Positions 1 through 64,000 of a stretch of DNA of 64,000 nucleotides are shown here, one piece after another. The stretch is taken from the NCBI GenBank assembly GCA_905178155.1, contig CAJINV010000009.1, positions 620,001-684,000 on the forward strand. Reading direction: 5' to 3'. Position numbers and translations under genes: made by a program. The notes beneath the pieces are model-generated. The model saw only the letters and a program-made list of their open reading frames with translations, was not told the origin of the DNA and made no database searches. This DNA comes from Amoebophrya sp. A120 (Eukaryota; Protista; Dinoflagellata). The first letter of the stretch is position 1, and each line of letters begins with the position of its first letter.

Positions 1-3000
1 TGATTTTCGGCATTCACACGTACCGGCCGGACGCGAAGGAGCTGCTGTTCACAAGAGACGAACGACACAGCCACTACCGTGAATTCCTCGGCTTCACCTC
101 GTTCAACGAGTTCTACTTCACGAACGACGACCGGGTGCGGAAGGGGGAGTCGTGGCAGTTTGCCGTGTTTCCGGAAAACGCGAGGGTCCGGACTGGGCAG
201 GAACAGATTCTCCCCAAGTTGAAGATCTACCACCACTATCCGAACGCCCTCAAGTTCGACTGGGCGTATTTGGACGACAAAACTTACTACGCCTTCGGCA
301 ACAGCTATGTAAAGACGAGTAAGAAGCCCGCGCCGCGAAAGGGCGTGGCCGGGTCGAACGCGAACTACTATGACACGCGGCTGAAATTCGGCGAAAACAT
401 CCTGAACGAGCAGCCGGAGGGAATTCCCGCGAACCTCGGCGCGCAGCCGTTGTCGGACCCGGTTTATGCCCAAGTTTCCACGGTGCAGGCGCTCAACACC
501 GGACTGGCAGAAACCGGCTACGTGCACCCGGGCTTCAACCAACAGACGTTCGAGCGTCAGTGCATCGCGATTCCGGAGAAGAAGAGCTGCGGCACCAATA
601 TCGAGTCGAAATACTCGGAGAAGATTGTGTTGGATCGCAACCCGGACGGGACGCCGTTGCGGGTCCGAGAGATTCTCACCAACGGCATTCCCAACCACGA
701 GTACGACAATGCCGTCGAGGAGACGAATCCGACGCTGGCCTGCGAGCAGCCGACAAAGTTCCGGCTGCCTCTCTACCCGAAGGTCGAGTACCACGGCATT
801 CACACGAAGGTGGGCGAGATCACGGGGATTCTGCGAACGGGAGGCTTTGTTCTGAACCACCGGCAGCAGCACAACCCGACCTCGACGTTGGAGAAGACAA
901 CGAAGGGCGTCGCGATGCACATCTCGGTCGAGGGCAAGCTCCTCGACACCTGCAACGCGCACAGCAACTACTACTGCCACTACGGCTACCACTCGTTCGT
1001 GAAGCGCGACGAGTGCGCGCCGGACTGCCAGTGGCGGCCGTGCAAGTTGATCGGGTTCATGCTGGACGGGTTCCCCATCTATTCGCAGTGCCAAAATCTG
1101 AAGTCCTGCTACCACCTGAAACTGGTGCAGGAAGACGGGGTGTACGGCGACTCGATCTCCGACTTCGTCTACGACCCGGTCGGCGAGAGGTACGGGAAGC
1201 CGTGCGACCTGGACGACGCGAACGGCATGGACTTCACGGGCAAGGGCATTCTCGACAATTTCGGGGTCGAAATCGCGGGCTACGCGTACGTGGCGACGGA
1301 CGAGTACCCTTTCGTGCCCCCGATGTTCCGCGGCGTTCCGGTGAAGTACGGGAGCGTGGATTACCACGACATGGACGACAGTCGCGACATTCCGTGCAAC
1401 TCGCCCGTGCTGTGCCCGAAGGACGTGACCGCGACGGACCACTTCAGCGACGAGGAGCTCGCGGTCGCGATGACGCACGGCTGGACCAACGTGACGGACT
1501 ACTACCCGCTGCGGTACGAGGACCACGATTCGTACCTGATGCCGTACGTGGTGCCCACAAGCTCGCACATTTCGTCTTCCGGGGTGTTGTCCACGACGAA
1601 AAATTTGCTCCCCTACCACGGCGAGTCGGTTCCGAGTCCGATCGACTACTACGTGCTGGGGCAGCAGCTGGATGACGCGTTCAACCAGCAGTACACGTGG
1701 CCCGTGCCGGCGCACAGCGCGGTCACTCTGGCGCTGCTGCCGGACGCGCCGCGGAACGTGCGAAGGGTGTACCCGCCGGACACGTTCGCCACGGAGTTCT
1801 GCACGTTCGAGAACCTGATGAACTACAAGGTCGAGCCCTACACCGTGCCGGTCAACGACAGCAGCTGGAACTACTTCAACACGATTGAGTCCTCGAACAG
1901 CGTATGGTGAGAAGGAGGGAATGGGGTGGTGTTTCTTTGCATATACTTTGTACGGTGTCAACACGTGCCGGATCAGCACGACGGCGCTCTCGGAGTCGAA
2001 CAAGTGTCAGACGCGTCTGACAGCCCAGAGCTGATGTCAGACGCGTCTGACAAGTGTCAGTCGCGTCTGACAAGTGAAAGTGTCAGACGCGTCTGACAGG
2101 TGCCAGACGCGTCTGACAACCCAGCGCTGATGTCAGACGCGTCTGACACCCCAGACCTGATGTCAGACGCGTTGCCCGGGCGCCTTGGGCTTACTCATTG
2201 CCCGGGCCTACGGACCCAGACCTGTCGCGGACTCTCAGCGTATTGTCCTTCTGCTACTGTGCACCTGCCGCCGGGCGCGGCTACTCCTGCAAATGGCAAA
2301 AGTCACCCACCCCACCCTCCTCCTGCCCCTTCTCCATATCCTCTCCGTGGCGGTCTGATTCCCATCGAGTGGGAGCCGCCGCTCTTCAGCGGCAGCCCGG
2401 AGCTGCAGGGCTACACCGTCCAGATCAATCTGGACGGCAGCCGCGGGAACGAGATCTACCAGTTCGCCAACACCAGCGGAATCAGCTACTTCATAGAGAA
2501 GGACCGCAAGGACAAGATGGTGGTGAAGAAGCTCCGCACCTGCATCCACTCCCTCGACGACAACTTCGATAACGTGCTGGGTGGCGGCCGGCTCTACGGC
2601 GTCCGGGTTGGCTCCTTCAACCAGCTGTTGGGGCAGGACCGGCGCGAGGTGTCCGGCTTCGAGAAGGCCTCGGAGTACAACCGGACCGAGCTTTTTGGCA
2701 CCGACTACAACTGGCGCAACACCTTCTACCCGAACGATTTCAACCACCCGGAGCTGATCAAATTCTCCGAGCCCAACTACTTCCTCTCCTGCTCCCCGTC
2801 CGCCAAGCCGCCACAGCCAATCGACGTGAAAATCGTCCGGCGGACGAAGTCCGCGGTCTTCCTGGCGTTCGACTTGCCGAACGCCGCGACGAACTTCACG
2901 GACGCGATTCGGCAGTACGGAATTCAGCAGGGCCTGATCGTGGAGAACGAAACCAGTTCTGCGACGTTGACCACCGCAAATTTGACAAACGACACAGGCC

Positions 3001-6000
3001 TAGAAACCATCCCGTACTCGTACTTCATGGAGAAGGCGCAGCAGAACCAGCACAACACGTATCTCCAGTCGCCAAGCAACGACCTGCACTACGACTTCCA
3101 GGTGCCGACGCTGCAGTACTTCGCGAACGTGTCAAAAAGGCACTTTCCGAAGCCGGTGCCGGAAATGATCGCGCTGAATCAGTCGAATTGCACCATCAAC
3201 GACACGATCTTCGCCGACTACGAGTTCATCGACGCGAATGGCACTCTGCAGTGCGTTTACAACAGTTCGCTGCTCGCAAATGTCACACTTCCGGCGGATT
3301 CTGTTGTGACCAATATGACCGAAGTAGAGCCAAGTAACGAAACCAACGCGACCTTCCCCGTCTCCCCCTTCCGGCCGATCTGTGATTACTACACCCGGTG
3401 CTTCTTCACGGTGTACGATGACAGCAATTTGGAGATGGATATTCCCATCGTGGAAAACCAGTTCAGCCAGATCATGTGGAACGGCGGCTCCCGGCTCGCG
3501 GTGTTGGAGAACTTGATCCCAGGCCAGAAGTACAACATCTCGCTGACTTTCTCCACGGACGCGGGCGAATCCGACAGGACCAACTACGAGTTCGCAGCCG
3601 GGTTCGTGCCCTTTATGCCGGAGGAGGTGCTGCGCATCGAGTGTTTGGACTGCACGCCGAGCCGGAACGTCAGCGCGGAGGGCGGGGATGTGTTGAGCTA
3701 CAACCTCACGTGGTCCGTGTTTGGGGAGTACGACCCGAGGTTCATGCACTTTTTTCCGATTCTGCAGTACGAGGTCTTGCTGATCGAGTACTACAATGTA
3801 TCCGTCGTCTCGGAATCCGGCACCACGGATCTCGAGTCCTACGACCACCTCGGCATCGACCCCGCGACCAACAACACGATTCCGATCGGCCATCCGGCAG
3901 TGGTGGCGGGCTGGCGGCAAGAGGGGCTGGACTACTTCTCCTCCGTCTTGGACGAGCCTGGCGTGACGCAGCAGGGATTGAACTACAGTGCGAGTTTCAC
4001 GAACAAAACTTACAACGTGACGAAGTTCACGGTGGATGGCAACGACCAATTTTTGGAATTGAAGCTGCTCGCCGATCGGCAGTACTCGGTGCGGATCCGG
4101 TCCGAGAACGTGGTCGGGTTCGGCCCGTGGAGCGCGTTGCGAGATTTCTACGCTGCGGTGATTCCGACTAAGGTGCAGAACGTGGAGGTGACGCACGACA
4201 GCGACAATTCGATCATTCTCCACTGGCAGCCGCCGAACTACAACGGCGGGCAGAGCTCGACGGTGGCCATCCTGTACTACCAGGTCTACGGCATTCTGGC
4301 CGATGGGACGACGAGCGACGGGCCGGTGGCGAGCCTGAGCGGGACGGACTTGCACTTGATCCAGCCGATTCTGAGCAAGGTGGAGAACAACCACCTCCGA
4401 CTGGACAATCTCGGCCCGGGCGCGTACCGGGAGTACGCAGTGACGGCCGTGAACAGTGGCTACCAGGAGTCGGAGTACACAAAATTCGGCACGTACATTG
4501 GGCTTCCGCCCAAGAAGATGGACGAGGTGGGCTTCAAAAATGTGACGAATTCCAGTTTGTTCGTGGACTGGACGACTCCTCTATCCGTGTTGCCGATTTT
4601 GGAATACGAGCTCAGCACGGATCCCCGGCCGTCGTACCGCTACGAGGTGAATACAACCACGGAGTTCAACGACACGACAAACGTCACCACAGTGACCCAC
4701 GAGAAGCAAACCGTGACCATCCCCGCCGGGAAGAATTCGACGGTCTTCTACACGGGATTGCAGCAGTTCTTTGAAATTACCGATCCGGCGTTCATGGTGC
4801 CCGGGAATTCCATCCGGTTGAAAGTCCGCGCGAGAAACGTCAACGGGTACAGCCCGTACTCCGAGGCGAAGCAGTTCCTCATCGGCGATTGGTACGTGAA
4901 TTCCATCCTCGCCGCGCCGACAGTTTCCATTTTCGGCACCACGGCCACGTCCATCACTGTGCAGTGGCAGGACGCGGAGGGAATCAGCACCGACGAGCTG
5001 GTCGAGTACGAGTTGACCTGTGTCAGCAAGCGAGACAACCGGCTGAATGAGCGGATCCGGATCCGACGCTATGGCCTCGGGATGCAGAAGTTTGAGTTCA
5101 CGAACTTGATCAAGGGGCACTTGTACGAACTTTCCGTCGCCAGCTGTGATGTCAACAGTTTGTGCGGCACGCCGGCGCGAATTGAAAGGTACTCTGCCCT
5201 CGTTCCGATGCCGCCCCTGCAGCCGTACAGAGTGTTTGTGAACAACCCTGCCAGCGGGACGCGGGACCTCTGTCCGACGAGCCAAGAGTCCCCGGAAATT
5301 TTCTGGACCATGGAGCACGCCGACAAGTACTGCAACAAAGCAGTGTACACAAACGTCAGCAACACGGAGCTGAAAGCCACTAGCACAATCACGCTGACGA
5401 ACAGCAGTACGAACGAGACCTACGACCAGTTCGTATATGAAAACGTCACGACGGTGACAGAAGTGCTGCTGCAGGACCGGGAGATGCTGCAGACGACGGT
5501 GGTTATCGGGTGGGATTTGAACGACAACCGGGAGCGGGACGGCGGGTTGCCCATCGAGAAGTACAACGTGTACGTTTCCGACAAGTCCGACGCGGAGCAG
5601 GGCGTGGACTTCCAGCTGCTCGGCTCCGTCGAGCAGCCGTTTTTGAAGGGCAGCACAAGCTACAGTGGCGGGCTGTTTGTCTTCCAGGGCTGCACGGACG
5701 AGGACATTTCTGATGCGTTCGAGGCGGCAAACGCGGAGAACAGCTACAGCGACACGAAATTTGACGCAAACTTACTCACCCCAGCCGCCGCAAGAAACAG
5801 GACCGTCACGAACAGTTCGCAGTTCAGTCCAACAGGGTCTCTCGGCAGGTTTTACAAGATCTCGGCAGTGAACCTTGTTGGTGAGTCGCCGCTCTCCCAG
5901 GAAGAGCTAATCTACTGTGGCCCGATCCACCCGCAGCCCGATCCGATCGCGCGGAGTGAGGTCGAGGTGGTGCAGCCGAGATCAGATCTGAAAGTCAAGC

Positions 6001-9000
6001 TCCCCTGGACCTACAACGACACGAGGGACAAGTTCCAGCCCCTTCCCGGCCAGAAGGCGTACGAGACCAAGTTTGACAGCAATTTTGCGGTACCGGGGGC
6101 CGACTTGTTCGATCAGGGCGGGACGAGTGTTAACAAAGCACTACCGCCGATCACAAAGATCCACATGGTTTTGTACATTGAGGAGACGACCGAGTCGCTG
6201 GGTGACAGGGACAAGCTATGGGTGAACGCGAACCAGCAAGACCACTACAAGCACGAGGAGCAGTACCACCGCCGGATCATCGACAAGTACAGCTTCAAGT
6301 CGCAGGAGCATTTGCCCTTCGTCATGTCGACCTTCACGCAGCCGTATTTGACGGAGCTCACCTCTTTCAAGAACGCCGCGTCGCACTTCAACTACAAAAA
6401 GCCGTACAAAAACTTTGCCGGCTTTTACAACCACTACGCGGAGAATCCCTACCAGAAGATGGTGAACACTTTCTCCCTCTGGAACCAAAAAGCGCGCGAG
6501 TTGATGCTGACCGGCGGGAATTTCGCGTACCAGGAGTTCGACAACGTGACGATCAGTGATACGACGTTGTCGCACTTCACGTTTGAAAATTTGAAAGAGG
6601 GCTACTACTACTGGATCAAGTACCGAGTAGGGTCGAACCTCGGCTGGTCGCCCTTCTCCGTCCCGAACCGGTTTTACGCGTCGAAATTGCCCACGAAGCC
6701 GATGCAGCCGTTCGGAATCAACGCGTCGCTGACCAGCCTCGAAATCGGCTGGGCCTTTGACGATGACGGAAGTAAAAACCTGCAGAACGAAGACATTTTC
6801 TACTTCAACGTCTACATCCACGAGAATCCGGTCTTTCCCCACCGGGAGTTCCCCGTGCGCGACCACTACGACGGGGAGAACAAGAACCCGTGGGAGCCGT
6901 TCACCCGGTCGCCGGGGAACCGGTACCTCCACGACTGCGTCGCGAACAACCACAGCCAGGCGCAACTCTACTTCTGGGTGGCGGGCGTGAATGCCGCGGG
7001 TGAGGGCCCGCACTCCGACGTTTTGCGGTGGAGCTGCAGCAACATCCCGGACCAGCCGAAGCCCCCGACGATGTACTACTACCTCGGTGCGAGCGGGTTC
7101 GAGTGGGATTTGTTGCACCCGAACAAGACGGATTTCATCACCATGAACTGGACCCACAGCAACACGTACGGGGCGAAGATCGTCGGCACGAAGCTGTACT
7201 GCTTCGGGAATCAGGGCATGTCGCTGAAGGTGTTCTACACGCGGCAATACGAGACCGTGGAGGCTGGTTTTGGCGACGGGAAGCTGGAGCGGGCGTTTTT
7301 CATCGAGGGTTCGGACGTCACCATGGTGAACATCACGTCCTTCACGCCGACGCAGCAGTACGAGTGCTCTGTCACGACCATCTCCGACGTGGGGGAGTCG
7401 ATAAAGTCCTTCCCGCCGACGCGGTTGGAGATGGCGGGGAAGCCGCTGGCGCCCCCCTACCCTCCCAAGTACGTGTCCTCGCGATTGATCCCGACCGCGC
7501 GCTTGACCATCGAGTACGACCCGAGCTTATCCACAGAAAAAAAACCATCCCCATCCATTTTTTGCATGAGAAGCACAGGATTTTTTACGTGTTTTGCATG
7601 ACAAATTGGATGTGGACGATGGGTGTTTTTTCCTGGATAGAGCTCCATCGACGCGAACGGGGGGAAAATCGAGGCGGTGTACGTGTACGTGTCAATAGAC
7701 GGGGTCGTGTGGGATACGACGTATCTGCTCCAGCCGTACATCTACAAACTCGACCAGGTGTCCGCGCCCTACCAGCACGTGCAGGAGTGCAACGACGCGA
7801 GGCTACAGGGCGACCGTGCGCGGCAGTTCCTGTGGTTCAAGTACGCGGGGTACAGCTCCTCGGGGTTGGGCGGGTTGTCGCCGGCCTTAAAGAAGCGCTG
7901 CTCCAGCTTGCCCGCGTTCCCGCAGCCGATTCTCGCGGTGGACAGAAGGTACAACCCGGAATCCGAGCGCGGCGAAATGCTGATGAGCTGGAACATGCCG
8001 GACTTGTACGGCGCGCAGCACGTCGCCACCAAGATCTGGTGGGACTATGGTGCGGGACTGCCGTCCGGGTACCGGTTTCTGGCGACCATCACGGATACGA
8101 AGCAGACGACCTTCTGGATCCGGAATCTGATCCGCGGGCAGTACTACCGCGTCAGGTACTCGATCCTCTCCGACGTCGGCGAGTCAGCCCGGTCCGACGG
8201 GTTCGGCCGGCTGTTCGCCGGGCCCATGTTGCCGCCAGGGAAGCCGACGAGGAAGAACTCGCTCTTCAACGGCGTGCAGGTGGAGTTCAAGTACACACCC
8301 GACGAATTCTACAACGTGGGCGAGTGTCAGCCGGGAAATTGGGTCGTCTACACGTCGCAGACGGGCATCGACTGGAACTTCGACTCGCCGTTGGCGACGG
8401 TCGGGTGGTCAAACGCCGGTGCGAGCATGAACGTGATTCAAACTCCGGGGACTTACGTCTGGGTGCAGGCAAAGCTGCAGCCCGGGTTTCTGTGCCCGGA
8501 TGGGATCGAGGAGGTGTTCACGCCAGTGGAGAAGTTCTTCATTGGGCGCATCCCGGCGACGGTCGGCGCGATTAGGAAGGTCTCCTCCAAGGAAACGTCG
8601 ATTTTGTTCCAATTGATCCCCGGAAATCTGTTCGATTGCCCGTTGGTCGGTTTCGAATTCAGGTGGCAGAAGGCGTACTTGAAACCGGGCGACTTCGGCC
8701 TGACTATCGAGCACTACGTGCACGTGCCGGCGGCGAACTCGCAGTACAACCTGACGAATCTGGAGTACGACGTGCCTTACCGAGTGCAGTACCGCGTGAT
8801 CTCCGAGTGCGGCACTTCCAACCGCCAGGACGACTTGTCCGCCGCGAGCCTGTTCTACACTGGCGGGGACATCGACCCGCCCGACGACGCATACCCGGAC
8901 CGCGACCGATCCACCGACGCGCAAATCACGCTCGTCTGGCCCAAGTGGGGGTTGTCCGAGGGACACAACATGTACCGGGGGACCATTCACCAGCCCAGCT

Positions 9001-12000
9001 ATTATGTCTACTTGTCCGCGGACCCGAACCACTTTCCGGATCTGCCGACGACCATTATTCCGCTGAAATCCCCGGAAGCTGGGGACTTCTCCACCACGGC
9101 GGACCCAGAGTACTCGACCAACTGTCAGTTGCCGGATCACGGTCAACTGGCTGCGGGGAATTCTGGCGCGGCGAATCTCGACTTCCGGAACGGCGGGGCG
9201 GTGTATCTGAAGATGCAGGTGTACGACGCAGTGACGAGCCGGGTGGGCGTCATGACCAGAGTGCAGAAGTTTGTCTGCACTTTCTTGCCCAACAGACCGA
9301 CGATGAGTGTCCTCGAAACGTCGAACAGCACGATCACGGTGGGGTGGACCGGGGTGGATGTGTTCAACGCAGATTTTGTCGCGTCCCAGCTCTGGATCGA
9401 CGACGGGCTTGGCGGCACGCTGTACAACACGCTGAACATCACGGACCCGAACCAGCACTACGCACAATTCGTGAATTTGACCAACGCCAGACTGTACACG
9501 ATCCGGATGAAGACGCTGTCCACCGCGGGCGCCTCGCTGTACGCATCGACCCAGGGCTACAGCTGCTCGCTTCCGGCCCGGCAGCCCGCGCCCTACCCGG
9601 TGCCCTCCTCGGTCGCGAATTCCTTGTCCGTCGGCTGGACCATCCCCGGCTACGACGGCGACTGCCCGCTGGTCGGATGGCGCGTCATCGAGCGCGCGAA
9701 CGTGTCGACGACAAACGCGCAGGGCGACTCCGTGTACGAAATCCAAGACGTGAACATCTGGCCCGCCAGTCTCCCCATCACCGACCCCTTTGCCGCCGGC
9801 ATGGACGCGCAGTCGCGGCAGTACGGGCCGCTGACCACCGGCTTCACGAATGGCGAAGTTCGCGAGTTCAAGATCCGCGTGTTCAACTTTGGCGGCTTCG
9901 TCGACTCACCGTACATCTTCATCGAGATCGGCCCCACGCCGGAGCAAATGGATCCGCCGGCGATCGACACGCCGACGCTGTCCGGCCCGACAAGCATCTT
10001 CCTGCAGTGGAACATCACGGAAGACACCATGCGTGGCGTGCCGGCGAAGGGCTTCGCGGTGTACCGGGACAACGGGCATCTGAACAGTACAAAGATCGAC
10101 TACGTCAATCTGCAGGCGGTGGACTTGAACGGAACCCTGTCCGACGGAACGGTGCCGGATCCGGCGTGCACGGCGCAGGCCTACGACGGCGTGTGCTACC
10201 CAGAGCTCCCCGATTGGGATAGCAGAAGCTGTGTGCACAAGCCGGTCTACGACGTTGCGCATGCAAGGAATTGCACGATCACCGGACTCGAGCCGAACAC
10301 TTACTACAGGTACTGAAGGTTTTTTCGTATCTATGTTGGCATCCCCGTCCTCTGCTTTATTTTCTTTTTCCATGCATGATTCGCAATTTGTTGCACCAGC
10401 TTCGCTGCTTGCTGTCGACAATCTCTTCAAACATGTGCGATAAGATCTACGCAAGTTTTTCCGCATTCCATACATAATCTCTGCGATGGATGAAACTGCC
10501 AGCAAATGCAATACAGGTTCCGCGTCGCCGCCATCAATCGCCTTGGCCGCGGACCAGTGTCCGACGACGTGATTCTGAAGACCGGCTCGGTAGGTAATGT
10601 GTTCAATACGGTGCCCTTCTTTTCCGGTGCGACTAGTGGCGTACAGACGATGTTTGCCCCGGGTGCGCCGCAAAGCCCCTTGGTCAACGACACGTCTGCC
10701 AGTATCACGTTCTCCTGGAATCAGCCCCCGCAGGAGGACGGCGATTTCATCTTCAATTACAAGGTAAAGATGTTGCTGAATTGAAATTGTTATATGCCGA
10801 TGCTGGCACTGCTTTGGTACAATTTGATTTTGTATCAGTTACTTTGAGTTCCGCATTTATTTTTCCAAGCATACAGGATGACTACAGTCCTGAATACTCA
10901 CTCAGTGAAATAACGATTTGCTTTTGCGAGCTTTTTCATCATCTTGAATTTACGAAACTTCCAAGGCTCTGCTCACTTACATTCCGGACACGACGCGGCC
11001 GCTTCCCGACGACCCGCAGACGACAACCTTCGTCTACGCGGCAAACGGCTCGCTGCAATACCCGCTGCCACTCTCCACGAGGTCGCTGACCGTTCGCGCA
11101 AACGACTCCGCTGAAGCGAGCGCGTTCCTGAAACCTCGGAGAAGTTACCAGTTTCAGCTGATCGCGGTGTCCGAGCTCGGTGATTCAGAGCCGACGGTGG
11201 CGTCCGACCCGGGCTACATTATCAAATGCAAAAATGTCTGGGTCTGCGAGATTTGTCACGCTGATCTGGCATGGCCCTCAAATCTGTATTGCGTGGCCAC
11301 AAACAGCCTCTCTCGCCTGTCATGCAAAAATGCAGTTTCTCATGCGGAATACGCAGCACAGAGCACGAAGCAACTTGTCATGCTTGGCGGCGCATTACAG
11401 TGCATTTGTATATTGACTGACTTGCATCACAAGTTTCCAGACCCAGACATTTTTGCATTTGATATACATCGTGGGGGCACCACTCCCCGCAAGCGGCTTC
11501 CGACAGGACACGTCAAAAGGGTATCAGGGCGCTGTGGTGCACGTGATGTGGAATCCGATTATCGACATGAGCTACGCGGGCGCCGCGCCGTTCGCCACGT
11601 ACACAGAGAGCGCGCCGCCCGGCTGGACGCCGCCGACTTTGCGTAGCTTGCAAATGGAACAAGCTACGTCGAAGGAACTGATCTTGGACGGCGCGGTGAT
11701 GCACTACACTGAGGAGGCGTTCGCGCACTTGCCGCTAGCTGGCGATGACGATCCGCTGGGGAGAAAGCGGCAACTGCTGGAAGAGGACGTGAGAAGGCAG
11801 GTTTCTGCTGACGGCAAGAAGAGCTCGCATCTAGAAGGGACCATGTTGCGTACCAGTGACGAGGATACAGACGACGTCTTGGTTGGAGAAAGAAGTCTAG
11901 ACACACCTACAACCGGCGCCCCATCGACCGCACAGAAAATCCGCCGAGATTTGCTTTCCGATGAGGACGACGAGGGTCAACAAGACCCCGCTCGAATTCC

Positions 12001-13448
12001 GGCACCGAAAGCGAACAAGAGTAAAAAGGGAAAAGCAAAGAAATCAAAATCATCTTCTTCAAAATCCGGCACTAGAAGGCAGCTTTCTACTTCAGACTTT
12101 GAGCAGCAGCAGGATTTTGAGGACGAGGAGATGCCGACGACAGAAGCGCCCGATCTCCTGCTGGATGAGGAGAACGAGTGGGCGCGGTTGCTGAGTGCAA
12201 ACGACACCGGCGACGGGAGGCCCGCGTATTGTGCCGGTGAAGACCCGATAAACACGACCAACATGAACTGCACCACGACTTCCAGCACGAGTTCCACCTC
12301 CACCACGACCACGCTGCCCTCGGTTGACGTGTACTTCAGCAGCGAAAGTGGCGGTGACTTTTTCAAAAACACCTTCTACGAGGTCTGGGCGAGGGAAGTC
12401 TTCAACGATGGCCCACTGTATCGCACCAGCAGCAAGGGCGTCACCGGCGAGTTTGTGTTGCGGTACAAGGAGCCGATCAAGGTGGGACACACAACGAGTA
12501 TCATGACCAACAGCGATAATCCCGGAGCGCTGATGGAGTACAACAACTGTGGCACTTTTGTGACTTTTTGATCGTTTATTTTCTGACATTTTTCGTGTGG
12601 GTTTTTCTTTTTGTACACATTCGCTTTGTGGTCGAGTCAGTTGGTGTACTAGTGGGTTAGGGCTTTTTGTTTTGATTCCATTCGAAGACACGTTTCCAAA
12701 CAAGGGACTTACCTATGATCAACACTTGAACCTGCTACCAAGTTGCAAACAACTATTTCTCAGGCTGAAAATGCGCACGGTGAATAACAACGGCGCCAGC
12801 GACTTTACGCCCCCGATATTGGTCTACTCGGGCGAGTTATGCAAAGAAAAAGAGAGTGTTGCCGAATCACACTTCTACTTCAGCGACTGATACTGAAATT
12901 TTCTCTGCATCACAGAGAAAACTTGCGCTTGTCATGCAGAAATCATAAGGAGCAACACAACAGCAAGTATGAAGGAGGTAGACGCTTAGCGAATATCTTC
13001 GGCATGATAGCTGAGCTAGTCTATGTTGCTGGGCCTGCAACGCAGTGTGCTCTTTTTCTTTGCATACGACCGGTGCCCGCCAGTGCGGAATCTCACGTTG
13101 CTGGAAGAAGACCCGGAGTTTGTCACGGTGAACTGGCAGCCGCCCGAACACACCGGGTATGCGCCGTTCGTGCTTTACTACGAGGCGAGTTACACGACGA
13201 ACTCAACGCGGATCAGCATCCCGGCCATCAACGTCGGAGATCCGACCTTGCCCCTCGATTCTCAGGGCACATTGTACTCGATGACGGAGGGCCTTTCGGA
13301 GCAGCGGGCTAATTACGATCTTTACTGGGACATCAACAAGGCGGATCTACGGGCGTTCGGGTCCCCAGTCATGTACTACACAATAACGCCGGTCACGCAC
13401 GTCGGTAGGGGGACGCCCACGACCATTCAGGGCCCGGTCGTTCTGTAG
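1..13448 (+). CDS. Giant extracellular-type protein, YHYH-like domain followed by many fibronectin type III repeats; 5'-truncated, multi-exon (>3,950 aa)
   Basis: Frame open from nt 3. YHYH-family motifs TNGIPNH, LDTCNAH..YGYH, LIGFMLDGFPIY, CDLDDANG, YAYVATDEYPF. Many FN3 signatures (HWQPPNYNGG, YSVRIRSENVVGFGPWS, YRFRVAAINRLGRGPVS). Predicted introns: ~1903-2343, 7528-7644, 10310-10516 (GT-AG), 10764-10965 (GT-AG), 11220-11469, 12552-12687 (GC-AG, tentative), 12838-13071. Their removal gives one continuous frame of 3953 codons ending at TAG 13448. Confidence 0.85.
1903..2338. mobile_element. Degenerate TIR introner (TATGG...CCATA), 436 bp, carrying an internal palindrome array
   Basis: The 5' end tatggtgagaaggagggaatggggtggtg loosely matches the reverse complement of the 3' end (tatggagaaggggcaggaggagggtggggtgggtg). 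It contains the stop of ORF 135..1910. Removing 436+5=441 nt restores frame (NSV-RGGLIPIEW). No recognisable direct repeat remains. Confidence 0.6.
2005..2172. repeat. Array of 18-bp palindrome TGTCAGACGCGTCTGACA
   Basis: Copies at 2005, 2035, 2055 (1 mismatch), 2081, 2101 (1 mismatch), 2131 and a partial copy at 2161; spacers 12, 2, 8, 2, 12, 12 nt. Confidence 0.95.
7528..7639 (-). mobile_element. TIR introner family A (112 bp), reversed relative to the copies at 55289 and 58451
   Basis: tatccacagaaaaaaaacc...gtgttttttcctggata flanked by DR gagct (7523-27 / 7640-44). Removing 117 nt gives YDPSSIDANGGKIEAVYVYV in frame. Confidence 0.92.
11220..11464. mobile_element. TIR introner (245 bp) with perfect 27-bp TIR
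   Basis: TIR tatcaaatgcaaaaatgtctgggtctg; DR tacat (11215-19 / 11465-69). Removing 250 nt joins DPGY-IVGAPLPASG in frame. Confidence 0.93.
12838..13066. mobile_element. TIR introner (229 bp) with perfect 17-bp TIR
   Basis: TIR tatgcaaagaaaaagag; degenerate DR cgagt/cgacc. Removing 234 nt joins LVYSG-DRCPPVRNLT (FN3 start) in frame. Confidence 0.85.
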
Positions 13449-15343
13449 ATGTGTCGGCGGCTTTACAGAAGCAAAAAAGCAAAAGGGTGCTTTGCGTAGC
13501 CGGTTTTTTGAAAAGTCCGAGAACTGCAGACACACATGGAGGGCGCCCTGCAAGTGCTGCGTCGTGAGAACTCTCCAAGCACATCGAATTCAATTTCATC
13601 AAATTCAATATACCCAGTGAGGTCAGCCGCGACCTACTACAAAACTGAATCTAAATTTTACTTAAACTCCTGAAGCAGAGACAGGTGCTTTTTTTTCAAA
13701 CTTCTCTTCGTTTTTGCAAAAAAGTGGACTTAGCTAAGCACAACCAGGACATCAAAAGTTAAGCATTTCATACAAGGATGATATCTGTTGGAGCACCGAC
13801 TTCAACGGATAGGGATGAGCACGCTTATAAAGACAGCGGTGAGTCGTGATTTACTTCGACTTTCATCTTGATTACTAAATACGTAGACCAGAATCACTAG
13901 TGGAAGAAAAAAAAGAGACACCTTACGATTTCGTCGTGGTGTCCAAGAAACAAGATTACTTGACTTGATTTTGCTGTTACATCAGCTTGTGCTGCTCGCG
14001 ATGCGCAACAGTTTTCCGTTTTCAGTTTTACGCTAAAATTCAATCCTTAGCTTAGTACTTGTGGTCTTCTGTATCTATCTGTGGATGCGTAGGCCCGCAA
14101 AGAAATGATAGTTTCACCTTAATCAACCAAGAACCGACGGAGTTCTTCTAGTTTATTGCTCTCGTATCAGAACTGTATTTCAAATTTGTTTTACCTACGT
14201 ATTGTCGTCGCAATATGATGTGATACGACTCCTCTCGAAATTGCTTTCAGATTCATTTTTCCTGGAATAAGAGGAAAATTGTTTATTTGTTCAGGTTGGC
14301 TGATGTGTACACCACTTTCGTTGGTATGAAAAGTTCAACTGTATTCCATAGTTGTCGTGTGTTTCTTTGCTTATTTTGGGAAAAGAAAAAAAATCGCACT
14401 TGCAGTGCCGGCTAAGAGTAAGGCGAATAGGGATACCGTTGGAGTTAATGATTTCAACCTGGCTTTGTTATTCGGTTTCAATTTTTGCTCTCTTTTGTTT
14501 CGAACGGAACGGACGTAAGCGGTCGACTTTGTCGCTTGTTTTATTCCACCTTTTAAAAAACAAATTTCGCGACGGCTCCGATCACTCGATAGCCACAGCA
14601 GCAGCCTTCTCCGCGAGCTCTTGCGAAGTATCAGTCCTCTTTTTAAGCAGGCAGATTTTGTTCTCGCCGACGTTCGAAATTTACCACAAAGCAAGCTGCA
14701 TCGCGAGAGGATCTTGAGAGTAGCAACAAATCCGAGAGTGAGTGGTCAGCATACATAATGATGGCCCACGAATGCCGTTGCTTTTCATAGTCCTTCAGCT
14801 GTCGCCTTGCAGTTGCACTTGCTCGCGTGCGTGGTTGGCTATGTCGCTGAAACAAAGATGGGTACCGGAGTAAAGAAGGCACGTGTAGTCAACATATCAT
14901 TGACTTCGCTTTTTTGGTTTAAGATGCATCTGCTTCCCTCACCAACATCATGTCGCTTTTATTTTACCGCGACCTTATTTCTCTTGCTTTTTCGAACGTC
15001 TATTTCAGGCTACCAGCAGAACAAGCATTGGGAGTGTGTAGTGTCCATTGTAGTGTGTAGTAGATTCGCTTTGGTATCCATTAGCGCGACACTCTGTGTG
15101 GAGGTATGTTCCTAGCTACAGCAATGTGCTGTAGTATTTTCTGAACAGAAGCAAGTAGTAGCAGCATCTGATCTAGTCCAGCCGATGGTAGTTCAAATTC
15201 AAAGTCTAGTCCGGAAGGTGGTGCAGCCACCGCACTGTGGACGAGATAAAGCAAAAGTGCGAGGAGCTGTGAGGAAACGTGCTGTCTCAGTAGAGACGCG
15301 AGAGCCAACAAATTTGAATCTTCCAAAGACGAGGTAGCACAGA

Positions 15344-18300
15344 ATGTCGTTTCGCACCCTCGAGCAGACGCATCTGTACGTCATCTGCCTCGAATCCTTC
15401 GAGATCGTGGCTCCAGACGCGAATCTTCTTGGCAGCAGCTTCCTCGCGACATGGTACTCTGACTCTGTAATTTCTACGACCTCGCTTTCGCTGTGCTTCA
15501 TCTTCATTTTTTCTCTACATCCTTCTTGTCGTTCAGACTGAGGGTCGTTCTTGTGCATAAAGATAAAGTCTACAACATAGTACATCTACATATGCAATTT
15601 CATCAAATGTTCTTCCTGAAACAACTTTGCAGGCAGCTCGAGAGCGCAACGAAAAGCACGGACTACGGAGCGGAGGACGCAACACGAGTCCGGGTCCGGC
15701 GGTATACCACCTCGCGCAATGGCGAGAACACGCACTACCTGAATTTCGTCGTTTTTCTCAGCGTGCACGACCGCAAGAAAGAGGAAGACAGCGAGTACGT
15801 CCACTTGGAGCTGACCGACGGGGTGACGAATGCGACGATTTGTTCCACAGACATTCGGCTGCAGGACTTCGCACAAACGGACAATTTTGAACCCGCGCAC
15901 GTGGAGCTGTACTCGCCCGGGGACGATGCGACCGCGGGAGTTGTCGCCAGAGCCGTTATTTCGTCCGCGCGGCAGACCCGCGTCGTGTCTGAGGAGGAGC
16001 TGCCACACAGCAGCCAAGATGTTGAAAAGGTTCCCACCGACGAGCCGGAGGTGGCCTTTTTCGTGGAGGAGCTGGATGCCCAAGTATAATTTCCTTGGGA
16101 ATTTTTGTTCGTGCGAGATCTTGTGTGTGTGCTCAAGTTTCTCCTCTCGAAGAAGTGTCATCGAGACTGGAAGGGAAAACGAGTTTTGTTTTGCCCGATT
16201 CGAATTTGACACTGGTTCTGCCATACCGATCTTTAGCGAATAATAAACGTCCAAAATTTTATCCAGGTATGGCATCTTTTCAGCACGTGTTACCCGGAGC
16301 AGGCACAGGAATACGTGGACCAAGCGCAACAGGAATCGTCCCAAGATCCTCACAACTTCGCCGTCGACCATTTGTCCACCATTCACGAGGGTCCGGAGTC
16401 CCCAGGCAGTGTCGAGCTGGACCAGCTAGGGATTAGCATCGAGCGGGAAAGGCGCTCGGCTTCCCCGTCACCCCCGCCGCATGGAATAGGTTCGGTGGAG
16501 CACGAACAGGAGGGGCAAACCGCGACTGCAGGAGATGAAGGTGGCGCCGAGCGAGACGATGTGATCGTCGAAGATGTTGAAATAGAACATCAAGAAGAAG
16601 GTGGCCTGGAGGTGGACGACCGCGGAGCGCTGCTGAGTGACGCTTTCGGGGTGCTGGAGGGCAAGGAGCCATCCAGGCCCGGATCGAGGAAAACATCGCC
16701 GACCGAGCAACAGAAATTCTACCAAACGCCGATAGATCTGGTTAACGCAGGGGGCGGACCATCTTCGCGCACTGTGGGGGCGCAGGAAGTCGTGTCTCTG
16801 GGGTCTGAGTCGAATCAAAGCTCCATTTTACCTGAGGACGACGACGATGACGACAATTTGCCGCTGCCCCCAATTAGTCCGGAGTTGCCGACAGTCAAGA
16901 TCGTGCAACTACGAAAGTCGCCTGAGCAAGGTGGAGCGCCTTTATTCTCGCAGGCGGACGACAGGAGTCGAGCGCAAGACGCTCCTCCGCACGGCGAGAA
17001 AGCTGCCGAGAGGCACCTCTCCTTCTCTACTTCGCGCGGATCACCGCCTCTCAACGAAATGCCGCCAGGGCGGCGAGACTTGAGCGTGAGCCACCGTGGG
17101 TTGATCGAGATTGACATGCGAAGTGGGGCAAGCCCAAGCGAGGTCAACACTGGAGTTGCAAGCAGCTCATCTTCTGGACCAGCTGTTCGCAAAATCTCCT
17201 CGAAACCGCCGACACCAGATAGGACCGTGGAAGTACAACAGAGGCCACAGGACGAGAGGTCAAAGCCTCTAACTCCCGAGGTCATCAAGGAGCGCCCGGT
17301 GCGGCGCAGGTCAGGCGCTGGATTATCTTCTTCACGAGGTGCGGATTCAAATGTGGACTTCGCGCAGCCACCAACGGAAGACGACCTGCACCTTTCGGAG
17401 CAGAAGAGTCAGCACGTCGTCGATTTGGTTCACGATTTGTCGAGCTTTACGATGAATTCTTCGGCCGGCTGTGCGGACGTGCAGACTCTGCACCAAACAA
17501 ACTTTCAGACCGGGGGCTCGAGTTCCAGCACCAGTGCCTGCTCGTCTTCCACCACTGTCGGACCTCCAGCACCGCTCGTCACCGATAACCTGAATCGGTC
17601 CGACACCAGTGCGCGGACCGCGTCGCCGGATTCCGCGACCAAGATCTTCGGCGGATCAGCGACTTCGACGCCCGCTGTGGCGACTGCGCCGCCGACACTG
17701 CTCAAGCAGCACCAAAGCTCCAACTCCGGTGCTGCCTTGACCAGCACTCCGACCTTGCAGAACACCATTCTGCGACGCGACCACCAATTGCTCTCCGACG
17801 ACACGCTGGCCCAAACGATTCTGCCGGGTACGAGCAACCTCAATCAAAACGAGTCTTTGACGAGAAGCGTGAACACGGTTCTGCCTGACACCGAATACAA
17901 CGACAGCGTCAGCGGCGCCGCGACGATTGTGAATCCGAACAAGAGCCAACTGCTGGACAACAGCGTGCAAAGCCTGTTCAGTGGTGAAACTGCGAGACGA
18001 ATCTTGACGCCGGACCAATCCTCGCGAACTGGGCCGGTGAGCAACCTTGCGTCGACTGGTGGACAGCAGTACATCCGCGGTGGCACCGGCGCCAACCTGC
18101 TGCGAGCCAACTATTACGCGAAGCAGGTCGACGACGAGCGAAAAATCGAAGTCCAGAAAACTAGCATGGCAGGAAGCGGAGTTTATTCCGACCCGCCCGC
18201 TGCACAAGCTGCGACTTCATCCTCCAGAGCCGCTCGGCTTCGAAGTCCCGTGTTTCCACCCGATGAACAAGAATTTCGCTTCCAGGAGTCGTTACAACAG

Positions 18301-21300
18301 GAGGTGGAAGTAGACGCCAAGCCCCCAAGTTTCGCCGAGGCGCAAATGCGTTCGAAAGAGAGCAATCGCTCGGAGCGCCCTGCAAATCGAAAACTCGGGA
18401 CATCGAAGAGCACAAGTCCCATGGACATCTGGCCGACTGCGTCAAAGGAAAGCGCGAGTGTCCAGCACCAGCAGGAGCCGCAAGTTCTCGGCGACCAGGA
18501 TCTGCGGGGCAGCCTGAACGTGAGCGATTTCATCGTCAAGGCTGCAACTGAGGAGAGGAAAGAACAACAATCAGGAGGGCAGGAGCCACCCGCTACACAA
18601 GCAAAGGAGGGGCAAGGGGTCACCTTATTGAAGACCAATAAGCCGCGGGACATCCGCGTCGATCAAGCTACGACTTTTGCCTCTCACGACAGCGCACGCT
18701 TCGCATCACGAGAGCAAGACGATAATTATCATCCAGCAGGAGCACCTGCGGCTTCCAATCAAATGAGCAAGCGCGTGCAGCAAGCCATTATGCAGAACAG
18801 GAACCCTCCTCGGTACAACTACGAGAACGAACAGCCGCGCCGGGTCTCGGTCCAGTCGTTGCACACCGAGTACGATAGTCCCGGAGAGCAGGAGGGGCGG
18901 GAAGTCGTGACGCAGAGTGTAGTGCACCAACAGGGTGCTTCTGCAACTTCAAACCAGCACCAGCTGCAAACAATCGGGAATAATGGCAATTCCTCCTCCT
19001 CCTCGACAACCGGGCAAAGGACGGACTCGCAGCACTCAACGGAAGTTTCTAAGGACCGCATCATCTGGACTGGTTGGGAGGAGCCAGCGCCGACATTTTC
19101 CCTGATGGCGCCGGATTCACCGCACGAGCTGCAATTTTCCGGCCGGAAAACGCGATCGCGAAAGGGATCGGAGGACCTGGCGAGCGCGAGCGGAGTTGTG
19201 GTGCCGCAGGTCCTTGGGGCTCAACCCCCGACGTCTTTGACTCCGCCCGTGCTCGCGCAGCCGCAATTCGGAGCTGCAAAGCCTCTACCTACATCATCCG
19301 CAGAGGGTGGACGCGGAGACGTGGACAACTTGCTCTTTTCGTCCGGTACAAGCGGGCCCTCGTCGGCGGTTCAAGTTCCGCGCGATGGACTTCTGCTGCC
19401 TCCGCCGCTGCCGCCGACAAAAGCAGCGTCCTCCGCCAGTTGTTCGTCTTCGTCCGCCATTTCGATGAAGAATGCAGGACAGCAAGCTGCGCCTGCCCGC
19501 GTGGTGATGGATCGACCGCGCTCCGCGCGACGGCCCATTACGCCCGCAGCCGCGACTACTACTACAGCAACCCAACCCGCGTTTCTGCAGCAGACGCCGC
19601 CCTTGCCACCAGATGGCGACACCAGGCTCAAGAACACCGCGGTGATTTTTGACCCCGGTCTCCCACCACGCGGACCACCAACAACTGGAGGCTCTGCCAC
19701 AGCGGTGCCCGATGTGGGGCCACCTGTTTTGATTCAACGAGAAGCAATAGCGATAGCAAAGGAGCAAAGTGCCGGTGTACTGCAGGAGCATGAAAATGCT
19801 GCCTTTCACGACACAGCAGTGGTAGCGCCCCCGACGCCGACGCGCATGACGGAACTGATTCAGAAAAACATGCCAACGCTGCAGCATTACGTGTCGTCCC
19901 CGCTGCGCAAGCCAGAGACGGAGGATGATTTGCAGAGGAGTCAGAAGATCCACGAAAAGATCAACAAGGTCGCTGGCATGCTGGAAACTCAGTTGGGTTC
20001 TCCTGTAGGAGCTGCGACTGCTTCTAGTACAGCAGCAAAGGCGGCCGGGGCCATTCGGAGAAACAAGTCTTCGCCGCCAAAAACGCGGCTAAATCAGCGC
20101 GTTGTCCAGCATGTGCGCGCCCGGCCGCCTGCGGGTCCGGCCGGCGCCTCCAGGGCGAATGCTCAAGCAGAAGAAAGACAACAGCAGGAGGAGAAGAACT
20201 TTGAAGAGCAGATTCCCATGGTAAAACAGGTCGATCAATCCGCATCCCTTGATGACACCGAAAACGAACTCACCCCTTCGTACGCTCAACACACCGCCTC
20301 TTCCAAGCGGAAGCTGTCCTACGGAGGCGGGCGAGGATCGGCAATTCCTGTTTCCGACATTCATCCCGGCCAGCACCCTGATGTGAGCAACCAAAATGAC
20401 GTGACGAACGATAGTAGCGTCCTTGCAGAGGAGTCGGCGCGGGCGTCCAACACCTCCCTTCCGCGCTACATGCTTCCGCGAAGCAATTCGCCGCGGAAGA
20501 GAAGGCACAACGTCGTCGAGATCGGAGCCGAGCAACACGCTTCGTCCTCAACCTCCGCCACGACCAGACACCGCGTTGCCTCTCGTGGTGCTTCCGGTCC
20601 GCCACATGCTGGCCACCAGCGGGCGGTACCACGGCAAACGAGGCTGAGCCTGATCCAGCATTTGCGGGATGACGAAGACGACGACGAGGCGGGTATCCCC
20701 TCGATCCGCGAACCCCAGTTCAAACCGCCGGACCGGACGTTCAGCTTCGCGGCGCAAGGTGGGATGGCGCTCGCGAGTGGCGGCTTGGCGGCTGCCGCGT
20801 CATCAAGCAGACCGGGCTCTGCGACGGCATCATCATCGTCCACCGGGCCGATGTTGTCCGACCAACAGAATGCAAACTTCCCCGTAACAACTTCTTCAAG
20901 AAGACCCAGCCACGAGAGCAGCGTCGGGAGTAGGAGCTTCCTGCAGCAACACAGCCAACAGCACTTTCCCCCATCTCTGCAACGGCCGTCGCCAACGTCC
21001 GACCCTACTGGAACGACCGCCAGATTGGTGCCCCCGGTCCAAAATTTTCCACTTAATGGGTATTCTTCGGGTAGTGCCATGAGCAGCAAGAATCCCACCT
21101 TCGTGTCCGTGTCCTCTTCGCCACACGAGCAGAATTTCGGCGGCCAGCAGGAGCAGCACCAGCAGGCCCAACACATGGACGAGCAGGAACGGAAAATCGT
21201 GGAATTACAGCGCCAGCTGCACGAAATGAAGATGCAAATTCAGCAGAGGAAACAAGCTGGAGCAGTCGGAGGAGCGCATGTTGTTGAGCAGCAGTTTGCA

Positions 21301-23045
21301 GCACAGCCACGAGCATTCCCACCGCAAACTCTGTACCAACGACCGCTCGCTGGAAATTCAAATTCTGGCTCCGCGTCCGCCTCGTCGACAAGTACATTCA
21401 TTTCTTTTCGCGTTTGGTTTGAGAAGATCATGTCACATTTCGCTCTGTTTCGTTGCCAGCATCAACTCTGCTAGGTGCGTGAACAGCAAAGATACAAATG
21501 CGAAAAAAAAACTCCTCGTGCTCTGCTTCCTGTACTTAAAACTCTGAGTCTCATCAGTCAACAACATTTTGGCATTCATTCACTCATCATCGTCTACATG
21601 CAATGCTCTTCACAGCACCGCGAAGCGCCACGGGCTTTGCGAATACACCAGCACCGCGGCAGCATGTAGAGCACTGGACGTCTGCAACAGCCCACTCCAG
21701 TCGCGGCTATCACACGGAAGAGGAAGCATCGATGCGCATGCCTTCTAACGAAGCTGGCGGGAGCTCTCACCGTACTTATCATATCTGATCATAATGCTGT
21801 AGAAAAGTAGACTGGATGGCGCCCCATTAGCGTAGGTTGTGCACACTCACATCAGCATTTTTACTCGTCAAGGTCATGATGTCAACTTCTTGAGCTTCTT
21901 CGTACTAAAAGTAGAAGTGGTGCCAGTGCCAGATGAGGTCCAGTTCTACTTTTATCGTTCTTCTTCCATTGTCGAAGTTATCAACGCACAACGTAGGTTC
22001 TGGCTCTTTGCGACCACGCACCCCTCGCGATCCGCCGCGTGTGCACATGCAGCCCTCGGATCCGAGCGGACCAGCACCACTACCGCCGTCGAGACCTTCC
22101 GGTCCTCCGTCGTTCGTTACACGTCCTTCACCTGTGCAGCAACAGGCTCACATCCATGGGAGTCACCAGGACCACTTCGGAGCTACCCACTACGCGCCCC
22201 AGGTGGATCGTGCAGCGGCCATTGCTCAGTTGGTCGGGAGTGCTACACCAGCCGGCGTTGCTTCGACCAGTGCCGACCGTTACAGCTACGCAGCTCAACA
22301 ACAGCAGCTCGCCGCACATGCCCAACCCCCAGCACCCCGTCCTGCCGCAGAGCAACATTTTCCACAACGTAACCAACTTCATTTTCTAGAACAACAGAAA
22401 GCTGCTCATTACCCCCCACCTGGACCCAGATTGCGACAAGAGCTCCAGCCCCCCGCTTTCGTGCAGCAAATGAACAACGAGCGACATCATCACAACTTCG
22501 GCGACAACGTAGCACCAACGGCAAGAGGACAACACCACGACCCGAATTCCCACATAAGAGGAGGCCCCTCTCCTCCTGGCTCCGGAGCCGCTATGAAAGC
22601 GCACTACCCGCGACCTTTGATGGCAGCAGCTGCCGGGGCAGGTGCGACGACAGCATTGCCGCGCGGTGGTGGAGCGATGCCAGGAGCGTCCAATCATCAT
22701 ACTGATTTGTTTGTGGACATTGACGACCAACTTCACCACGCTCGTGTTCCGCAAATTGGCGTTCCCAGGCTCATGCGCGAGCACGACTTTCAGCAACGTT
22801 CCGAATCGCACGGGTCGACGTATGGGATTTGACTTCACGACCACCCACGGAAAGCATTGCTATAAGTTGTCTGTTACATACACGGCGAGCGACTTTAGCA
22901 TCTCCAGCGTGTACTCAGTCGCTGAGTTCCATGAAGTTTTTTTGAAACTACCTCATGGGGTGGCGCTCCTCCTTTTAGGTCGTCACAACAGAAAATTCTA
23001 CACGCGGCATCGATCTGCGTCACCGTCGAGTTCTGGTGCATGTGA
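15344..23045 (+). CDS. Large hypothetical protein (~2,300 aa): small globular, possibly C2-like N-terminus, then a long S/T/Q/P-rich disordered region with a short coiled coil
   Basis: GT-AG introns 15454-15632, 16084-16266, 21392-21615 and 21772-21996 join ORFs 15344, 15493, 16315, 21603 and 21933 in frame. The 3' end is uncertain (stop at 22832, or an extra exon ending 23045). Confidence 0.65.
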
Positions 23046-23746
23046 ACGAAACGGCTTTGGTATAAGACATCTGACGTTGACGAGGCCGGGGATGCTTGAC
23101 TGAAAGACGATGAATATACTTCAGCGACAAAGAAAGCGACCAAAAACTAAAACATATGAAAACGCGTTGCAGTATGTGCAACTGTGGTCAAGGGGAAGGG
23201 CATAAGCGCCAGATACCGTCGAGAAACGTACCACGTTGAGTTCTGGTAGGTGGCGTGACAAACATGATGAATGCTCTACTTCCCGAAAGCTCTGTGTAAT
23301 CAGTCTGCCGGTTGCGGAATGCAAAGTAAGGCAGGATCATCAAAAGTTGATACATGCTGCTGATTCTAGCAGATACAAGAAGTAGATCTTCAATCAATGA
23401 AACGGATCTACTACCTTGACCTGATCTTGTTCTACAACTTCTACAAAGATGGTAGTCCTTTCAAGATGTCAGAATCAATTCCCCTCCTGCTCCTTCACGA
23501 CTAAACGGAGCGATAATTCTGATTTTCAGCGGATACAAAACTCAAGAACGCGTCTATTTGTAGACTGTATTCACAGTCGTTTGAATTTCCTTCCTATATG
23601 ATCCTTGTAGAATTTCCTCTTTTTTTATGCTAGAAAACCCCATTAATTTATCAGAAATTCCCGTTTACCGTTTTGTAGTTTGCTAGAAAAATAATATCAA
23701 CGGAAATAAACAAAAGCAACCAACATACCAAAGAACAAGAAGAATC

Positions 23747-25336
23747 ATGTCACGACTCAGTGGAGCGCCTCTTCTGCGGTTCTCGCTTGTTGCGGGATCA
23801 TTCCAGTTGTTGCTCCTGCGCAGCTTGATTTTCGGATCCCTGGTTTCCACTGGAGTCGATTTGGTTTTCGCGGACCCAGGTCTAAAGTTTCTCAACATGG
23901 CTGCCAGCATGAAAAACGCGACCACGGTTTCCGCAGGGGACTTGGAGGTGTCTGCCCGCGCGACGTTCCTCCAGGCCATGACGGGTTCTACCCAGGCCGA
24001 GCGACAGCAAGCATGGACCGAGCTAGACACTGCCTTCATCGGCACACAACATGCAAATACCGCCAACGAGCTGTTTCACCTGTTGGAAGTCTTGCAGGTT
24101 CACGATTTGCTGGACAGTAGTTACGATAACGATGACGAGGACGGTGAAGAACCTGTTGACCACGGGGACGGCGAAGATCGGCTTCGAAATGATGGCAGTA
24201 GTTCGCAGCTGCAAGAGGATGAGAACGACAACAATACTGGTGTTGACGAGGACGACAGTAATGAACATGCCCCTACTGGTGCCCGACCTGACCGCTTCGC
24301 CACCGCTCGCAGTCTTCTCGCTGACGCGGCTCTAGTGGCGTTGGATGAGAGGCAAAAGAGCAATCGACTCGTAAAATTTCTAAAGAAAACCTTTCGCGGC
24401 CCGCTGCTGTGGTCAGAAGTCGTGCCGCATCTTACGTTTTACAAAGTGAAGAGCGCTTCTAAGGGCCGCGAAGACGACCAAGACGCCGGCGCCACGCTTT
24501 TGGAAGCAGTGACGCGATTTCTCGACTACCACAAGGTTGTGCCCTTCCACTTGCAGGGTCTCGACGACGCGAAGTACCAACAAAAGTATCCACTGTCTCA
24601 CTTGATGCAGGTCGACTACGTTCCCGTATACGAGGAACGCGCTCGCAACCTCGCACAAGTAACCGCCGCTCGCCTGCAATGGGAGGCAAAAGCGATCAGT
24701 GCTGAAGTCGCAATTTTTTTGGGGCAGACAATGCAAAATGCGGAGGACCTGGTTTTTGCCGAGAAACTTCGCTTAGATTCTCCGGACGAGGAGAAAACAA
24801 GCAGCAGCGTCGCCCGTCGCGCAGAAAAAAAAGGGAAGCAGGCTGTCGAATGTAAGCGGACGGCGGCCACGGCGGAGCATCGGTTTTTGCCCCGGTTGCG
24901 TCAATTGCTGGTCACCGTCGGTCAAGTTTTGAACCAGATGCAAGCGAGTCACGGGGGTCCGGTGAAAGCCAGGCACGTCCTCAAATCGATGGTCAACGGA
25001 AAGCCAGTGGAAGAGCAGGACTTCGGTATTCAACTGCATGAAACCTCGACGGACGTCCAACTGAAAAGCGTGTCTGCTTTGAAAGAAATCGCGGAGCAAA
25101 CTGGCGGAGTCCATACCGAGAAGACGGTGTCGACGCTGGAGGAAGCGCAGGCAATGACGAAAACCATGGGTGTCTTCAGTTCCCAATTGAAATTGAAGTT
25201 GGCGGCCGCGTTGTGGAATGTGCGAGCCAAAGCGCGTCAAACCAAGAAGGAAATCGGGACTGCTGGGCCCCAGAAGACGAAAAAAGGCTTTCGATTTTTT
25301 GGCCGGTTGTTCCAGGGACAAGAGGGACGACACTAA
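23747..25336 (+). CDS. Hypothetical protein, 529 aa, hydrophobic N-terminus (possible signal), single exon
   Basis: Long ATG-initiated ORF with coding-like composition between AT-rich spacers; no family recognised. Confidence 0.7.
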   Translation: MSRLSGAPLLRFSLVAGSFQLLLLRSLIFGSLVSTGVDLVFADPGLKFLNMAASMKNATTVSAGDLEVSARATFLQAMTGSTQAERQQAWTELDTAFIGTQHANTANELFHLLEVLQVHDLLDSSYDNDDEDGEEPVDHGDGEDRLRNDGSSSQLQEDENDNNTGVDEDDSNEHAPTGARPDRFATARSLLADAALVALDERQKSNRLVKFLKKTFRGPLLWSEVVPHLTFYKVKSASKGREDDQDAGATLLEAVTRFLDYHKVVPFHLQGLDDAKYQQKYPLSHLMQVDYVPVYEERARNLAQVTAARLQWEAKAISAEVAIFLGQTMQNAEDLVFAEKLRLDSPDEEKTSSSVARRAEKKGKQAVECKRTAATAEHRFLPRLRQLLVTVGQVLNQMQASHGGPVKARHVLKSMVNGKPVEEQDFGIQLHETSTDVQLKSVSALKEIAEQTGGVHTEKTVSTLEEAQAMTKTMGVFSSQLKLKLAAALWNVRAKARQTKKEIGTAGPQKTKKGFRFFGRLFQGQEGRH

Positions 25337-26621
25337 ATGCACTTAGATGTTAGCCGCCCGACCTGGCTCCTCCTCCACGGAATCTTCCGGACGGTTTCTT
25401 CGCGTTTGAGATTGCACATTTGATTTGAGCATTGCAAGTGCTTGTTTTTTGTTTTCTCTTAGGCTGGTATGAATGTCTTCAACTTCGCGAGCGAGATTTT
25501 TCCTAAATGACGAAGACGTCGTGATTGGTAAGAGGAGCTGAAAGCCGTGTAGTAAAACTTCTTTTTTTTTTTACAATTGCATGATATTTTTGTAAAATCA
25601 TATTTTTTTGAATCCCATTGCTATTTGCAACTTGATGAGCATGTGCTTTTCAACATTCATGTAGGGTTTGACATTTGCGTAAAAGTTGTTTGCGCCTCGC
25701 TCTATGTAGAATTTGCGCCACCAACTAGAAGAAGTACAACTTCATGCTTGATGTTTAGCTTCTTACCGATGTCATTCTACCCCAACCTCATCGCAAGGCA
25801 AGAGAAAAAAATAAAAAGTTGAAATGTAGAATTTTTTTATCGAGCAGGAAAAGAGACAGATGCAGCTTGTTGTAGAATCTTGCATTATTCTAAAGACAGA
25901 TAAGATGAAATAGTTTTATTTATTTGCTGCTAGTCCTTCTACTGTCGCGAGAACATGGAAAACATGTTGGAAACCGAACGAACATGCAAGTTCGTGTTGG
26001 CCTGAACCCTAAAGGAAAGAAGACGGCGACTCACTATCACGTCAGGAGTTGTATGGGGTTCTTGCGGAGGTTTTTCTTTGAGCAACACCATCTTGCACAA
26101 TCCGAGCTCGCTACCTTTCTTATCGCACGCGCGCGGCCTCGTCCAGTTTGCATTTGACGAGGATAGCAGTGGCTAGGTGTTCCAGAGGGATGAGAAAGCT
26201 TTTGTCTATTTGAACAACCTGAAGTTTCGTTTCGCAAATCCTGCCTCGCCGGTGTAGTTGTTCTTTTATTCATTTGATATCTTTGTTCGAGGAGCGCGTT
26301 TCAAACGGCGGAAGAGGTCGTGACTCAAAAAGCTTGCTTTTTGCGCAGAGCTATGTTACCGTAGTTGTTCTTGCTCGGAATTTGCACCCGCTATGTACTC
26401 GGAACAATCTTCAAAATGATAAAACCCTAATCAAACTCTCATTAATAATATCGTACCAGCGACGATTGAAAATCGTAGAAAGAATCGAATATATGATAAC
26501 AAGTACAAGAAATAGAAAGTATCATCAACATAAGCATATACAAACTCACGCACAAATAAAAAAGCGAAAAAGAAAAGGGTTTGAATAGTGGAAGTGGAAC
26601 TTCTACATCAGGGAGAACATA

Positions 26622-28098
26622 ATGTCGCAAGAGTCTACATCCACCATCGATGGCGAGATGCCACTGGTGAATGCGAAGACAATATGGATTGCAAAAGCAT
26701 CGTAGCGTACTAGTGTAAGAACTGTAAATTGCATGTACAAGAAATGAACTCAACAGCATTACATAAAATAATAAAATTTGTAATGTGGATTTTCCTTAAC
26801 GCAGCAAGATTTTTTGACTGCGATTTCTACGAGTGCGGTGCTTTTGCAATGCATAGACAAATCAGGTGGTGCAATCCTTCATACTCCAGTACAAAGGGCC
26901 GGGTGGGCAGCACCTTTGCTTGCGCGAAAAGACCTTCTCGACGATCGAGCAGGCGTTTTCGCACAAGGACCTTGCTGGCAAGGTGCTCGAGAAGAAGGAG
27001 GATCCAAAGCGAGCGTACTACTACCGTCTGTTAATGGAAGCAGAGATGAACGAGGATAGCGACGGTACACAGTATTTTATGTACTATGTCGAAGAAAGAA
27101 GCCTACTTCCACTGCTCGTTTCCTTTCCTTGTTTCGACTATTCTTTTTTTTGCCGCACATTTTTGTTTCGTACGGGTAATTTTGCTTCTGGTTCTGGCTC
27201 ATCCTCATCCACCTGTCGTAATCGTTTCAATTGACAACGACCCCTCCCGCTGCAGATGACGACATGTCCGAGTGGTCAGATGAGGACGAGAACCCGGGGG
27301 CTTCGCACGAGCAAGTAGGTAATCCCTCTGGCAGGCGAAGCGATCCTACTACGACTTCGGGCATGAAGCATGCCGGTCCCTCCCCTGAGGTCGCCCCATT
27401 TGTGACCAAAACCGCGACCGGCTTCTGTCTGGGGCCGATCCCGGGAGTGAAGCAGCTCAATCGACAGCAACAGGCGAAACTCCGGGAGGACCGTGCAAAG
27501 GAGGCCCAGGAGTTTTACATGGCACAGAAGAAGAAAAATGACCTACGGGAGGCGAAGAAATGTAGCATTTCCGTTCACACCACATCTGCAGCTTTTTCGT
27601 GCCGTTTATCTATGTGCTTGGATGGAAGTTGCTGTTGTATCATGGTTGCTTTTGTTGCACTTGAACTCGCAATGGAAGTTGTTGCAGTTCGTGAACATTA
27701 CAAAATTATTTGCAGATTTCGCGGAAGCGCGGGGTCTTTTAGTCTCCCGCAGTGAACTCCGTGCGGCATTGGAGAAGAACACGCAATTTCCGGCTGTGGT
27801 GGAGACAAAAGCCAGATTTGGTCCAGCTTGTTTCATCGGTGCGGTTCAGTACAGGAAGAAGCTTTTCTCCTGGGCACCGGCCCCGCCCAGCGTCTCCTCG
27901 TTGGAGCAACCTATCAGCACGGGAAAGACGATGAAAAAGCCCAGCAAGCCGGCAGTCGTGTCCGTCAACAAGATGGTGCAGAAGGAGCGGAAGCGCGGTG
28001 GTTCTCCATATCGTGGAGAGAAGATGAAGGCACTGCGCCAGCGGATTCGAGAGAAGGAAATGCAAAACGTCTTCGGGGCACTATTCGACGACGAGTAA
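26622..28098 (+). CDS. Hypothetical multi-exon protein
   Basis: GT-AG-bounded exons (about 26622-26666, 26866-27064, 27257-27561, 27716-28098) join in frame; ends VFGALFDDE*. Confidence 0.55.
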
Positions 28099-29712
28099 GC
28101 AAGCACGACGAGCAGACGTCGTTGTGTTGAAACTTCCGCGACCACACAGATTCTGCGTCCACCTGCAGCTTCTCGCCACTTACCCGTCCGCACAATAGTA
28201 CCGTGCAATTAATATTTCAAAGCACGTCTTCAGGTCTCTGATCAGAATCAAAACTCGGATTATTTATCTCATCTGTCGCAAACTTTCAACAAACTACAGG
28301 GAACGCATCGACAATTTACAACGGTACTTCCAATTTATCATCAACATTTGCACAAAAAATGCAACTTCTACAGAAGGCGAACTGATACTGAATAAACTCT
28401 ACCAGATGAAGATTGAAGATGAGCTACCTGCTGGTTCAGAAAATATGACTTTACAGAATATTTGTTACCCATTTTGCAACAACGGAGATACTGAGAGCTA
28501 TCGTCTGAAGTAGCTGATCTCGGATTTTCATTGAAAACCAAACGTATTTCTATTTTGCCCGCTAATTTAATGAAGAACAGGAAATGGAGCAACGCAAGCG
28601 AATTCGAATATCATGTATTTCAAGAAGAGGAGACAAAGCACAACCGACACCGCAGAATCTTCAAGAAGCTAGGGCAATAAGCAGCAGTGTGGGCTTGTGT
28701 GAAACTACAACATCAGAAAGTACCATCAAGAGCACCCGTTTTTATATACGTCTAAGGGACTTCGTAATTGTGCTGGCACGAACACGAACTGCCTACACGC
28801 ATCATCTGCGTTAAAAAGCGAGAACTCTGTTGAACAATCTCTGTCCAAGTACTCAGACCTGACCGTAATAAACTGTAACTGTAATCAACAAAAATAAAAA
28901 ATCAAAAACTATCACTATTCCACCAGCCTCCCGTAGCTGTCTTCATAAGGACCTCGCATCGACGGTCAGCACGGCGCGGGCCCATCGGCATGGGATATTC
29001 ATGCATCTTCGCGTTGTAGTTGTTCTCTGTAATTGCGCGGAACGGGGGCGGGGCTGCACACACGACATACCCTGACTTTGAGAAAGTAGTGAAAGACGTG
29101 GTTTCAAAGGAGAGCAACAGGGTGAGGGTAGACATGATGTTCTTGCGCAATTAGATTTGGAAAAGGCGGCGCGATAGGATCTATGGGGGAAGCAGCGTTT
29201 CGGTTGTAAATACGGACAGGTTCGCCACTTCCGTGACTGACACCAACGCTGCCGAAATGGAGCTGGCGGCAAAGATTTACACGACGACGCATCGGATTCA
29301 TTTCAATACGTGAACTCGGCTTGTTGACAGGAGCTCATCGAAATTGTGATGTGGTTAGTCGTCAAGGTCAGGTGATTTGGTTGCTCTTTCATGTAATCAT
29401 TGGCTCGTGACCTTGGTGTTGGTAGCATTCTTTCTCTTTGGTTTTTGAATGTCTTGACGGCCACGGCGCCGGGCAATCATTCATAATTTCACGACAGGCC
29501 GCTGGCGATACACAGCCAGCGGCGGCCTTTTTTCCTTTGGTTTTCTTTGACAACTCCTGCAGCGAGCATTTACATGCAAGAGTAACGTAACGGCTGCAGC
29601 CGTAGGAATAGGATTAGGTATGAAAAAGCCAAAATCGCAAGACTACTTCGACCGTGTGGAGGATGTGAAGACCTAGGTTTTGTTCATTCTTCGCCTTCGC
29701 AGCGGGACAAAA

Positions 29713-32700
29713 ATGACCAGCGTTAATATTCAAGTCGGGACGGGACCGTCCTCTTCCTCTACGTCCAAAAGTAGAGACAATGGTGCCTCAGATCTTGCCG
29801 GGGAGGAGGAGCCATTGCTGGTGCAGTTCCGGACGAGATTGGCCGCCGTGGCAGCCAGCAAGGACGCGGTCGTCGCAACGAAGTTGAAAGACCCACGAAT
29901 GTCGCACGCCGACTACCTGCGCAAGTTCCTCGTCGCGCGGCAGTCCAACCTGGACAAGGCAGCCGACATATCCACAGTAAATTTCCCGTACACGTACAAA
30001 TGCAATCTCTCCATGACAAAACTTGCCTTCAATCCTAGTCTAGCATGACAAGTTCGACACTGCAAGTTAGCGAAATTTGTCATTGCATTTTCTACATGTT
30101 TGTACGGGAAATTTACATTGCATACGACATGCTGGTAGCGCATTTCCACTGGAGGGACAAGATGAACTGTGATGAGGTAAGTTCTAGCTTCCGCAAAGCA
30201 TCTTCTATAGCGTGACTCCTGCATTACATCGATCAACCGAATGACACGTGTCGAGTCCACACTAAGAAGGTAGTTGTACTTAGGCTGTAGGCTCGTGATC
30301 GTTTCTACTTCGACTTGTAAGTCGTTAATCAATTTTTAGCCCCATAATGTCATCAACATCTACTCGTCATTTTTCTTTGTATTTTGCCGAAGTGCTGCAC
30401 TTTTTCCACCTCTTCTTTTGTACACCCTGCGACCAGGTTCTTTCCCAGCACAGAAGTGGAAAATTGTTCTCCCCCTCTGTTATTGGGACCTTGAAGAAGG
30501 CGTACCCCCATGGGTACTGCGGGGTCGACAAACAGGGATCCCCGGTGTACTACGAGCGCATTGGGCAGCTGGATGTGAAGGAGGTTTTGAAAACAGTGTC
30601 CGAGGAACAGTTTCTCCTGTACTTTATCGCGGAGGCAGAGAAAACCGCCTGGATCCGCATGCCCGCAGCGACGGAGTACTTCCACCGGAAACAAGAGGCG
30701 GCTGCGGTAAAGGCGTGTGAAAGTAGAGACGGCTCCACCAAAGTAGAACCGCCACCAGCACCGCCGCCCTCGTCCACCTCTTCCTCAAAGCCGCGGATCA
30801 CGAAGGGCGTGTCGGTACTGGATGTGCAGGGGATCGGGATGGGTTTCTTGGGCAAGACCACCCGGTCCGTGATTGCGCAAATCGGCTCCATGATGTCGGA
30901 CAACTACCCGGAATCGGCGAAGACAATCGTGATCATCAACAGCAGCCGGGTGGCGACCATGCTGTGGCCGGCGGTGCGGGCGTTCATCAATCCCGACACT
31001 GCGAAGAAAATCAAGCTCGTGTCCAAGGCGAAGACTTTCCAAACGCTGGAGGAGCTAATCCAGCCAGAGTGGATTCCCAGCTGGATCCCCGGCGGGAAGT
31101 GCACGCTGTGCGGCGACAACCTGGACCGCGACGTGGGGCCGTGGGTGGAAGGGTGGGAAGAGATGGAAAAACTCGTCTTTCCAAACGACAGTTGCTACTT
31201 TCACAACGCAGCAAATAACCGAGGAGATCTTGTTGACCCGAAAGCAGGCGACAGAACGCTGACCAAGCGCTCGCGTTCTAGGAGCAAGGCACTGCTCATG
31301 AGCGGCAAGAATGCGGCGCTCGGCATTGGTCGGAGGCTCGTCAGACAGCATTCGCAGGAACGCAGCAAGACCCCGGACCTCGACAAGAGAAAAAGTAGCA
31401 AGGAGAGCGACAGCACCGATCTGAAGAAGGGCGGACTCGTGAAACGCCGAAGCTATTCGTCCGGGGAGGTGATCGAGTTCCCGGAAGGACGGAAGAACGT
31501 GCCGCTAGGAACGACGTCTGGGACTGCAGGAACATCAAGTGGGGCGGTTCCGTGCGTCGGAAACATCATCAAGAGCAGCAGAAACAACAACACCAAATCC
31601 GCTGCTGCAGCTACGAGTTCAACATTCGGAAGTAAAATAAACCAGGCGAGCGGCACAACTGGTCATGTCGAGATCGACATTGATACCGCCTCGTTTGCCA
31701 CGCGATCGCGGTCGCTCTCCTACGACGACGCTCCCTCGACCGCTAACGCGGGACAGCGTGATCTGGAAGAAGAACAGATCAATGCAGGTCGCCCTGTTGG
31801 CGTTGGCCTTTGCGAGATGTTGACCTGTAGTAGAACGCCAGGGACTACTTCTGACAACACGGCACTGAACACAGGCGGAGATCAGCTTGTGCACACGATC
31901 AACGTGCTGCCGCTAGGACCATCGACGTCCTCTTCTCGGGGTAGCTCGGGTCCAATTCTTGCGTCATCCGGCGACCAGGACGACAACGACACTCTTGCGG
32001 TCGCTGGTGGTCCAGGTTCGATGAGTAAGGCCAGCAGCGCACAGTCTATCTGCGCAGATGAGCAAGAGCAGACACCAGACCTTCAAAGGGGACTGAGGTA
32101 GAGATATTTATATATCTGTTTCGTCGTTCTTACGTTTGGTTTGGTAATTTTGAAAGAGCGTGCTGGCGCAAGAGCAACCCCAACCATCAGCTCCAGTCTC
32201 CATGCCGCGTTGCCATTGGCGGCCGTGGGGGCCGGGACGTCTTTTAAAAAGCAAGGGTTGCAGATGTTGCATTCTGACAGCACCAGATTGATGGTCAAAC
32301 CAAGTGGTGGACGAATGAAGTAAGGATGTGAAGATGTCCATCCGCTACTGTACTACAACAACAGCATCTACACGACTGAATCGCGGGAGCGCGATACGGA
32401 CGCCCCCGAGACCTCCGTGCGGTATTGGAGCGCAACTTCGCGCAACCGCCTGGCGGAGGAGGAGGAGCTTGGCATCGTGGATCCAGAACACGTGGCAGTC
32501 AATCTGCTCGGCTCCCCGCTGACGGATACGAGCCCCGCGGATTGCCAGTTTCTGCAGAAGACCGAACGGGACAGAACGGCGCTGCTAGGTTCCGGCGCAC
32601 AGGAAAGCTTCGTCCCCGGCGATCCGGCCAACCCCCGACCGTCCAAGTTTACGCGCTTGTGCCGGAAGTTCGCCAATTATTGCTGCCCGCGACGCACGCG

Positions 32701-32734
32701 GAACAAGGAACTGAAAGCAGGTTTGGTCGTATAG
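29713..32734 (+). CDS. SEC14: Sec14/CRAL-TRIO lipid transfer protein with disordered C-terminal tail
   Basis: YLRKFLVARQSNLDKAADMLVAHFHWR (after element removal), YPHGYCGVDKQGSPVYYERIGQLD, SDNYPES, FINPDTAKKIK, IPSWIPGGKC; GT-AG intron 30177-30436; 3' exon structure approximate. Confidence 0.9.
29969..30124. mobile_element. TIR introner (156 bp) in the Sec14 N-terminal domain
   Basis: tatccacagtaaatttcccgtaca...tgtacgggaaatttacattgcata (16-bp perfect core); DR cgaca (29964-68 / 30125-29). Removing 161 nt restores DKAADMLVAHFHWR. Confidence 0.92.
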
Positions 32735-34271
32735 GCGGTAGTTCCATAGTACCAAGAACGCGATGATCATCTAAGACCTGCAGTAGAAAAGTAGAGTATA
32801 TATTGCTGTTGATGAATCCCATCAATCCAGGCAGTTTATTATTTTTCCAGATGAAGCATTCATTTTCATCTTTGCTTGTGCACGAGCACGACCTGGATCG
32901 CTTCTTTTTATTTTTTGTCGCTACGCGTTGCATTTATCTGAAACTTCTGCAACTGCCATTTAAAAATCTTTTGTATCTAGTCATTTGCAGCTACACAGCG
33001 TCTTTTTAGATTTTATTTCTTCGCGCTTTTGATATTTTTTCTGGTGACCATCGCCACATGCGGTTTCTTCTAAATTAACGCCACACAGTGGATTGCGACA
33101 TGAGCACCGGGACCGGCGGCCTGATCTACCAGACCTCTTCATTTTGATTTTCTTCCCTTCGCTAAAGCGAACCCTATTATTGAGCCAACACTCAGCCATC
33201 CACAACAGAGAGAAGCTCCTGATTAGGAGCAAGACGACGTGTAGAAAAGAACAACATCAAAAGAATTTCGACTTCCATCGATAGTATTTGCGACCTTCAT
33301 TCCAAGCTCATTAAAAATTCAAACAGCGCGAGCGCCACCACTTTTAAGCAGTGTGCTGCGGGGTACTTATCTACGCCATTACTGTCCAGCGGGCTCGAAG
33401 TGCCTGCGCCCTCCTGGATAAATTATAGTCAAAACCAGCATGATCGCAGCTGGATTGTAAGACTCTAATCTCTTTATGTATTTCCAATACAGCGTCTACC
33501 AACTCCAACATGGTAGTCCTTATGCGACTGTGAACGCCAAGAGAAACACTGTGTCTCCCCTTTCCCCCACTAGTACTGCTCTCATCCGGGGCTGGACCTG
33601 GCTAGTTGCTCATGCTCTCGCTACAATAAATGTGCTGGCTTTAATTTTCAGTTGACTGTTGACATCAAATACATGAATGCGATAGGTCTAGGTCAATAAC
33701 TCATACGATTATACCCACTTTTCGAAGACGGCGCAACAGAAGCAGACATGCTCTTTCCATCTGACTTGGACTCAATGACTCAAATGATGCGTCAAATAAG
33801 GACAGAATCAGAAGACGTGGAAAAGAAGCGCATGAAGCAGAGTGAGTTCGGGTTCTATACTGTGTAGTCTCTTCATTGCAGTAGATGTTCGTTTTATTCT
33901 CTTGTACGGACGATATGAGCATTTTTACGATTACCGAGCCCGAGCAAATGTGTGAAGGAAATTTTTCGGTACTGCTACTGTCAATGCAAAAGACGTGCTG
34001 ACCAGGTCTACTGTAACTGTTTTCGATACCACTAAGCTGTAGTGAAAGCCTGTTACCTTCTTCTTTCATCTGAGCGTTATTCAACATTGTCAGTTATTTG
34101 ACTGCTAGTACTCCTCATTTTGAGTAGAAGTCTCGCGTACTACGCGAACACTGTAAACTGTAAACTGTAAACTTATGTGTACGTACTAGCTTTCGCTCTT
34201 CCACGCTATAGCACCGCATCTACTCAACTTCAAGAAGTGATAGACAGTAGCTGGGGATCCCGTCTATCACC

Positions 34272-37137
34272 ATGGAAGCTTCTGTGAACAGCGGAGCTAC
34301 ACCAAGCTCCAGCTCCACCTATTTCAAGCACGGCAAGAATGCAGCCGAAATGGAGCAGCACACCCACAGTCAAGACCTGCCTCGGGAATTTTTCCAGACT
34401 ATTATCGTAGCAAGATTTCGATTCGACGTTGAAGCCCAAGCCGCCGTCGCTTCTCTCATAACCTTTGCGAAGGAATGAAGCCCGTCATCTGCAGTTGTCG
34501 TGATCATGTACTAGTACAAATGAACATAGAGCGATGGAGTAGACTGTCCTTATGTTGAGCTGTATGTCGTTCCTGCGTTAGCCGCTAGTAACTAAATGTC
34601 GGGCTGGGGAGGTGGATGTCTTCGCATCATTATTTCGTTCTATTTCTATTTCTACTCTTGTTTGTTGAGAGTGGAAGGACGCTGCAATGCGTCTACAGAA
34701 TGCAAATGCTAGGGGTAGGGTGTACTGATTCGTCGAAATTTTGGTGCAATAGCCAAGCCGTCAAGTATACGAGTTCTGGTGGACGATGGAATCGCGGCGA
34801 AACAGTGGAAGGTCGACCCAAGCCTGGTGTACCAGGAATGCGATCATGTACTTGTGCATAGTCACTTCTCCGATGATGTTGTAGCTGTTCCTTATCTTAT
34901 TTCCTCTGAGAGCATGAACGGACGAGCTCGACAAACAGCATGCAGCACTGGAATTTGTTGACTGATTTGCAGTATGTCGCTGTTGGAGCTCCTGCTTCTC
35001 TGCCTCTGGCAGCGCTGCGTACGCTGGCTGCCACTTGGGGCAAACAATATTTTTCGTAGGAACAATCTTGCAAATATTCAGGTGCGTCTGAGCAGTGCCG
35101 CCAACATGGCGGAAGTACACCAGAAAGTGGAGCAAGTCCAGTCATATCTAAATTCACTCGGTATTTTCAAGGAAGCGACTACCGTCATCGACCGGGGGGA
35201 AGGTAAGGACAGATGAATATTACGTTTTGGTTTTTCGTTGCTGCGGGAATGAGTGAGAACAAACATCACAACAAGAAATGGAAGGAAATTATTTATCAAC
35301 ATGTACTACAGGAGAAGACGACATAGACGTGATATTTCACCTCCGCCCGATCAAGCCCCATTATTCGTTTGGGGCGAATGTGAATGGCAAGGGGCAGACC
35401 GTATGCCAACCGAAGCCCCCTCCCAGCACCTCGCTCGCAAAAATTTGTATAAAGCTACTGCACAGAAGATGAAGAACTTATCAATTGCGGAACGTAACTA
35501 GATGCATTCTGTGCCTGCGAGATCGACGAGAAGATGTCTACGCATCCATGCAAATTGAGGGCAAGCTAAGGAGGCTTTTTTAATCAGCATAGACCACGGC
35601 AGAGTTTAATTTCGATATACCATGCATCAACGGGTCCTGCACCAGTGCGAAATGCACCGCCAAGACCCCCACCTGGCGAATATTGGAAGGCTACGAAACG
35701 CAGGCGTCCTTGTTCACGAAGAGGCTGTTCGGCGTCCGAAATCTGAACGCGTCGCTGGACCTCAACAGTTCCGTGAATGACCTGAAACCGTACTCCAGCT
35801 ACGACGAGATGAGCAAATCGGTCAACCTCAACCTCGGCCTGGGTCCGCACAACTTGTCGCTGGAGGCCTACAATCTCAGAGACGTCGTGCTCGCAATGGG
35901 GCAGGTTTCACTACTTTCTCTGTGTCAATCCCGTCGGCTTTTCCCTGGACATTTGCAGCACCATGATAATTTCGACGAATAGGAATTGCGGCCAGGGCTA
36001 GGACTACAAAAGAAACAGTGGTCTAATGCCCCGTCAGTGTTCTTTGTTCTCTTTTCTGAGTTGTGGATGAAGTCCTCCACGGATGACAACGAAAGCGAAA
36101 TGAAAACAACCCAGGCCTCCACCGCGATGCAGATGAGCCGCTTGCGTTCGATAAAAACGGGCTGTCGCTACACGTGGACGCATCGAACGCCTGGCGGCTT
36201 TTTTGCGAAGTGGTCCACCGAGGTCGCGGGGCTCACTGGCGACGTGAATCTCGCAAAGGGCGACGCCTGCGTCAGCAAAACGTGGTCTTTCACCATGCCT
36301 CCCCTCGGGCTTTTCGAGGACGAGAAACCGTCCCTGTGGCACTTCACCGCGATGGCCGCCGCAGGGCACGCCGCCCCGCTTGACTCCAGGCCGCTCTGCA
36401 TCCAGGACCGCTTCTTCCTCGGGGGCAGCAACGGCTTTGTGAACACGATCTGCAAGGGTAAGGGCAAATAAAGAACAAAATAGGTTGGCTGTTCGTCGTG
36501 TTCCGAATCCGAAATTACGGAATTCCTGCAGTTCATTTCCGTTTTTTTCCATGTGAGGAATACAAGTAGTAGACCACTTGGCCGCAACCACCTCAAGTAG
36601 ATCAAAAGCTTTGGAGGTGCAGCGGTTCTTTTAGAGTGCGACAACTTTTCTTTTTCTCAGCCAGGCTGTCGTAGTCGATGTAAAACCGCAATTAAAACTG
36701 TTTTGGCAGGTTTTGGCTTTCGGCGATTTGGCCCTTGCGATGCGAGGCCAGCGGGTAGCGGCACTGCATCCTCCCCAACAACTACGTCTCGCAGGGGATC
36801 CTCTGGAGGTGCATCTTCCTCATCTTCACAGGCACCTCAGTACGATTACCTCGGCGGGGACACGTACAGCAATTTTGCAGTGTCCTTGTCCCGCGACATA
36901 CCCCTTCGGGAGCAGCAGGTCGGTCGAGTGTTCGCGTTCGCGCAGGCCGCGAGCCTCGGGAACGGGCTGGAGCAGACTGTGACGAAGCCAGAAAACTACC
37001 GTGTATCGACGGGCTTCGGCGTCGGTTTTCCGTTTTTCCCCGGCTGCGAGTTCCAAATAAGCGGGTGCTTTCCGCTGCAATTCAAGCCGACCGACGTCCG
37101 CGAGTCTTTGCAGTTTGGCTTGCGGTTTCAGGGTTGA
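34272..37137 (+). CDS. SAM50: Mitochondrial outer-membrane beta-barrel assembly protein Sam50/Tob55 (Omp85 family), multi-exon
   Basis: LNSLGIFK (POTRA), EVAGLTGDV, QDRFFLGG, GFGFRRFGP, DYLGGD, RVSTGFGV and C-terminal LQFGLRFQG; several GT-AG introns. Start codon and first intron uncertain. Confidence 0.85.
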
Positions 37138-37999
37138 CCGTGATGATGCCGGTGCAACACGAGCATAGGAGGTGGGGGCGGCCCGTGCCGTGACTGATCA
37201 TTCACGTGGATGATTTTTTGAAGCAGAATCTTCGTGCGTCGCGAAAGCGATCAAAGAAGTAAGCCGCTGCACAGGAAATGAACCAAAAAAATCATTCCTA
37301 GAAATTTCTATCCTGGCTGCTCTCTCACTCTCTGGAACCGAGACCAACTTCGTCTGCGTCTGGCTTCCCTTCGGTTCCTGCTCTCCACAACTAAGTACTT
37401 TCGACGGTAGTTCTACTGGGGAGCTTCTTACTTGCAGGTTCGAGCAGAGGATACACGAGGCGCAGCGGGGGCGACGCCATCGAAGATGAGTTTTCAGCAT
37501 CGGTCTTTCTCTGTGGCCGCTCTTACGACACATCACAAACGTACGATGATCCGTCCGCATCGCAAACAGACTGCAGAAAGGGCTGTCACGCAAATCCCAC
37601 ACACAGAAAAGCAAAGAAATACAAATTCAAATACCTCTGACACGTCGGTGCGTGACGAGAGCATGAGCACCTGCACCGGCAGCAGAGCACGAAGCTTGCT
37701 CCTCGTATTTCTCATGACGTGTTCTTCACATGGTGCAGCCAGTAGAATACGAACACTAAGTGGTCGTGGTCTCGACCTAAGTTTACTAGCCGCGCAGTAT
37801 ATCATGTCGATTGCCAGCCTAGAGATCGTGCGCACCAGGCATGGTCTTCCAGTAGGCCGGTTCCAAGAAAAAAACAACTTCCTGTAAACACATGAGCGTT
37901 GCTCGGTCGTAGTGCGCAAAACTGCTTTAGGACACGTCTCGTCGTCATCTAGAGTCACCACCTAGAGGATCATAAGGCACAAATTCCTGTAGTCAGAAG

Positions 38000-39242
38000 A
38001 TGCGTCGGCTTCGCACGGTTCCGCTTTTGCTGCTGGCGGCGGAGCCACTCAAGGTCCTTGTGCAGAGTAGAACCGTCCCGAAACCACCGCGCAGGGCCGA
38101 CGGAGACGCTGCTCCAACCACCACGGTGCGGCAATTGAAGGGGCTCATGCAGCGCTTGCACTCCGTCGACCCACATGCATTTGACCTGCTCGGTGACGCC
38201 GTTGCAGCTGATAAGCAACAACTCAACCTAGCGAAGAACGGGCTCCAGCAGCCCAATGGTGCGACCACCATCTCGCTAGCTCGTTTGGAAAAAATGAGTG
38301 CCTCTACCTCCAGCAGTGACGTTGTGAAACAACTGTCCTCGGTTCTTGCCTCCATGAAACGGAAAAGTCCCAAGGAATTTGGCCAGGTATTGAACCTCGT
38401 GAAGGAAGTGAAGAGCTCGGACAAGAAGAAAGACCAAAATACCCAGCACCTTTCCAGCGCGTTCCTGCAACTCTCAGCCACTGCGGCAAAACTGAAAACC
38501 GAGCTGCAGACAGCAATTTTCAGTCGCGGCAAGGCCATGCAAATGAAGCAGCTCATCCATGATGTGCGGAAACTGGACCCGGCTGTAGTGGCGAAGGACG
38601 AAGCAAAGCTCAGTGGCCTGGTCTCCAAACTGCACGGAATGGATCCGAAGACGGCGGACATGGTGCAGGCCTTGGTAAGCTGCGAGGGATGCATGATTCA
38701 AATCGGAATCCGCTTGCTTTCTTGTCTTGTTGCTTGTTCGTCGTCCTCGCGGCCCATGAATTAATAAGCTGTTACAACATACAGAACTGCTTACTGCGTC
38801 ACATCACTGACTTTGGAACGTCGACGAGAACGACCTTTATCGACGTCGTTCACAGACAATCTACAAAGAATCAAAACCTAAATTAACCATAAACTCAATA
38901 CAGTTGAGCGCCGTGATGTCGTCATCCGCAAAAGCGCGGTCGCTGAAGAAGGGCGCGGCTGCAGGCGCTGGTAAGGTGTCGTTGCTGCAATTGGACCAGA
39001 AGATGCAGCTAAATTTGAAGAACGTGGTGGACCCCGTCAGTCAGGAGGAGCGCTTGCTGAAGATCCGGCCGCTGTTGATGAAGCTGGCGCGGTTGGACAG
39101 CAAAACCTTTGGGCACTTGGCTACGGTCGCGACATTTGCGCAGAACGCTGCGGACGAGAAACTGATGGCGGGCGACGCGACTGCGAATGGAAATGCTTTG
39201 GGTGCTGCGAAGAACAGCCAACCCACGATGCCGCTAGTGTAG
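38000..39242 (+). CDS. Putative secreted helical-repeat protein, 2 exons
   Basis: Signal-like MRRLRTVPLLLLAA; GT-AG intron 38675-38903; repeated LxxxL/VxxxDPxxF-like units. Confidence 0.7.
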
Positions 39243-40283
39243 AAGCGGAAGGAAGTGGAATCACGCGACTTCTTCGAGAAAAGTAGACGGCTTAGAAGAA
39301 GGGGAGGTGCGCTTGACGCATAGAAGAAGTTTTTCTTTTCGTGCAGTCTTTGGAATTTTGCAAATTGAAATCGCAGATTTAATTTTCCGAATGGAGATGA
39401 ATGACTCGCTCGGATATTTTTTTCCTCATTTTCGTCATATACAAATACGTACCGGTTTCGGTTTCAGTTCCAGTTGCAAGATGGAGAGTTTTTCATTAAC
39501 CCAAACCATGGATGACTACCACCGAGGAGCAGGACAAAAACAGTGATATCGACATCGAGGAAGTAGGGTGGTGTCACCACACACTTCGGCACTTCTACTT
39601 TTTTTGTTTTCCGCCGTGGTCGGGGTTTCGTCAATGCAGTAGCTGCTACTCGTGCTGCTCGTCATAGAAATTCTCATCAAAATCTACGCTCGAAATAATG
39701 TGGTGTCGTAATGTTGCTGTTGGATTGACTCGGGCTGCAAACATCGAACTAGACAGGGCATCCATTCGTCGTTTCAACGTGACTTGATGTACTTTCTAGT
39801 GGTGGCCTCATCAAAAAGAAAACAGATCGTTAGACAGTCGCGTTGGGTGGGACTACGTGCCACGTGTTCATCGTTCTCTTGGGGTAACGCAGAAAAATAT
39901 CGCTTTCATCCTTTGTGATCTCATATACATTACCATCCTCCTCGTCATATGCTCACCATCTGACAACTCAAACGTACCCACAACCGCGAACGCCTTCAAA
40001 AGGAAAAGTTGTCTTCAATCCTCTTGTTCATGTTTCTTCATTCCTAATTTGACGGTATGGTCAGATCGTCAGTCATCAAGGTTAGGCTTTTAATATTTTT
40101 CTTTTGTTCCGACGAGAAATTCGCATTTGTTTTCTTTTGTTCCGACGTGTTGTGCATCTTGGAGTCTTCCCGCACGAAGCCAGGTCATGATTTTCCGTGC
40201 GCGTTCAAAGTAAGATTTGAATCTATGATGACTCTCAACCTGCTCATGAGATCTGTTCGATGGTGGAGTTAGCTTAATGTGAA

Positions 40284-43200
40284 ATGATGGACCAACATCT
40301 CGCGATGAGGACGACGTCGCCGTCTTTGGTCTACGAGGATGGGAATCGGTTCAGTCCCCAATCCTCTCGTTGTCGAGGTGAGAATCTTTCCGGCCACAGA
40401 GAAGACCTTCCGTTGCTTACGAGTCTGGAGCTGGACGCGAGGAGAAATGAGGATATTAAAAGGACGATCTCATTATCATCAACTCCGTCTTCGTCTTCCA
40501 CAAATCCAAGTCCGTTCACGACTGTTCCGCTAGGCAAACGCCTGACTCCGCCGGCTCCGGGCCGTTGCTCTCCTCGTGGCATGGCAGGAAGACAGGTTGC
40601 CAAGTTTCTCTTTTTCAGCGCAACATCGACGCAGCAGATACTCCACGCTGCCTGTAAAGCGGAGGATACCGTTGCATCCGCGGTGTTGAGTGGGGCTTTT
40701 GTTGACACGACGACGAACCGACAAACCACGCAAAATCTTCGCGGAACGGCAACAAATATAGGAACACCGGTGGAATTGGCGCAAGGTCAAAGCTCTACTG
40801 GCGCGGACACGACGAATATCAACGGGGGAGTGGTGAACCTTGACAAAAGTCCTGTAACGTCAGAGCAGCCTGGTCCACTGCAGCAGGGCGATAGTACTCG
40901 TGGTGTTGCAGAAGCTAGTACAGGAAATGTTGACGACGGTCTGTCATCGCATCTGCAGCAAACACAAGCGCCTGGTGAGGAGAACGTGGTTGACGGCACA
41001 TCGAACACTCTAACCACGTCCGGCCCTCCCGGTCCCTCTTCAGGGGTAGCAACAGCAACGGATGACGGCAGCGGCTCCTCTTCTTCAAGTAGCAGCACAG
41101 GAGCCGTCGCTTCGGGCGACGCGGCTGGTGACAAAAAGATAGGACTTCCAGTGTCGCCGTTACTGCACTCGTCCTCTGCAACGTCGTCCGGAGCAAATAA
41201 CGCAAACGGTAATAATGCTGCGAAAGGCGAGCAACTTTCGAACGCGTTTTCGGCTGCCGGATCAGCTGCACTGAATTCCCCGCAGATGCAACAGGACGGC
41301 TTCGTAACGAAATTTATCGCGAACATCGCGCTGCTGTCTTCCGTGGCGCTAATGTTATCCCCGGCACAGTTTTTCTACCAGCTTGTGATAACGCGCGGCG
41401 AAAATATCAAACAGAGTCGAAAGCAGCTGATTCTCCTGCTCCCCTACCTGCTTCTTTGGGTATCAGCGATGCTGTGGGCGACCTGGGCGTACCTAGACAG
41501 CCGCCCGGAGATTTTCCAACTGCAGTGTCTGGGTGCAGTGGTCTACGGCTTCTACGTTGTGATCTTCTGCTGCGGCGCCACCGCCGCACAGAAGGGACAA
41601 ATCCAGTCCGTCGTCGCAGGGACAATGGCACTTGTTTCCTTTACCAGCCTGCAGGGAGCGTGTGTCATGGATCCGAAACATAGTACCACTTCTCGTTATC
41701 TTGATCTACGTAAAACGACTTGCTGTGTGTAGTACGAGTACCTACTTGAAACCATATTTATTTTTATAGAAGAATCAAACTGAGCCTGATTCAGGCTCAG
41801 GTCTTTTTGAAAGCCAGCGAAAGACTACGACGATGTCGGCACCATCTCTGCTTGATGCTAGTGGAGCAAAGATTTTGTGAAAATCAAATTTATCGCAATT
41901 CGACACCCAGGTAAATTTCTCTTCGCCTACTCCGCCCTGAGCTTCCAAATTCTGTTGTACATGGTTCCGTTTATCCAGCTTGCAGACGTCGTTCGCACCG
42001 GCGTGGTGGCGGTTTTTCCTTTGCCGCTTTGCTTTGTCTCCATGATGTCTTCTTTTTTGTGGACCTACTACTCGTGGATCAAATGGAGCCCCGCGTTTTG
42101 GTACTCTTCGTATTTTTCATGGTTTGAAAATTATGAGCAAGTCGCTTTACAACTTACTACAGATCATGAGCAAGTCTAACATAAAGATCGTCCCTACACC
42201 AGCCGACTTGGTGTTGAATGAACGTGGGTGTTTCGCTATCGCGCCCGCATTTGCAGTGTGTGTGTGTGTGTGTGTGTTTTTTTCTGATATTCTACCATTG
42301 CAAACAATTTGCATACACAGGGCCGCGTCCCTCGCGGGTTTTGTCTTCAACGGGATGCAGGTTTCCGTCGTTCTCTACATTCAATGGAAATACGGCAAAT
42401 CCATCGTGGACTCCTGCAAGCTTGAAGCGCCGATAGCCAACGGCCGGCTCCCGTTTCTCATGCAGCACGGGTACCAGATCGATCTGCGAAAGGCTCGGAG
42501 CATGCGTTCGCAGTTTCGGAGTAAGATGGGCACGACCATAAAGGCGGAGGATCACGTTTTCTACAACCAACACCTACACTCCGGGGATCTGCATTATGGA
42601 TGTGTCAGGTTTGAAATCGTCAGAGTTGAAATAGTTTGCAATGCATAAAATGGATGCCAGTTGGAGCCCAGTTTTCAAGTGGCGCATGACAAGTTTTCGC
42701 GGTGCCTAAATCCAGTTTGTAATGCTGTTTGGGTAAGGAAGACGCCTTTTGTCATGCTACTTAAGCAGCTGTATTCCTACCCCTCAACAGGCTTGCAATC
42801 TGCCTCCCTTGCCTACTCTGCAAGACAGGAACTTTGCGGGTTGCATTTTATGCATCACAAATTATTTCAACTTTGACGATTTCAATCCTGACGCTTCCAT
42901 ATGCATCCTCTCGGCAGTCGCGTGGGCGACGGGAGCGTGCTGATCGACCACGGAATGACGGGCCAGGAAATTACGGAAACTGGGTTCGGTATGGAAGCGT
43001 CAGGATTGAAATCGTCAAAGTTGAAATAATTTCTCACGCATAAACTGCAAGGCATGAAGTGCCTCTCTTGCAGGGACCGCAAGTGAGGCCGACTGTCAGC
43101 CTGTTTGGGGTCTGCGGTAGAGCTGCTGAAGTAGCATGACAAAAGACGCCTTCTGTCCCAAAACAGCATGACAAACTGGATTTAGACGCGGCCGGCATTT

Positions 43201-43411
43201 GTCATGCACCGCTTGAAAATTGGGCTTCCAACTGGTATCGATTTTATGCATTACAAGTTATTTCAACTTTGTCGATTTCAAGCCTGACACTCCCATATCC
43301 GGAGGCGGGACCGGCAAAGGGGGAGGCACAGGCGGGAAAAATGGTGGGGCTGCCACTGGAGGCTCGAAACCGGGAGAGAGGACGCGACTGCTACACGCAA
43401 CCCGCTTGTAA
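40284..43411 (+). CDS. SWEET: SWEET (MtN3/saliva) sugar transporter with long N-terminal extension
   Basis: Two MtN3 repeats: IANIALLSSVALMLSPAQFFYQLV..LPYLLLWVSAMLWATW and ILLYMVPFIQLADVVRTG..PLPLCFVSMMSSFLWTYY. GT-AG introns 41683-41910 and 42101-42320 plus two TIR introners; ends GERTRLLHATRL*. Confidence 0.85.
42256..42277. repeat. (GT)11 microsatellite in SWEET intron
   Basis: Direct reading of the sequence. Confidence 0.9.
42595..42901 (+). mobile_element. TIR introner family B, copy 1 (307 bp)
   Basis: 39-bp TIR with 4 mismatches (tatggatgtgtcaggtttgaaatcgtcagagttgaaata); DR tgcat (42590-94 / 42902-06). Removing 312 nt gives HSGDLH-PLGSRVG in frame. Confidence 0.92.
42990..43297 (-). 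mobile_element. TIR introner family B, copy 2 (308 bp), inverted relative to copy 1
   Basis: Starts tatggaagcgtcaggattgaaatcg, the reverse complement of the copy 1 3' end; its internal sequence is also the reverse complement of copy 1. DR ttcgg/tccgg. Removing 313 nt gives TGFG-GGTGKG in frame. Confidence 0.9.
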
Positions 43412-44800
43412 AAAGTTGACATTGATTTTTGAACAAGTGAACACAGGCGCTGAGTTGTATGTCATCGACAATATTTTTTAAGAAGAGCGACGGCGTCCTC
43501 CTGTGATCGTGGCGACGTCAACTGGTTCGAAAGAAGATCGAGATGACCACATTGAAGCGCTGCCAATTGGCCTTGTATGCCTTCTCAATAAGTGAAGACG
43601 TAACTGCTTGTCCCTTAGGTTACTACTGACGAGCCCAAATGTGATGAAATTGAAGGACGATTTCCACCGCCATCTTCATGTAGCTTCAAGCTTGTAAAAA
43701 TTAAGATTGTAAACGACTTCTTCCGATGTTTGAATTCGTACTCCAATCAATCCAATAGTTTTCATGTACAAGAAGAGGGTGGGCGAGCTCTAACCTAATG
43801 TGTAAACAAACGACCAAGACATAATTTAGTATTTCGAAGAAAGAGAAAGACAAAAAACTGCCTTGCTTTTTCTCGAAAGCATTAAACCACGGCCAGCGGA
43901 GTATGATTTTAAGCAGGACCACCGTTGTCGTTTTGTCTTGGCCTGTTGCGTGCTTCTTATTTTGTTGCCGTCGCATCAAACGAACGCGGCGCGCTAGAGA
44001 AAAAGCTGTGTGTCTCCTGATCGTGTTGCTTCTGGACCCGTAGAAAGCAAAATCGGCGACGTGGTATATTCCAGAACTACAAGGAGCTCAGATCGTCCCG
44101 ATTCTTTTGTGAATGAGGGGAATTGGCTCTGGTTTCAAAGTTTCTGGATCGATCGAATTGACTTGTTGTTGAACAACACGACACGATAAATAAATGTAGT
44201 CCAATAGAAATCATCTCCAATGTAGCCTGGGCGACTCCATGCGAAGGATCTAGGACGAGATCGAAAAATCATAATCACCGAGAAACAGAAAGAGCGCTGT
44301 GGCTGTATTAGCATTTCCAGCCGAATTGCAAACTCGAACAAGCCTAATTAATATGCCGAAATTTTTACCACACTTCGTAGCCAAATCAAATTCAAATCTG
44401 TCTCTGTGCCTCAAACGCATGACAAAGGGGAGACAAAGACAAGAATGTGATTTTGACCATCTTTCAAGGAGAACTAACAGGAGCTGCAAAGCGCAAATGG
44501 ACACGCGGCCTCTCAACAGTTTAAACTTAGAAAATTCCATCGCGACGCCGCAATAATTGTTGATCTTGCCGCACAGAGGCGCCAGCTTCAGACAGAGTCA
44601 GAAACAGAATCAGTGCCGTTTTCTAGATATTCAGTTGTGGAGATAGAAGAAAAACACAGAAAAACCTGAAATCGTTGTCCATCCCTATTCGTCATACTTT
44701 ACCAGCTGCAACAAAGTTAAACAAAGACGAAGTAGCAAAATAATAATTTGTCTTCCCCTGCTCATCCAAGAAGTATTTTCCACCAGACAACGCAGCACAA

Positions 44801-46829
44801 ATGTCGGGCAAGGGCGCCACTGAGGACCCGAAGGGCATTTACGCTTCTTTGGAAATCGAAGCCGGGTGCTGCAACGACGACCAAATCAAAAAAGCCTATC
44901 GGAAACTTGCTCTCAAGTGGCACCCTGACAAAAACACCGATCGAAAAGAGGAGGTAGATGACTTTTTTGGATGCTTTTCTGTACAACTTGTTGTGGAATC
45001 TCGGCGAACTGTTGAAAAATTTGATGTATTTTTCTATCACTATTTTTAGTTAGAAGTTGCGCTTGGGCTTGCGCTTGCAAAAAGTGCCACGATATTTACT
45101 GCATTTCCTCTCGCCAGCACGACTCGCACGACCACGACATAGTAGACATTCGTATCTTCATGGCCATCTTGCACAACAACTCCAACTCGGCATGAAATAA
45201 TTAATGAACAGGCCACCGCCCAGTTCCAGAAGATCTCTAATGCGTACCAAGTTCTCTCTGATCCAGACAAGAAGGCCCACTACGACCAAACCGGCCGGGT
45301 ACTGGGCAGTGACGAGGACGATGAGCACGGCTTCGGGGCGGGCGGCATGGACATGGATGATATGATGAATATTTTTGCGGCGGCGTTCGGCGGTCCAGGT
45401 GGCCTCGGCGGGCTGTTCGGAGGCGGTGGGTTCATGTTTGGCGGTGGCGGGGGCATGCGCATGGGCGGAGGGGGGCGCCGGGGCGGCGGCGGTGTTAACG
45501 TCATGCACATGGGCGGCTTTGGCGACGACGACGATCTGGTCTTTCAGATGGGCGGAATGGGCGGCGCAGGAGGTATTAGCGATTTTTATTAGGTCGCCAT
45601 CACTGTGGATAATATATATAAATTTAAATATTAGTTTTTGCGCTTTTTCTCCACTGCGCTGTCGTTATCCCAGTTTTTGAGTGCTAGTGATAGATCAACA
45701 TGACCATGTTGACATACTCGTGAATTTGTTTTTCACGAAAAGGAAAATTACGCAATTCTTTCGACAAATAAATCCAGGCAACATGTTTGTTTTCGGTGAC
45801 GATAGCGGAGACGAGGACGGAATGGACGCCTCAGATTTTGAAGACAGCGACATGGATGAAGCCGAAATAATGCGACTCCTGATGGGCGGCAACCTACCAG
45901 GTTTCGGTGGCGGCAGCGGCCGCAGAGGCAACAAAGGGCGCGGCAAGAATGCCGGCAAAGCAGGCAAGCGGAATGGAAGAACAACAGGCCCTGCGTCGTC
46001 CGCCGGCTTTTATTTTCAGAACCGAAATGCGGCCCAGAATAACTCCAAACAATCCGCCAGCAGCTCCGCCGCCTCTCCAACGGAGCCTGCAGTGCCCTCA
46101 GAGCAGACCACTGCAAGCAAAAAGAAGAAAAACAAGAAGAAGAAAGCAGGAGCCGGCGCTGCAGCCGCCGATGTGGGGACAGGTGCAGGAGCTACGCCGA
46201 GCACAACAGCGGCCTCAACCACAGGCGCGAGCTCATCGTCGTCCAGTAGCCAGGCAACTACAAAAGCAACACAAGCCGCATCTTCTAGCAGTTCTACCGC
46301 GGCACCAGCGTCGTCAAGTGCCGACGCCCAAGCGACGGGCAAAAAAAAGAAGTCCGGAGCCGCGAAGAGAAAACGCGCACAGGACAACAAAGCCCAGGAG
46401 GATCAAGTGGAGCAGGCGAAGCGAAATGTGCCGTCCGCCCCGACCGCCCCGAACGGCGCCGCTAATCGCAGCTCCGCTGTTAACTCTTTTTTTAGCTCGT
46501 TGGGCATGAGCCGCCCAGGAGGCATCGATTCTGACGAGTTCGATTCGGACGACCTCGCAGACCTGCAGGAAGCCTACGAGGACGACGACGAAAGCGACAG
46601 CAGCGGAGAGGAGTTCAGTTCATTCGGCAATTTTGCTCGAATGATGGCGGGGGACATCGGGGGCGGTCGGGGCCCGCGCGGCGGAGGAGACCCACTCGGC
46701 ATGATGTCCGACGACCTCCTCGAGGCCGCCTTCATGCAGGAAGTGATGCGCGGCGCCGGACCTGGACCCTCCGGAAAAGGCGGCGGAAAGACAGGTGGGA
46801 GAGGAAAAGCGGGCGGCCGGAGAAGATGA
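44801..46829 (+). CDS. dnaJ: DnaJ/Hsp40 J-domain protein with G/F-rich region and low-complexity tail
   Basis: [38 protein letters not shown]; GT-AG introns 44954-45211 and 45573-45777. Confidence 0.92.
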
Positions 46830-48457
46830 CTGATGAGCATGAGTGTGCATGATCATTTTGATTTTCCGTCGAGGAAGAAATGCGAGGCGGGAGTTCGAGA
46901 CTCCTGATGATATTCGTCTCTAAGGTTGTCATCCTCATCTGCAGCTCCATTTGGTAATTGTTTCACTTGCGTCGTTGTCATCTACGCCCCTTCATTACAA
47001 GTCAAGTTAGCATTTTTACCACCTACACGACTTTCAAGAACGCACCTTCGCCCTTCAGTGCGAGTGTGTTTTTGCGTGCTCCGGGCGGGCAGGAAGATGG
47101 GACAAGCTTCAGCACGACCCTCGGACAAGCTTCCTGAGAGTTGTTCGAGGGCAGGACGAGCAGCAAGTTTCCATTGCGACCAATGATTTTCATGAGCATA
47201 CAGAATACGTCTACAATTCGTTGCATCTTCCTCCCAGAAGACTTATCATGAATATAGTCAATCGCATCAGTGTAGTGGCTTTGGCAAAAACTCAGCGGAA
47301 GTTGTATCTGCACCTGCACGTTGATGAATTTTCCATGTGGTTCACGGAGCCACGACCATTGATTGGTATTCTTGTTGAGAAGTGCATCGCCTCCTGAGCT
47401 TGATTTTGATGGCGAATTTGCTCGGATCTCCTTTTCCGAGAGGACTATCTTGAAATGCAGCGACAACCCAATACTGATAGTGCATCAGCTCCTTTGTTTA
47501 CAGCGTCCAAGTCGAACTGCAGACGAGATTTGATGCTGTCCGAGCCGCGAGAGCGACATTTTCAAAATCCTACGTCGCAGGCATGGAGTACGAGCAGCCG
47601 CGTCTACGCTCTACGTTCCTTCTTCTATTGACAAAGTGTCGATCTTTGCAGTGTTCCTTGTACAGAACTTTTCTCATGAGATCGCATTCACGAGATGCAC
47701 AAAAGGACCGACAGCTTGATCACGCTTGTTCTTCAAAATCATCTTGCGAGCGGCTACCTAAATGGCCAAAGCAGATCTTTTCTGTACACTTTTCTTTTCG
47801 CGAGCCGGCAAATTGTTGAGTTTCGCTGCAAACGCAAGAGGACCAAGCAGATGTTGACAAATTTCTTTCTTTGGAATCCCGATTATCGTATCTAAATTTT
47901 CGACGTTGGGTCGTAGCAGATAGAGATCATTTTCTCATGACGAAGATGTCAGCACGATCCACCGCTATCGTGTTCTAGTAGGATGAGCCAACATTTCGTA
48001 TTGAATGCCCCTGATCTTCTATATTTTATTTATATGTTTTTTGGTTGTATTAAGTCTAAGGCTAAGGGGCGGCCTCGGCCTGTCTCTTCAAAATGTTTCT
48101 AAAGCGAAACTAGATCGACAAACACCTCCGCAAGAAAGCGTGCGAACATTTACCGAAGATATTTTCGATCACCAGAAACACAAACAGTAACGACCCGATT
48201 GTCCATTGTATCTATCACCGTAGCAAGGAAGATTGTGAACGACAGCATCGGTACCCCCGCACCAAGATGAACACCATGAATAATCAACATTTTTGAGCAC
48301 CATAGGGATAGAGCAAGTGCTTGGTGCTGTTTTGTGTCCCCCCCGCATCAACTTGTGCCAGACCACCCTTCGCTCTATTAACCCTATTCGATTCCTAAAA
48401 GGAGCAGAATGATCCGCAGCCTCTATATACAGTGAAACTTCCGACACCTCCAACAAA

Positions 48458-50803
48458 ATGAACAACTCCACGAACTATTGGCAGCGGGCCAATGACAAGG
48501 GCAAGGAGAAAAAGAAGGAAAATCCTCGGGTGTACCTGGATGTGCAGATCGGGCGCCGAACCGGTGGTCGCGTGGTATTCGAGCTATTCCTCGATGCCAC
48601 GCCGACGATGGCCGAAAATTTCCGGCTTTTGTGCACCGGGGAAAGGGGACGCAGTCCGTTTTCGAAGAAAGATCTGACCTACGCGGCGAGCAAGATAACA
48701 ACCATCGAGCGGGGAATCGGCTTCACTGCCGGTGACTTTGTCCACAACACGGGAAAGACGCTGGGAGAATGTATGAATTTGATGTTCATCTGGCGTTTGA
48801 TGATAAAAAGATATCAGTACAACTGTTACGCAGGACGCGCATACTTGTAGTACTTATTTGCATCAGGTACCAGCGTGCTACTTGTGATATTGGCGATCGT
48901 TTTCATTCACCTGTTCTGTGGTGATGTCGTGACCTTCGAAACTTGTTCTCTAAATGAATCTGAAAAAAACAGGCGCGTTTGGCAACCCAGACGGTTTCCG
49001 CTCGGAGGGGTTCGGGGTGCGGAAGCACGCCAACGCCGGAATCTTGTCCATGTATGTGGACGAGGACAAGCGACGGTGTCACTCGAAATTCCACGTCACC
49101 TTCAAGAAGGCACGGATCCTGGACCGGAAGCACATCGTGTTTGGCTATGTGGTGGACGGTATGGACGTCGTGCGTGCGATCGAGAAAGTCCCAGTGGAAA
49201 CCAACGAAACGCCGCGGGTTCCCGTGGTGATCACAGGCAGTGGGGAGTTGAAGCCGGAGGAAATCCAGGCACTCGCAGAAAAACAAAAGAAGGCGAAGAT
49301 GTATCAGCTGAACATGGCGAATGGTAGTGAAGAAATTAACTTCAATAGCTTTTTTCAAGAACCCGCGGACACAAGCATTTTTGTCGTTTTTCGTAAGAAG
49401 TTCGCTCAGGAGGTGCTCGATCACTCTTATGGCCAATTAACCAAAATTGGAATACGCACTTCTGATTCTGCTCGGATCTACGATTAGTGATTTCCATTTG
49501 ATCTAGTAGAACTAGCCTGTGCACCCGCCTGTCTGAAGAAAATAGTATTTTTCGAATAATCTCCACTACAGTCGGCGCGGACCTTCTGATGAACCCAAAA
49601 CTGAACGCCAACGCGGCCTTTGCCGCGAAGGAGGGCGAGGAGCCGGCGGAGGACGAGATTGCGTTCGACCCGTCCAGCGCCGCCGGGCCGCGGATGCAGT
49701 CCCCTGACCCGGACGGGGACGAGGACTCCGACGAGGAGGAGGATCCCGAGGTGGAGAAAATGCGAAAAAAGCTCGCGGAGGAGTCAGAGTCGGACGACGA
49801 CCAGGACGGCGCCTTTGGCCAACGCAAGATCCAAAAAGTGGTGCCGCAGCTGGGCGCGAAGAGCAGCGACGGGAGCTATTTGAATCAGTCGGGCGAAAAG
49901 TTGCTTGCGGACGAGCTCGCGAAGGGCTTTGAGGAAGAGGGTGAGGACGGTGGTGACGGTGCCCCACAGATCGGAATCAAGATAAAGAAAGTCGCTGGCG
50001 GACGAGGCGCGGCTGCGTCTTCTTCGTCAACCGGTGGATCACGACACGCAGGGGCGAGCAGTTCTTCAGCCGTAGTTCCCGGCGCACAGCCTGTGGAGAA
50101 CCGGAAGGACCGACTAGCGAATCTTCGCCTGAAGATGAACCAGGGGCGACAGCAGAACGTGACGGCGGTGCTCGAGGAGAAGAACAAACACGACAAGGGG
50201 ATAATAACGTACTACAAGTACCAGCAGGAGAACAAGGACAAGGCCGACAAGAAGCAGCTACAGGACGAGTTGGCGGAGTTGGTGGAGGAGGGGAAACTGA
50301 ACCCGGACGCACTGACCGCACGGCGGCGGGCCGCCGCGCCCAAGGGGAAGGAGTACCTGCAGGAGCCGATGGAGATCTCCATGGCGAAGGAGATGAAGAA
50401 GCGGAAGAAGATGACTGCAGATGAGAACATCGCGTACAATGTGTTCAACCAGGACTCGCTCTACCGCGCACAGGAGAAGCGCAACAACGAGATCGTCTTC
50501 GACCACCACTCCTACCAACAGCAGAAGAAGGAGCTGGGCGAGGACGTGTTCTACAACGACCGCGCGCAGTACCTGGTGTCCGGGTTCAAGGAGACGCCGG
50601 CAAATAAGCAAAAGTTCCTGGACGCCATGGCCAAGGCGGAGGAAAAGAAGAACGCCTTCTCCCGCCGCCGCACGCACGTCGACGACGCGGACTTCCAGCA
50701 CATCAACGAACGAAACCGGGTGTACAACCAGAAAATGGACCGCTTCTACGGCGACCACACGCTGGAGATCCGCCAGAACCTGGAACGCGGAACCGCCTTG
50801 TAG
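48458..50803 (+). CDS. SYF2: Cyclophilin-like domain fused to SYF2 pre-mRNA splicing factor domain
   Basis: NPRVYLD..ELFLDATPTMAENFRLLCTGERG..LDRKHIVFGYVVDGMDVV; C-terminal FSRRR..INERNRVYNQKMDRFYG..EIRQNLERGTAL. GT-AG introns 48771-48972 and 49324-49571 join the two domains in frame. Confidence 0.9.
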
Positions 50804-51899
50804 TGAGCAGTGCGGTTGGATTTTCTTCTTTTGCTGGTCTTCAGCAACACGGAGCGCGAGCTTTCGCGTTTTTTGTATCACACGAAATCTGAACAATGAC
50901 CCAAGAAGTACTTATTAGTATTCATTTCATGACGTACACGTCTACAATGAAGCAGCGTCGCGTGCGTGGTACCTTACTTTAAGAGCCGTGCACTATCAAG
51001 AGCTCCATTCCCTCCAAATATCGTGTTCCTTCATTTCCCCGAATTGGAGAGCTAAGTAAGGAGCTTTAAGTTGTATCTTCAACAAGACGACTCATTGCAA
51101 TCAGGGAGACATGGGCTGCGCTGCTGCATCATGAGCGCTTTCAGTTCTGAAGGGATGTGGCGGTGTAGGAAGGAAATTAGATGAAGAGCGAAGCAGAGTG
51201 AACGTTGAACGAGGAGCAGTTGCGATAGAGCCGCTGTTTCAGACCCTAAGCGATTTACAATTTTGTTTTTCTAGGAACGAAGAGGGAACAATAAGGATCG
51301 TGTATATATGTGCTTCAGCTTTTCCAGATGAAGTACAAGGAGGTTCAAATTCGTTTATCGAGAAGGTAATATCAGCAGTCCAGTAAAAGCAGCTGATCTA
51401 CCTGAGTCTTGACGTTTTGGTGCTATGTAAGAAAGTATCTATGCGTGTCTGGTGCTCGGTGTGATGTTTGTTTTCCGTCCCTGTTCACTGTGTCGTGTCG
51501 TGCTGGTGCTTGCTTGACGGCGCGAAGCGGTAGTGGCGGAAGTGCGAGCGTTTCCTTCTCCTCGCCCTGGCCTAGCTTAGGTGGTCGCACATGGAATTGG
51601 GGAACGATGTCGCTGCGGTGTGGTGGAAAGCTGCGTCGAAGCATTCTGGGGGGCTGGTGAAGACAATGCTTTCCACGAGCGGAATTATGTTCGGTCGTGT
51701 GCGGCTCCGGGCTTTTTGTTTGCTCGCGTGGTCTTCTTGACGACGGGATGCAGCAGCAGCACTGATTTTGGACGTCAGCGGAGTGAGACATTGTCAAAGC
51801 AGGCCGCCCTGTTCTTGTGCAGTTCCGGTGGCCCAAAAATCACAAAACGACGCTGCTGCAGCTGCCCCTTTGAAGTAAGAAGCAGGCCGCCTGCCCAAT

Positions 51900-54800
51900 A
51901 TGCTGCGAACGACGAAGACGAACGGGAACGGCAGCAGCTCATCTTCCTCCACGCAAAACAACAACCCGAATCCTCACATGAAAGCTTCCCCAGCCATGTC
52001 GGCTGCAAGTGCGAAAAGCAGCAACGAATCCCTGAGCGTGCTGGGACTGAAACTCGGCGGAGGGGGGAACAACAAACGTAAGTCTCGAAGTAAGCAGCGA
52101 GGCTCCTCGGGTGGATCTCTCAGTACTGGCGACCACGCCACAGACAAAATAACGGGCTCGATGCAGAGTGGGGTAAAGTCCACCGCCGTGAGTGGACACG
52201 CGAATACCAGTGCGAAATCGAGCCAAGAAAAGGAGTCTCAGTCGCTGATCCAGATGTTTCAGGGCTTCAAATTTGCCGACCCCAACGCGGGCCGAAAAGA
52301 TTCCTACTACATTGAGTGCGTGACGAACCAACCAGATAGTTCCAACGTGCGACACAAGAACTACGTCCGCACGGCCCGCTATAACGCTTTGACCTTTCCC
52401 TTCGTGACGCTTTGGGAACAATTCCACAACTTCGCGAACTGCTACTTTATCGTCACCGCCGTTCTGCAGATGATCGAGCCGATTTCCGATTCGGACGGAC
52501 AGCCAACCATCCTCGTCGGCCTGATGCCGGTCCTCGCGGCGGTTGCAGTTCGCGAGTGGTTGGAAGACCGAGCGCGGAAACGCAACGACTACCGCGAGAA
52601 CCACCAGCTGGTGGATCGGTACACCCAAGACGGCGACATCGTCGAGACCGAGTGGCAGGACCTGTCGGTGGGCGACGTCATCCGCGTGAAAAAGGGGCAG
52701 CAGTTTCCCGCGGATTTGCTGCTCCTCGCATCGTCCGACAAGGACCGCGAGCAGGTGTTTGTCGAAACGAAAAATCTGGACGGGGAGACCAATTTGAAAA
52801 CGAAGGTGTGTCTCCCCCAGATCTCCTCCAAAAAGTGCCTCAACGGGAAGGACGACGCGAAATCGATCGCGAAACTGCGGCTCCGAATCAAAGTGGAGCC
52901 TCCCTGCACGGCGCTGTATTCGCTGAACGGGCAGATCTTTGTCCAAGACGAGGTCGTGCCGCTCTCCGCGGACCAGCTGCTGCTGAAAGGGTCGTCTTTG
53001 CAGTCTGACTACGCCATCGGGTGCGTGATCTACTGTGGACACTTCACCCGGCTGCTGTTCAACGCGTCGAACGTCTCCCAGTACAAGCTCGGCATCATCC
53101 AGCGGTGGTTCAACCGGCACGTGATCCAGATCTCCGTGATGCAGGTGCTGTTCAGCATTTTCGTGGCCAGCGCGGAAATAACCGTGTCCGCGAGCTCCTG
53201 GCCGTGGTACGCGGACGAGGATGTGGTGACCGATTTTTTGACCGGCTTTGGCCGCTGGTGGGTGATCTTCGGCCGGCAGACGTTGATGCTGACCTTCTTT
53301 GTCCCCATTTCCGTGATCATCACCGTGGAGATCGTCCGCGTCGTGGTGGCCTGGTTCATGGCCCGCGACGAGGAGCTGATGGGGGACCAGGAAAATCTGG
53401 AAGACGGGGCGAAGGCGCAGTCCACGTCGGTGCTGGAGGACCTGGGCTCGGTGTCGCACATCTTCAGCGACAAGACAGGGACGCTGACGGAGAATTTGAT
53501 GCTCTTTTCCTGCATCGGCCTGCCCAACGACATCCGGGACGGTGCGTGGTACAACAACCCGGCAAATCACGTCGACGCCAAGGAGCGCGCGAGCATTTCC
53601 GAGGGGGACATCAAGCGCATGCTGGGCGTGAACCAATTCGAAGAGAAAGCGACGCAAGGGCAGCTACCACCTTACATGGACACTTATTTCCCGATCAAAC
53701 GCGTGGAGCGCCTCTTCATGGGCGGCGACCAGGACCGCGAGGAAGTGCCACCGCAGTCGCCCGCCGCGAAAGCGAAATTCGCGCTCGCCGCGCTGAAGAA
53801 CAAGACGCAGGCGGCAGTGTTTGGCGGGGTAAGTGCCGCAACTGCCGTGACAAACGGAGAGGAAACCGCTGCTCGCGCAACCGGTCCTGTATCGAGGGTC
53901 GAGGGCGATAGAGGAGAAGAAGGCGCAGCGGAAGAACCCGAGAGGACGGGCTCTTTCTTCCGCCTCACCTCGGGAAGCCTTATGTCTTGGAGTAGTAGCG
54001 ACAAGAAGAGCGACGCTCTCGAAAAAGTGGAGACGAAAGCCGAGCTCTCGCCAGCAGCGGATAGTGTGGAGGGAGTGGGCAATCCCGGAGAAAACAGGGA
54101 CTTCGATGATCAAGCCGTGCGGATGGTACTTACATCGGAACAGCGCAGCGGCCTTGCTTGAAATTTCATTTTTGTCTTTTCCATCCTTGTTCTCGTGAGC
54201 CCTGAGCTGTTGACGTGGTTCGTATCTCGATGCTTTCTATCTATCAAAATAACCACAAGTGTAAATAAGTCCTTCGCTACCACGTCGAGCAGTTCTACAT
54301 CTACTACTTGTGGTTTTTAGTCCGCTATTAAACAAACATGACACCTAGATGTTCTATTACGTGTTGAACCTGGCCCTCTGCCACACGGTTATTCTGCAGA
54401 AGCAGGACACGGGCGAGGAGAAGTTCGAGGCGTCTTCGCCCGACGAGCTGGCGCTGATTGCCGCCGCCCAGGCCTTTGGCTTCCGGTTTTTGGGTCGGCC
54501 CAACGCGGACACGATTCGGATCGGATTTTCCACCAAATTTGCCCGGTGGCTGTGGCCCTACGAGTTCGACGAGGAGAAGCACCGCGAGCTGTTTCACGAG
54601 TCCCGCGAGGACTTGGACGAGATCATGAAGGAGTCCAGCAGCTCCTCTGACGGACCCAGCTATTTCTTGGACTTTGAAGTGCTAGACGTGTTGGAGTTTG
54701 ACAACGTGCGGAAGCGCATGTCCGTCGTCATCCGCATGCCGGCTGATCTCGTTCCAAAGGCGAACTTCTTGTTCGGCCCGACGGCCAAAAGCGCGACGCT

Positions 54801-57800
54801 AAACTCCAACCCGACGACGTCGACGTCGCAGCAGCACGGGGTCTTGACCAGGAGTAGCAGTAGAGGTGGGATAAAATCCACTAGCACGGTCAGTGCAGGT
54901 GGCGCGGCGACAGTGTCTGTCCCTGATGGCCCCGATGGAGGTGGAGCTGCAACTGGGACCACGACAACCCAACATCAGGCACACGCGTTTGACCAGTTCC
55001 GCAACGAAAGAACGATTTTGTTGACCAAGGGAGCAGACAACTCCATGCTGTCTGTTGGTTCGTTGGAGCAGCCATTCGACGAACGCCAGTGGTTGGACGA
55101 CCACATCTTGGACTTCGCGAAGAAGGGGCTGCGGACGCTGCTGCTCGGCTACCGCTGGCTCTCCACCACCAAGCAAGCCACCTGGTCGGAGAGGTACAGC
55201 CAGTTGCGGGGCAGTATTGACCTGTCCGAAGACGATAAGAAGCAGCAAACCCTGGATATGATCAACGAGATGGAACAAAACCTAAACCTATCCACAGAAA
55301 AAAACCCATCCACATCCAATTTGTCATGCAAAACATACATAAAATTCTGTGTCTGTCATGCAAAAAATGGATGTGGATCGGTTTTTTTCTGTGGATAAAA
55401 CCTCGTCGGCTGCACGGGCGTGGAGGACAAGCTGCAGGACCAAGTGCCGGAAACCATCGCGCAGCTGCAGGCCGCCGGGATCAAGTTCTGGGTGCTGACC
55501 GGAGACAAGGTCGAAACCGCGATCCAGATTGGCCAAGCGTGCAACCTGCTGAACGAAGGGACGTACAATCTCGTTTTGACAACTCCCGACGCGAGCGACG
55601 TCGAGGAACGGCTGAAGGAGTTCCAAATCTGGCTCGACGCTGCCGAAATCTTGCAGTTCGCAATTCAGCTATCACCCTTATTGACGTAGGGATGAAATCG
55701 GTTCTTCCTCTTTCTCTTGCATTTTGAAATGCATCAAAACACTATGGCTATGCATCTGCGTGCGCTGCTGAGGAGACAGCTGTCGTTCCACTTGCCAGAT
55801 GACGCGATGGAACAATAGCTACTTACTTCTAGTGCAAGAATCCTGGCATACGAATCACAAGAGCAGGACAAAGATATGTATGCGAGGATATTAGATCGCA
55901 ATATCAATATGTGATGTGAAGATGTGCGCGGCCTTCAACATCGATATTGTTCTTAAAACACAGTATGACGGTGAAGGTTCCGACTTCATCAGATTTTTGA
56001 CGCGATACTGTTCAGGCGAGGAAGACTTGGTTTGGTCCGACGACGAGATCACCCAATCCGAGGAAAGTGAAAGCCACTCGCAGTATGAAAATACATACGG
56101 CCAGCAGATGCCCTCGTTGGTCCTGAATCAAGCCGACACGAACTCGCCAGCAACATCTTCAGTCGCAATCGGAGGCGCGACGTTCCAGCAACAGCCAGAG
56201 GTACCACTCCTCGGCCCATCAGGAGATGACAGCGGCTATACAGCAGGACGCTCTTTCGCGCCTGGGTCGATAGCGTCCACCTCTTCGACAGCAGTGGCGC
56301 AGCAGCGGGCGCGGCAAACCGGACTGGAAGGCGTGCAGGTCGGCGACGTGGTACTTGCCCCGTATGATCCGAGTGGACCACGGAACACTGCTGCGAGCTC
56401 CGGGCCCGGAGGTACAACCACGGGTGCTGCCACAGGCAGGAGGAAAAGCAGCGCTCACCACCACGAGCATCACCACCATCACCATCACCACGCCACGACA
56501 AAACACATGGTGCGTGCGGAGGACCTGTCGCGGGTGGTGCAGGCGCAAACGGTCGCAGTTGGCACCCAGCCGAGCAGCTCTTCGACCTCGCCACCTCCCG
56601 TAGCACACCAGCATAGCTATCAGCATGAACTTCAAGTAGTGGATCACCCGTTTCCCGCGGTGACGCCGCGCCGGGGCGTTGACCGAGGAACATTTCAGTC
56701 CAGCACCAATTCCAGCGCTGCAGTAGGCAACATAGTGGTCCAAACGCCAACGCGAGCAGGTGGCCCTTCGTTGCCGCACGCCAACTCGCGCGACAAACTC
56801 ATCGCGCGACACATCAGCCGAGCCATTTCGGGTGACAGGCTGATGCAAGACATAGACATGCCGCCCGGGGGGGATCACTACAGTACGACGCGGGCGGATC
56901 CACAAGCGCTTCCCTCGGTCCGCCTTGACTACGACGAGACCACGGCACCGTCGCAGACGCCCGGCCGGCCCACGCGGGCGAGCCACACGCTTCCCACGGA
57001 ATCGGCGTCCAGTCGGTGGTCCCGGACGCTGCGCGCGTTGCGTGGCAGTGCCTCTGGCGTGGATGACACGCCACTGAACCAGATGAAAAAGGAAGAAGGC
57101 CGCTTCTTTCTGTCGAAGCGAAAGAAGCAGATGATAAGGGAGGGTATCCGGAAGCGCTACCAGCAGATCCAGGACCGGCTGGTGACGTTCTCCAGTGCGG
57201 GTCTCGGCGTAACTGGTTCGTCGAACAATCGCGACACCGCCGCATCGTCGTCGTCAAGCCAGCAGCTTCAGCCAAGCAGGATCTCCGCTCTTGGGCAGAC
57301 GCCGCCAACTCCGGCGACAGGTTCGCGAACGACACTGCAACCGCCAGCACAGCTGCACCAGAGTGGAATCAGCGCTTCGCAGCCGATCTCCACGCTTCAC
57401 AGCACGCCACCGCACGGCAGGAGTACAGGCTGCGCGGCAACTTCCAGGTCCGGACAAAAGCCACACCTTCAGCTTCGCGCCGCCGGGGACCAGACGAGTG
57501 TGAATTTCGAAATAGATCCAGGTGACCTACCTCTATCGCAAAACTACGGTGGACTTGAAACACCGACCGCGGCAAGCCGCCGAACGCAGGCTCGCCAGTC
57601 GTTCAAGCTGCCTACCTCTCCGTCACGGCCTGGCGACTTGATGACGGGCCCGGGCGGTGCGCCGCCCTATTCTAGCGCCATGATTCACCGCGTGATCGAC
57701 CCTAGTTCTGGCGAGATAATTGCGACCACCGCCCGTAGCCGCGAGGCTTCTCTCTTTGATACGACGAGCCAAGCGGAACGAATCACGCGCAGAAGGCAGA

Positions 57801-59702
57801 TGGATCGTGGACGCAGCCGCACCTCGATGCAAAAGAGCACCTCGGGAAGTCGTGTCTTTCAACATCACACAAGCACTTTAAGCCGACAAACGCAACAAGA
57901 CGACGGCGCTCCCGGGGGCCAGGTACTTTTACCAGAACAGCAAGAAGAAAACTTGCTCCAGGTCTTCAGAAGCTGCGCCATCACTATCACGGGCGACGTT
58001 CTGGCAGTTATCCTGCAGTCCCGCAAGCTCCGGCGCTTCTTTTTCCGTATTGCGCTGCAGAATTGCAGCGTGATCATTGCTTGCCGCGTGTCACCCATTC
58101 AAAAAGCGGACATTGTCGCGTTGTCCCGCCGTTACCGCCAGTCCGACCACAACGCCATGCTCGCGATCGGCGACGGGGCGAACGACGTGGGCATGATCTT
58201 GCGCGCGCACGTCGGCGTCGGGATCTCGGGGAAGGAGGGCGCCGCCGCCGCGAAGAGCGCAGACTTCGCGATTTCCCAGTTTAAGCACCTGAAGAAACTG
58301 TGTTTCGTTTACGGCCGGGAATCTATGCGGCGTAATGCGCTCTTCGTCTACTACTCGCTTTACAAAAACGTCGCGTTTTCCATGCCGTCCGTGTTTTTCT
58401 CGATGGTGAGCCGTTTCTCCGCGCTGGACCTGTATGACCCATGGGTGAAATATCCAGGAAAAAACACCCATCCACATCCAATTTGTCATGCAAAACATAC
58501 ATAAAGTTCTGTGTTTGTCATGCAAAAAATGGATGTCGGTGGGTTTTTTTCTGTGGATATGAAACAGATTTTCAACACAGTGTTCACCTTTCTGCCCATC
58601 GTCCTGTACACCATTTTTGACCGCGAACTGCCCTACTACTACCTCCTCAACGGGCCCCCGCTGTACCGGCCCCTCCGATTCGGTGTCCCCTCCACCGGCA
58701 CCGTGGCTTTCTGGTACTGGTTCTGGCAGGGCTGCTGGTGCGCGTTCATCTGTGCGGTCTTGCCCATGTGGCTCTTCGACGAGGCGCCGGAGCTCGCGGG
58801 AACGCCAGCGGGCTACCACGTCGGAACGTTGGTTTTCACGTCCGTGATCTGCTCCGTCACTGCGATCCTCCCCATCCACCACAACATCTACTTCTACTTC
58901 ACGATCCCCGGCCTCGCGATGGGGCTGCTCACCTTCCTGTGGGTCTGGATTCTCGTTTCCGAGACGCAGATGATCGGGTACCGAAGTACCATGTACCGGA
59001 CCTACTACCTGCTGACCTGGACCGTCGGATCGCAGTTTTTCCTGATTCTCATCGTCACCACGCTCTTCGCGGTTCTGCCACACTACATCTACTTGCTGCG
59101 GGGCGTGTTCTTCCCGGACGGAGTGCGAATCGTGAAGGAGAGGATAAAACTCCGGGTACACGACGTGCTCTTGCTCCCGGACGCCACGAACGCCAACACT
59201 GGGCCGGTGATCGTGCCGCACAAGCGCCAGATCCGCTTCGAAGATTTGTACGAGCCGGAGGTGAAAAGCAGGCAGCTAGGGGCGGGTGCGCAACAGCCTT
59301 TGCTGACGGCGGAGACGAAGAATGCAGTATAGATGTGTGCGTGAAGTAGTTGTTCCTGAAATTAGAGAACCAATTTCAAAGATTAGTTTGTGGAGGCAAA
59401 ATAGAACATCGACAGACGAACGCGCATCAATGAACGGGGACCCGACCAGTTTCTATCTCATTTCAAAACAGGACTCCGTCGCGGCCCCAGGTGGCGATAA
59501 TCAGCCGCCGGGTGGTGCTAGTGGTGCTATCAATGGCGTACTCACGAGTTTCCTCCCGAATAAGTGGCTCCGAAGTCAAAGTCAAGCAGGAGCAGAGGGA
59601 CAGCAAAGCGAACCTGTAGTAGGCGCTGGTCGAGATGAGGCGGTCGCCGAATTTGACAGCGCTACAAGCTCCGGAGAGAGTCCTTTTGTAGCTGTCAGCT
59701 GA
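51900..59702 (+). CDS. P4-type ATPase (phospholipid flippase)
   Basis: [72 protein letters not shown]. Introns ~54126-54348, 55289-55402, ~55657-55963, 58451-58564, ~59327-59471. Confidence 0.95.
55289..55397 (+). mobile_element. TIR introner family A (109 bp)
   Basis: tatccacagaaaaaaacc...ggtttttttctgtggata; DR aaacc (55284-88 / 55398-402). Removing 114 nt restores [14 protein letters not shown]. Confidence 0.95.
58451..58559 (+). mobile_element. TIR introner family A (109 bp)
   Basis: tatccaggaaaaaacaccc...gggtttttttctgtggata; DR tgaaa (58446-50 / 58560-64). Removing 114 nt restores [19 protein letters not shown]. Confidence 0.95.
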
Positions 59703-61078
59703 GGTTTGCGTTTTGGTCCTCGCCAGAGGATTTTTTCCACCATGTTGCTGTGAAAAGTGGCGCTTTTCGACGTGCTGTTTTGCAAGGTCGTAGTGATACT
59801 GCGCATGCAAGCAGATAGCTTGCGGCGCAGCCTCCAACTCCAAGAACATGGGTCTCGCATATTTTGGTTGCGCTTTCAACTTGCGAGGGAAATGGAATTC
59901 AACTTCTTCCGCTAAGAAGATTGACTACGTTTGCAACTTCTCTGAATTTGCTTGGTTCTGACACTGAATACTTCCATTGATTAGATAAGTTTGATTTTGA
60001 TGGCTGACTGCGCGACTGGGAAGCTCTATGAGCTACGAGGGCGCACCAGTCGCAGACACTTCATCACCGTTTAGATTCTACACTAAGTATCACGACACCG
60101 AAAGGTGCAGGCACTTTATTGATTTTGGTAAGGCTCCTCCGCCGGATACGCAATGGCGCATTGCTGAGTGATTTCTCTACATTTACCAGACTGGGATTCT
60201 TGCTTTCAGCTTCGAACTGAAGGCGTCCATTGGCGACCATGATTTCTTTCCGGATCATCTTCCAGTGTGGCAGCTGTCACGCGATTGGATGTTGGTCGAA
60301 GATTAAGATTCGACGGGTCGACGCATATAAAGCAGAAGATATGAAGATCAGACAGCAGTTTGAGTGGTATCCGGCTTGCCCGCTGCGCTCTTTGGAGCAT
60401 CGTTGCTTTCTCAGGCGTTCAACGGGTTGGCAAAGGTTCGCGTGTGTGGTCTCCCAGAAGCGTTCGGATTCACTTTCTCTTTCACTCGCAGATCGCATTT
60501 GGTCATGTTTAAGAAAAGGAACTGAACAACAGCGTAATAATGAAGAAGCTGGACGTGATAGATCAACATCGCCCGTATGGGGAAACGGCGGTAACAGTTA
60601 AAAGCTGGTGAAGTGCGCAGTCGTCGCAAAGTAGAGGAGGAAGGATGATGAAAAAGAAAAAACAGAAGCTCGGGTTAATTGAGTGCCAGACAGAATCTCG
60701 ATACTACTCATCGACTCCTTCAAATCGTGTCCGTCGTAAGATCCATCGCAGTACTCTGCTCATCGATTTTGCTCGATCGTGCAATCGCTCTTCCCATCGT
60801 TTTTTGTGAGCATGCAACTTTGAATTGCAGAGATGACCGATTCTATGGCAGTTCTAGTTTTTTTTCTACCTTTTTCGAAGGAAGCGTCTTTCAAACACGA
60901 CAAAGGCAACCAGCTTTTGCTAAACAACTGTAGCATCGGGCGCTCGCTTGTCTTCGACCTTTTGTTTTCAGCGTTTGTTGGATCTTCGGAGCCGACGATC
61001 CTGGCACCACTCTTGTGTGTTTCTCGTTTTCCTTTGCATGTTCTTTGCCCCCAGTTGCAGTTTTGCATCCTTCCAAAA

Positions 61079-62184
61079 ATGCCTTTCATCCGCACTATCT
61101 CGAGGTGGTTCTGTAGCAACAGCGGAAATGACACCGGAGGCGCAGCGCTTGTGAATGCAGCAAATGCATCAACAACCGCTCAGAAACCTGACTCGCAGGG
61201 CCCGACCAGCACCGCAGACACCGCTACTGCTGTCGCACTGAACGGAAATCAGCCACCAGAGCCGCAGTGGCCAAGAGGATCTTGCTGCAACGGGGATACT
61301 GGTCGCGACGATGAAAATGAGGACCTGGCTATCGTAGAAGTGAAGACACATCACGGCATGATGTCGACCCTTGATTCGAAATCGAAGGACGGACGAGCTG
61401 GTCGTGACATGGCATCATCGTCGACTTCTGCGCCTTTCCAGAACAACGCCAGTTACAACCGCCATTCCTACGGCGGAACGAACGCTGACGACCTGGAATC
61501 AGATACGACAGAAGCTACTAGAAATGATCTACCGTTTGTTTCCGCGACCAGCAGCCGAAGTACATCCAAGCGGAAACAAAACCCGCTGCCCTCTTGGGAT
61601 TCCCTTGGGCCGCGGGATCGAATGAAGATGCAGCAAACGTTGGATGAGTTGGTGGTGAAGTTTTTAGCGGAGATGAAGAAGGGGAAGGTAATCGAAAGAA
61701 TGTTTCTGGTTTTGATTTAACCTGCCCAAAGCTACACCTGAAGTAAGAGAAAAAAGTAGGTCATCACTTCGATCATGTGCTTAAACTAAAGCAATCATCT
61801 TCATCATCTGGTGTTCTACAGGTGTTAATGAAAGTCGGGCGCAACGGGAAGATGTTTTACCGCTGGTGCTACGTGATGCGGGAAGACGACCGGTTTTTCT
61901 TCGTGATGAACGTCAAGGGCCAGTTAGTGGAGTACCCATTTGAGCACATTCTGCACGTGCGGTTCGGGTTCGATTTTTCGGATTTTTTTCAACTTCCTGT
62001 GGCAATTCCGAGTGAGAATCTGTCCGCGGTGATGATTTTGCGCGACAACCGGAGGCTGAATTTGGTGTTTCAAAATGTGGAAGAACAGGAGGAATTTGTT
62101 ACGTGCATGCTGATGTTGATTGCGAAAGTGAAGGCAACATTGACATCAACGAGCGGGCAAGGACGGGGATTCATCGCGGCATGA
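61079..62184 (+). CDS. PH-fold protein resembling the alveolate IMC sub-compartment protein (ISP) family
   Basis: GT-AG intron 61688-61821 gives LDELVVKFLAEMKKGK-VLMKVGRNGK..YPFEHILHV..LRDNRRLNLVFQNVEEQEEFVTCMLML, a PH-like pattern with C-terminal helix; N-terminal Cys. Family assigned by resemblance only. Confidence 0.55.
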
Positions 62185-63125
62185 ATTATCATACTTACTT
62201 AAATAATGAAGTAGTTGACGCTCCAAAGAAACAACATGACGCAATACGAACTATGAAAACTCCGGCTGTACGGCGCAGGCGCAAGGAAAGCTAAGCGTAG
62301 ACATGTTTCGAAGATGTGGGCGGGGGGGGATGAAGGATGTGGTCTACTGATTGGGGGGGCAGGACCACGTGACCCGCGGACTTTTTCTTAGCGGTTCCGG
62401 GTCACCTTTGTAGTTGTAGTTCACGTCGTTGTCATCACTTGTGTTTGATGAAAGAGAGTGAGAACATGAACAAGCAGCGAGGACCTGCGCACTTACCAAG
62501 GTGCGTCCAATGAGTAAGTAAGTAGCTGCAGAAGTTGTGCTTCTGCCCGTGTTTGACGTCGTCAGTGAGGCCTTACTCAGCGATGCCGCGGCCAGGCCAG
62601 CACCAGGACTCATCCTATCATGTTTTCGTCGGTTATTAAAGTGAAGTTGTTTTCAGTCATATTTATCCCAGCTGCGGTTTTTTAGTGCACGCGCAGCGGT
62701 AGTTTGGAAGTAGCCGGTTTAGTAACGCGATAAAGTCAACTTCTGAGCTTGTCGTCGTGATTATACATATGTCAGCCAGTGTCAGACTCAGGCGCGTCCT
62801 CACAATTATTATTTTGTTGCGTCACGGTTAGCAATGGATTCTAGCACACTGAATTGATCGTGTGAAATAGATTTGCGGTTTGTGTTAGCGCGAGCGACAA
62901 GCACACACGACGAGACTAAGAGGGACGCTGTTGAGATTGTGAGCTGCAAGTCGATCTTTCACGCGAAGACTCGCATCGTTTTAATGTTGAAGCCGTTGAT
63001 GTCTTCCGTATTCTGTCTGAGGAGTTTTTCTGCTTTATCAGCGAAAGAGATCGGCAGCAGGCTTCGTTTTGATTAAAGAAAAAGTCAAGTATCTGTATCA
63101 TTATCACTTGAAGCGGCAGGGAAAA

Positions 63126-64000
63126 ATGACCAGCAACATTGCAGGACAAGATTTCTCGACGCTCCCACCGGTTCAAGCTGCCCTCGGCTCCCTTCCGGAA
63201 AATGCTACGAAGACCGCACTTATGGCGTTGCTTGGACCCGTTACAGCACTGCAACCTGCGTCGACGGCGATTGGCCTCCTTAAGCAGGCTGCGCTTGAAA
63301 ACCCTGAACAAGGAACCAGTCCTGGCGCAACCCTGTACGGACTCTTGTCTATCATAAAGACAAGCTTAGCTGGATTTGCAGTGGAAGCAGTCTTGAAGCA
63401 GAAAATTGTAAACCATGTCGGCGATGTCGTGTTCGCGGAAATTGCGCAAACAAGCGAAGCGCCGGCGGCGGTCGAAGAAGCCAAGACACAAACTATTCTC
63501 TGAAAATTAAGCATCCCCATCAATTTGTACTTGTGCTGCAAAATAAGAAACTCATATGCGCGGTAACAGAATAGAAGGAAAAATTACCGGGTAACTTTTA
63601 CTAGTTATTTTGTATAGCCGCTCGAAAGCAAATTCTAATTGATTCTGTGTCTTTGTCTCTGTCTGTCATGTAAAAAATAAAGAGGCATGGATGGGGGTGG
63701 TAACTTTTCAAGGAATAAAAGTCAAACAGTTTCTAAGCGGAGACGACAGTGTAGGAGAGGCGCTAAAAAACAATTTGGCGCAAACAATAATGCCAAACTG
63801 GCCGCCGGGTACTGCACCTGGAGCGGGTGGTGGCGAAACCACCGGGAGCAGCTCCGTGCAACTGGCGCAAACGAGTGCTATTCATTCGAGCTCCACCTCC
63901 GCTGCGGAACTACCAACAACTTCCTCGGAGCAGCAGCAATCCTTTGCTGAAGCTGAAGGCGCTCGCTCTCCCAGTACTGCTGCTGCCAACGTCGCTGCCG
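63126..64000 (+). CDS. Hypothetical protein, 3'-truncated
   Basis: ATG 63126; the ORF continues after removal of the 63494-63717 element (AKT-KVKQFLSGDD..) and stays open to the window end. Confidence 0.65.
63494..63717. mobile_element. Degenerate TIR introner (224 bp)
   Basis: 5' tattctctgaaaattaagcatccccatc versus reverse complement of the 3' end tattccttgaaaagttaccacccccatc; decayed DR caaac/aaagt. Removing 229 nt restores frame; contains tgtcatg. Confidence 0.7.

Follow-up and report, generated by a model that had tools for sequence, protein, structure and literature searches.

The introners of Amoebophrya sp. A120 share an internal motif, YYTGT-V-W-TGC, which is probably a conserved subterminal repeat common to their TAT...ATA families, a putative double-stranded DNA site for the protein that mobilises them, and likely dispensable for splicing. 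The motif was studied in the window, which is the whole stretch of 64,000 nucleotides (64 kb) analysed from contig CAJINV010000009.1, and in elements from a second assembly (JACKZZ01). The motif is real and reproducible, and it likely functions in transposition; what is gained here is its replication in the second assembly together with tests that discriminate between mechanisms.

Introners of the window and their removal

A120 introners have been described as inverted repeats that start with TAT, are bordered by 3-5-nt direct repeats, undergo non-GT-AG removal, and belong to many families (PMC7789003, PMC12130899). We assign 11 elements of the window to them because of their TAT ends, direct repeats, non-GT-AG removal, and lineage-specific, repeated insertion. 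The carriers of the motif are TAT...ATA inverted-repeat elements, and the 5-bp target-site duplication (TSD) is perfect in seven of 11. The sites orthologous to 7528, 11220, and 55670 are uninterrupted in a congener genome, B1.

A 109-nt family is represented on the plus strand by 55289..55397 (TSD AAACC; sites 55322 and 55354, at 33 and 65 nt from the tip; 114 nt skipped in RNA) and 58451..58559 (TSD TGAAA; sites 58484 and 58516; 114 nt skipped), and on the minus strand by 7528..7639, the reverse complement of these two, with TSD GAGCT, sites at 7596 and 7564 (variant TCTCATGC) spaced by 32 nt, and 117 nt skipped in an RNA-like contig. The host gene of 55289 is likely a P-type ATPase, a name given by eye from the translation. 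A 307-nt family has two copies in reverse orientation to each other in the same gene. The first, 42595..42901, has TSD TGCAT, a minus-strand site at 42684 and a pair at 42718/42750, with sites at 42 nt from each tip and 312 nt skipped; the second, 42990..43297, has a TSD matching at 4/5 positions and sites at 43134, 43166, and 43248 on the minus strand and 43200 on the plus strand, with 313 nt skipped. The element at 11220..11464 has a 27-nt perfect terminal inverted repeat (TIR), TSD TACAT, plus-strand sites at 11254, 11285, 11318, 11338, and 11376, minus-strand sites at 11424 and 11392, and 250 nt skipped. At 29969..30124, with TSD CGACA and minus-strand sites 30043 and 30011 spaced by 32 nt, removal restores the reading frame. 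The initial annotation had overlooked the element at 26683..26855, which carries variant sites at 26756 (minus) and 26779 (plus) in place of the exact 7-mer, with TSD GACAA and 178 nt skipped.

The remaining elements have imperfect duplications. That at 12838..13066 has a TSD matching at 3/5 positions (CGAGT/CGACC) and sites at 12930 (plus) and 12907 (minus). An older introner at 63494..63717 has a TIR matching at 12/16 positions, a TSD at 2/5, and one weak site at 63664; the frame is open after removal at -1/+4. An old, decayed introner at 55670..56007 retains its TAT...ATA ends but has lost its TSD, and its only site, a weak one, lies 43 nt inside the left tip. One further candidate, 28265-28490, was rejected as an element: it has TAT...ATA and weak inverted ends, but no TSD, no open frame, and a best site score of 3.9, and it is probably a chance occurrence or a very old copy, apparently outside coding sequence.

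Among the joints listed, contigs that we take as RNA by guess (runs X1-X4, one sample) skip nine of the nine elements that they cover, each with 5 nt more than the element; the elements at 29969 and 63494 lie outside contig coverage. At least 13 GT-AG introns are likewise skipped in the RNA-like contigs of these runs, and both orientations of two window families are skipped. Run X5 (second stretch only) skips none of that stretch's five elements among the joints listed, and its depth is 3,500-22,900 in bins over elements vs ~24 elsewhere. Where the TSD is imperfect, the position of the RNA cut can be read directly: it is unambiguous in element 12838 (12837..13070), and 55670 is still cut at 55669..56011, in both cases one nucleotide upstream of TAT and four nucleotides downstream of ATA. 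The cuts suggest a ruler-like splice rule that is tied to the element ends and holds even in the old, TSD-less copy.

Several other features of the window and of B1 were seen along the way. A gene of very large size, seen as ORF pieces of 1834 and 891 codons, occupies window positions 2097-13450; its ortholog in B1 is clear and has many more introns, at other positions. The non-canonical introns of B1 have TTA...TAA ends; those of L123 (minus strand, near 5100-4985 and 1830-1650) and L126 start with TTAAGGCT, end with CTAA, and have five-base repeats agreeing at 4-5 of five bases. GCTACAA occurs in five of 14 introns of L123, possibly as an analogous TGTAGC motif, and for one TTA-type intron of B1 no second full-length copy was found. 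At 1985-2178 of the window, a head-to-tail array of palindromic units, TGTCAGACGCGTCTGACA, is flanked by two long ORFs. At 11435-11465, raw reads of another study (run X9) agree with element 11220 at its right end only, beyond which they run on into a related element, also with GCATGACAAG. The host genes are left uncovered by the raw reads of X9 and of a further run, X10.

A motif shared across families

The initial annotation had reported 16 positions of TGTCATG or its reverse complement CATGACA in nine elements; each is an exact match, and the nine carriers total 1,799 nt. Its expectation of 0.2 is correct under a uniform model, and rises to ~0.5 with matched dinucleotides. Across the 64-kb window the total is 19 (shuffle mean 8.5, maximum 16 in 100 shuffles), including exact 7-mers outside any element at 41663, 44418, and 54337, which were absent from the earlier list. 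The nine carriers collapse to only six families. The exact 7-mer is present in nine of the 11 window elements, the spliced elements 26683-26855 and 55670-56007 being those from which it is absent. With one copy taken per family, it is found in six of eight window families (9 sites vs 0.5 expected), and the best of any 7-mer reached six families in 13 of 2000 shuffles. The window's 13 canonical GT-AG introns (2,638 nt) contain no TGTCATG.

The motif is broader than this 7-mer. It can be written as TGT[C/G/A][A/T]TGC after two pyrimidines, and the site profile in the second assembly is aaaYY-TGT-V-W-TGC. The two central bases are CA in 42% of sites, GA in 23%, AA in 13%, and AT in 9%, and an A follows TGTCATGC in only 50%.

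The second data set came from searching metagenomes for pairs of motifs spaced by 32 nt close to an element end; this covered 24 of 64 parts of the data and gave at least 119 loci, at least 77 of them from JACKZZ01; 75 of these (323 kb) were used after two duplicates had been removed. Within them, elements were located by a finder that used ends and duplications only, and not the motif, and this returned 290 elements in the JACKZZ01 loci vs 15 hits in 211 kb of control sequence, made up of 42 other metagenome loci and 3 viral ones. Three motif-pair matches on viral contigs were rejected as introners, as the finder reported no element there. The 5-bp TSD is perfect in 214 of the 290 elements, and the fourth base is C or G at 276 of 290 left ends, TAT itself being imposed by the finder. 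We then set aside two elements longer than 600 nt, one that was doubtful, and 60 that overlapped the search pattern, leaving 227. JACKZZ01 loci L004-L122 have about one introner per 1.1 kb and contain eukaryotic host genes (E1, KIN17, RING). Because the closest copies of seven window elements are 77-94% alike, JACKZZ01 may derive from the species of the window or from a near relative; its loci are different, but its lineage is not independent. JACKZZ01 is a usable second source of introners.

In the 227 elements (54 kb), TGTCATG occurs 322 times, vs a shuffled mean of 13.6 and a maximum of 17 (10 shuffles); 168 of them contain TGTCATG, and 217 contain TGT[ACG]ATGC. When 7-mers are ranked with weighting by family, TGTCATG is first under loose clustering (14.0 of 18 families; best shuffled 7-mer, 8) and second under strict clustering, with 18.3 of 27 families behind the overlapping GCATGAC with 20.8 of 27 (best shuffled, 10). 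Once families with a pattern-selected member are excluded, at least half of the copies contain TGTVWTGC in 22 of the 24 families under strict clustering and in 13 of the 15 under loose clustering. With canonical introns as the control and family redundancy removed, a comparison that the initial annotation had named as able to refute its proposal, the enrichment of TGTCATG persists.

The geometry of the sites is also constrained. Consensus sites number 2-7 per family (12 families with three or more members), and in them the first inward-facing site typically lies 32-33 or 40-44 nt from the tip. Overall, this site is usually at 32-36 or 42-44 nt, with a further site 31-33 nt inward of it. Of 31 family representatives, 18 contain tandem pairs with a spacing of 31-33 nt, 27 pairs in all. 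Weighted by family, pairs of this spacing amount to 9.8 vs 0.98 by random placement, and inward sites at 32-44 nt to 12.0 vs 4.2, with 0 of 1000 permutations as extreme in either case; the permutations used families free of selection bias and strict clustering, and loose clustering gave 0 and 1 of 1000. Distance to the tips, which the initial annotation had suggested checking, shows a non-random placement at 32-44 nt. Tip distances show weak phasing at 10.5 nt (Rayleigh p of about 0.04 and 0.01), a general 10.5-nt phasing of spacings outside the 31-33 class is unsupported (Rayleigh p 0.28 and 0.88), and an excess of inward over outward sites within 60 nt of the tip is not significant (65 and 251 of 1000 permutations). 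RAG- and Transib-like recombination signals have a different spacer class at the two ends. A 12/23-like asymmetric spacer rule of this kind was rejected, since two-ended families are mostly symmetric (32/32, 33/33, 42/42, 42/43, 44/44, 40/42), with one at 43/55.

The families had been called otherwise unrelated, and this mostly holds: with ends and motifs masked, only 10 of 465 family pairs align at z above 4. It does not hold for a weak common spacer pattern, seen as spacers 33% alike between families vs 27% in shuffles, with a faint inverted half-site 15 nt after the first site. Because the spacers share this pattern, the families may have a deep common ancestry. Foreign DNA was seen inside elements at or beside the motif in three individual cases (L081:3096-3834, L015:7480-7848, and L015:6314-6770); in two, unlike sequence begins straight after TTTGTAAT, and in the third an insert ending in (ATG)n is joined to the ATGC of the site.

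DNA-level evidence and alternative explanations

The strand test drew on 274 elements with enough flank, for 197 of which a codon model assigned the gene strand with confidence, the overlap between L010 and L009 having been de-duplicated. Relative to the host gene, the sites of these 197 elements lie 280 times in the sense and 270 times in the antisense direction; one family, whose six sites all face the same way, was inserted 16 vs 17 times by orientation. When the element plus 5 nt is removed, the frame is open at 109 of 136 junctions, whereas lengths that shift the frame leave it open at 79-90 of 134-137. In 11 of 12 families the motif columns show stronger conservation than the rest of the interior. 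On trees of nine families, substitutions in the core reach 0.30 of the expected level on internal branches and 0.49 of it on terminal branches (Fisher p=0.0006), and the two variable motif positions change at 0.86 and 1.04 of expectation; TIR-column rates, which are biased by the finder, were excluded from the selection tests. Core change is 0.062 in 52 copies with mismatched TSDs vs 0.041 in 149 with perfect TSDs (+0.021, CI 0.005-0.038), and the other interior change is 0.104 vs 0.090 (+0.014, CI -0.003 to 0.032). This suggests that the core is unprotected after insertion, with TSD-age intervals that are wide and overlapping and a terminal value of 0.49 that leaves room for some protection. 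The halved core change on terminal branches can be explained by unsampled ancestry or by continuing selection after insertion.

The initial annotation had proposed a binding site for the mobilising transposase or a mark for excision. The first half fits the tip distance, the 31-33 spacing, strand independence, and the stronger constraint on internal branches; the second, if excision is taken as RNA splicing, is disfavoured. The DNA-level evidence fits equally well with a host DNA-binding protein, such as a transcription factor or chromatin protein, that sits on the motif as an accessory or protects the element, the enzyme reading the tips only. We regard this as unlikely. One conserved host protein would easily explain one motif over diverged TIRs, but the motif is rare outside elements, with 4 occurrences in the ~61 kb that make up the rest of the window (8 shuffles gave 0-2) and 0.29 strong sites per kb in unlike DNA of the second assembly vs 14.4 in elements, where the profile was trained on these same elements. 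It is also at chance level in two relatives, both small samples: B1 loci (25.4 kb) contain three exact 7-mers and no site scoring 12 or more, and B2 (13.1 kb), where elements of this type are absent, has a single 7-mer and no strong site. TGTCATGCA resembles the apicomplexan AP2-EXP octamer TGCATGCA (PMC6631176), yet TGCATGCA itself occurs only three times in 54 kb of elements.

More doubtful than a host factor is an RNA signal for non-canonical splicing, acting either as a protein site or through internal pairing. The motif comes close to a palindrome, and the predicted fold of 55289 has its two tandem copies paired with each other; however, the central bases that palindromic pairing requires are the variable ones, which change at the background rate. 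Almost all elements retain a site, and 222 of the 227 second-assembly elements keep one scoring 12 or more, so motif-free spliced controls are few, and those of the second assembly are all unsupported by RNA; in the window, on the other hand, 55670 and 26683 are cleanly removed despite weak or variant sites. Farhat et al. detected no U1 snRNA (PMC7789003), which speaks for this reading, whereas the non-canonical introns of B1 lack the motif. Constraint persists on terminal branches, but orientation is random, even for one-directional families. Because of this random orientation to the host gene, and because the old 55670 (one case) is cut at the same offsets, a role in splicing is disfavoured.

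Least probable is that the motif is a functionless relic of a single ancestral element with an internal 32-nt repeat, for which the spacer likeness, the alignable masked pairs, and the half-site at +15 speak, but against which the core was kept although the flanks can no longer be aligned in 455 of 465 pairs. Within families, moreover, changes in the core are depleted, which by itself largely refutes a relic; ancestry may account for the origin of the motif and not for its persistence.

A model of mobilisation and comparison with known systems

We return to the preferred reading, in which the motif is a site on DNA for the mobilising protein. An oligomeric transposase, or a DNA-binding partner of it, would place one domain on the TAT tip and a separate sequence-specific domain on the motif pair, the two motifs lying three helical turns apart and so on the same face of the helix. 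Because tip and motif pair would be recognised, one enzyme lineage could move many families whose TIRs diverge past the first few bases. After insertion the motif sites would decay, and splicing would rely on the paired ends. Introners would in this way carry two separate codes, the paired ends serving their removal from RNA and the internal sites their movement. A motif with fixed geometry and this pattern of selection argues for one protein-based machine common to the families, and it offers a handle for binding work.

As a bolder and more tentative proposal, which we think possible though short of even chances, a single undescribed transposase lineage might read a bipartite code (the TAT tip and a helically spaced TGTVWTGC pair) and ignore the remaining TIR, in which case any DNA gaining the code would become a mobile, self-removing intron. 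If true, the bipartite code would account for the lineage's many introner families, and the motif would be bait for an enzyme missed by published searches. In the available text of their genome paper, Farhat et al. found no transposase in A120, make a case against transposases as the general means of mobilisation, and give no family-specific logic for introner movement (PMC7789003). In the second assembly, none of 66 ORFs matched transposase families, and seven matched other families.

Other transposons are well known to have subterminal repeats that bind proteins. The subterminal repeats described here are of a kind known from MITE systems, and the binding protein is one that we infer. With respect to A120 introners themselves, published lengths near 106, 149, 260, 278, and 305 nt match families here, whereas the searched text and supplements of the same papers contain no internal cross-family motif or spacing rule (PMC7789003, PMC12130899). 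In the table consulted, A120 introner families stand as 'TIR DNA, Unknown' or unknown, among 22 of 58 rows (PMC12130899). TGTCATG is absent from the supplement text of PMC7789003 and from the text of 13 of 14 supplementary files of PMC12130899, whose supplementary figures could show it; the motif is unmentioned in the available text of PMC9860276, and our literature searches returned no paper tying it to introners.

IS3EU elements share TAY...RTA termini with introners, but they have a 6-bp duplication vs 5 bp here (PMC12730594). An identity with IS3EU was rejected, as the element plus 5 nt, and not a 6-bp duplication, is removed at nine of the nine joints listed. In the pogo-like Emigrant/Lemi1 system, the Emigrant MITE has subterminal repeats to which proteins of a related transposon, Lemi1, bind cooperatively, a situation like the one proposed here (PMC1636448). 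Emigrant is a single MITE family, in contrast to the introner motif, which is shared by some 20-30 families whose members double as introns. The Tc1/mariner-pogo group to which Emigrant belongs makes a TA duplication.

By analogy, the likeliest mobilising enzyme would be hAT-like. The features of hAT5 elements found in introners are the 5-bp TSD and subterminal repeats within the TIRs. A 5-bp target duplication is described for hAT5 (PMC12730594) and is seen in introners too; the main text of PMC6004678 does not mention hAT5. The BED domains of Hermes bind short subterminal repeats in both orientations, and hAT/Hermes elements resemble introners in having short repeats within the TIRs, in both orientations and asymmetric between the ends (PMC10368747). 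The Hermes sites are 4 bp long, dense, and begin within the first 30 bp (PMC10368747), whereas the introner site is 8-10 bp long, begins 32-44 nt from the tip, and occurs in pairs spaced by 31-33 nt.

What the first reader, a model, noticed from the sequence alone, without database searches (positions are those of the whole stretch)
42590..43302. Two inverted copies of a 307-bp introner flank an 83-88 nt mini-exon, forming a ~700-bp foldback with a possible in-frame skip
Copy 1 (42595-42901, DR tgcat) and copy 2 (42990-43297, DR ttcgg/tccgg) are diverged reverse complements with different target repeats, so they are two insertions (possibly local hopping). The exon between them stays open (PLGSRVGDGSVLIDHGMTGQEITETGF). 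In pre-mRNA each copy's own 39-bp TIR competes with ~300 bp of inter-copy pairing. Excision at the outermost ends (42595-43297) would give cat|tcc gga ggc, also in frame and 26 codons shorter. This is a natural test of structure-guided splicing, and the pair has the form of a composite element that could carry an exon.
Basis: partly seen in the sequence, partly recalled or inferred. Interest (0 to 1): 0.8.

Follow-up and report, generated by a model that had tools for sequence, protein, structure and literature searches.

The report
Opposed introner pair keeps its mini-exon
Two copies of a common, already described jumping-DNA intron sit in opposite directions around a tiny exon of a predicted sugar-transporter gene in the plankton parasite Amoebophrya A120; transcripts cut each copy out separately and keep the exon, likely because each copy folds on itself before the two can pair.

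Summary
The anatomy is real: two 307/308-nt TAT…ATA elements, 81% alike, in opposite orientation, with different 5-bp target duplications, 88 nt apart. They are Amoebophrya A120 introner elements (PMC7789003); this scan has noted that intron class on other pieces of this genome. All 4 RNA-type contig runs that hold the gene (one sample label) lose each element plus 5 nt separately and keep the mini-exon. No skip joint is listed, although the foldback is predicted to be 129 kcal/mol more stable. The mRNA keeps the left duplication of copy 2, so the proposed cat|tcc junction needs an acceptor that is not used; a skip at matching cut positions removes 83 nt and shifts the frame. Local hopping fails: the copies fall in separate subfamilies with 99% and 95% relatives elsewhere. 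A composite element fails: the outer ends share no duplication. Close same-family neighbours are common (4 of 14 loci). This is an ordinary member of a known class. What remains is a small natural test: global RNA folding does not choose splice partners here. Rare skipping is untested.

The parts
42595..42901 (+). Introner copy 1 (307 nt, TAT…ATA, 58-nt terminal inverted repeat); removed from mRNA with one 5-nt duplication (312 nt)
   Evidence: joint 42589>42902 in X3-X6
42590..42594 (+). Left target duplication of copy 1 (TGCAT)
42902..42906 (+). Right target duplication of copy 1 (TGCAT)
42902..42989 (+). 88-nt spacer holding the 83-nt coding mini-exon (exact ends ambiguous within the duplications); included in mRNA
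   Evidence: table 8; annotated protein P0001 equals the model with this exon
42985..42989 (+). Left target duplication of copy 2 (TTCGG); at least its first two bases stay in the mRNA
   Evidence: joint 42986>43300 with 3 ambiguous letters
42990..43297 (-). Introner copy 2 (308 nt), opposite orientation, other subfamily; removed with one duplication (313 nt)
43298..43302 (+). Right target duplication of copy 2 (TCCGG, one mismatch to the left copy); at least its first two bases are intronic
42321..42594 (+). SWEET-family gene, exon upstream of copy 1
43303..43411 (+). Last coding exon, ending in a C-terminal motif shared with homolog P0002; RNA contigs run on without a joint to 43857-43960
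40284..43411 (+). Host gene, 684 aa (P0001): exons 40284-41682, 41911-42100, 42321-42594, 42907-42989, 43303-43411; two GT-AG introns and two introners; Pfam PF03083 MtN3_slv

Best explanation
Two independent insertions from different subfamilies of one high-copy Amoebophrya A120 introner family landed 83 coding bases apart in a SWEET-family gene, and each is removed from the mRNA on its own with one 5-base duplication while the mini-exon is kept, likely because each copy's own ends pair and are committed to splicing as the RNA is made, before the more stable foldback between the copies can form. Shown: the anatomy, independent origin, separate removal and inclusion (about 0.93). Predicted: the foldback is the equilibrium structure, and copy 1's own 53-pair stem is the best structure until the transcript is about 140-160 nt past copy 1. 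Inferred (about 0.55): kinetic, local pairing sets the partners; a relaxed spliceosome then cuts at a fixed offset inside the duplications, so a skip would remove 83 nt and shift the frame. The close opposed arrangement is what chance gives in a family of likely thousands of copies.
For: RNA: X3, X4, X5 and X6 each have one unbroken contig (depth 105, 39.6, 58.3, 23.7) with joints 42589>42902 and 42986>43300 and the mini-exon between; no joint from 42589-42594 to 43298-43303 is listed. X4-X6 have zero depth at 43970-44473 where X1 has 43.9, so they behave as RNA, and X1 lacks both joints. Folding: -445.1 kcal/mol with 265 inter-copy pairs against -316.4 without; end duplexes alone are own -77.1 and -57.4 against cross -76.0 and -72.2. 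In growing prefixes copy 1's own stem is intact at 42900-43000 and 43040, partly lost at 43020 and gone from 43060. Origin: tree of 18 copies and identities. Frequency: 4 of 14 independent loci have a second full copy 314-2045 nt away, 3 of them opposed; rough Poisson estimates give 0.6-34 opposed pairs within 100 nt per 115 Mb for densities of 1 per 100 kb to 1 per 13 kb (genome size from PMC7789003 section 5).
Against: Inclusion does not show that any hairpin is used; the first two rivals predict the same mRNA. Prefix folding is an equilibrium calculation and holds no kinetics. The lead of 140-160 nt is only seconds of transcription (recalled rates), so trapping of the stem, not early excision, must be assumed. 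In Euglena, structured non-canonical introns are removed later than spliceosomal ones (PMC6221363, abstract), which would give a foldback time to form if the same holds here. The four RNA runs are one sample label and one study, are contigs that drop rare forms, and may be the data behind the annotation P0001. The three raw-read runs gave no test. The cut position of copy 1 cannot be read (identical duplications): 7 allowed unequal-register combinations would be in frame. The neighbour density comes from another assembly and from loci chosen for holding a copy.
Confidence: 0.6

Rival explanations
1. Same anatomy and inclusion, but the hairpin is not what guides splicing: proteins or snRNPs read each element end as a linear motif and define the 83-nt exon, and helicases undo whatever pairs. 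The inverted repeats are then only a leftover of transposition.
For: Both orientations of one family are cut cleanly in one gene, as near-symmetric end motifs would allow. Only about 30% of A120 non-canonical introns carry IR plus DR (PMC7789003 section 11). Inclusion holds against a 129 kcal/mol predicted bias.
Against: No shared splice dinucleotide is evident among the window's 8 elements, and U1 snRNA was not detected in A120 (PMC7789003, passage), so what would read the ends is unknown. Structure brings the ends together in euglenid non-canonical introns (PMC6221363, abstract).
Confidence: 0.25
2. Matching direct repeats license the cut: the machinery joins only ends whose flanking duplications agree, so the outer pair (TGCAT, TCCGG) is rejected even if the foldback forms.
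For: The outer flanks agree at 2 of 5 positions, each element's own at 5 of 5 and 4 of 5. 16 of 19 family copies have perfect duplications.
Against: Copy 2 is cut exactly despite a mismatch. Perfect duplications also follow from recent insertion. If the foldback formed, each copy's own ends would be held apart.
Confidence: 0.08
3. One reading: the foldback drives excision at the outermost ends and gives an in-frame isoform 26 codons shorter at an appreciable level, as the inverted Alu pair does for TBXT exon 6.
For: The foldback is the predicted minimum-energy structure and closes the two outer ends. The mini-exon peptide is not conserved in homolog P0002, so its loss might be tolerated. Contigs drop rare variants. 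Precedent: PMC10901737 (passages).
Against: No such joint in 4 of 4 RNA-type runs, and the contigs are unbroken across the locus. The junction needs a donor after base 5 of one duplication and an acceptor before base 1 of the other, while the used acceptor lies after base 2 or later. The shifted-frame stop of a same-register skip (43417-43419) lies in the last exon, so junction-dependent decay would not be expected to hide it (general knowledge; untested in this organism).
Confidence: 0.04
4. The pair is a composite transposon, or the product of a local hop, that moves or could move the exon.
For: The outer ends are both intact family ends that pair well (-72.2 kcal/mol), so a transposase could in principle use them.
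Against: There is no duplication around the outer ends, the mini-exon is at single-copy depth, and the copies lie in separate clades. Any two neighbours with like ends have the same form, whatever their orientation.
Confidence: 0.02
5. The palindrome is an assembly artefact.
For: No listed X1 contig spans the whole structure; four window letters inside copy 2 are absent from X1 contigs.
Against: All four borders are in exact single-copy-depth DNA contigs; RNA shows two separate gaps with their own duplications; each copy matches a different subfamily in another assembly at 99% and 95%.
Confidence: 0.01

Closest known systems
Introner elements / non-canonical introns of Amoebophrya sp. A120 (Farhat et al. 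2021, PMC7789003; Gozashti et al. 2025, PMC12130899)
   Same: TAT-initial inverted ends, 3-5-nt direct repeats over the exon/intron borders, repeated families, removal without GT-AG; the host protein is in that strain's annotation (P0001).
   Different: The inverted ends here run 55-58 nt against the 8-20 nt motifs described. The paper's main text has no occurrence of 'skipping' or 'isoform' and, in the sections read, does not treat neighbouring same-family copies.
[quoted passage not shown]
   Same: Two diverged copies of one mobile family in opposite orientation flank an exon and are predicted to trap it in a loop.
   Different: There the repeats lie inside long GT-AG introns, more than 500 bp from the exon, and the in-frame skip is observed. 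Here the repeats are the introns themselves, each has its own competing hairpin, no skip is seen, and a same-register skip would frameshift.
Euglenid nonconventional introns (PMC6221363; PMC12501133)
   Same: Non-GT-AG introns whose ends pair, with a cut at a set distance from the paired motif and unknown machinery.
   Different: Other lineage, other motif (CAG/CTG-type), no long transposon-type inverted ends or 5-bp duplication in the abstracts read; no homology tested.
Non-autonomous TIR transposons (MITEs) and composite transposons
   Same: Short non-coding element with inverted ends, a target duplication and high copy number.
   Different: Spliced from mRNA; no transposase identified here; the pair lacks the shared outer duplication of a composite element.

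Membership tests
Amoebophrya A120 introner element (PMC7789003) | Inverted repeat between the 5' and 3' ends of the same intron | tested here: met
   58 nt at 88% and 55 nt at 85%; own hairpins -138.6 and -125.1 kcal/mol
Amoebophrya A120 introner element (PMC7789003) | 3-5-nt direct repeat overlapping the exon/intron borders | tested here: met
   5-nt repeats; element plus 5 nt removed
Amoebophrya A120 introner element (PMC7789003) | Removed from transcripts at non-GT-AG ends | tested here: met
   Joints in X3-X6 listed as TG..TA and CG..TC, with no GT-AG reading offered; one register gives copy 2 a GT start but a CG end
Amoebophrya A120 introner element (PMC7789003) | Repeated in the genome as a family | tested here: met
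   2230 X1 contigs laid on the stretch, summed depth 10,778-136,746 over the elements against 44 on the flanks (no copy number); 17 further copies examined from another assembly
Amoebophrya A120 introner element (PMC7789003) | End motif TAT, seven variable bases, then three or more A | tested here: inconclusive
   TAT is present at all four ends, but the first AAA comes at positions 20-22, not 11-13; the paper's logo (Fig. S25) was not seen
Non-autonomous TIR transposon (MITE) | A cognate transposase that recognises the ends | not tested
   No whole genome held; the fetched loci were not searched for a transposase
Composite transposon | One target duplication around the outermost ends | tested here: not met
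   TGCAT against TCCGG
Composite transposon | The captured segment occurs at further sites | tested here: not met
   Mini-exon contig at depth 40.8 against 44 for the flanks in X1; table 8 was cut, so other pieces may be unseen
Inverted-repeat-driven exon skipping (TBXT type) | Inverted pair flanking an exon with a predicted stem-loop | tested here: met
   265 inter-copy pairs, mini-exon in the loop
Inverted-repeat-driven exon skipping (TBXT type) | Skipped isoform present as a substantial transcript | tested here: not met
   No skip joint in 4 of 4 RNA-type runs
Inverted-repeat-driven exon skipping (TBXT type) | Rare skipped or circular product | not testable with these tools
   Only contigs hold this gene; the raw-read runs X9-X11 do not cover its exons
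SWEET / MtN3 transporter (host gene) | Pfam PF03083 above the curated cut-off | tested here: met
   26.5 bits against 23.7 on exon 2; none on the exon 1 and exon 3 pieces scanned alone; PF03083 precomputed for P0001 and P0002
SWEET / MtN3 transporter (host gene) | Two MtN3 repeats, seven helices, sugar transport | not tested
   No fold or assay was run

The most novel reading that the evidence does not exclude
Amoebophrya's non-GT-AG splicing picks partners under kinetic, co-transcriptional control: an introner's own hairpin is locked in within about 150 nt of synthesis and beats a foldback that is 129 kcal/mol more stable. The genome's opposed same-family neighbours (likely several to dozens at mini-exon distance, many more within 2 kb) then form a ready-made series that tests the published hairpin model from existing reads, without any genetics in this organism.
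Probability: 0.45. Interest if true: 0.55.

Novelty: new member of a known kind. Interest (0 to 1): 0.3.

Why it matters
How Amoebophrya removes tens of thousands of non-GT-AG introns without a detected U1 snRNA is open (PMC7789003 section 16), and the leading picture is a hairpin between the element ends. This locus shows that the equilibrium fold cannot be what pairs the ends: the strongest predicted structure would join the wrong ends, yet the mRNA is exact. One locus cannot tell kinetic hairpin commitment from hairpin-independent recognition, but the class of such neighbours can. It also shows that one family is spliced in both orientations and that dense invasion leaves an 83-nt exon intact. 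No new isoform, no exon-carrying element and no new system is supported.

Tried and rejected
Whole genome: none held, so no genome-wide count of opposed pairs. Raw-read RNA runs X9-X11: no reads on the exons (X10 and X11 none laid; X9 25 partial reads on the element end), so no test. The look-up of sequencing runs listed no holder on record as RNA; X3-X6 were guesses; X3-X6 carry the spliced joints and X4-X6 passed the silent-stretch control. 8 of the 11 listed runs were laid; X2, X7 and X8 were not. Looking for the same gene, with or without the elements, in the other assembly failed because those records are not held. Gene conversion between the inner arms (43 identical bases) was considered and dropped: that end is the family consensus, with 42-43 of 43 matches in 10 of 13 anchor copies, though these were chosen by an exact 25-base match to that end, and the 4 unselected copies match 33-40 of 43. 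Back-splicing of the mini-exon: no backward joint in the RNA contigs, but an 83-nt circle would not be expected in such libraries, so no test. X1 has 5 joint rows (6 contigs) in which one family end is followed by unknown letters and another family end, which hints at more close pairs; the matched sides are 22-29 nt and the tool warns of repeats, so this is weak. Rows left out: L013 (same, apparently mirrored, contig as L012) from the table, tree and counts; L015 (cut by the contig end) from the table and tree; L014_2537 (489 nt) from the tree. Not in print, as far as searched: paper searches and the term count gave no report of skipping or inclusion between neighbouring Amoebophrya introners; one search found no earlier scan note. 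The library lacks most subscription papers, and the supplement of PMC7789003 (Figs S19-S25) was not read and may bear on the cut position.

Full report
Observation. Copy 1 matches the reverse complement of copy 2 at 253 of 311 columns, and blastn finds no third full copy in the window. Their own inverted ends run 58 and 55 nt. A scan for TAT…ATA elements with a 5-base repeat gave 9 rows; 8 are convincing elements and one (48855-49544) is weak.

Organism and gene. The exon before copy 1 matches, at 100%, a 684-aa protein labelled Amoebophrya sp. A120, and a 271-aa homolog at 79% (2 hits among 47 candidates). A five-exon model that drops each element plus 5 nt translates to exactly that protein. 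Exon 2 scores above the Pfam cut-off for MtN3_slv. The mini-exon peptide is not conserved in the homolog, but the last residues are (ERTRLLHATRL against EHTRLLEATRL). That tail resembles an acidic dileucine sorting signal (recalled, untested). A120 introners are described as TAT-initial, with inverted and direct repeats (PMC7789003 section 11).

Transcripts. Of 11 runs listed, 8 were laid. The three raw-read RNA runs do not cover the exons and give no test. The four RNA-type contig runs X3-X6 (one sample label, one study) each hold one unbroken contig with joints 42589>42902 (312 nt, 5 ambiguous letters) and 42986>43300 (313 nt, 3 ambiguous letters), with the mini-exon between them. They also join 42321 to exon 2 across a GT-AG intron (loose-end tables), and X4-X6 are empty at 43970-44473 where the DNA-type run X1 has depth 43.9, so they behave as spliced RNA. 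X1 has neither joint, so no empty allele is seen. Neither joint table lists a skip or a back-splice of the mini-exon. Contigs drop rare forms, so this shows that inclusion dominates, not that skipping never happens.

The in-frame skip. The mismatch in copy 2's duplication is informative: the mRNA reads TT, so the cut lies after base 2 or later of both repeats. The exon removed by a skip is 83 + j - i bases for cut offsets i and j. All six equal-offset cases frameshift; seven unequal cases allowed by the RNA would be in frame. With a fixed cut a skip replaces the conserved tail, and its stop (43417-43419) lies in the last exon.

Folding. For 42570-43322 the best structure is -445.1 kcal/mol with 265 inter-copy pairs; with such pairs penalised it is -316.4 with both own hairpins. 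Even the end duplexes alone slightly favour cross-pairing (-148.2 against -134.5). In growing prefixes copy 1's own 53-pair stem is in the best structure from 42900 to 43000 and at 43040, partly displaced at 43020 and lost from 43060. So equilibrium folding predicts the wrong partners. Because the ends are near-symmetric, cross-pairing of ends is open to any two neighbours of a family; opposite orientation only adds the pairing of the interiors.

Origin and frequency. An exact 25-base end pattern found 15 loci in contigs of one other public assembly, holding full-length copies. In a tree of 18 copies, copy 1 and copy 2 fall in two clades, each with support 100/99; copy 1 is 99.0% like L002 and copy 2 is 95.1% like L001, against 81.1% to each other. 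Local hopping is rejected. 4 of 14 independent loci carry a second full copy 314-2045 nt away, three opposed and one in the same direction, 1 extra copy per 13 kb of flank. Densities from 1 per 100 kb to 1 per 13 kb give roughly 0.6 to 34 opposed pairs within 100 nt in a 115-Mb genome, about 6 at the window's own density (crude, ignoring clustering and selection). Summed element depth in X1 is hundreds to thousands of times the flank depth, which the tool says is no copy number. The outer flanks are no duplication and the mini-exon is single-copy, so the pair has not moved as a unit.

Mechanism. Shown: two insertions, separate exact removal, inclusion, both orientations spliced. Inferred: each element's ends pair as the RNA emerges and are committed before the partner copy is available, and a relaxed spliceosome cuts at a fixed offset. 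Nearly all spliceosomal proteins and U2, U4, U5 and U6, but no U1, were found in A120 (PMC7789003, passages). Hairpin-independent reading of the ends and a check of the direct repeats predict the same mRNA and are not excluded.

Comparison. It is a member of the A120 introner class by every testable feature but the exact place of the A run. It has the form of TBXT-type inverted-repeat skipping (PMC10901737) but fails its defining outcome. It is no composite transposon.

Papers seen: PMC7789003 abstract, passages and sections 5, 11, 12, 16, no supplement; PMC12130899 passages; PMC10901737 passages; PMC12501133 abstract with opening text and section list; PMC6221363 abstract; all others search listings only.

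Verdict. A real, ordinary instance of a published intron class. The striking predictions (in-frame skip, hop, composite element) are not borne out. A modest constraint on an open splicing question remains. Interest 0.3.

Noticed in passing
window 7528-7639, 55289-55397, 58451-58559: A second, 109-112-nt TAT…ATA family with three copies; two (92% alike, same direction, 3.1 kb apart) lie in the P-type ATPase gene. Their ends could also cross-pair.
   Followed up: partly
window 11220-11464, 26683-26855, 29969-30124: Three more TAT…ATA elements with perfect 5-base repeats; relatives of the first two occur in loci L005, L006, L011 and L015.
   Followed up: partly
window, the 8 elements: An 8-base internal motif (TGTCATGC or its reverse complement, with variants) is in 7 of 8 elements across families; earlier scan notes also report a shared internal motif.
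   Followed up: partly
L001 282-591, L010 85-392, window 42990-43297: Mismatched target duplications are in 3 of 6 copies of copy 2's clade and 0 of 13 others (Fisher p 0.02, noticed after the fact); L010 has 4 of 5 mismatched and may be rearranged.
   Followed up: partly
L014 2537-3025: A family copy lengthened to 489 nt by about 170-180 extra bases near one end, possibly a nested insertion, 314 nt from another copy.
   Followed up: no
L012, L013: Two ends of one 10.8-kb contig that look like mirror images (3393 of 3828 positions equal as reverse complements); likely an assembly chimera.
   Followed up: partly
window 2000-2172: Tandem array of a self-complementary 16-base unit with many nested palindromes, at the start of a long fibronectin-III reading frame.
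   Followed up: no
window 43078, 43189, 43195, 43196: Letters inside copy 2 that no laid X1 contig carries: private variants dropped from the contigs, or consensus errors in the window.
   Followed up: no
window 42843-42883, run X9: 25 RNA reads 90-95% like the family end in a run that lacks this gene's exons: a related element in another strain or organism.
   Followed up: no
window 40284-41300: The SWEET-family protein has a low-complexity N-terminal extension of about 340 residues before its first hydrophobic stretch; homolog P0002 begins near residue 367 and may be partial.
   Followed up: no
19 family copies: The longer open frame across the joined site lies on the strand of copy 2's orientation in 13 of 19 copies; a crude hint of orientation bias, with copies chosen by one end.
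   Followed up: no
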